Source: Sanchytrium tribonematis (Eukaryota). Taken from it: a stretch of 20,000 bases of DNA. Where the stretch lies: NCBI GenBank assembly GCA_018985235.1, contig JADGIG010000007.1, positions 46,116 to 66,115 of the forward strand. The letters run 5' to 3'. Positions 1 through 20,000 of this stretch are shown here, one piece after another. Position 1 is the first letter of the stretch. Each line of letters opens with the position of its first letter. Under the pieces are notes generated by a model. That model was not told where the DNA came from, did no database searches, and saw only the letters and a list, made by a program, of their open reading frames with translations. The position numbers and the translations under genes are program-made.

Positions 1-133
1 TACTCCAAAAATTGGATACAATTTGTTGAGTCACTAGTTGCGGGTGAACTATTTGCTGAGCTTGCATTTGCATTGTTTGATGGACCGTGTTGTTTGGTTG
101 GCCAGTACCTTGAGCTGCTAACTGGTTGGACAT
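1..133 (-). CDS. 5' end of a gene running off the window; possibly CCAAT-binding factor subunit NF-YC/Hap5
   Basis: ATG at 133 opens MSNQLAAQGTGQPNNTVHQTMQMQAQQIVHPQLVTQQIVSNFWS with no stop before the edge. A Q-rich N-terminus ending in 'QQIVSNFW' resembles the segment before the histone fold in NF-YC/Hap5. The diagnostic domain lies outside the window. Confidence 0.45.
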   Translation of the reverse strand, partial: MSNQLAAQGTGQPNNTVHQTMQMQAQQIVHPQLVTQQIVSNFWS

Positions 134-315
134 TGATCAAAAAATTTGTTTCAAGCCACGAATTTCTCTAGAAATGGAAAATTGAAATTTTTAAAATCCA
201 AACAGATGCAAAATCGATAATATCAATTAAGAGTACAACGTAGAGATCTTTAACAATATAAAAAAATATCAAATATGAAAGTCAATTTAAATAAAGGGGC
301 TAATTTTGTAACAAA

Positions 316-1432
316 ATGCCAAGTGAGATAAAGTCTGTCTTGATTACGGGAGGAACTGGCTTTGTAGGCCGACACTTAGTAGATTATCTATTAGACTCAG
401 GAATTACTGATATCAAAGTAGTTGACAAGTCATTACCTTCATTGTCTTGGCTAAATGAAAAACACAAATCTGCCTTGGGCAAAGTGCAGTTCGTTCAAGC
501 AAATTTATGTTTAGACAGCGGCGTAGCAAAAGTTTTTGATAAAAGTTACGATTTGGTTGTAAACTTAGCCTCGGAAACTAAATATGGCCAATCAGAAGAA
601 ATTTATAAAGAAAAAGTCCTTGATGTGGCTCTGAGAATAGCTAATGCAGCCGTCGGAAAGACGAAGGTATTTGTAGAGCTTTCTACCGGACAGGTTTATG
701 ACCCAAAAGACAAGCCGGTAAAGGAAAGTGGAAAAACTAAACCTTGGACAAAATTAGCAGAGTACAAATTACAAACCGAACAAGAGCTCTCCAAATTAGA
801 CTTAAATTTAGTGATTTTAAGACCAGCCATTATCTATGGTGTTGCTGATATTTATGGAATTACTCCCAGACTCATTATTGGTAAAGTCTATCAGCACATC
901 AAGGAAACTATGGAATTGTTATGGACTGGTGATTTGGCAATCAACACGGTTCATGTTACTGATGTTGTCCGTGCTATTTTGTTCACAGCCAGATACCACA
1001 TGCAGAAATTAGCAAAGGGAGAAATTTACAATTTAGCAGACAAAAGTAATTCTACGCAAGAAACTATTAATGCTCTATTGCAAAATATTTTCGGTATTAA
1101 AACTTCGTTTGTTGGATCTGTTGCTTCTCAGTTCGCTAAATTGAATTTGACTACTGTTGTTCAAGATGTGAACGAAAAACACATGGCACCATGGAGTGAA
1201 TTGTTGAAGAAGGAAGATTTAAACAGTTTTTAATTTTCATTTAGGTCATCTGACTCCATATTTGGATAAGGAGCTGCTTTATAACCACAGTTTATCTATT
1301 GACGGGTCAAAAATTGAAGACTTGAAATTGGATGGGGAATCATTTAAACTTAAGCATCCAAACATCAATGAGGCGTTACTTAAAGAAGTTGTGGATGACT
1401 TTAAACAATGCAAATTATGGCCAAGTGCTTAG
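316..1432 (+). CDS. NAD-dependent epimerase/dehydratase (extended SDR); join(316..1225,1245..1432), 365 aa
   Basis: Rossmann motif TGGTGFVG, LRPAIIYG and VHVTDV. Removing 1226..1244 continues in frame as ...LNSHLTPYLDKELLYNHSLSIDGSKIE...KLWPSA* to TAG at 1430-1432. Confidence 0.9.
1226..1244 (+). other. 19-nt spliceosomal intron (phase 1), GTTTTTAATTTTCATTTAG
   Basis: GT..AG ends. Contains the in-frame TAA that ends the ORF-track ORF. Excision restores a continuous C-terminus. Confidence 0.85.
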
Positions 1433-1444
1433 GAATAAATTTGT

Positions 1445-1756
1445 TTATTCATTAGACAACAAAAGATCTGATGAATCAGCGTCAGGCAATTGCTCTTTTA
1501 AAGTAGCGTCTTTCTCCATTTCAAATGCAATAGGAAGTGCGACAAGAATCATCGAGGACGCCAATACATACCCAAATTGCCCAAGATAATACCCGAGTGA
1601 TTTTGCGTGATCTGTACCTACGGTAATTATTTTTTCCATTCTATATCTTTTCATTGGTGAAACAATATCTTTTAGCGCCACAATTCTTTGCAATATTGTT
1701 TCATTGAATTCATCGTAATCAATATCTAAACGAGAATCTTCTCTCTGTCCTTTCAT
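1445..1756 (-). CDS. TOM22: Mitochondrial import receptor subunit Tom22
   Basis: Acidic segment then ETILQRIVALKDIVSP, followed by a TM segment GYVLASSMILVALPIAFEME with the conserved Pro. Start placed at ATG 1756 because the upstream ATGs overlap MTG1. Confidence 0.85.
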   Translation of the reverse strand: MKGQREDSRLDIDYDEFNETILQRIVALKDIVSPMKRYRMEKIITVGTDHAKSLGYYLGQFGYVLASSMILVALPIAFEMEKDATLKEQLPDADSSDLLLSNE

Positions 1757-1792
1757 GATTGGTTTGAAGGGGTTCACAGTTGTACTCTTTAA

Positions 1793-2710
1793 ATGTTTAG
1801 TCCTAGTTGGCGTCGCTTGAATCATTTTCCGTTTGAACTGTACCAGAAACCCGTGCATTCGTACCCTGGACATATTTATAAAGCCAGGTGGGAGCTTAAG
1901 AAAATTCTAAATCTTAAAGACACTCATCATGTAATTATTGAAGTACGAGACTCACGGGTGGCCACGATCGTACACCCAGACTTGGAACTTAATTATAATA
2001 ACTGTAAAAAAATTGTTTTATTTAATAAGTTGGATCTTATTGATGATACTTCTATTGCCAGTCTAAAAAGGAGATATCCAGACGCGATATTTATTTCAAA
2101 AATAAGAAGTTCAATGATAGATAGCATTGTTGATGTTAAAAATTCGATTTTCTCCCTAATGAATTGCTCGGATGAAGATCAAATACATGAGTTACCCTTA
2201 AAAAGATTAGTTCATGTTGTTGGGTATCCAAACGTTGGGAAAACCACTATTGTCAATCAGCTAAGAACATTGGCTTTGAAAAAGGGAAAGCAAAGAACTG
2301 CGAATAGCCCCGGAACGACAAGAATGATAGAAAAATTGAGGTTTTTCGAAAATCCCAAAATAGATCTCGTCGATTTTCCCGGAGTACTAGTTCCTCCAAA
2401 AGAAATGAGCCCCGATGAATCTCTAAAATTGTGCCTTGTGAATTCTTGTACACTTTCTGAACCCAACTTGGAGCTTTTGGTCCATTTTCTGTTGTATCAT
2501 ATAAAATGCTACGATTCAATGGCTTTAAGTCATTTAAAGATACCATTCGACACCTCGTCTATTAATTTTGATGATATCATGGAGAGCGTTGCAAATAGCC
2601 ATGGGTTTCTAATCAAAGGAGGTAGACCAAATGTTCAAAAGGCGATGACTTTTATTTTAAATAAGTACCGATCGGGATCAATGACGAAAATTCCATTGAC
2701 TTCGGTCTAA
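1793..2710 (+). CDS. MTG1: Mitochondrial ribosome-associated circularly permuted GTPase (RbgA/YlqF family)
   Basis: N-terminal YPGH, EVRDSR, G4 NKLD before G1 GYPNVGKT, G2 PGTT and G3 DFPG; C-terminal YRSG. The N-terminus is basic and presequence-like. Confidence 0.88.
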   Translation: MFSPSWRRLNHFPFELYQKPVHSYPGHIYKARWELKKILNLKDTHHVIIEVRDSRVATIVHPDLELNYNNCKKIVLFNKLDLIDDTSIASLKRRYPDAIFISKIRSSMIDSIVDVKNSIFSLMNCSDEDQIHELPLKRLVHVVGYPNVGKTTIVNQLRTLALKKGKQRTANSPGTTRMIEKLRFFENPKIDLVDFPGVLVPPKEMSPDESLKLCLVNSCTLSEPNLELLVHFLLYHIKCYDSMALSHLKIPFDTSSINFDDIMESVANSHGFLIKGGRPNVQKAMTFILNKYRSGSMTKIPLTSV

Positions 2711-2789
2711 GCTTTATTCATTTCAATAAACGAATGCTCTTTTTTGCTCTTTTTTGAACTTGTAGCAATAATCTCCAGTTTCAATTCTA

Positions 2790-3729
2790 ATGGCAACTTC
2801 GCAAACAATCGAAGTAATTGAAGTCGCATTTTCCGGAGGCCAAGGCAGAGATGGAGTCGAGTTTGGACCAGAGACACTTATTAATCATGGTTTGTTAAAT
2901 CAACTAAAAGGTCTTGGTTACAACGTTCAACACAATAAGTCTTTTAAAAATATTCCTAAACCCGAAAACGATCCAATTGTTGCTGGCTGTAAAAATTCAA
3001 AGTATGTATCCGCTGCAAACAAGAGTCTTTTCTCTGCTGTTAAACAAGCTTGTGAAGTTCATAAAACTACACTTGTAATCGGCGGAGACCATTCACTTGC
3101 TATAGGCTCAATTGCAGGCTCCGCAGCAGTTTATCCTGATATCTGTGTTATTTGGGTTGATGCACATGCTGATATTAATACTCCAGATACCAGTGGTAGT
3201 GGGAATCTACATGGGTGTCCATTGTCCTTCTTATTAAAGCTGCCATCTACGGAAAAAGTACCAGAATTGAGTTGGGTCCCAAAATGTTTATCTCCAGACC
3301 GACTGGTGTATATTGGACTCAGAGATGTAGATGAAGGCGAAAGAAAAATTTTAAAAGAGCACAAAATCAAGGCTTTTAGCATGCATGATGTTGACAAATA
3401 TGGCATAGGAAGAGTTGTTGAAATGGCATTGGACCACGTCAATCCGAAAAGGGATCTTCCTATTCATATGTCGTATGATGTGGATGCTTTAGACCCTACA
3501 GTAGCGCCAGCAACTGGTATATCTAATTTATTTAGGAACACCTGTAAGAGGTGGTTTGACTTTCCGCGAGGGTCACTATATAGCAGAGGCTATAGCAGAA
3601 ACCGGGAAATTAGTTGTAATGGACATCATGGAAGTCAATCCAATTTTGGCAATTCAAAAAACCGACGAACCTACCGCGACTGTAGCTTGTTCTTTAATTC
3701 GAGCGGCATTTGGTGAAACGTTGCTTTGA
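2790..3729 (+). CDS. CAR1: Arginase; join(2790..3516,3536..3729), 306 aa
   Basis: GGDHS, DAHADIN, SGNLHG and SYDVDALDP motifs. After splicing it reads APATGTPVRGGLTFREG...MEVNP...FGETLL*. Confidence 0.96.
3517..3535 (+). other. 19-nt spliceosomal intron (phase 1), GTATATCTAATTTATTTAG
   Basis: Excision restores the arginase motif ATGTPVxGG with no residue gained or lost. Confidence 0.95.
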
Positions 3730-3738
3730 TTCATAAAT

Positions 3739-4143
3739 CTATAAAATATGAGTAACTTGGGGCTTTTTCTTCTTAAAAATTGTAAATCTAAATAGCGATA
3801 GCATAATTGTCACGATGGACGCAACGAAGTGGATGCATACAAATGCCAAATAATACTTATTCAACCAAAATTTAAGCTCTGCGTTTGTTGTAAAGTTCTC
3901 AATAAATTCTTGATATGTTATAGTCATGTACAATTCGTATCCAATAGACAACAATCCCGCGGCCAAGTACACATATTGAAAGGCTTTTTTCCCTTCAAAT
4001 ATAATTGCTATAGCAAATATTGTCAATAGCAGCATCCAACTCAAAGCTGTAAAGAAAAAGGTCTGATAAATGAATAGGCTGCTCCCTATTTGAAAAAAAT
4101 GCATCATGAAGAGAAGCATAGTATAAATTGCAGTTGTCGTCAT
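3739..4143 (-). CDS. Hypothetical small multi-pass membrane protein (about 4 TM segments)
   Basis: 134-aa ATG ORF with four hydrophobic stretches and a basic C-terminal tail (FKKKKP). It fills the gap between arginase and the next gene. No family recognised. Confidence 0.6.
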   Translation of the reverse strand: MTTTAIYTMLLFMMHFFQIGSSLFIYQTFFFTALSWMLLLTIFAIAIIFEGKKAFQYVYLAAGLLSIGYELYMTITYQEFIENFTTNAELKFWLNKYYLAFVCIHFVASIVTIMLSLFRFTIFKKKKPQVTHIL

Positions 4144-4254
4144 CTAATCACGATGGGTAGTCTGTGATCTTTTGATCTTAGGCAAATATTTGCTGCCAAT
4201 CACATCAACAAACAGAACCTTGGATGATTGCACAAATGTTTTTTGCAACAAACT

Positions 4255-5640
4255 ATGGAATTTTCCAATACTTCCATTTATGTAGATGAAGACTCAATTG
4301 ATTTCATGCATTTAAATGGATGGCGTTTCACTAACTGCATATTTCATGACATTCAGTTTGAAAATTCCGGACTTAATCGAATGAATGATGCTATTGTTAG
4401 TGTCACTAACCGAACAAGATCAAATGTACTTGAGTTGCGTACAAATGATGAGGTTGACATATATACAGGAGAACCAGAGGATGGAGGATTTTACGTCAAA
4501 GATTTGGCTTTCGTAAAAATTTGTCACACTATATACCTAGTTCCCAGAAATCAATGGAGATCCAAATTAAAGCATTTCGCAAGAAATAATCTATTTTTGT
4601 TTGATTTTACCGAAAAATTTCCATTTACCTTAGATTATTCACCGTCAGAGCCCGGAAATACTGCATTAATTTTAATGAGAAGAGAATTTGATGGTCTGCC
4701 TTTTTTACTGGAGCCCCTATCTTTATTAAGTTGTATCTTTAAAAATCTGAGAGTGGGAAGATACAACGTTACGCGGCAATTACAAAATAATGAACAAGCT
4801 ACATTACAAGGCATCAATAATGATATTATTTGGGAAATATTAGAGGAGTTGTTGGAAAATGACACGACGTCATTACTAAATTATCCCTCTAAGGTCCAGT
4901 CGCAGTTGACCAAGTTGCGGAAGTGGATTATTGATAACGCGCAAATAGTAGGTGCAGATATTAAAGTTCCTAAAATATTAGCCAAGGTTTCCATATCTCA
5001 GCTTAAGAAATTTTCTCTGTATTTATATGGAAAGAACCACTTCAATACATTGTATCCTATGTCTAGCTTAGTTTTACTAATAATTGAAAGTTTCGAATAT
5101 ATACTGGAGGAAGAAGTATCAAATGAGAAATCTTTATTACAAATATTCAACACTGAACCCTCAAAACTGATTGATTTTTCCATGAATAATACAAAATTGA
5201 GAAATTTGGCTTCTCACTTATTGTGTTTACCTCTTCCGGGTTGTGATTACAATACAAAAGTTTTATTGGAGACGGAGCATGAGCTCAAAATTAATCTAGA
5301 TTTTAATCAAAGGTCCAATTTTTTAGTATCACAGTGGTATTCATTGCTCTGCCAATACCAGTGTATTAACGACATTACTTCCGAAAGCACTTATATTTGG
5401 GAACGAATTCAAAAATATCTATGTAAATCTTTCGTTTCACCAAATTCAATAAGAGATATAGCACACAATTTTGCATCTTATTTGTCGACACCTCAAGTGG
5501 CATTGCCTAAAAAATTTGACAAAGTGATATTTGTTTTTGAGAACGGAATGAGTATCGATGAAGCCCACTCCTTAAAGGAAATTTCGAAAAAATACAGTTT
5601 GTCTGAACAACTTATATGCATTACTGACCAGATACTATAG
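4255..5640 (+). CDS. Divergent Sec1/Munc18-like protein, SCFD2/MIP3-like
   Basis: Long ORF, first ATG at 4255. The segments SIYVDEDSIDFMH, ALILMRREFD, LTKLRKWIIDNAQIVGADIK..KVSISQL and C-terminal VIFVFENGMSIDEA..LICITDQIL parallel SCFD2 motifs recalled from memory (VVYLD..LH, VVFVDRTLD, EVRRHLVEAA..LPIK..RVTPGQL, LFVVGGVTVSEV..VIVLSTRLL). Confidence 0.55.
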   Translation: MEFSNTSIYVDEDSIDFMHLNGWRFTNCIFHDIQFENSGLNRMNDAIVSVTNRTRSNVLELRTNDEVDIYTGEPEDGGFYVKDLAFVKICHTIYLVPRNQWRSKLKHFARNNLFLFDFTEKFPFTLDYSPSEPGNTALILMRREFDGLPFLLEPLSLLSCIFKNLRVGRYNVTRQLQNNEQATLQGINNDIIWEILEELLENDTTSLLNYPSKVQSQLTKLRKWIIDNAQIVGADIKVPKILAKVSISQLKKFSLYLYGKNHFNTLYPMSSLVLLIIESFEYILEEEVSNEKSLLQIFNTEPSKLIDFSMNNTKLRNLASHLLCLPLPGCDYNTKVLLETEHELKINLDFNQRSNFLVSQWYSLLCQYQCINDITSESTYIWERIQKYLCKSFVSPNSIRDIAHNFASYLSTPQVALPKKFDKVIFVFENGMSIDEAHSLKEISKKYSLSEQLICITDQIL

Positions 5641-5698
5641 TCTAAAAATAATTTACTCTATAATTAAAACTTCAATAAAAATCATTATCAAACAAGGG

Positions 5699-6136
5699 AT
5701 GAGATTTCCATCTGTACAATTATTAGCTAAAAAATACAACATAGATTTAAGCAAGGTCAAAGCAAGCGGATTCAAAAATTCTTTGAATAAGGGAGATATA
5801 TTATCATACATAGATCAAAATAATCTTTTACCAACTTTTAAATTGACAAATGACCATTCCGAATACTATCGTATATCACGAAATAGACGAGTAAGCCCAT
5901 TAGAAATTAATTCTTTTGAAAAATCGACAAATTCCAAGGTCAAGATTAGATATAACAATTATTCGTTTGCGGATATTCCGTTGCAATTACAAAAACAAAA
6001 TTGGTTTTCAATTTTAACAAGCCCCAAAAATCCAAAATATGAGCAGCCTAGCTCAGTTGAAACAATTTTGATGATTGACAGCCAATATAAGAATGTAGCA
6101 GAAGAGGTTTTTGTAGAACACAAAATAAAAAATTAA
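5699..6136 (+). CDS. Small protein with an N-terminal E3-binding (peripheral subunit-binding) domain; PDH protein X-like
   Basis: PSVQLLAKKYNIDLSKVKASGFKNSLNKGDILSYI matches the PSBD pattern PxxRxLxxExxIDLxxVxGTGxxGRIxKxDV. No lipoyl or acyltransferase domain is present. Confidence 0.65.
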   Translation: MRFPSVQLLAKKYNIDLSKVKASGFKNSLNKGDILSYIDQNNLLPTFKLTNDHSEYYRISRNRRVSPLEINSFEKSTNSKVKIRYNNYSFADIPLQLQKQNWFSILTSPKNPKYEQPSSVETILMIDSQYKNVAEEVFVEHKIKN

Positions 6137-6147
6137 GAAACCCTGAT

Positions 6148-7509
6148 ATGAAACTTGATTCTAAATCTAGCAAAATTTTTAGCAGGAGATATTTATTACG
6201 CCCTACTCAACTTGATTTAAGAATACTGGCACAGCAACCTAACTCATTGTGGGGCTTCTATGTACTATTTTGGTTTTCTGGAGTTCTATTAATTTGTTTG
6301 ACAATGTATAGTAATTTAAAGCTAGAGAAATCTATAATAGGATCTTACTTATTTAAATTAAGCTTGAGCAATTTTCCAGAGGTAGTTTTATTCGATTTGG
6401 TGATGGTTTTAAGTACCAGTTTTTGTTTTTTCTTACAAAAACTAATTGCTACTCAAACAATAAGCACAAAAGGGGGATCCTTTTTGCAAAGGGTTTTTGA
6501 AATTTCTTTTATTGGTTGTTTTAATTATTATATATATAAACAAAATTGGAATTGGGCAAGTTCTGGCGCAACTTGCGTACATTCTATAAGTATTTTGTTT
6601 AAGATGCACTCCTACAACATTGTGAACATTAGACTCATGGAGCAATACAACTTAAAAAAAAAGTTGATACAGGCGGAAAAAAAGGAAGATGCTAATGTAG
6701 CAGAGCAAATTGCCGAGATAGACAAAATACTTACAATAGAAGTTCCACACGACCTGGAATTTAATGGGTTTGATGCTTCACCAATTAGTGAAGAATCAGT
6801 GAAATTTAGGATATGTTATCCTGAAAATGTGAATATCTCAAATTTTGTAGACTATTTGATAGTTCCCACACTGTCATATGATATCGCGTATCCCAGAATG
6901 AAATATGTACGTCCTTTATACATTTTCGAAAAGGTGGTAGAGTTTATAGGCACGTGCTTCTGTTTATACGTAATTCTAGAGAACTACACAATCCCACCAT
7001 TTTCGGAATCACACAGGTCATTTGTTGATCTGCTACTAGTTTTATGTACGCCTTTCATGGCTTGCATGCTTCTCACATTCAATATTATCTTTGAAGTAAT
7101 TTGTAATGTATGTGCTGAGGTCACAAAATTTGCAGATCGCGGTAATTTTTACAGCGACTGGTGGAATAGTGTTAACTATTTAGAGTTTAGTAGAAAATGG
7201 AACAAACCCGTCCATAATTTTTTATTTCGACATGTGTACCTCGAATGTTTACAAGTGATGGGATTTTCAAAAGGTCTCTCAAGATTTATAACTTTTTTTA
7301 TTTCTGCACTATTTCATGAGCTAGTTTTTGTTGTACTTTTTAAAGAAATCAAATGGTACATGTTTGTAATTCAAATGCTCCAAATTCCATTAATAGCTTT
7401 TCAAGAACTCCCTCCGATTAAAAAATTTCCAGTCGCTGGTAACGTTCTATTTTGGTTTGGGATGTACTGTGGACTACCTTTATTATGTGTTGCATATAAC
7501 AAACTTTAA
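6148..7509 (+). CDS. ARE2: Sterol O-acyltransferase (MBOAT, ACAT/Are1-Are2 family)
   Basis: FKMHSY, YPENVNISNFVDYLIVPTLSY, FYSDWWNS, WNKPVHNFLFRHVY and the catalytic His in SALFHE; multiple TM segments. Confidence 0.88.
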   Translation: MKLDSKSSKIFSRRYLLRPTQLDLRILAQQPNSLWGFYVLFWFSGVLLICLTMYSNLKLEKSIIGSYLFKLSLSNFPEVVLFDLVMVLSTSFCFFLQKLIATQTISTKGGSFLQRVFEISFIGCFNYYIYKQNWNWASSGATCVHSISILFKMHSYNIVNIRLMEQYNLKKKLIQAEKKEDANVAEQIAEIDKILTIEVPHDLEFNGFDASPISEESVKFRICYPENVNISNFVDYLIVPTLSYDIAYPRMKYVRPLYIFEKVVEFIGTCFCLYVILENYTIPPFSESHRSFVDLLLVLCTPFMACMLLTFNIIFEVICNVCAEVTKFADRGNFYSDWWNSVNYLEFSRKWNKPVHNFLFRHVYLECLQVMGFSKGLSRFITFFISALFHELVFVVLFKEIKWYMFVIQMLQIPLIAFQELPPIKKFPVAGNVLFWFGMYCGLPLLCVAYNKL

Positions 7510-7518
7510 ACATAAAAT

Positions 7519-8076
7519 TTACTTTAAAATCAGTAAATGTCTTTTCTCTGTGTCCAGTTGCCTCTGAATATTCATTGCCTCAAAGACAAATAGACGAAAT
7601 TCTTCAATATCCAGTTCTTTGTTTCCACTGACATCAAATTCCTGATAAATTCTTTTCACTGCCTCATTTGAGAACCCGAACAAGTACCCTAAAGTAATAA
7701 ATTCTTGTCGCGATACAGATTTACCTCCGTCCTCGTCAAGTAACTCAAAGCAGGTCCTCCAATGGCGGTAAAGGAATGCCTGAGCTTCGCTGTGTTGGGT
7801 GGCAACCATTATACATACAAGAACATAAAACTCATTGAATTCAACCATGCCAGATTTGTCCAAATCAAAAATGTCAAATATATGACTTGCTTGATCAGGA
7901 CTAAGGTCAGTACATTCCAGTAGGAAGCTGCAGAATTGAATATCGTCTAACCCATCTTTATTGTTAAAATCTAATAAGTTGAAAATATCAAGTACTGCAC
8001 AAGCATTTTCAGCGCTTAGAACACAAAAAGATGGAATTATTTTCATTCTTTGTAGAAAAGTAGAAGTTATTTTCAT
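7519..8076 (-). CDS. EFCAB9: EF-hand calcium-binding domain protein 9 homologue (CatSper-associated Ca2+ sensor)
   Basis: EF-hand loops DLDKSGMVEFNE, DEDGGKSVSRQE and DVSGNKELDIEE. Non-loop segments FCVLSAEN, LDDIQFCSFLLECTDL, FYVLVCIMVA and FLYRHWRTCFELLD are colinear with human EFCAB9 as recalled. Start at ATG 8076, since ATG 8121 lies inside the Rac1 last exon. Confidence 0.85.
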   Translation of the reverse strand: MKITSTFLQRMKIIPSFCVLSAENACAVLDIFNLLDFNNKDGLDDIQFCSFLLECTDLSPDQASHIFDIFDLDKSGMVEFNEFYVLVCIMVATQHSEAQAFLYRHWRTCFELLDEDGGKSVSRQEFITLGYLFGFSNEAVKRIYQEFDVSGNKELDIEEFRLFVFEAMNIQRQLDTEKRHLLILK

Positions 8077-8105
8077 TGAAGTTGGTGTTTTAAAGTGCCA
8101 ATTTA

Positions 8106-8703
8106 TTACAAAATAATGCATTTTTTCTGGGCCTTCGCTTTTTGTGGAGGAGCAAGAACAGCACGGATAGCTAAATTAATAACAAGTACCTTCATCAAAG
8201 ACGTTTTTTAATCCTTTTTGGGTAAGAGCAGAGCACTCCAAATATTTAACACTTCCTATTTCTTTTGCCATTTGAAGCCCTTGTGGGTATGTAATTGGAG
8301 ACATTCTTTTCTCTCTCAACTTTTCAATTGTCTCTCTATCTTCTCTCAAATCCAGCTTAGTTCCTACTAGAATAATAGGGACTCCAGGTGCATGATGAGA
8401 TATTTCAGGATACCATTTGGTTCGAACATTTTCAAATGATGGGGGACTGACCAGTGAAAAACATATCAAAAACACATCTGTTTGAGGATAAGACAATGGC
8501 CGTAGACGATCATAATCTTCCTGACCAGCAGTATCCCATAATCCCAAATTAATCGGTTTTCCGTCAACCATCACATTAGCTGAGTAGTTATCAAAAACCG
8601 TAGGAATATACTCTCCTGGAAACGCATTTGTAGTATATGAAATTAATAAGCAGGTCTTTCCAACAGCTCCATCTCCAACAACAACACATTTTATAGCTTG
8701 CAT
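8106..8703 (-). CDS. RAC1: Rac1 small GTPase; complement(join(8106..8170,8190..8703)), 192 aa
   Basis: [40 protein letters not shown]. Splicing yields [25 protein letters not shown] with a polybasic region and CAAX box. Confidence 0.97.
8171..8189 (-). other. 19-nt spliceosomal intron (phase 1), GTACTTGTTATTAATTTAG
   Basis: Excision restores FDEAIRAVL and the CAAX terminus, giving the canonical 192-aa length. Confidence 0.96.
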
Positions 8704-8845
8704 TTTATGAAGACTGGTGTTTCAGATTATTTTGGAGAAATTTTCTACTCTCTATATGATAAAAAATGTTCTCTTTTTGGCTGATTAATAAGAATTTGAA
8801 TTATTTAAATTCGATCATAATCTTTTTTTTGAAATTCTTTTGTCC

Positions 8846-9857
8846 ATGTTTCGCCCTGATGAGATTCTTAATCAATTTTTATCCAATACAGGTCAGATAA
8901 CTAGCGACTGGGTCCTTCCAAGCTTTGGAGCTATTCCTAAAAAGACTCTACATACTCCTGATGATATAAATAAATGGAGCAAGAGTAAAGGCCTTGGCTT
9001 ATTATTGACAACCTTATTACAATTTACTGATTCTGTTGAAGGTGTGACTGAAATACCTGCTAAATTATCGGAAGAAACTAAAATTATTCTTGACTTCTTC
9101 CACAAGATTAATTTGATGACTTTAAAATTGGGAAATCAAGTAGAATCAAGCGACGACATCAGATTTGGGAATCCAAAGGTGATGGATCTTTACAAATGGA
9201 TTTATGACAACACTCCGGTACATTTAAACAGTTTATCTACTGTTAAAACAGCATTAAAAGAGGAACTATTTTATTATTTCAATAATTCATTTGGTTCATC
9301 TCGATTAGACTTTGGAAGTGGTCATGAACTTTCTTTTTTGGCATTTATGACTATTATTTATAAATCAAACGAAAACGCAGACTTTTCACGCGAGCTTGTT
9401 CTTGTGATTTACTCGCAATACATCACTCTGATCCGCGGCATCATTAAAATATTTCATTTAGAGCCTGCAGGTACTACTATCTTAATTAGGGAGTCATGGA
9501 GTGTGGGGAGTTGATGATTATTACTTATTACCATACTTATTAGGTGCCTCACAATTATGCAACTCAAGGCTAAAGCCATCGGATATCCACAATCCCGAAA
9601 TTTTATCACATTTTCAAACTAAAGATACAAAATTATATTTATATTTCGATGCTATAAGATATATAAAGAGTAACAAAACTGGACCATTTTTCGAGCATTC
9701 GCCCATGCTCAATGATATTTCAAATTCAAAAAATTGGGTCAAGGTAAGACAGGGAATGTTGCGCTGGTATATCATGGAATGCTGCACTAAATTTGTAGTT
9801 GTACAACACTTCTTCATGGGTCAAATTTTTACTCTCGAAGAATATGTGCGAAAGTAA
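8846..9857 (+). CDS. PP2A phosphatase activator PTPA (Rrd1/Rrd2 family); join(8846..9470,9490..9857), 330 aa
   Basis: RFGN and SFGSSRLDFGSGHELSF. After splicing it reads LEPAGSHGVWGVDDY, then KTGPFFEHSPML and KFVVVQHF. Confidence 0.93.
9471..9489 (+). other. 19-nt spliceosomal intron (phase 1), GTACTACTATCTTAATTAG
   Basis: Excision restores the PTPA signature EPAGSHGVW exactly. Confidence 0.96.
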
Positions 9858-9909
9858 ATTGGTTTTGTACTTTTTGTGATGTGAACTTTTTAAGGAGTAA
9901 ACACAAAAT

Positions 9910-10476
9910 ATGTCGGATATTGAATCAAATGAAAACGATTTTGAACTAATGCAAAAAGAAGCGAAATACATCCCACCGATTTTAAAAACAGACGTAATTG
10001 AAGGTATTGGCAAAATTCAAAACATCATCGGAAACCTATTTACTATCATTGGTGAATTGAATGAAAGCATCTACGAGGATGCAGTGATAGTGAATGCTGA
10101 AAAGCAAGTAATTGGCCATATAGTAGATATTTTTGGTTCATATGATGGTGCTTGCAATTATTGCTGTGCAAGGGCTTCTAACTGCGAAAATATAGTGTGG
10201 GATTCATTGATCGATTCAATTAAATGTAATAAAGAGGTATTACTCTATGCGGTCCAGTCTCTGTCAATTAAACTAGATAAATTAGAGATAAAAGAGAAAC
10301 AAATTGAGGATGAAGGCTTCTTTCAAAATATAAGCGAAGATAGTGAAGAAGAATCAATTCATTCTGATGTGCAATCCACGTTTCATTTCGATAACCTCAC
10401 AGCGCAAGACTATCAATCAATTTTAGACAATGTAAATAAGATGAGTGGTGTCGGATTAGATCAAAATCTTAGCTGA
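9910..10476 (+). CDS. Probable H/ACA snoRNP assembly factor Naf1-like (Gar1/Naf1 domain)
   Basis: IGKIQNIIGNLFTI...DAVIVNAEKQVIGHIVDIFG resembles the Gar1/Naf1 barrel. It is followed by an acidic SEDSEEE tract, with no RGG repeats, which favours Naf1 over Gar1. Confidence 0.55.
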   Translation: MSDIESNENDFELMQKEAKYIPPILKTDVIEGIGKIQNIIGNLFTIIGELNESIYEDAVIVNAEKQVIGHIVDIFGSYDGACNYCCARASNCENIVWDSLIDSIKCNKEVLLYAVQSLSIKLDKLEIKEKQIEDEGFFQNISEDSEEESIHSDVQSTFHFDNLTAQDYQSILDNVNKMSGVGLDQNLS

Positions 10477-10516
10477 TAGTATTTATAGACACTCAATAAT
10501 AAATTCAGTGCAATTG

Positions 10517-11245
10517 CTATAGCAGGTTGTTTTTATTTAAATTTAATTCATCTGTGTGGAAAGGTTTAAACGCGTAAGGTAAATTAATGGAATTGTATGC
10601 GAATTTCGGACCTTTGGTTGCCAAGAGTTCCTCAGCAGTCAAAGAATTCTCACTTAGTTGATTGGAATATAGCATAGGGTACACTTTAGATACCAAATCT
10701 ACAAAGACTGCGATCATTTTGGCGTTACTTTTTCGATCGCCCTTTTTAATGAGCTTTTTGGTATCTTCCCATAATATTGGAAATTTCTCAGAGAAAAGAA
10801 ATCGATGGCATTGTGCCAGTGGTGTTGGTAAAAATCTATCGACGTTAGGGTGTAAATTATTTAAGAAATCCTGAACGCTGAGACGATAATAATAATAACA
10901 ATCAATATTATCATAGGGTATGATACATTCTAATGGAAAAAGTTGGATTTTGTCGATATATTCTCGCATATAGGTCCATTTTAAAGTCAACTTTTTTTCC
11001 TTTACTGGAGACGATAACAAAGACTTGCGCCTAATCTCGAGATGGGTCAGATAGTATGTTCCAGGTTCTCCCAAGGTAAATGGTTGTGACTCATCTTGCC
11101 ATTCAATTGTGAACTCGAACAATTCTGAACGGAGCAAAAAATGCTTACCTTCTTTTTGATGTTTTTTTGATATGATAGTACAATGATCATCTGATTCGAT
11201 CTGGATGGTGTATTTGGGAACTTTTGGTTTAATGTAGAAGTCCAT
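10517..11245 (-). CDS. Hypothetical protein (242 aa)
   Basis: Long ORF with ATG at 11245 that exactly fills the space between neighbours. No confident family assignment. Confidence 0.65.
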   Translation of the reverse strand: MDFYIKPKVPKYTIQIESDDHCTIISKKHQKEGKHFLLRSELFEFTIEWQDESQPFTLGEPGTYYLTHLEIRRKSLLSSPVKEKKLTLKWTYMREYIDKIQLFPLECIIPYDNIDCYYYYRLSVQDFLNNLHPNVDRFLPTPLAQCHRFLFSEKFPILWEDTKKLIKKGDRKSNAKMIAVFVDLVSKVYPMLYSNQLSENSLTAEELLATKGPKFAYNSINLPYAFKPFHTDELNLNKNNLL

Positions 11246-11283
11246 CAAATTTAATATATAGCAGTAATTTCAAGGAGTTGCAA

Positions 11284-13198
11284 ATGTTAAATTATTTGTC
11301 TGCGGCTTTTAACGCATTTGGTATAGGCAATTTTAAAAGCCAAGTAGTTGGCACTCTCTATGAAAAAATCAACAAGCTATCTGTAAAATTCAAAGATTGC
11401 GAGTTAGAAGTTCAACAGCATTCAAATAATCTTTATCAGTTGGTTATCAGCAAAATTTATGATCAAGATGAAGAGTTTTCAGATTTTGATGAGTATGTTA
11501 TCCTTCTTCGCTCTGAAATAGAATTAAAAGAGACTTCGGGAGGCTTCACTTGGATTGATGATGGGATTGAAATGGTTTTTATGACAAAAGACTCCAGTAT
11601 CCTTCAAAAGCTTCAAAATCACATAAATATTTATGAGGATGATAAAATGAAAAGCAAGTCAATTTATATTGAAAGTGCTCAAAATACGGCTCCTTTAAAT
11701 ATATCTGGAGACGTCATGCTCTCTTGCGGTATTAATTTATTTACCTTTAACGTGAAAGATTCACTATTTGAGCCAATATCAGAAAAAGAATTCAAATTAG
11801 AAGTCGTAAAAAGTCAAACAGGATCTTTTATGAAAATCAGTGGCGAACATGACATCTGCACCAAAATTGAACATTCTATGAATCCCTACTTCAGTCAAGA
11901 AAAGTGGTGCTTTTTGTGGAACCATTTTGATAAAGTCTTGGTGAGTATGGCGGCTGTCTTCTCACCTAAGGATTACTCAACGTTTAGATCCATACTACAG
12001 AGAGTCTTAATTGAACAACAAAATCTGTTAATCACTCCAGATGAGATCCAGTACGCTCAGTCTGCTCTAATTGCTGAAGATATGGCATATGAAGAAGGAG
12101 TTACTGCAGATGATAGCTCTAGCTCTGAGACTGAGTCCGAGCCTGATTTGATCGGAGAGGCCAATGTTGCAAAAGATAGAAATAACAAGCTTACAACTTC
12201 TCTCAGAAATTATAAAGCATTTGTTAGCAGGGGTGATAAAATTGACTCGTACGACACAAATTCTAAAGTTCAGAAATTAAGGACAAATTCTTCCAATTTT
12301 ACTCCTGACAACATACATCTGCATGAAAATGAACGGAAGCTTCTAATGTTTGACAAAAATCGCGTCTCTTCTATGGATTTGGAGACCGGAAAAGTGGTTG
12401 AGGAATGGGATGCTCCTAAAAATTTGAGAGGAATTAGTTCTTTGACCAAATCGTCTCAATTAACCAATGAACAACAATTTTATGGAATAACCAATAATGA
12501 TGTGTTACTAATGGACCCTCGATCAAGAAATTTGGCTTCACAGACCACATCTTACAAGTCAAACCCAAATTTCACTGCAATTAAGACAGGCGGCAAGGAT
12601 GATCAGATTGCAGTGGCAAATGAGCAAGGAGAACTCAAATTATACAACAAGTTAGGAATTCGTGCTAAGACAAATCTAAAGCTAGCTGGAGGTATTTATT
12701 TTTAATGAAGAACCAATATTAAGTTTAGATATATCAGAGAATGGGGCTTGGATAGTAGCGACTTGCAAGACTTTTCTAATGTTGATAGAGGCTGATCACG
12801 AATCCACAAGTGGTTTTTCAAAATCAATTCCAGTTAAACACAGGAAACCACCTATTAGACTTACCATTCGACCTGATCATGCAATGCAGCTAGGCCTTCA
12901 GAAAGTCAATTTTACTCCGGCCAGATTTGATACAATTAATGGCAAGGAAGAGAAATACATCGTAAGTAGCACAGGAAATTATCTTATAGCATGGTCGCTA
13001 AAGAAAGCGAAGTTAGGTAGGAATGATTATCAAATCAAAAAATATTCAGAAACAATAGTCGGAGAACAATTTCACAAACCAGGACAAGTTGTCGTGGCCT
13101 TATCGAATCAATTGGTACTAGCCAACAAACGAAATTTTATGACCCCAAAAAAGATTTTTGCGGATCGTGACAGCGTCACTAAATCTTATAATAAATAA
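11284..13198 (+). CDS. VID27: Vid27/CYPRO4-like protein; join(11284..12691,12711..13198), 631 aa
   Basis: MDLETGKVVEEW, DPR and GELKLYNKLGIRAKT. After splicing it reads GEPILSLDISENGAWIVATCKTFLMLI, then FTPARF and IVSSTGNYLIAW. Confidence 0.9.
12692..12710 (+). other. 19-nt spliceosomal intron (phase 1), GTATTTATTTTTAATGAAG (AAG acceptor)
   Basis: Excision joins the two ORF-track pieces in frame and restores the Vid27 G[DE]PI motif. Contains an in-frame TAA. Confidence 0.9.
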
Positions 13199-13201
13199 TT
13201 A

Positions 13202-13888
13202 CTAACTTAATAATTTTTTTATTTCGTTCCTATTCAAAGGAACCGCTGGACTTTGCGTTGATTTGATAAAAATTTGCTTAATAAAATTATTTTCCAGTGT
13301 GGTTCCACTGAGCTCATTAACATATTTAAACAAGGAAGAAAGATTACTCTTGATTTTTTGAAAATCCAAATTAGTGTCACCCAATACAACATCAACTATG
13401 CCATTATTGTCTATCATTTTGGAAGATTTCCTAGAAATATCGATGGCCGCTTGAAGGTCTCTAGTCACTGTACCTTTCTTGGTGCTCGGCATTAAATTTT
13501 TTGTACCAAGATATTTACCCAATTTGGTGAGTTCTTTAAAGTTGCTTTCATAACAAATCAAGTTTGTAAATTCATGTTTAGACACATCATCCAAATCAGA
13601 TATTTTAATTTCAGCATCAGTCTTATTTATAACATCCAGTGGCCCATACACCGCTACAACTGATTTTTTCGCTTTAAAATATTCCAGAGGGAGTGTACTA
13701 GTCAATTTTATCCTTTTGAACATTTTTGTATTGTACATAAAAGTCACATTTACCACTTCAGTATCAGTCGCGAAAGCCTTGACCATCAAGTAAGCATCCT
13801 CGATGGTCGCGTTTGGTTTATCTAACTTCTTCAGAAGTCTACTTCTGCTCCTGTGTCCACGTAATAAATTAAATTTTCGAAGAAACAT
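13202..13888 (-). CDS. MRPL1: Mitochondrial ribosomal protein uL1m
   Basis: LGKYLGTKNLMPSTKKGTV and IKQIFIKSTQSPAVPL match L1 motifs. The Arg-rich N-terminus MFLRKFNLLRGHRSRSR looks like a presequence. First ATG at 13888. Confidence 0.85.
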   Translation of the reverse strand: MFLRKFNLLRGHRSRSRLLKKLDKPNATIEDAYLMVKAFATDTEVVNVTFMYNTKMFKRIKLTSTLPLEYFKAKKSVVAVYGPLDVINKTDAEIKISDLDDVSKHEFTNLICYESNFKELTKLGKYLGTKNLMPSTKKGTVTRDLQAAIDISRKSSKMIDNNGIVDVVLGDTNLDFQKIKSNLSSLFKYVNELSGTTLENNFIKQIFIKSTQSPAVPLNRNEIKKLLS

Positions 13889-13903
13889 GGAGGTTTTCAA
13901 AAT

Positions 13904-15766
13904 TTATTGAATATTTCTCGACGATAGATATTTGATAATAAATTCATTTATGTCGCTTGGATTATCGATCCATTTTGATTCATCCATAGATACACAGCGC
14001 CAGCCAGAAATCCCATAAAATTTAGGTCTGGGATAGTTCAGATTCGTTATTTCACCATAATCTTGGTAACCTTGAAAATTGCTCGATGAGATTTCTCCTG
14101 CATATTTTATGAGGTTTGCATGAAAGAAGGAAGCCTCGCCGTCCATATAATGCACCATGGCATGTCCGCATTTATACTGCTTGTAAACAAAGCCATACGA
14201 TTTCATGAAGGATGGCTCTATGAATATTGTGTTCATTAGGTACTTTGCAGACCATCTCACTACATCCTTGTCACCAAAAAAGAAATCCATCCAAAATTTA
14301 TGGTCCATCAAGATCAAATAAGAGAGAACTAAAGTCTGTAAATGTTGACTTTTGTTAACCAGCCATTGCCCAGCCTCAATTTCCAATTCATTCATACATT
14401 GTACCTCAAATATATCGAAAATAGGATTTTCAAAGTTGGTTTTCCACATATCTTGAAATAATACGAGCCCGTGCTCCAGGTAATTTCTATTTAGAAAAAG
14501 AGATGAAGGGTCTTTAATAGGGGTGCAATCTGAATCCAGATACAAAATGTTTTCGAAATTGCTTGCCAAAATGGCGGCAAGTTTGTAGTGATAGTTATTT
14601 TTAGCCTCTGAAGTTAATTCAATTCCAAGAAGCCCAATTTTCGAGAGAGAAATTACATTAACATTGGAAACTTGTTCCAGACTTTTTTGGTTGGTTGAGT
14701 TGATTTCATTAAAATGAAAGACTTGAATTGGCAGAGTAGATTTAAGTTGCTCACGAATAAATTTTACATTAAAATAAGTTTCATTGAAAACATTGTCGTA
14801 CGAAAGCATTACAATTCCTTGTTCTCTCGTGCTTTTGGGTAATGACTGTAAGGAATCCTTGTTCAGCAAACTCAAATATTTTTTCAGCCTTATTTTACCT
14901 TCAAAAATAATTTCATCTCTATTTCTCCATAAATACGAAGATGGCTTTCCATCAATTTGGTACGAAGGTACATTTCCACAGCCATTGATACACAAGTTAG
15001 ACTTTTGTTTAAGAATTCTGAGATAAAATTCCGGTAAAGAAAGTGCTTCACTTTCAAAGTCATTACAACTTTTGCTTGAATTAAAATTCATGTAACCTTT
15101 TGGTATCTTCTTAAACGAATTCACAGAGCCAATATGTTCATTCGAAAGCCCAGTAATTTGCTGAATTATTAATGGTTTCGAATTTAACATATATACCATA
15201 GAAAATCCACAAAATTTTAATACATGCCTTCCAACCAAATGAGAAGGCTCCAAAATTGGAGTGACCAAAGATTTTAAAAATTCGTTATATGTCATACTAC
15301 TTTTGAATTCTCTTTCAAAAATTTCAATGTCCAGAACGATTGAATACTGGCCTTCTAGAATCCCAAATCTTATTGAACGTTTTTTGCTGAATAGTTCATG
15401 CTGAATTATTACTCTTGGATTTCCAAGAAATTGAAAATTAGGACTTAAAATAAAAAGCTGTGAGCATTTTTTTTCAATTGCCCTAGAATACAAATTTATA
15501 ATTTCTATAAACTCTATGCTATGTGCATCAAACGTGTCAGTTCTTAAAGGATGGCCATTTGGTAATACAAATGCATGATCAATATAATTTGCTAGAAAGT
15601 AATCGTTTAGATAATTGAAAAGGTAAGAATTATTTTCTTGAACCAAACATAAGACTTGTTTCTTCCTTCTTAGGAAAGAATTCGATTCTTTCTCAGCCAT
15701 GTTTTGTGGTAATAATGCCATAATTGATAAAATAATGACTATGGAATAAAGGATTTTAGTATACAT
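13904..15766 (-). CDS. Golgi alpha-mannosyltransferase, GT71 (Mnn1/Mnn2 family), type II membrane protein
   Basis: N-terminal signal anchor, then QGIVM, LPIQVF, YKLAAILASNFENILYLDSD (DxD), QDMWKT, EAGQWLVNK and GDKD. First ATG at 15766. Confidence 0.88.
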   Translation of the reverse strand: MYTKILYSIVIILSIMALLPQNMAEKESNSFLRRKKQVLCLVQENNSYLFNYLNDYFLANYIDHAFVLPNGHPLRTDTFDAHSIEFIEIINLYSRAIEKKCSQLFILSPNFQFLGNPRVIIQHELFSKKRSIRFGILEGQYSIVLDIEIFEREFKSSMTYNEFLKSLVTPILEPSHLVGRHVLKFCGFSMVYMLNSKPLIIQQITGLSNEHIGSVNSFKKIPKGYMNFNSSKSCNDFESEALSLPEFYLRILKQKSNLCINGCGNVPSYQIDGKPSSYLWRNRDEIIFEGKIRLKKYLSLLNKDSLQSLPKSTREQGIVMLSYDNVFNETYFNVKFIREQLKSTLPIQVFHFNEINSTNQKSLEQVSNVNVISLSKIGLLGIELTSEAKNNYHYKLAAILASNFENILYLDSDCTPIKDPSSLFLNRNYLEHGLVLFQDMWKTNFENPIFDIFEVQCMNELEIEAGQWLVNKSQHLQTLVLSYLILMDHKFWMDFFFGDKDVVRWSAKYLMNTIFIEPSFMKSYGFVYKQYKCGHAMVHYMDGEASFFHANLIKYAGEISSSNFQGYQDYGEITNLNYPRPKFYGISGWRCVSMDESKWIDNPSDINEFIIKYLSSRNIQ

Positions 15767-15810
15767 AAATTTAAAGGTCACGTCGCTAAAAAGTTACAGT
15801 TTATTTTGAT

Positions 15811-18040
15811 TCAATTGGCCGACCCTGGAGTTCTAAGCTCTATCACACAGTCATCGGATATAGTTTCAGGAAGTAAAGGAATATCTTTAGACTCAAAAAT
15901 TTTGTCAAAATTTTCAATCAAGAATGTCACAAAGTCATTTGGCTGATTGTCGAAAAAATTGTTAGGATCGTCCTTGAGCTTTATAAGTGTTGGCCCAAAA
16001 ACAATGCCGATATTCCTAGGATTCATTTTATTATATTCTTCAAAAGAAGCTACCCTAAATTAGATCAATTTACCTTTGCAGATGTTGAATAAGGTAGTAT
16101 AATGTATAGTAATGAGATGGTAGTAATTTTTTAATGGAATTTTTAAAAAAGATTAACGAATCATCGGAAGGTTTAGGTTCCTTGAGAATATATACTGTTG
16201 TTTCATATATGTCTGTAGAAATAAGTGGGATTTTCAAATCTCGGAAATAAGCTTTTAAAAGAGACGATACTGAAAGAACGTCGATGAGATCATGCGCCAT
16301 GTCAATGGTGTTACCTTGTTCCCACTCATCTTGCATATTCTTCATTTCCTTCATCGCACCAGCCCTTCGATAAATTCCCTCAGTTTTTAAACCTTTTTCA
16401 TCAACAACTCTCAAACAAGCAGTTACAATATTAGGAATTGGTTTGCCCTCGAAGTCCGCTCTTTCTTGCAAAAATCCACCGAAGAGGACAACTTTTTGTT
16501 TCTTTAACTTAGCAATAGCCAAGCCTTTCAATTGTTTTGCACGCAAAGATCCCTCCATGAGTCTTAAAGTTTTAGCTCTGTTAATATCTTGTGGTTGATC
16601 GTCTTCATCTTGTTTTTGCTTTTTGATAAGATTATTTGCTTTGTCTCTCCAAAACTCTTTCTTGCCTTTATCTTCAGCTAAATTACTGTTTGAAACATTC
16701 TCGAGACTTTCCCTAGAGCCTTTGGCGTCTATATCATGTTCTCTTGGTGATTCAGGACTTGTTGGTTGCTGAAATTTTTCAGATTTTTTAGCTGTACTTA
16801 CTACTTCATTTTGTCTGAACTTACAGACTTCGTATTCCTTTACTTTTTCACGAATTTCTGTCAGAATTGTGGCTTTGTCGGCAATCAAGGATTTAATTTC
16901 GCTAGTTAAAGTATTTTTTTGCTCTTCCAATGGTGCCAGTAACGATAACAATTTCGCTATTTCGGAGTCGGATGCGATAACTCCATTTTCAGCTCTCTTT
17001 CTCAACATTTCTTGTAAGACTTTACACTGCTTCTCAGACTGATTTCTCAAATTTTCCTCATATTTAGAGTCAGATTTTTGTTTTTCAAGTTCTGAAAGCT
17101 TGACATGCAATTCACCAATGAGTAGCTCATATTTGAGCTTCAAATTATTGTAATCGGAGGACTTGTCTTCTTTTTCTTTAGCTATAATTTCATGTTGTTT
17201 TTTTATTCCACTGATATTTATTTCCAACGACCTTAATTTCTCCAAGTCAAACCTATGCTCTTCTCTTTCTTTATCCAAATCTTTTACTACTTTAATAAAT
17301 TCGTTGTCCAAAGTTGATAATTGCATTTGAAGCCTAGAGACTTTTTCTAATTGGATTTGTAAGGATATTTCTAAATCTTTCTTTGATTGAGTTAATTGCT
17401 TGAGTTCTTTGCCAATTTCTGAATTAAAAGAACTCAGTTGCTGTTTCGTTTTGGTTTCTGACTCGGCAGTGTTTTTAAATCCCGATAATTGTAGTTCATA
17501 AGAATGAATTATTTGTCTTGATTCATCAAGTTGTTTTTCAACTTGAATTTTAGACTGTCTTACCAACATTAATTCATCTTTTAGCTCTTGCAACTGGTCT
17601 TCCAAGTAGGATTTAGTTTGCTGAAGTTCTGAAAATTCCTCAATTGTGCAAGAATTTTTTTTCAATTCATCAAGATGATACAATGCTTCTCTGTATCGAA
17701 CTTTCTCTAATTCCATGCTATGTTTATAATGATCGAAATCCTCTAAAGCCTTACGACTCAAGTCTTTCAATTTTTTCAGCTGTTCTTGGAGCTCTATATT
17801 CAAGGCTTGTGATTTTTGAAGTTCTTTTTTAGCATGTTCGTGCTCCTCATTGCGAGATTGCTTCGGAACCTCTGTTGTTTTAAGAAAACTCATCATATCT
17901 TCTTCCAAAGAGCCAATATTGATGTTCATATTCAAATCATTAGCTTTGAAGTTTGTACTTTGAATATCATTTATATGTGATTTCGACTTTCTAGCAGTAG
18001 ATGCGCTAGTTGAAGACCTTTTGACAGGTTTTTCTTCCAT
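15811..18040 (-). CDS. Coiled-coil protein with C-terminal RhoGAP domain; complement(join(15811..16054,16074..18040)), 736 aa
   Basis: IPNIVTAC, EGIYRRAG (arginine finger) and LLKAYFRDLKIPL. After splicing it reads HLQRVASFEEYNKMNPRNIGIVFGPTLI. Long heptad-rich N-terminal region. First ATG at 18040. Confidence 0.9.
16055..16073 (-). other. 19-nt spliceosomal intron (phase 2), GTAAATTGATCTAATTTAG
   Basis: Excision restores the RhoGAP HLxRV..NKMxxxNxxIVFGP spacing. Contains a textbook CTAAT branch motif. Confidence 0.95.
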
Positions 18041-18092
18041 GATTAAAAAGCCACGAGTCTCAAATTTTTTAATATGGAGAAACTTTGAAATA

Positions 18093-18410
18093 ATGTCACA
18101 AACCAAGCTACAAAAGCGAGAAATAACTCAACTAAAGAAAAATATACTACAATCTGAGAGTAAGATTTCGGAAGAAAAACGGCTACGAGATTTTACCCCA
18201 GACTTGATAAATGAAGAGATACAAAAATGGACGAATATCATATTGGATGTATATTTGGAAATTAAATCTTTTTTATTGGATGACCAGGTTACAGAATTAA
18301 AAGACTATATTAATCGATATTGCATTTCTAATGATTTGAGATTGCTTGCCTCAGAATTGGGGTTTGTAGAATCGGAAAATGACTCCGATCGTAATTCAGT
18401 CGTAGAATAA
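18093..18410 (+). CDS. Small coiled-coil protein, possibly Sfr1/Mei5 family
   Basis: ATG at 18093, 105 aa. A coiled coil followed by LINEEIQKWTNIILDVYLEI...LKDYINRYCIS resembles the Sfr1/Mei5 C-terminal L..LI.KW pattern. Assignment tentative. Confidence 0.4.
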   Translation: MSQTKLQKREITQLKKNILQSESKISEEKRLRDFTPDLINEEIQKWTNIILDVYLEIKSFLLDDQVTELKDYINRYCISNDLRLLASELGFVESENDSDRNSVVE

Positions 18411-18415
18411 ATAAT

Positions 18416-19619
18416 TTATTCAATTTTCAAATCCTTCAAATTCATTTCCCACGGAAACTCTTCTCTGCCAAAATGCCCATAAGCCGCGGTTTTTTGATAA
18501 ATAGGCTTAGTTAATCCAAACTCTTGTACAATTTTACCCGGTCTTAGATCATAGTTTTTCTTAATTGTACTTAAGAGCTGGCTGTTGCTATATTTTGAAG
18601 TACCATAAGTATCGATAAAAATAGAAACAGGTTCAGCCACACCAATTGCGTATGAAACTTGAACCAACGCCCTTCTAGCCAATTTTGAATTAACAATTGA
18701 TTTTGCAACATGTCTAGCAGCATATGCAGCAGATCTATCTACTTTTGACCAGTCTTTCCCTGAAAAAGCGCCGCCACCATGTGCACCCCTAAATAAAAAT
18801 AATGTACCAACCACCATAAGTATCTACAATGATTTTTCTACCAGTAAGCCCGGCGTCTCCTTGTGGCCCTCCTATTACGAATCTTCCAGAAGGTTGTAAG
18901 TGGAATTTGGTTTTTGCATCTAAATATTTCTCTGGAACTACCGGTTTAACAATTTGTTCCAATAAATCTTTCCTTAGCTGTTCAACCTTAACAGTATCCG
19001 TGTGTTGCGTTGAAATAACTACAGCATCGACTCTTAATGGGATACATGCACCATTGTCCATTGTATATTCAACTGTAACCTGAGTTTTAGTATCAGGTAA
19101 TAAATAAGGAATAGAACCGTCTTTTCTACACTTTTCTAATTGCATATTGAGTTTGTGGGCCAATGTCATAGAAAGAGGCATTAATTCAGGAGTCTCGTCG
19201 GTGGCATATCCGAACATAATTCCTTGATCGCCAGCACCAATTTTTTCAATGTCGAAACCTTCTTGAACAAGTCCCTGTGCAATGTCTGGAGATTGCTCTT
19301 CAATAGCAACTAAAACATTGCAAGTTTTGTAGTCAAAGCCAAAGTCGGAGTCAGTATATCCAATATCCTTGATTACAGCTCGAATGACTTTCTGGTAGTC
19401 CAATCTAGTCTTTGTATTGATTTCTCCGAAAACCATTACCATTCCCGTCTTGGTTGCAGTTTCGCAAGCGACCTTGCTGTACGGATCTTCCTTTAAACAA
19501 GCGTCTAAAATGGCATCGCTAATTTGGTCGCAAATCTTATCAGGGTGGCCTCTGCCGACGGATTCACTAGTGAATAAAAAGGTTTCGTTTGATGTAGCAG
19601 TCATGTGTGTAGAATGCAT
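18416..19619 (-). CDS. SAM2: S-adenosylmethionine synthetase; complement(join(18416..18788,18808..19619)), 394 aa (alternative start 19604)
   Basis: FTSESV..GHPDK, GAGDQG and [17 protein letters not shown]. After splicing it reads [18 protein letters not shown], then YGHFGR. Confidence 0.97.
18789..18807 (-). other. 19-nt spliceosomal intron (phase 2), GTACATTATTTTTATTTAG
   Basis: Excision restores the conserved [17 protein letters not shown] exactly. Confidence 0.97.
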
Positions 19620-19765
19620 GTTACTTGTTTTAAATGGGCAAATTCAAAATGTAGAACTATTTGATAGGTCAAGAATTGCGCAGCATACCCCTGACTGAGC
19701 ACATACAGCGAAATTTAAAAATTGCACAAATGAATCAAATTGAAATTGAGAATAAAGAAATCTTT

Positions 19766-19963
19766 TTATTCTTTAGGGAACTCAAATTCAGTATTTTCTC
19801 CAGCAGTTAAAATTTTTTGAATCTCGTCAACTTTATTCTTATATGCTTCCTTGTTTTGAATGTCTTTCTGCTTGTGTAGAGATAGCTGGTAACTAAAGTA
19901 TCCATACACTAAGCCTGTTCCTAAAAAAATATATCGCCCGCCACGTAGAATTTGCTGCTCCAT
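19766..19963 (-). CDS. ATP21: Mitochondrial ATP synthase subunit e
   Basis: 65 aa. ILRGGRYIFLGTGLVYG matches the subunit e RYxxLxxGxxYG TM motif (GxxxG), followed by a charged helix. Confidence 0.7.
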   Translation of the reverse strand: MEQQILRGGRYIFLGTGLVYGYFSYQLSLHKQKDIQNKEAYKNKVDEIQKILTAGENTEFEFPKE

Positions 19964-20000
19964 CTCTGTTTCTAAGATCTCCTTGTAACAAACCTATCAG

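What the first reader, a model, noticed from the sequence alone, without database searches (positions are those of the whole stretch)
1226..18807. Seven of seven detectable introns are exactly 19 nt: a fixed-length, ultra-short intron system in a fungal-type genome
Seen in sequence: introns at 1226-1244(+), 3517-3535(+), 8171-8189(-), 9471-9489(+), 12692-12710(+), 16055-16073(-) and 18789-18807(-) are all GT..AG and all 19 nt. Each restores a conserved motif to the residue (ATGTPV, FDEAIRAV plus CAAX, EPAGSHGVW, GEPI, HLQRV, GGWGAHGG). Established knowledge: introns this short are known from heterotrich ciliates (Stentor, 15-16 nt) and chlorarachniophyte nucleomorphs (18-21 nt). Microsporidian introns start in the low 20s and typical fungal introns are over 40 nt. 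Inference: this lineage independently evolved a spliceosome that measures a fixed length. I do not know of this being described in a fungus. Gene predictors with the usual minimum intron of 20 nt or more would split or truncate these genes, so it could easily have been missed.
Basis: partly seen in the sequence, partly recalled or inferred. Interest (0 to 1): 0.95.

Follow-up and report, generated by a model that had tools for sequence, protein, structure and literature searches.

The report
Fixed 19-base introns in a fungus
Seven genes in this extremely compact, chytrid-like fungal DNA are each interrupted by a GT...AG segment of exactly 19 bases that is predicted to be spliced out, which would likely be the shortest and most uniform intron set known from fungi or animals, although no RNA data were available to show the splicing.

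Summary
All seven segments are GT..AG and 19 nt. They sit at the only seven frame breaks among 19 complete gene models. Removing them joins the exons residue-exactly in 7 of 7 genes (Pfam positions; Rac1 1-171 and 173-192; epimerase alignment).

The bare GT-N15-AG pattern is at chance level (111 found, 101 expected), so position carries the signal, not the motif.

Position 14 is A in 7 of 7 introns, leaving a 5-nt tail before the only AG. Stentor's 15-nt introns have the same tail (PMC9505925).

Protein fragments of unnamed relatives break at the same PTPA codon in 3 of 3. In the two cases where length can be read, only 19 nt fits.

Named best hits are zoosporic fungi.

No RNA run and no genome were available, so splicing and genome-wide dominance of 19 nt remain predicted.

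This is a new member of a known kind: nucleomorph 18-21 nt, mikrocytid 16-17 nt, heterotrich 15-16 nt. I found no description for a fungus. The scan noted tiny-intron regimes on other DNA (Rozella 26-31 nt), none at 19 nt.

The parts
1226..1244 (+). 19-nt intron 1 (GTT...TAG), phase 1, in an NAD-dependent epimerase/dehydratase-family gene (CDS 316-1432)
   Evidence: Sequence. It is the weakest donor, GTT with A at -1. Exon 2 (61 aa) has no Pfam hit. The spliced product aligns through the junction with 12 of 12 full-length homologs, P0245 and others.
3517..3535 (+). 19-nt intron 2, phase 1, in the arginase gene (CDS 2790-3729)
   Evidence: Sequence. Pfam Arginase profile 3-222 lies in exon 1 and 224-277 in exon 2.
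8171..8189 (-). 19-nt intron 3, phase 1, in the Rac-type small GTPase gene (CDS 8106-8703)
   Evidence: Sequence. Exon 1 aligns to human Rac1 residues 1-171. Exon 2 aligns to residues 173-192 of 192, including the CAAX end.
9471..9489 (+). 19-nt intron 4, phase 1, in the PTPA (phosphotyrosyl phosphatase activator) gene (CDS 8846-9857)
   Evidence: Sequence. PTPA profile runs 1-180 | 182-292. ORF fragments of 3 of 3 relatives break after the same ..LEPAG. The tail of P0244 fits only a 19-nt intron.
12692..12710 (+). 19-nt intron 5, phase 1, in the VID27 gene (CDS 11284-13198)
   Evidence: Sequence. VID27 profile runs 2-184 | 190-347.
16055..16073 (-). 19-nt intron 6, phase 2, in a coiled-coil RhoGAP gene (CDS 15811-18040)
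   Evidence: Sequence. RhoGAP profile runs 1-119 | 121-146.
18789..18807 (-). 19-nt intron 7, phase 2, in the S-adenosylmethionine synthetase gene (CDS 18416-19619)
   Evidence: Sequence. S-AdoMet_synt_C profile runs 1-22 | 24-137. Relative P0122 carries an intron of the same inferred length at the same site. One substitution and no indel is seen in the contigs of run X1 (18803).
16678..16696 (-). Intron-like 19-mer (GT..T12..A14..TTTAG) on the sense strand inside RhoGAP exon 1; a decoy, since the ORF reads through it
   Evidence: The gene model is intact without removing it.
13313..13331 (-). Second sense-strand decoy 19-mer, inside the ribosomal-L1-family gene
1..20000 (.). Gene-dense context: 21 gene models (19 complete), about 94% coding. 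Spacers are 3-182 nt, and the longest-ORF models of one divergent pair (Tom22 and the MTG1-like GTPase) overlap by 81 nt. G+C is 34.6%.

Best explanation
The seven 19-nt GT..AG segments are very probably genuine U2-type spliceosomal introns that are predicted to be cut out of the mRNAs of seven unrelated genes, in a fungal clade whose introns appear to be held at (or overwhelmingly near) 19 nt.

Shown directly:
- Their sequence, their length and their place at every frame break in the window.
- The residue-exact joining of the exons.
- Conservation of one intron position in three relatives.
- A length of 19 nt in the two relatives where it can be read.

Inferred mechanism. The intron is too short for separate, flexible recognition of its signals, so the spliceosome likely reads it as one unit of fixed geometry.
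- The donor is GTA (6 of 7), with T at position 6 (6 of 7) and no G at +5.
- A yTnAy element sits at positions 11-15. Its invariant A14 is predicted to be the branch point.
- That would give a 14-nt lariat loop.
- The acceptor would be the first and only AG, 5 nt further on.

The 5-nt tail equals that of Stentor's 15-nt introns. The total of 19 nt equals the modal length of chlorarachniophyte nucleomorph introns. Both fit convergence on a physical limit of the spliceosome.

Because 19 = 3n+1, a retained intron always shifts the frame. In 6 of 7 genes it meets a stop within 15 codons, so unspliced messages would make truncated proteins.
For: - Anatomy: 7 of 7 are GT..AG and 19 nt. A14, T12, A18 and G19 are invariant. 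A3, T6, T15, T16 and T17 each occur in 6 of 7. G at -1 occurs in 6 of 7 and G at +1 in 5 of 7. Each intron has exactly one AG. Introns are 81% A+T against 65% for the window. An A at one given inner position in all seven has P = 2.4e-4, or 3.7e-3 after correction for 15 positions.
- Junctions are supported by homology in 7 of 7 genes.
- These are the only frame breaks in 19 complete gene models.
- With a filter for A+T richness and for the branch-like A and T, 19-mers number 11. Every other length from 14 to 40 numbers 0 to 5.
- PTPA in relatives: fragments P0242, P0243 and P0244 (43-47% identical) all end just after ..LEPAG. In P0244, 9 of 9 tail residues fit an out-of-frame reading of the conserved exon-2 start placed exactly 19 nt after the donor. 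Among 200,000 random tails, 0 fit.
- SAMS in relatives: the exon-2 ORF of P0122 (93% identical) starts 10 residues before GAHGGG. This is consistent only with a 19-nt intron at the same codon, although the intron's own residues differ.
- The window and relatives P0002-P0004 form one clade with 100/100 support on a long stem among fungi. P0003 and P0243 share a contig, so the MBOAT-PTPA linkage is conserved.
- DNA contigs of run X1 carry all seven segments, with 0 indels and 0 joints over the 20 kb. This run may be the source of the window, so it is not independent.
- Literature: Stentor's branch A at position 10 of 15 gives a 5-nt tail (PMC9505925, passages read). 19 nt is the commonest nucleomorph intron length, 68.8% in B. 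natans (PMC4035089, passages read).
Against: - The introns have not been shown to be removed from RNA.
- There is no whole genome, so dominance of 19 nt rests on 7 introns here plus 2 inferred in relatives. The one-sided 95% lower bound on the share of 19-nt introns is 0.65 (7 of 7) or 0.72 (9 of 9). Under a 68.8% share, 7 of 7 has P = 0.07.
- Detection by frame break cannot see in-frame 18- or 21-nt introns that lack a stop, UTR introns, or a tiny first exon.
- The sequence motif alone does not separate introns from background (16 against 10.5 expected).
- Two look-alike 19-mers lie unspliced, judged by the ORF, on the sense strand of coding exons. What distinguishes real introns is therefore not explained.
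- The branch-point role of A14 is a prediction. One intron (PTPA) has A at both positions 14 and 15.
- The lengths in relatives are deduced from overlapping reading frames of protein fragments, not read from DNA.
Confidence: 0.82

Rival explanations
1. The introns are real, but the seven identical lengths are a local sample of a wider distribution. Genome-wide, 19 nt would be only one of several common lengths (for example 18-30 nt or more), and no special length constraint would exist.
For: - The sample is only 7 introns plus 2 inferred.
- A nucleomorph-like share of 68.8% would give 7 of 7 with P = 0.07.
- Introns whose length is a multiple of three and that lack a stop cannot be seen by frame breaks.
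- One undecidable 18-mer lies at 6004-6021 in a gene of unknown family.
Against: - No frame-breaking length other than 19 (16, 17, 20, 22, 23 and so on) occurs in 19 complete genes.
- The length is kept at 19 in two relatives whose intron residues differ and whose PTPA exon is only 43% identical.
- The filtered count peaks at 19: 11 against at most 5 for any other length.
Confidence: 0.1
2. The segments are not removed at all. The seven genes would be frameshifted pseudogenes, or the 19-nt pieces would be sequencing or assembly artefacts.
For: No RNA evidence is available. The only DNA run that holds the stretch may be the source of the window itself.
Against: - Seven independent 'errors' would all have to be 19 nt, GT..AG and A+T-rich, each sitting exactly where a conserved protein needs one codon restored.
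- The exons downstream stay open and conserved.
- The same break occurs in three other organisms' PTPA and in one other organism's SAMS.
- A separate assembly of run X1 shows 0 indels there.
Confidence: 0.02
3. The segments are removed or skipped by another route. Candidates are DNA elimination as in ciliate IESs, Ire1/HAC1-type or tRNA-type endonuclease splicing, or translational bypassing.
For: A 19-bp unconventional Ire1-dependent intron exists in Candida albicans (search listing only, PMC8044019). The splicing machinery could not be examined here.
Against: - GT..AG ends in 7 of 7, a G|GT exon context and a branch-like A are the marks of spliceosomal introns.
- Seven unrelated housekeeping and signalling genes are affected, not one stress-regulated mRNA.
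- From recall, ciliate IESs are TA-bounded.
- The DNA contigs of run X1 show no joined form.
Confidence: 0.03

Closest known systems
Chlorarachniophyte nucleomorph introns (Bigelowiella natans, Lotharella oceanica, Gymnochlora stellata)
   Same: GT-AG ends, A+T-rich, a narrow 18-21 nt range with 19 nt the commonest length (654 introns, 68.8%, in B. natans; 49.1% in L. oceanica; PMC4035089). They lie in an extremely gene-dense genome, and a 'caliper' model has been proposed for them (PMC6009652).
   Different: - Those lie in a relic green-algal nucleus of about 370-610 kb. Here the setting is an ordinary nuclear gene set with fungal affinities (arginase, Rac, RhoGAP, VID27, sterol acyltransferase).
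- No branch A is discernible there. Here A14 is invariant.
- There are about 3 introns per gene with 58-59% in phase 0. Here there are 7 introns in 19 complete genes and 0 of 7 are phase 0.
Heterotrich ciliate introns (Stentor coeruleus, 15-16 nt)
   Same: Near-fixed length, A+U-rich, and a branch A at a fixed position that leaves a 5-nt 3' tail (position 10 of 15; PMC9505925). The tail here is the same, A14 of 19.
   Different: - These introns are 4 nt longer between donor and branch, giving a predicted 14-nt loop against 10-nt.
- G at exon position -1 is usual here (6 of 7) but not in Stentor.
- The host is a fungus with a tiny compact genome, not a giant free-living ciliate.
Mikrocytid introns (Mikrocytos mackini, Paramikrocytos canceri; 16-17 nt)
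   Same: Exceptionally narrow size range (217 of 224 at 16 bp) and conserved intron sequence, in a reduced parasite genome (PMC10245619).
   Different: - Mikrocytids are rhizarians with extremely divergent proteins and a spliceosome of only 17-19 proteins.
- Here proteins are well conserved. By my count from the alignment printed, Rac exon 1 matches human Rac1 at 154 of 171 residues.
- The length is 19 nt.
- Beyond GTA and yTnAy the intron sequence is not conserved.
Short introns of other opisthokonts: Microsporidia (23-24 nt and up), Rozella (26-31 nt per earlier notes of this scan), myxobolid myxozoans (median 22-27 bp) and Dicyema
   Same: Convergent intron shrinkage in compact, often parasitic genomes. 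These are the nearest cases by phylogeny (PMC13644364 abstract and introduction; scan notes).
   Different: - All are longer and, except in Microsporidia, more variable.
- From recall, microsporidian introns are few, 5'-biased and have strong extended signals.
- Here introns lie at 63-89% of the CDS length in 7 of 7 genes.
Paramecium introns (average 25 nt)
   Same: Tiny introns in a very gene-dense genome, and the idea that a retained intron should break the frame (PMC8997360 abstract in the listing; the frame-shift argument is recalled from Jaillon et al. 2008).
   Different: Paramecium lengths range over about 20-34 nt (passage) and are not a single value.

Membership tests
U2-type (GT-AG) spliceosomal intron | GT at the 5' end and AG at the 3' end | tested here: met
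   7 of 7.
U2-type (GT-AG) spliceosomal intron | Interrupts a coding sequence, and removal restores the conserved protein without gain or loss of residues | tested here: met
   7 of 7. Pfam positions are contiguous across the junction. Rac1 residues 1-171 and 173-192 are matched. The epimerase alignment runs through the junction.
U2-type (GT-AG) spliceosomal intron | Branch-point adenosine in a yUnAy-like element upstream of the acceptor | tested here: inconclusive
   A14 is invariant, T12 is invariant and position 11 is a pyrimidine in 7 of 7. This fits yTnAy, but n is only 7 in an A+T-rich sequence and no lariat data exist.
U2-type (GT-AG) spliceosomal intron | Absent from mature mRNA | not testable with these tools
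   No RNA run holds the stretch.
U2-type (GT-AG) spliceosomal intron | Spliceosomal snRNAs and proteins encoded by the genome | not testable with these tools
   No genome is held. The window has 0 Rfam hits.
Fixed-length ultra-short intron regime (heterotrich / mikrocytid / nucleomorph type) | Introns about 15-21 nt long | tested here: met
   19 nt in 7 of 7.
Fixed-length ultra-short intron regime (heterotrich / mikrocytid / nucleomorph type) | Genome-wide length distribution confined to a span of a few nt (2 nt in heterotrichs and mikrocytids, 4 nt in nucleomorphs) | tested here: inconclusive
   7 of 7 in the window, plus 2 of 2 readable cases in relatives. There is no genome-wide sample. The 95% lower bound on the share of 19 nt is 0.65-0.72.
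Fixed-length ultra-short intron regime (heterotrich / mikrocytid / nucleomorph type) | A+T-rich intron interior relative to exons | tested here: met
   81% against 65%.
Fixed-length ultra-short intron regime (heterotrich / mikrocytid / nucleomorph type) | Length conserved between species while intron sequence drifts | tested here: met
   SAMS: P0122 keeps the same length and differs at 2 of 5 intron-encoded residues. PTPA: P0244 keeps the same length and differs at 4 of 5. Both are inferred from protein fragments.
Microsporidian-type short introns | Length of 23 nt or more, few per genome, 5'-biased (the 5' bias and strong extended donor are recalled) | tested here: not met
   Length is 19 nt. 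There are 7 introns in 19 genes. All lie at 63-89% of the CDS. There is no G at +5.
Fungal lineage (Holomycota) as host | The best homologs of ordinary nuclear genes are fungal | tested here: met
   The best named hits for the MBOAT gene are Blyttiomyces, Synchytrium, Powellomyces, Sorochytrium and Polyrhizophydium at 37-40%. The clade sits among fungi on a long stem in a single-gene, midpoint-rooted tree. Its phylum was not resolved.

The most novel reading that the evidence does not exclude
A whole clade of zoosporic-grade fungi (the window's organism and at least three unnamed relatives) runs a 'caliper' spliceosome that accepts essentially only 19-nt introns. The intron would be built as a 14-nt lariat loop plus a 5-nt tail.

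This clade reached independently the same 19-nt optimum as chlorarachniophyte nucleomorphs and the same 5-nt tail as Stentor. That would point to a universal geometric minimum of the spliceosome's active site rather than to lineage-specific accidents. It would also be the shortest intron class in opisthokonts.
Probability: 0.5. Interest if true: 0.85.

Novelty: new member of a known kind. Interest (0 to 1): 0.72.

Why it matters
1. It would add a further independent lineage, and the first fungal one, to the very few with fixed-length introns under 20 nt. Because it shares 19 nt with nucleomorphs and the 5-nt branch-to-acceptor tail with Stentor, it makes a question testable: do these numbers reflect a physical limit of the spliceosome?

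2. The host proteins are well conserved (Rac exon 1 aligns to human Rac1 over all 171 residues). Its spliceosomal proteins should therefore be easy to compare with yeast and human structures, unlike those of mikrocytids or nucleomorphs.

3. There is a practical consequence. Gene sets made by ORF calling, or by predictors with a minimum intron of 20 nt or more, split or truncate about a third of the genes here (7 of 19). Public entries already show this.
- P0243 is labelled 'type:complete' but ends in the intron.
- P0121 and P0122 are 133-aa tails of SAM synthetase.
Inferences of gene loss or 'reductive evolution' drawn from such proteomes would be biased.

The one genome paper on small A+T-rich zoosporic fungi that I read (sanchytrids, PMC8371127) called ORFs with TransDecoder. 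It does not discuss spliceosomal introns in the main text or in the 9 supplements that could be searched; one further supplementary file, a PDF without text, could not be read. I did not establish whether the window belongs to that group.

Tried and rejected
- Whole genome: none is held. No genome-wide histogram and no snRNA or spliceosome inventory could be made.
- RNA evidence: no RNA holder is listed. The only holder is DNA run X1, with a share of 0.97.
- Relatives' DNA, metagenome scan with the MBOAT alignment: 80 loci were kept, but none was a close relative; the best segments were 55% identical or less and generic fungi. I did not use them further.
- Relatives' DNA, scan of prokaryote genome contigs with the PTPA alignment: 6 pattern matches, 0 confirmed.
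- Rfam on the window gave 0 hits. tRNA search gave 0.
- The protein atlas on SAMS exon 1 returned only generic SAM synthetase clusters.
- Earlier notes of this scan: none for this genome or for look-alike stretches.
- My first enumeration of alternative splice pairs was too permissive and was cut off. It lists many frame-restoring GT/GC..AG pairs that delete conserved residues. I rely on the profile and homolog coordinates instead.
- Hidden in-frame introns: the 15-mer at 2015-2029 lies in the GTPase's NKxD-like motif (motif name recalled), so it is coding. The 18-mer at 6004-6021 is undecidable.
- A nucleomorph origin was considered and rejected because of gene content and fungal best hits.
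- A U12-type intron was rejected because there is no extended donor consensus (the consensus is recalled).
- Literature searches for 19-nt or ultra-short introns in fungi found nothing pertinent. One search was badly posed and swamped by unrelated hits.
The question was answered with exon references instead.

Full report
**What is in the window.** The 20-kb window has 34.6% G+C and is almost entirely coding. I could model 21 genes, 19 of them complete, covering about 94% of the bases. Spacers are mostly 3-150 nt.

Gene identities from Pfam are:
- an NAD-dependent epimerase-family protein
- Tom22
- an MMR_HSR1-type GTPase
- arginase
- a sterol O-acyltransferase (MBOAT)
- an EF-hand protein
- a Rac-type GTPase
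- PTPA
- a Gar1/Naf1-like protein
- VID27
- a ribosomal-L1-family protein
- a mannosyltransferase
- a coiled-coil RhoGAP
- S-adenosylmethionine synthetase
- ATP synthase subunit e
- several proteins without a family

**The observation.** Removing them, and nothing else, gives an intact reading frame in all 19 complete gene models. The window has no other frame break.

I tested the junctions with unchanged exon pieces.
- Pfam profile positions run on across the junction with exactly one position left for the split codon in arginase (222|224), PTPA (180|182), RhoGAP (119|121) and SAM synthetase (22|24). VID27 comes close, at 184|190.
- Rac exon 1 aligns to residues 1-171 of human Rac1. The 20-residue exon 2 aligns to residues 173-192, the very end of the 192-residue protein.
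- For the epimerase, whose exon 2 has no Pfam match, a search of 1.84 billion representatives gave full-length homologs of about 365-380 residues. The product spliced in a script aligns through the junction with 12 of 12 of them, including a conserved PLSPYLD..ELL..N...DGS.IE block that lies wholly in exon 2.

So 7 of 7 junctions are supported by homology.

**Is it more than chance?** The bare pattern is not. GT-N15-AG occurs 111 times on the two strands against 100.7 +/- 10 in shuffles. Even with the extra T12 and A14 it occurs 16 times against 10.5 +/- 3.4.

The signal is positional. Each of the seven frame breaks is bridged exactly by such a 19-mer. At about 0.003 per position and about ten admissible donor positions per break, that is roughly 1e-11 for seven (my arithmetic).

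When candidates of 14-40 nt are filtered for A+T richness and for the branch-like A and T, length 19 gives 11 hits. Every other length gives 0-5.

**Anatomy.**
- The donor is GTA in 6 of 7 (GTT once), with T at +6 in 6 of 7 and never G at +5.
- Position 11 is a pyrimidine, T12 and A14 are invariant, and T15, T16 and T17 each occur in 6 of 7.
- The terminal AG is the only AG in every intron.
- The exon side has G at -1 in 6 of 7 and G at +1 in 5 of 7.
- The introns are 81% A+T against 65% for the window.

An invariant A at one inner position has P = 2.4e-4, or 3.7e-3 after correcting for 15 positions. I read positions 11-15 (yTnAy) as the branch site with A14 as the branch point. This would give a 14-nt loop and a 5-nt tail, and it is a prediction.

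**Relatives.** No genome is held for the window and no close relative's DNA could be fetched. The protein database, however, holds ORF fragments of related, unnamed organisms.

The MBOAT protein has three relatives at 59-63% identity: P0002, P0003 and P0004. The next best hits are named chytrids and a blastocladiomycete at 37-40%. In a single-gene tree the window and these three form a 100/100 clade on a long stem among fungi.

For PTPA, three fragments of 205-223 residues (P0242-P0244, 43-47% identical) all stop a few residues after the same ..LEPAG at which the window's exon 1 ends. The intron position is therefore shared by four organisms.

P0243 lies on the same contig as the MBOAT relative P0003, so gene linkage is conserved too.

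In P0244 the read-through tail is long enough to measure the intron. After seven residues (one split codon, five intron codons and an AG-containing Arg) come nine residues. Each of these is compatible with an out-of-frame reading of the conserved exon-2 start (9 of 9). Among 200,000 random tails, 0 were compatible. The only other informative length that could be tested, 28 nt, fitted 1 of 6; 43 nt rests on the stop codon alone.

For SAM synthetase, P0122 (93% identical over exon 2) begins ten residues before GAHGGG, as the window's own fragment does. Its first three residues are the frame-shifted reading of the conserved YGGW. This again fixes the intron at 19 nt at the same codon, while two of the five intron-encoded residues differ.

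These lengths are deduced from overlapping reading frames, not read from DNA.

**DNA check.** Contigs of the one public run that holds the stretch (X1, coded; possibly the window's own source) cover all 20 kb. They show 15 substitutions, 0 indels and 0 joints. One substitution falls at position 5 of the SAMS intron.

**What could not be shown.**
- No RNA run is listed, so removal from mRNA is predicted, not observed.
- Seven introns, or nine with the relatives, bound the share of 19-nt introns only at 0.65 or more (0.72 or more) at 95%. A nucleomorph-like share of 68.8% would still give 7 of 7 with P = 0.07.
- In-frame 18- or 21-nt introns without a stop, UTR introns and very short first exons would escape detection by frame break.
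- Two intron-like 19-mers lie on the sense strand inside exons (13313-13331 and 16678-16696) and are evidently not removed, judged by the ORF. I cannot say what tells the spliceosome apart real introns from these. The weaker GTT donor and the lack of G at -1 may contribute, but the epimerase intron shares both features.

**Comparison with what is known.** Fixed-length introns below about 21 nt are described from three kinds of genome.
- Heterotrich ciliates. In Stentor, 92.8% are 15 nt and the rest 16 nt, with the branch A at position 10 and hence a 5-nt tail (PMC9505925, passages read).
- Mikrocytids. 217 of 224 introns are 16 bp and the rest 17 bp (PMC10245619, abstract and passages).
- Chlorarachniophyte nucleomorphs. 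The range is 18-21 nt, no branch A is discernible, and a 'caliper' model has been proposed (PMC6009652, passages). 19 nt is the commonest length, 68.8% in B. natans and 49.1% in L. oceanica (PMC4035089, passages).

Among opisthokonts the shortest classes I found described are the following:
- myxobolid myxozoans, median 22-27 bp, and Dicyema (PMC13644364, abstract and introduction)
- Microsporidia
- Rozella at 26-31 nt, per earlier unchecked notes of this scan

The present case works like the Stentor type (fixed branch A, 5-nt tail) and has the nucleomorph's modal length. It sits, however, in an ordinary nuclear genome of a fungus with well-conserved proteins.

**Is it in print?** Five full-text searches found no description of 19-nt or comparably short fixed-length introns in a fungus. 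Papers outside the library cannot be excluded.

The genome paper on sanchytrids describes small (4-5 times smaller than other zoosporic fungi), about 35% G+C genomes annotated by TransDecoder ORF calling. It does not mention spliceosomal introns in its text, and nine of its supplementary files gave only functional-annotation hits for 'splic' and 'intron'. One PDF supplement could not be read (PMC8371127). I did not establish whether the window belongs to that phylum.

**Verdict.** The introns are real by every sequence-based test available, and their length is conserved across a clade. The splicing itself, the genome-wide distribution and the 'measuring' mechanism remain predictions. It is a new member of a known kind, of real interest to people who work on splicing and on early fungal genomes.

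Noticed in passing
window, all seven intron-bearing genes: All seven introns lie in the 3' part of their coding sequence, at 63-89% of the CDS length. None is in phase 0: five are phase 1 and two are phase 2. If positions were uniform, all seven beyond 0.63 has P of about 0.001, and 0 of 7 in phase 0 is also unusual (my arithmetic). This is the opposite of the 5' bias recalled for intron-poor genomes. I have no explanation.
   Followed up: partly
window 1-20000: Compaction is extreme: about 94% coding. Convergent stop codons lie 3-5 nt apart (VID27/L1 at 13198/13202; unknown gene/SAMS at 18410/18416). Same-strand neighbours lie 9-29 nt apart. The first ATG of the EF-hand ORF (8121) lies inside the last Rac exon. 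UTRs must overlap neighbouring genes, as in microsporidia and nucleomorphs.
   Followed up: partly
window 13313-13331 (-) and 16678-16696 (-): Two 19-mers carry GT, T12, A14 and a terminal AG on the sense strand inside exons (L1-family gene and RhoGAP exon 1). The ORFs read straight through them. They may be cryptic sites that are avoided or spliced at a low level.
   Followed up: no
window 8133-8706 (Rac gene): In run X1 a separate 570-nt contig matches 8137-8706 with 4 substitutions and runs into unlike sequence at both ends. Other contigs break at 8133-8166 and 8677-8706. This suggests a second Rac copy or allele. Its 19-nt intron shows no difference.
   Followed up: no
proteins P0123-P0137: SAM synthetase C-terminal fragments from other unnamed, apparently A+T-rich organisms (73-75% identical) begin with intron-like read-through just before ..SGWGAHGGG. 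That points to an intron about 6 nt upstream of the window's site, in the first Gly codon of YGGW. It is a neighbouring intron position in another lineage, not the same one.
   Followed up: no
proteins P0121, P0241, P0243: Public protein collections already contain the truncated products of ORF calling across these introns. One of them is labelled 'type:complete' although it ends in intron read-through.
   Followed up: partly
window 6004-6021 (+): An 18-nt GT..AG segment that is A+T-rich and has the branch-like A lies in frame, without a stop, inside the 145-residue gene whose only family match is an E3-binding domain. It could be a hidden in-frame intron or plain coding sequence. No homolog was available to decide.
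   Followed up: no
window 18803: The contigs of run X1 differ from the window at 15 single bases with no indel. One difference falls at position 5 of the SAMS intron (A to G on the coding strand).
   Followed up: no

What the first reader, a model, noticed from the sequence alone, without database searches (positions are those of the whole stretch)
1226..18807. Invariant T12-N-A14 in all seven introns: branch point fixed 6 nt from the 3' end
Seen in sequence: ungapped stacking of GTTTTTAATTTTCATTTAG, GTATATCTAATTTATTTAG, GTACTTGTTATTAATTTAG, GTACTACTATCTTAATTAG, GTATTTATTTTTAATGAAG, GTAAATTGATCTAATTTAG and GTACATTATTTTTATTTAG gives T at position 12 and A at position 14 in 7/7, while positions 4-11 vary. 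The consensus is GT(A)N8-T-N-A-(TTT)-AG. Established knowledge: the U2-type branch consensus is yUnAy, and Stentor's tiny introns also have a conserved A 6 nt from the 3' end. Inference: A14 is the branch adenosine, giving a 14-nt lariat loop with branch site and acceptor fused and no polypyrimidine tract. U1 and U2/SF3b could hardly bind at the same time, which implies altered spliceosome assembly convergent with ciliates.
Basis: partly seen in the sequence, partly recalled or inferred. Interest (0 to 1): 0.85.

Follow-up and report, generated by a model that had tools for sequence, protein, structure and literature searches.

The report
Nineteen-base introns with fixed branch-like adenosine
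Seven genes in this very compact, sanchytrid-like fungal DNA are each split by a 19-base intron that always has T at base 12 and A at base 14, and that A is likely the branch point of splicing, which would add a fungal lineage to the few organisms known to have introns this small.

Summary
Observation confirmed. All seven 19-nt GT..AG strings lie at the stated coordinates. Removing each one restores a conserved protein. T12 and A14 are 7 of 7.

An all-A column arises in 0.3% of within-intron shuffles and an invariant T-N-A pair in 0.01%. Only 9 of 104 non-intron GT-N15-AG 19-mers in the window carry both bases (Fisher p = 3e-7). T12 alone is not significant.

The nearest named relative is the sanchytrid fungus Amoeboradix gromovi. 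Public ORF-only models of the window and its relatives stop inside these introns. Back-reading those peptides gives eight orthologous introns of 19, 20 and 21 nt. A at -6 holds in 4 of the 4 where it can be read, including the 20- and 21-nt ones, so the A is measured from the 3' end.

The branch-point reading is plausible but untested, because no RNA run or genome was available. It matches Stentor (A at -6) and Yarrowia spacing. The relatives' published annotation lists U1-70K, U2AF, SF1/BBP and SF3B1, so factor loss is not supported.

The parts
1226..1244 (+). 19-nt intron in an NAD-dependent epimerase-family gene (phase 1). T12 = 1237, A14 = 1239. The 5' end is the atypical GTTTTT.
   Evidence: Only one GT and one AG are available between the last aligned exon-1 residue and exon 2. 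The exon-2 peptide (1247-1429) aligns to homologue C-termini just after the exon-1 match, for example P0166 318-371 at E 7e-14.
3517..3535 (+). 19-nt intron in the arginase gene (phase 1). T12 = 3528, A14 = 3530. It also holds CTAAT at positions 7-11.
   Evidence: Pfam Arginase profile positions 3-224 fall in exon 1 and 224-277 in exon 2.
8171..8189 (-). 19-nt intron in a Rac/Rho-type GTPase gene (phase 1). T12 = 8178, A14 = 8176.
   Evidence: The Ras domain lies in exon 1. Splicing yields a 21-aa tail ending in the CAAX box CIIL.
9471..9489 (+). 19-nt intron in the PTPA gene (phase 1). T12 = 9482, A14 = 9484.
   Evidence: PTPA profile positions 1-182 fall in exon 1 and 182-292 in exon 2. Three relatives, including A. 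gromovi, have ORFs that break at the same codon.
12692..12710 (+). 19-nt intron in the VID27 gene (phase 1). T12 = 12703, A14 = 12705.
   Evidence: VID27 profile positions up to 184 fall in exon 1 and 190-347 in exon 2. The window's own public model P0002 ends inside the intron. P0004 breaks at the same site, P0003 reads through a 21-nt insert there, and A. gromovi P0005 is continuous.
16055..16073 (-). 19-nt intron in a RhoGAP gene (phase 2). T12 = 16062, A14 = 16060. CTAAT lies at positions 11-15.
   Evidence: RhoGAP profile positions 1-120 fall in exon 1 and 120-146 in exon 2.
18789..18807 (-). 19-nt intron in the S-adenosylmethionine synthetase gene (phase 2). T12 = 18796, A14 = 18794.
   Evidence: Splicing rebuilds the motif [18 protein letters not shown]. 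C-domain profile position 23 is followed by 24. Relatives P0043, P0044 and P0045 break at the same codon, and A. gromovi P0046 is continuous.

Best explanation
The seven 19-nt GT..AG inserts are genuine introns, and their invariant A six bases before the 3' end, with T two bases upstream, is likely the branch adenosine of a weak yUnA(y) branch site anchored to the acceptor.

Shown:
- The inserts interrupt conserved genes, and removing them restores the proteins.
- Length is 19 nt in 7 of 7.
- T12 and A14 are invariant beyond what the AT-rich background gives.
- In related genomes the same sites hold introns of 19, 20 and 21 nt, with A at -6 wherever it can be read.

Inferred:
- The organism is a sanchytrid (Sanchytriomycota) or a close relative.
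- An essentially canonical U2-type spliceosome removes the introns.
- U6/U1 would read the GTA at the 5' end.
- U2 with SF1/SF3b would read the U-rich stretch around positions 9-15 and bulge out A14, giving a 14-nt lariat loop.
- The AG three bases after the TTT would be taken as the first AG downstream.
- Nearly every base then belongs to a signal, so length would be held at 19-21 nt by the minimum span between the 5' splice site and the branch, plus a fixed branch-to-AG spacing.
For: Introns are real.

Invariance and statistics:
- Column table and shuffles: all-A column 0.3%, invariant T.A pair 0.0095%.
- Within-window control: 9 of 104 non-intron GT-N15-AG 19-mers carry T12 and A14, against 7 of 7 introns (p = 3e-7).

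Context: position 11 is C/T in 7/7, position 15 is T in 6/7, and positions 15-17 are T in 6/7 each.

Relatives. Eight orthologous introns were read back from ORF-only protein models.
- SAM synthetase: P0043 (..WYLLFI*), P0044 (..WYTLLM*) and P0045 (..WYFLFNLGEHMAVV.., which is 20 nt).
- VID27: P0004 (19 nt) and P0003 (21 nt, read through in frame as GTFSTYL).
- PTPA: P0163, P0164 (A. gromovi) and P0165 (19 nt).
- The base at -6, or position 14, can be read in 4 of the 8 and is A in all 4. These include the 20-nt and 21-nt introns, while positions 5-10 have changed.
- Position 12 can be read in 5 of the 8. It is T in 4 and A in the 21-nt intron, which favours a 3' anchor.

Precedent:
- The Stentor putative branch A is at -6.
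- The Yarrowia branch motif plus 2 nt plus AG also puts the A at -6. The -6 figure is my count from the spacing stated in the paper.

[quoted passage not shown] For A. gromovi they also list SF3B1, BBP/SF1, the U2AF small subunit, a K12837 entry, PRP8 and BRR2.
Against: - No RNA or lariat evidence. No RNA run was listed and no genome is held, so neither excision nor the branch nucleotide was observed.
- Only 7 introns from one 20-kb window.
- T12 alone is within chance: at least one invariant column arises in 31% of shuffles.
- Every intron has other A residues at positions 4-10 or 13. The arginase intron has a better fungal-type CTAAT at positions 7-11, which would put the branch A at position 10.
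- The relatives' introns are orthologous to the window's, so they are not independent draws.
- The base at -6 could not be read in 4 of the 8 relatives: a Leu, a Ser and a stop codon third base, and one ORF that stops too early.
- The length of the P0043 and P0044 introns is assumed to be 19 nt, not shown.
- Two coding-strand decoys fit GT-N9-T-N-A-N3-AG (16678-16696(-) in RhoGAP and 13313-13331(-) in the L1 gene). They cannot be spliced without breaking the reading frames, so the motif is not sufficient.
- Pairing of the U-rich region to the canonical U2 branch-binding sequence would be weak, and the lineage's U2 snRNA was not available.
Confidence: 0.6

Rival explanations
1. The T-N-A-TTT-AG block is an extended 3' splice-site signal, read by a protein or at the second catalytic step. 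Branching would occur at another, variable A further upstream, or at A13 where one is present.
For: All seven introns have other A residues at positions 4-10 or 13. The arginase intron has a canonical CTAAT at positions 7-11. Five of the 7 share the hexamer ATTTAG, so A14 may belong to the acceptor context. The relatives keep a U2AF small subunit, which reads the acceptor.
Against: No other position holds an A in all introns. A branch at positions 7-10 would make an even smaller loop. T-N-A with a pyrimidine on each side fits the general branch consensus. The same -6 spacing is assigned to the branch A in Stentor and follows from the Yarrowia consensus.
Confidence: 0.22
2. The invariance is a chance product of seven short, AT-rich sequences, or of choosing introns by eye.
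For: T makes up 59% of inner positions. At least one invariant column arises in 31% of shuffles. The sample is only seven.
Against: - An all-A column arises in 0.3% of shuffles and a T.A pair in 0.0095%.
- Only 9 of 104 control 19-mers carry both bases.
- The introns were validated by protein restoration, independently of their inner sequence.
- A at -6 recurs in 4 of the 4 readable orthologous introns in other genomes.
Confidence: 0.04
3. The inserts are removed without a lariat, for example by hydrolytic first-step cleavage or another non-canonical route, and A at -6 serves some other contact.
For: Authors writing on the equally small B. natans nucleomorph introns find lariat formation hard to imagine (PMC6009652, passage). 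Only 12 nt separate G1 from A14.
Against: Relatives keep the branch-recognition factors BBP/SF1 and SF3B1. The termini and exon context are those of U2-type introns (G at exon position -1 in 6 of 7). Stentor has even shorter introns with a fixed A.
Confidence: 0.08
4. The 19-mers are not introns. They would be assembly or amplification artefacts, frameshift sites or pseudogene lesions.
For: The published sanchytrid genomes came from whole-genome amplification of single sporangia (PMC8371127, passage). No transcript evidence is available here.
Against: All seven are exact GT..AG units of one length, and their removal restores seven conserved proteins. Breaks occur at the same codons in independent assemblies from other sources (ENA, NCBI, Logan, EukProt). 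Exon 2 sequences are conserved.
Confidence: 0.02

Closest known systems
Tiny introns of the heterotrich ciliate Stentor coeruleus, 15-16 nt (PMC9505925, passages read; the primary genome paper PMC5659724 is not held)
   Same: GT(A)...AG termini, a U-rich interior, a very narrow length range and a near-invariant A six bases from the 3' end (position 10 of 15, position 11 of 16). Canonical spliceosomal proteins are retained.
   Different: Here the introns are 19 nt (19-21 in relatives), which gives a 14-nt loop rather than a 10-nt one. There is also a T at -8. The lineage is a fungus, so any likeness would be convergent.
Bigelowiella natans nucleomorph introns, 18-21 bp (PMC6009652 and PMC10245619, passages; the primary paper PMC1480447 is not held)
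   Same: The same length class with 19 as the typical value, AT-richness, GT-AG ends and an extremely gene-dense genome.
   Different: Those introns are reported to have no discernible branch adenosine and no motif beyond GU-AG. Here A at -6 is invariant. The window carries ordinary nuclear genes of a heterotroph (arginase, Rac, RhoGAP, Tom22, a mannosyltransferase), and its nearest relatives are fungi. It is not a nucleomorph.
Mikrocytid (Mikrocytos mackini, Paramikrocytos canceri) introns of 16-17 nt (PMC10245619, abstract and passages)
   Same: Uniform, extremely short introns with conserved sequence in a reduced parasite genome.
   Different: Those are 16-17 nt and occur in Rhizaria with a strongly reduced spliceosome (17-19 proteins). 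None of them lies in a metabolic enzyme gene. Here arginase and SAM synthetase carry introns, and the relatives list many spliceosomal factors.
Branch sites anchored to the acceptor in Yarrowia lipolytica, Trichomonas vaginalis and Giardia lamblia (PMC2483917, passages)
   Same: No polypyrimidine tract and a fixed branch-to-AG distance. The Yarrowia spacing (branch motif, 2 nt, AG) puts the branch A at -6, as here. That count is mine, taken from the stated spacing.
   Different: Those species have a strong ACTAAC-type motif and introns of ordinary length. Here the motif is only yUnA(y) and the whole intron is 19 nt.
Very short (26-29 nt) introns noted by this scan in Rozella allomycis-like DNA (notes e1-7126408 and e1-9781287, unchecked AI notes)
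   Same: An early-diverging, parasitic, fungus-related lineage with a compact genome and unusually short introns.
   Different: Those introns are 26-29 nt and variable in length, and the lineage is different. I did not examine that DNA.

Membership tests
U2-type (GT-AG) spliceosomal intron | GT at the 5' end and AG at the 3' end | tested here: met
   7 of 7.
U2-type (GT-AG) spliceosomal intron | Removal restores a continuous, conserved reading frame | tested here: met
   7 of 7. Pfam continuity holds for arginase, PTPA, VID27, SAM synthetase and RhoGAP. Rac gains its CAAX tail. The epimerase exon 2 aligns to homologue C-termini.
U2-type (GT-AG) spliceosomal intron | Branch-site-like yUnAy shortly upstream of the acceptor | tested here: met
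   yUnA in 7 of 7 and yUnAy in 6 of 7 at positions 11-15. This tests the motif only, not its function.
U2-type (GT-AG) spliceosomal intron | Excision from RNA through a lariat branched at the conserved A | not testable with these tools
   No RNA run was listed and no genome is held.
U2-type (GT-AG) spliceosomal intron | The organism has the U1/U2 recognition machinery | tested here: inconclusive
   Not testable on the window itself, where Rfam finds no snRNA. [quoted passage not shown] For A. gromovi they also list SF3B1, BBP, the U2AF small subunit, a K12837 entry, PRP8 and BRR2. SLU7, PRP18 and K11095 were not found, but the stored file is cut short.
Ultra-short fixed-length intron systems (21 nt or less: nucleomorph, heterotrich, mikrocytid) | All or nearly all introns fall in a window of 1-4 nt below about 22 nt | tested here: met
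   The window has 7 of 7 at 19 nt. Relatives with a readable length have 19, 19, 20 and 21 nt. Only 20 kb was examined, so the genome-wide picture is untested.
Stentor-type tiny introns | Length of 15-16 nt | tested here: not met
   19 nt here. It works alike (A at -6) but is not the same class or lineage.
Chlorarachniophyte nucleomorph introns | Located in a nucleomorph genome, with no discernible branch A | tested here: not met
   The gene content and nearest relatives are fungal. A at -6 is invariant.

The most novel reading that the evidence does not exclude
Sanchytrid fungi carry a genome-wide population, perhaps thousands, of 19-21-nt introns. These would be the shortest in any opisthokont nuclear genome. 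A largely canonical spliceosome splices them by measuring the branch adenosine 6 nt from the 3' end. This would be a fourth independent origin of introns below 22 nt. It has gone unnoticed because the published proteomes are plain ORF calls that stop inside the introns.
Probability: 0.45. Interest if true: 0.8.

Novelty: new member of a known kind. Interest (0 to 1): 0.62.

Why it matters
Introns of 21 nt or less are known from three unrelated settings: chlorarachniophyte nucleomorphs, heterotrich ciliates and mikrocytids. How a spliceosome can assemble on them is unsolved.

A fungal lineage with uniform 19-nt introns, a readable candidate branch signal and apparently canonical U1, U2AF, SF1 and SF3b factors would give a fourth, independent case. 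It lies close to the yeasts in which splicing is best understood.

There is also a practical point. The window's own public models (P0002, P0042, P0162) and those of relatives end inside the introns. If 7 of about 19 genes is typical, roughly a third of the ORF-called sanchytrid proteins would be truncated or split. That would affect gene counts and the gene-loss inferences drawn from them.

Tried and rejected
RNA and genome access:
- RNA evidence: the look-up of sequencing runs listed no RNA holder, so read laying could not be used.
- Whole genome: none is held for this window.

More DNA from relatives:
- A VID27 alignment (A1) found no related locus in metagenome, genome or viral contigs.
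- A degenerate DNA pattern for a tiny intron at the SAM-synthetase site matched the window. It matched nothing in metagenome, genome or viral contigs.

Non-coding RNA: Rfam and tRNA scans of the window found nothing, so no snRNA is available.

Further intron candidates from the ORF-joining scan:
- 7504-7522(-) would run into the MBOAT gene on the other strand.
- 18127-18150(-) lies upstream of the RhoGAP start in sequence that translates as noise.
- 1782-1800(+) overlaps the start codon of the GTPase gene.
- All three were rejected.

Alternative readings tested:
- Stop-codon selection as the reason for T-N-A. Only 2 of the 5 phase-1 introns read TAA at positions 12-14, so this was rejected.
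- U12-type introns. Rejected on the 5' ends, judged against a consensus that I recalled rather than tested.

Literature and earlier notes:
- The primary papers on Stentor (PMC5659724) and the B. natans nucleomorph (PMC1480447) are not held.
- Earlier notes of this scan held nothing for this genome, no look-alike stretches and no note with sanchytrid names.


Full report
**What is there**

The window is 20 kb of AT-rich (about 35% G+C), very gene-dense eukaryotic DNA. It reads with the standard genetic code. Pfam assigns the ORFs to:
- an NAD-dependent epimerase,
- Tom22,
- an MMR_HSR1 GTPase,
- arginase,
- an E3-binding-domain protein,
- an MBOAT acyltransferase,
- an EF-hand protein,
- a Rac/Rho GTPase,
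- PTPA,
- a Gar1/Naf1-like protein,
- VID27,
- an L1-family ribosomal protein,
- a Mannosyl_trans3 enzyme,
- a RhoGAP,
- S-adenosylmethionine synthetase.

Several ORFs have no family. That makes about 19 genes, with spacers as short as 11 nt.

**Checking the observation**

Each is a real intron.
- Exon pieces on either side continue the same Pfam profile without loss. Arginase goes from 224 to 224, PTPA from 182 to 182, VID27 from 184 to 190, the SAM-synthetase C domain from 23 to 24, and RhoGAP from 120 to 120.
- In-silico splicing rebuilds [18 protein letters not shown] in SAM synthetase and gives Rac a CAAX end.
- The 61-residue peptide after the atypical GTTTTT intron of the epimerase aligns to the C-termini of its homologues immediately after the exon-1 match. 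The best case is P0166, residues 318-371, E 7e-14. Sixty subject proteins were reported.

A scan for any GT/GC..AG insert of 14-60 nt that joins an ORF of at least 40 codons to one of at least 15 codons gave no further convincing intron. The few tempting extras were rejected on context. In-frame 18- or 21-nt introns without stops, and introns in the first 40 codons, would escape that scan.

The column table shows T12 and A14 in 7 of 7. A3, T6, T15, T16 and T17 are 6 of 7 each. The remaining inner positions vary.

**Is it more than chance?**

Inner positions are 59% T and 30.5% A.
- Shuffling positions 3-17 within each intron 200,000 times gives at least one invariant column in 31% of trials. 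T12 on its own therefore proves nothing.
- An all-A column arises in 0.3% of trials and an invariant T-N-A pair in 0.0095%.
Of the 104 other GT-N15-AG 19-mers on both strands, 50 have T12, 24 have A14 and 9 have both, against 7 of 7 introns. Fisher gives p = 3e-7. Against the 17 equally AT-rich controls, 4 of which have both, p = 1e-3.

The signal is real for A14 and for the pair.

**Whose DNA**

- Exon 1 of VID27 finds three relatives at 46-51% identity, then fungi at 24-37% (Paraphysoderma, Geosiphon, Powellomyces, Spizellomyces, Boothiomyces, Basidiobolus and others).
- One relative, P0005, is EukProt EP00835, Amoeboradix gromovi.
- SAM synthetase gives the same picture. Relatives are at 87-90%, A. 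gromovi at 88%, and then the Blastocladiomycota (Paraphysoderma, Allomyces, Coelomomyces) at 76-77%.
- The A. gromovi VID27 and SAM-synthetase ORFs sit on one contig, as they do in the window.

I infer that the window comes from a sanchytrid or a close relative.

The sanchytrid genome paper (PMC8371127) predicted proteins as TransDecoder ORFs from the contigs. In its main text the word 'intron' occurs only in the reference list (passages). In its held supplements it occurs once, in an eggNOG description of a mitochondrial group I intron factor. One supplementary PDF could not be read.

Library searches pairing sanchytrid names with 'intron' returned 2 and 6 papers, none about nuclear introns judging by their titles and abstract openings. 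A search on the two genus names alone returned 27 papers, of which 25 were listed, and none is about introns either. In PMC10459994 the word occurs only in the reference list. A search on ultra-short or tiny introns in fungi found nothing relevant. I therefore found no description of these introns in print. That statement rests on those searches alone.

**Independent look at relatives**

No related DNA could be fetched. However, the protein collection holds ORF-only models that run into the introns, and codon structure lets part of the intron be read back.

The window's own public models end inside the introns: P0002 ends ..LAGGIYF, P0042 ends ..GGWYIIF I, and P0162 ends ..EPAGTTILIRESWSVGS.

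At the SAM-synthetase site (phase 2):
- P0043 ends WYLLFI* and P0044 ends WYTLLM*. These give T at position 12 and A at position 14. They fit 19 nt if the stop codon is TAG.
- P0045 reads WYFLFNLGEHMAVVHFPEK... Its tail is exon 2 out of frame, which fixes the intron at 20 nt, with A at -6 and C/T at -8.

At the VID27 site (phase 1):
- P0004 (GGIYYLFREIDCC) fixes a 19-nt intron whose positions 12-14 form a Leu codon. The base at -6 cannot be read.
- P0003 reads through a 21-nt in-frame intron (GTFSTYL). Its Tyr codon puts A at -6, while position 12 counted from the 5' end is A.

At the PTPA site (phase 1):
- A. gromovi P0164 ends EPAGIFH*, so the stop codon occupies positions 12-14 and T12 is certain.
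- P0165 fixes a 19-nt intron with a Ser codon at positions 12-14.
- P0163 stops too early to say anything.

In sum:
- The base at -6, or position 14, can be read in 4 of 8 relatives' introns and is A in all 4.
- Position 12 can be read in 5 of 8. It is T in 4, with the exception in the 21-nt intron.
- Positions 5-10 have diverged among the orthologues.

The A therefore keeps its distance from the 3' end as length changes, which is what a 3'-anchored signal predicts.

These introns are orthologous to the window's, so this is evidence of constraint rather than an independent sample. A. gromovi lacks the VID27 and SAM-synthetase introns but has the PTPA one, so introns have been gained or lost within the group.

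**How it most likely works**

This part is inferred.
- Exon context (G at -1 in 6 of 7) and the GTA start are those of U2-type introns.
- No intron has G at +5.
- Positions 11-15 read y-T-N-A-T, the loose branch consensus.
- TTT and AG follow directly, so there is no polypyrimidine tract beyond three T.

I propose that A14 is the bulged branch adenosine. The first AG downstream would then be used, and the lariat loop would be 14 nt.

Precedents:
- In Stentor the putative branch A is at position 10 of 15-nt introns (90.9% of all introns) and at position 11 of 16-nt introns (5.0%). Both are -6 (PMC9505925).
- Yarrowia, Trichomonas and Giardia anchor the branch motif 2 or 4 nt from AG and lack a polypyrimidine tract (PMC2483917). 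By my count the Yarrowia spacing also puts the A at -6.
- The equally long B. natans nucleomorph introns are reported to have no discernible branch A (PMC6009652).

The published eggNOG tables list:
- U1-70K for both sanchytrids;
- for A. gromovi, SF3B1 (E 5e-227), BBP/SF1 (E 2e-14), a U2AF small-subunit match, a K12837/KOG0120 entry (which I recall as the U2AF large subunit), PRP8, BRR2 and cactin.

SLU7, PRP18 and K11095 were not found, but the stored file is cut short. So the parts list looks canonical. How U1 and U2 could sit 12 nt apart remains as open here as in the other tiny-intron systems.

**Against the branch reading**
- Neither excision nor branching was observed.
- Every intron has other A residues.
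- The arginase intron has a textbook CTAAT at positions 7-11.
- Two coding-strand strings fit the pattern but cannot be spliced (16678-16696(-) and 13313-13331(-)). The motif is therefore not sufficient, and something else, perhaps overall U-richness and the GTA start, contributes.

**Verdict**

The branch-point interpretation is the best available at about 0.6, and it is not shown.

This appears to be a fungal lineage with uniform 19-21-nt introns that its published ORF-only annotation overlooks. That makes it a new member of the known kind 'ultra-short, fixed-length spliceosomal introns'. In its -6 adenosine it is closest to Stentor, and in length closest to the chlorarachniophyte nucleomorph.

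Noticed in passing
window 1226-18807 (all seven introns): All seven introns lie in the last 37% of their coding sequences, at relative positions 0.63-0.89. Five are phase 1, two are phase 2 and none is phase 0. Under a uniform position model the chance is about 1e-3, calculated post hoc. Intron-poor yeasts show the opposite, a 5' bias. My scan would miss introns in the first 40 codons, but every gene has a plausible start codon without one.
   Followed up: partly
window 11284-12705, 18789-19619, 8846-9514: The public protein models of the window itself (P0002 at 473 aa, P0042 at 276 aa, P0162 at 222 aa) are plain ORFs that end inside the introns. VID27, SAM synthetase and PTPA are therefore truncated in the database. 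Relatives show the same truncation.
   Followed up: yes
window 5640-5696, 6136-6148, 8105-8175: Gene packing is extreme. There are about 19 genes in 20 kb. The spacer is 55 nt between the 470-aa ORF and the E3-binding gene, and 11 nt between that gene's stop and the MBOAT start. The Rac 3' end runs into the stop-to-stop frame of the EF-hand gene.
   Followed up: partly
window 16678-16696 (-) and 13313-13331 (-): Two coding-strand 19-mers fit GT-N9-T-N-A-N3-AG, and one ends AATTTAG like real introns. They lie inside the RhoGAP and L1-family reading frames, where splicing would break the frame. The motif alone therefore does not define an intron.
   Followed up: partly
relatives P0005, P0046, P0164 (A. 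gromovi) compared with window 12692-12710, 18789-18807, 9471-9489: Intron presence varies within the group. A. gromovi has continuous VID27 and SAM-synthetase ORFs, but its PTPA ORF breaks at the same codon as in the window.
   Followed up: partly
relative P0003 (VID27, ENA contig): A 21-nt intron at the VID27 site is a multiple of three and holds no stop codon. An ORF caller therefore reads straight through it and adds seven residues (GTFSTYL).
   Followed up: partly
window, intron positions 4-6 of all seven introns: None of the seven 5' splice sites has G at +5. The sites read GTA followed by C/T/A, then T/A, then T, or GTTTTT in one case. By my recall the usual fungal forms are GTAAGT and GTATGT.
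   Followed up: no
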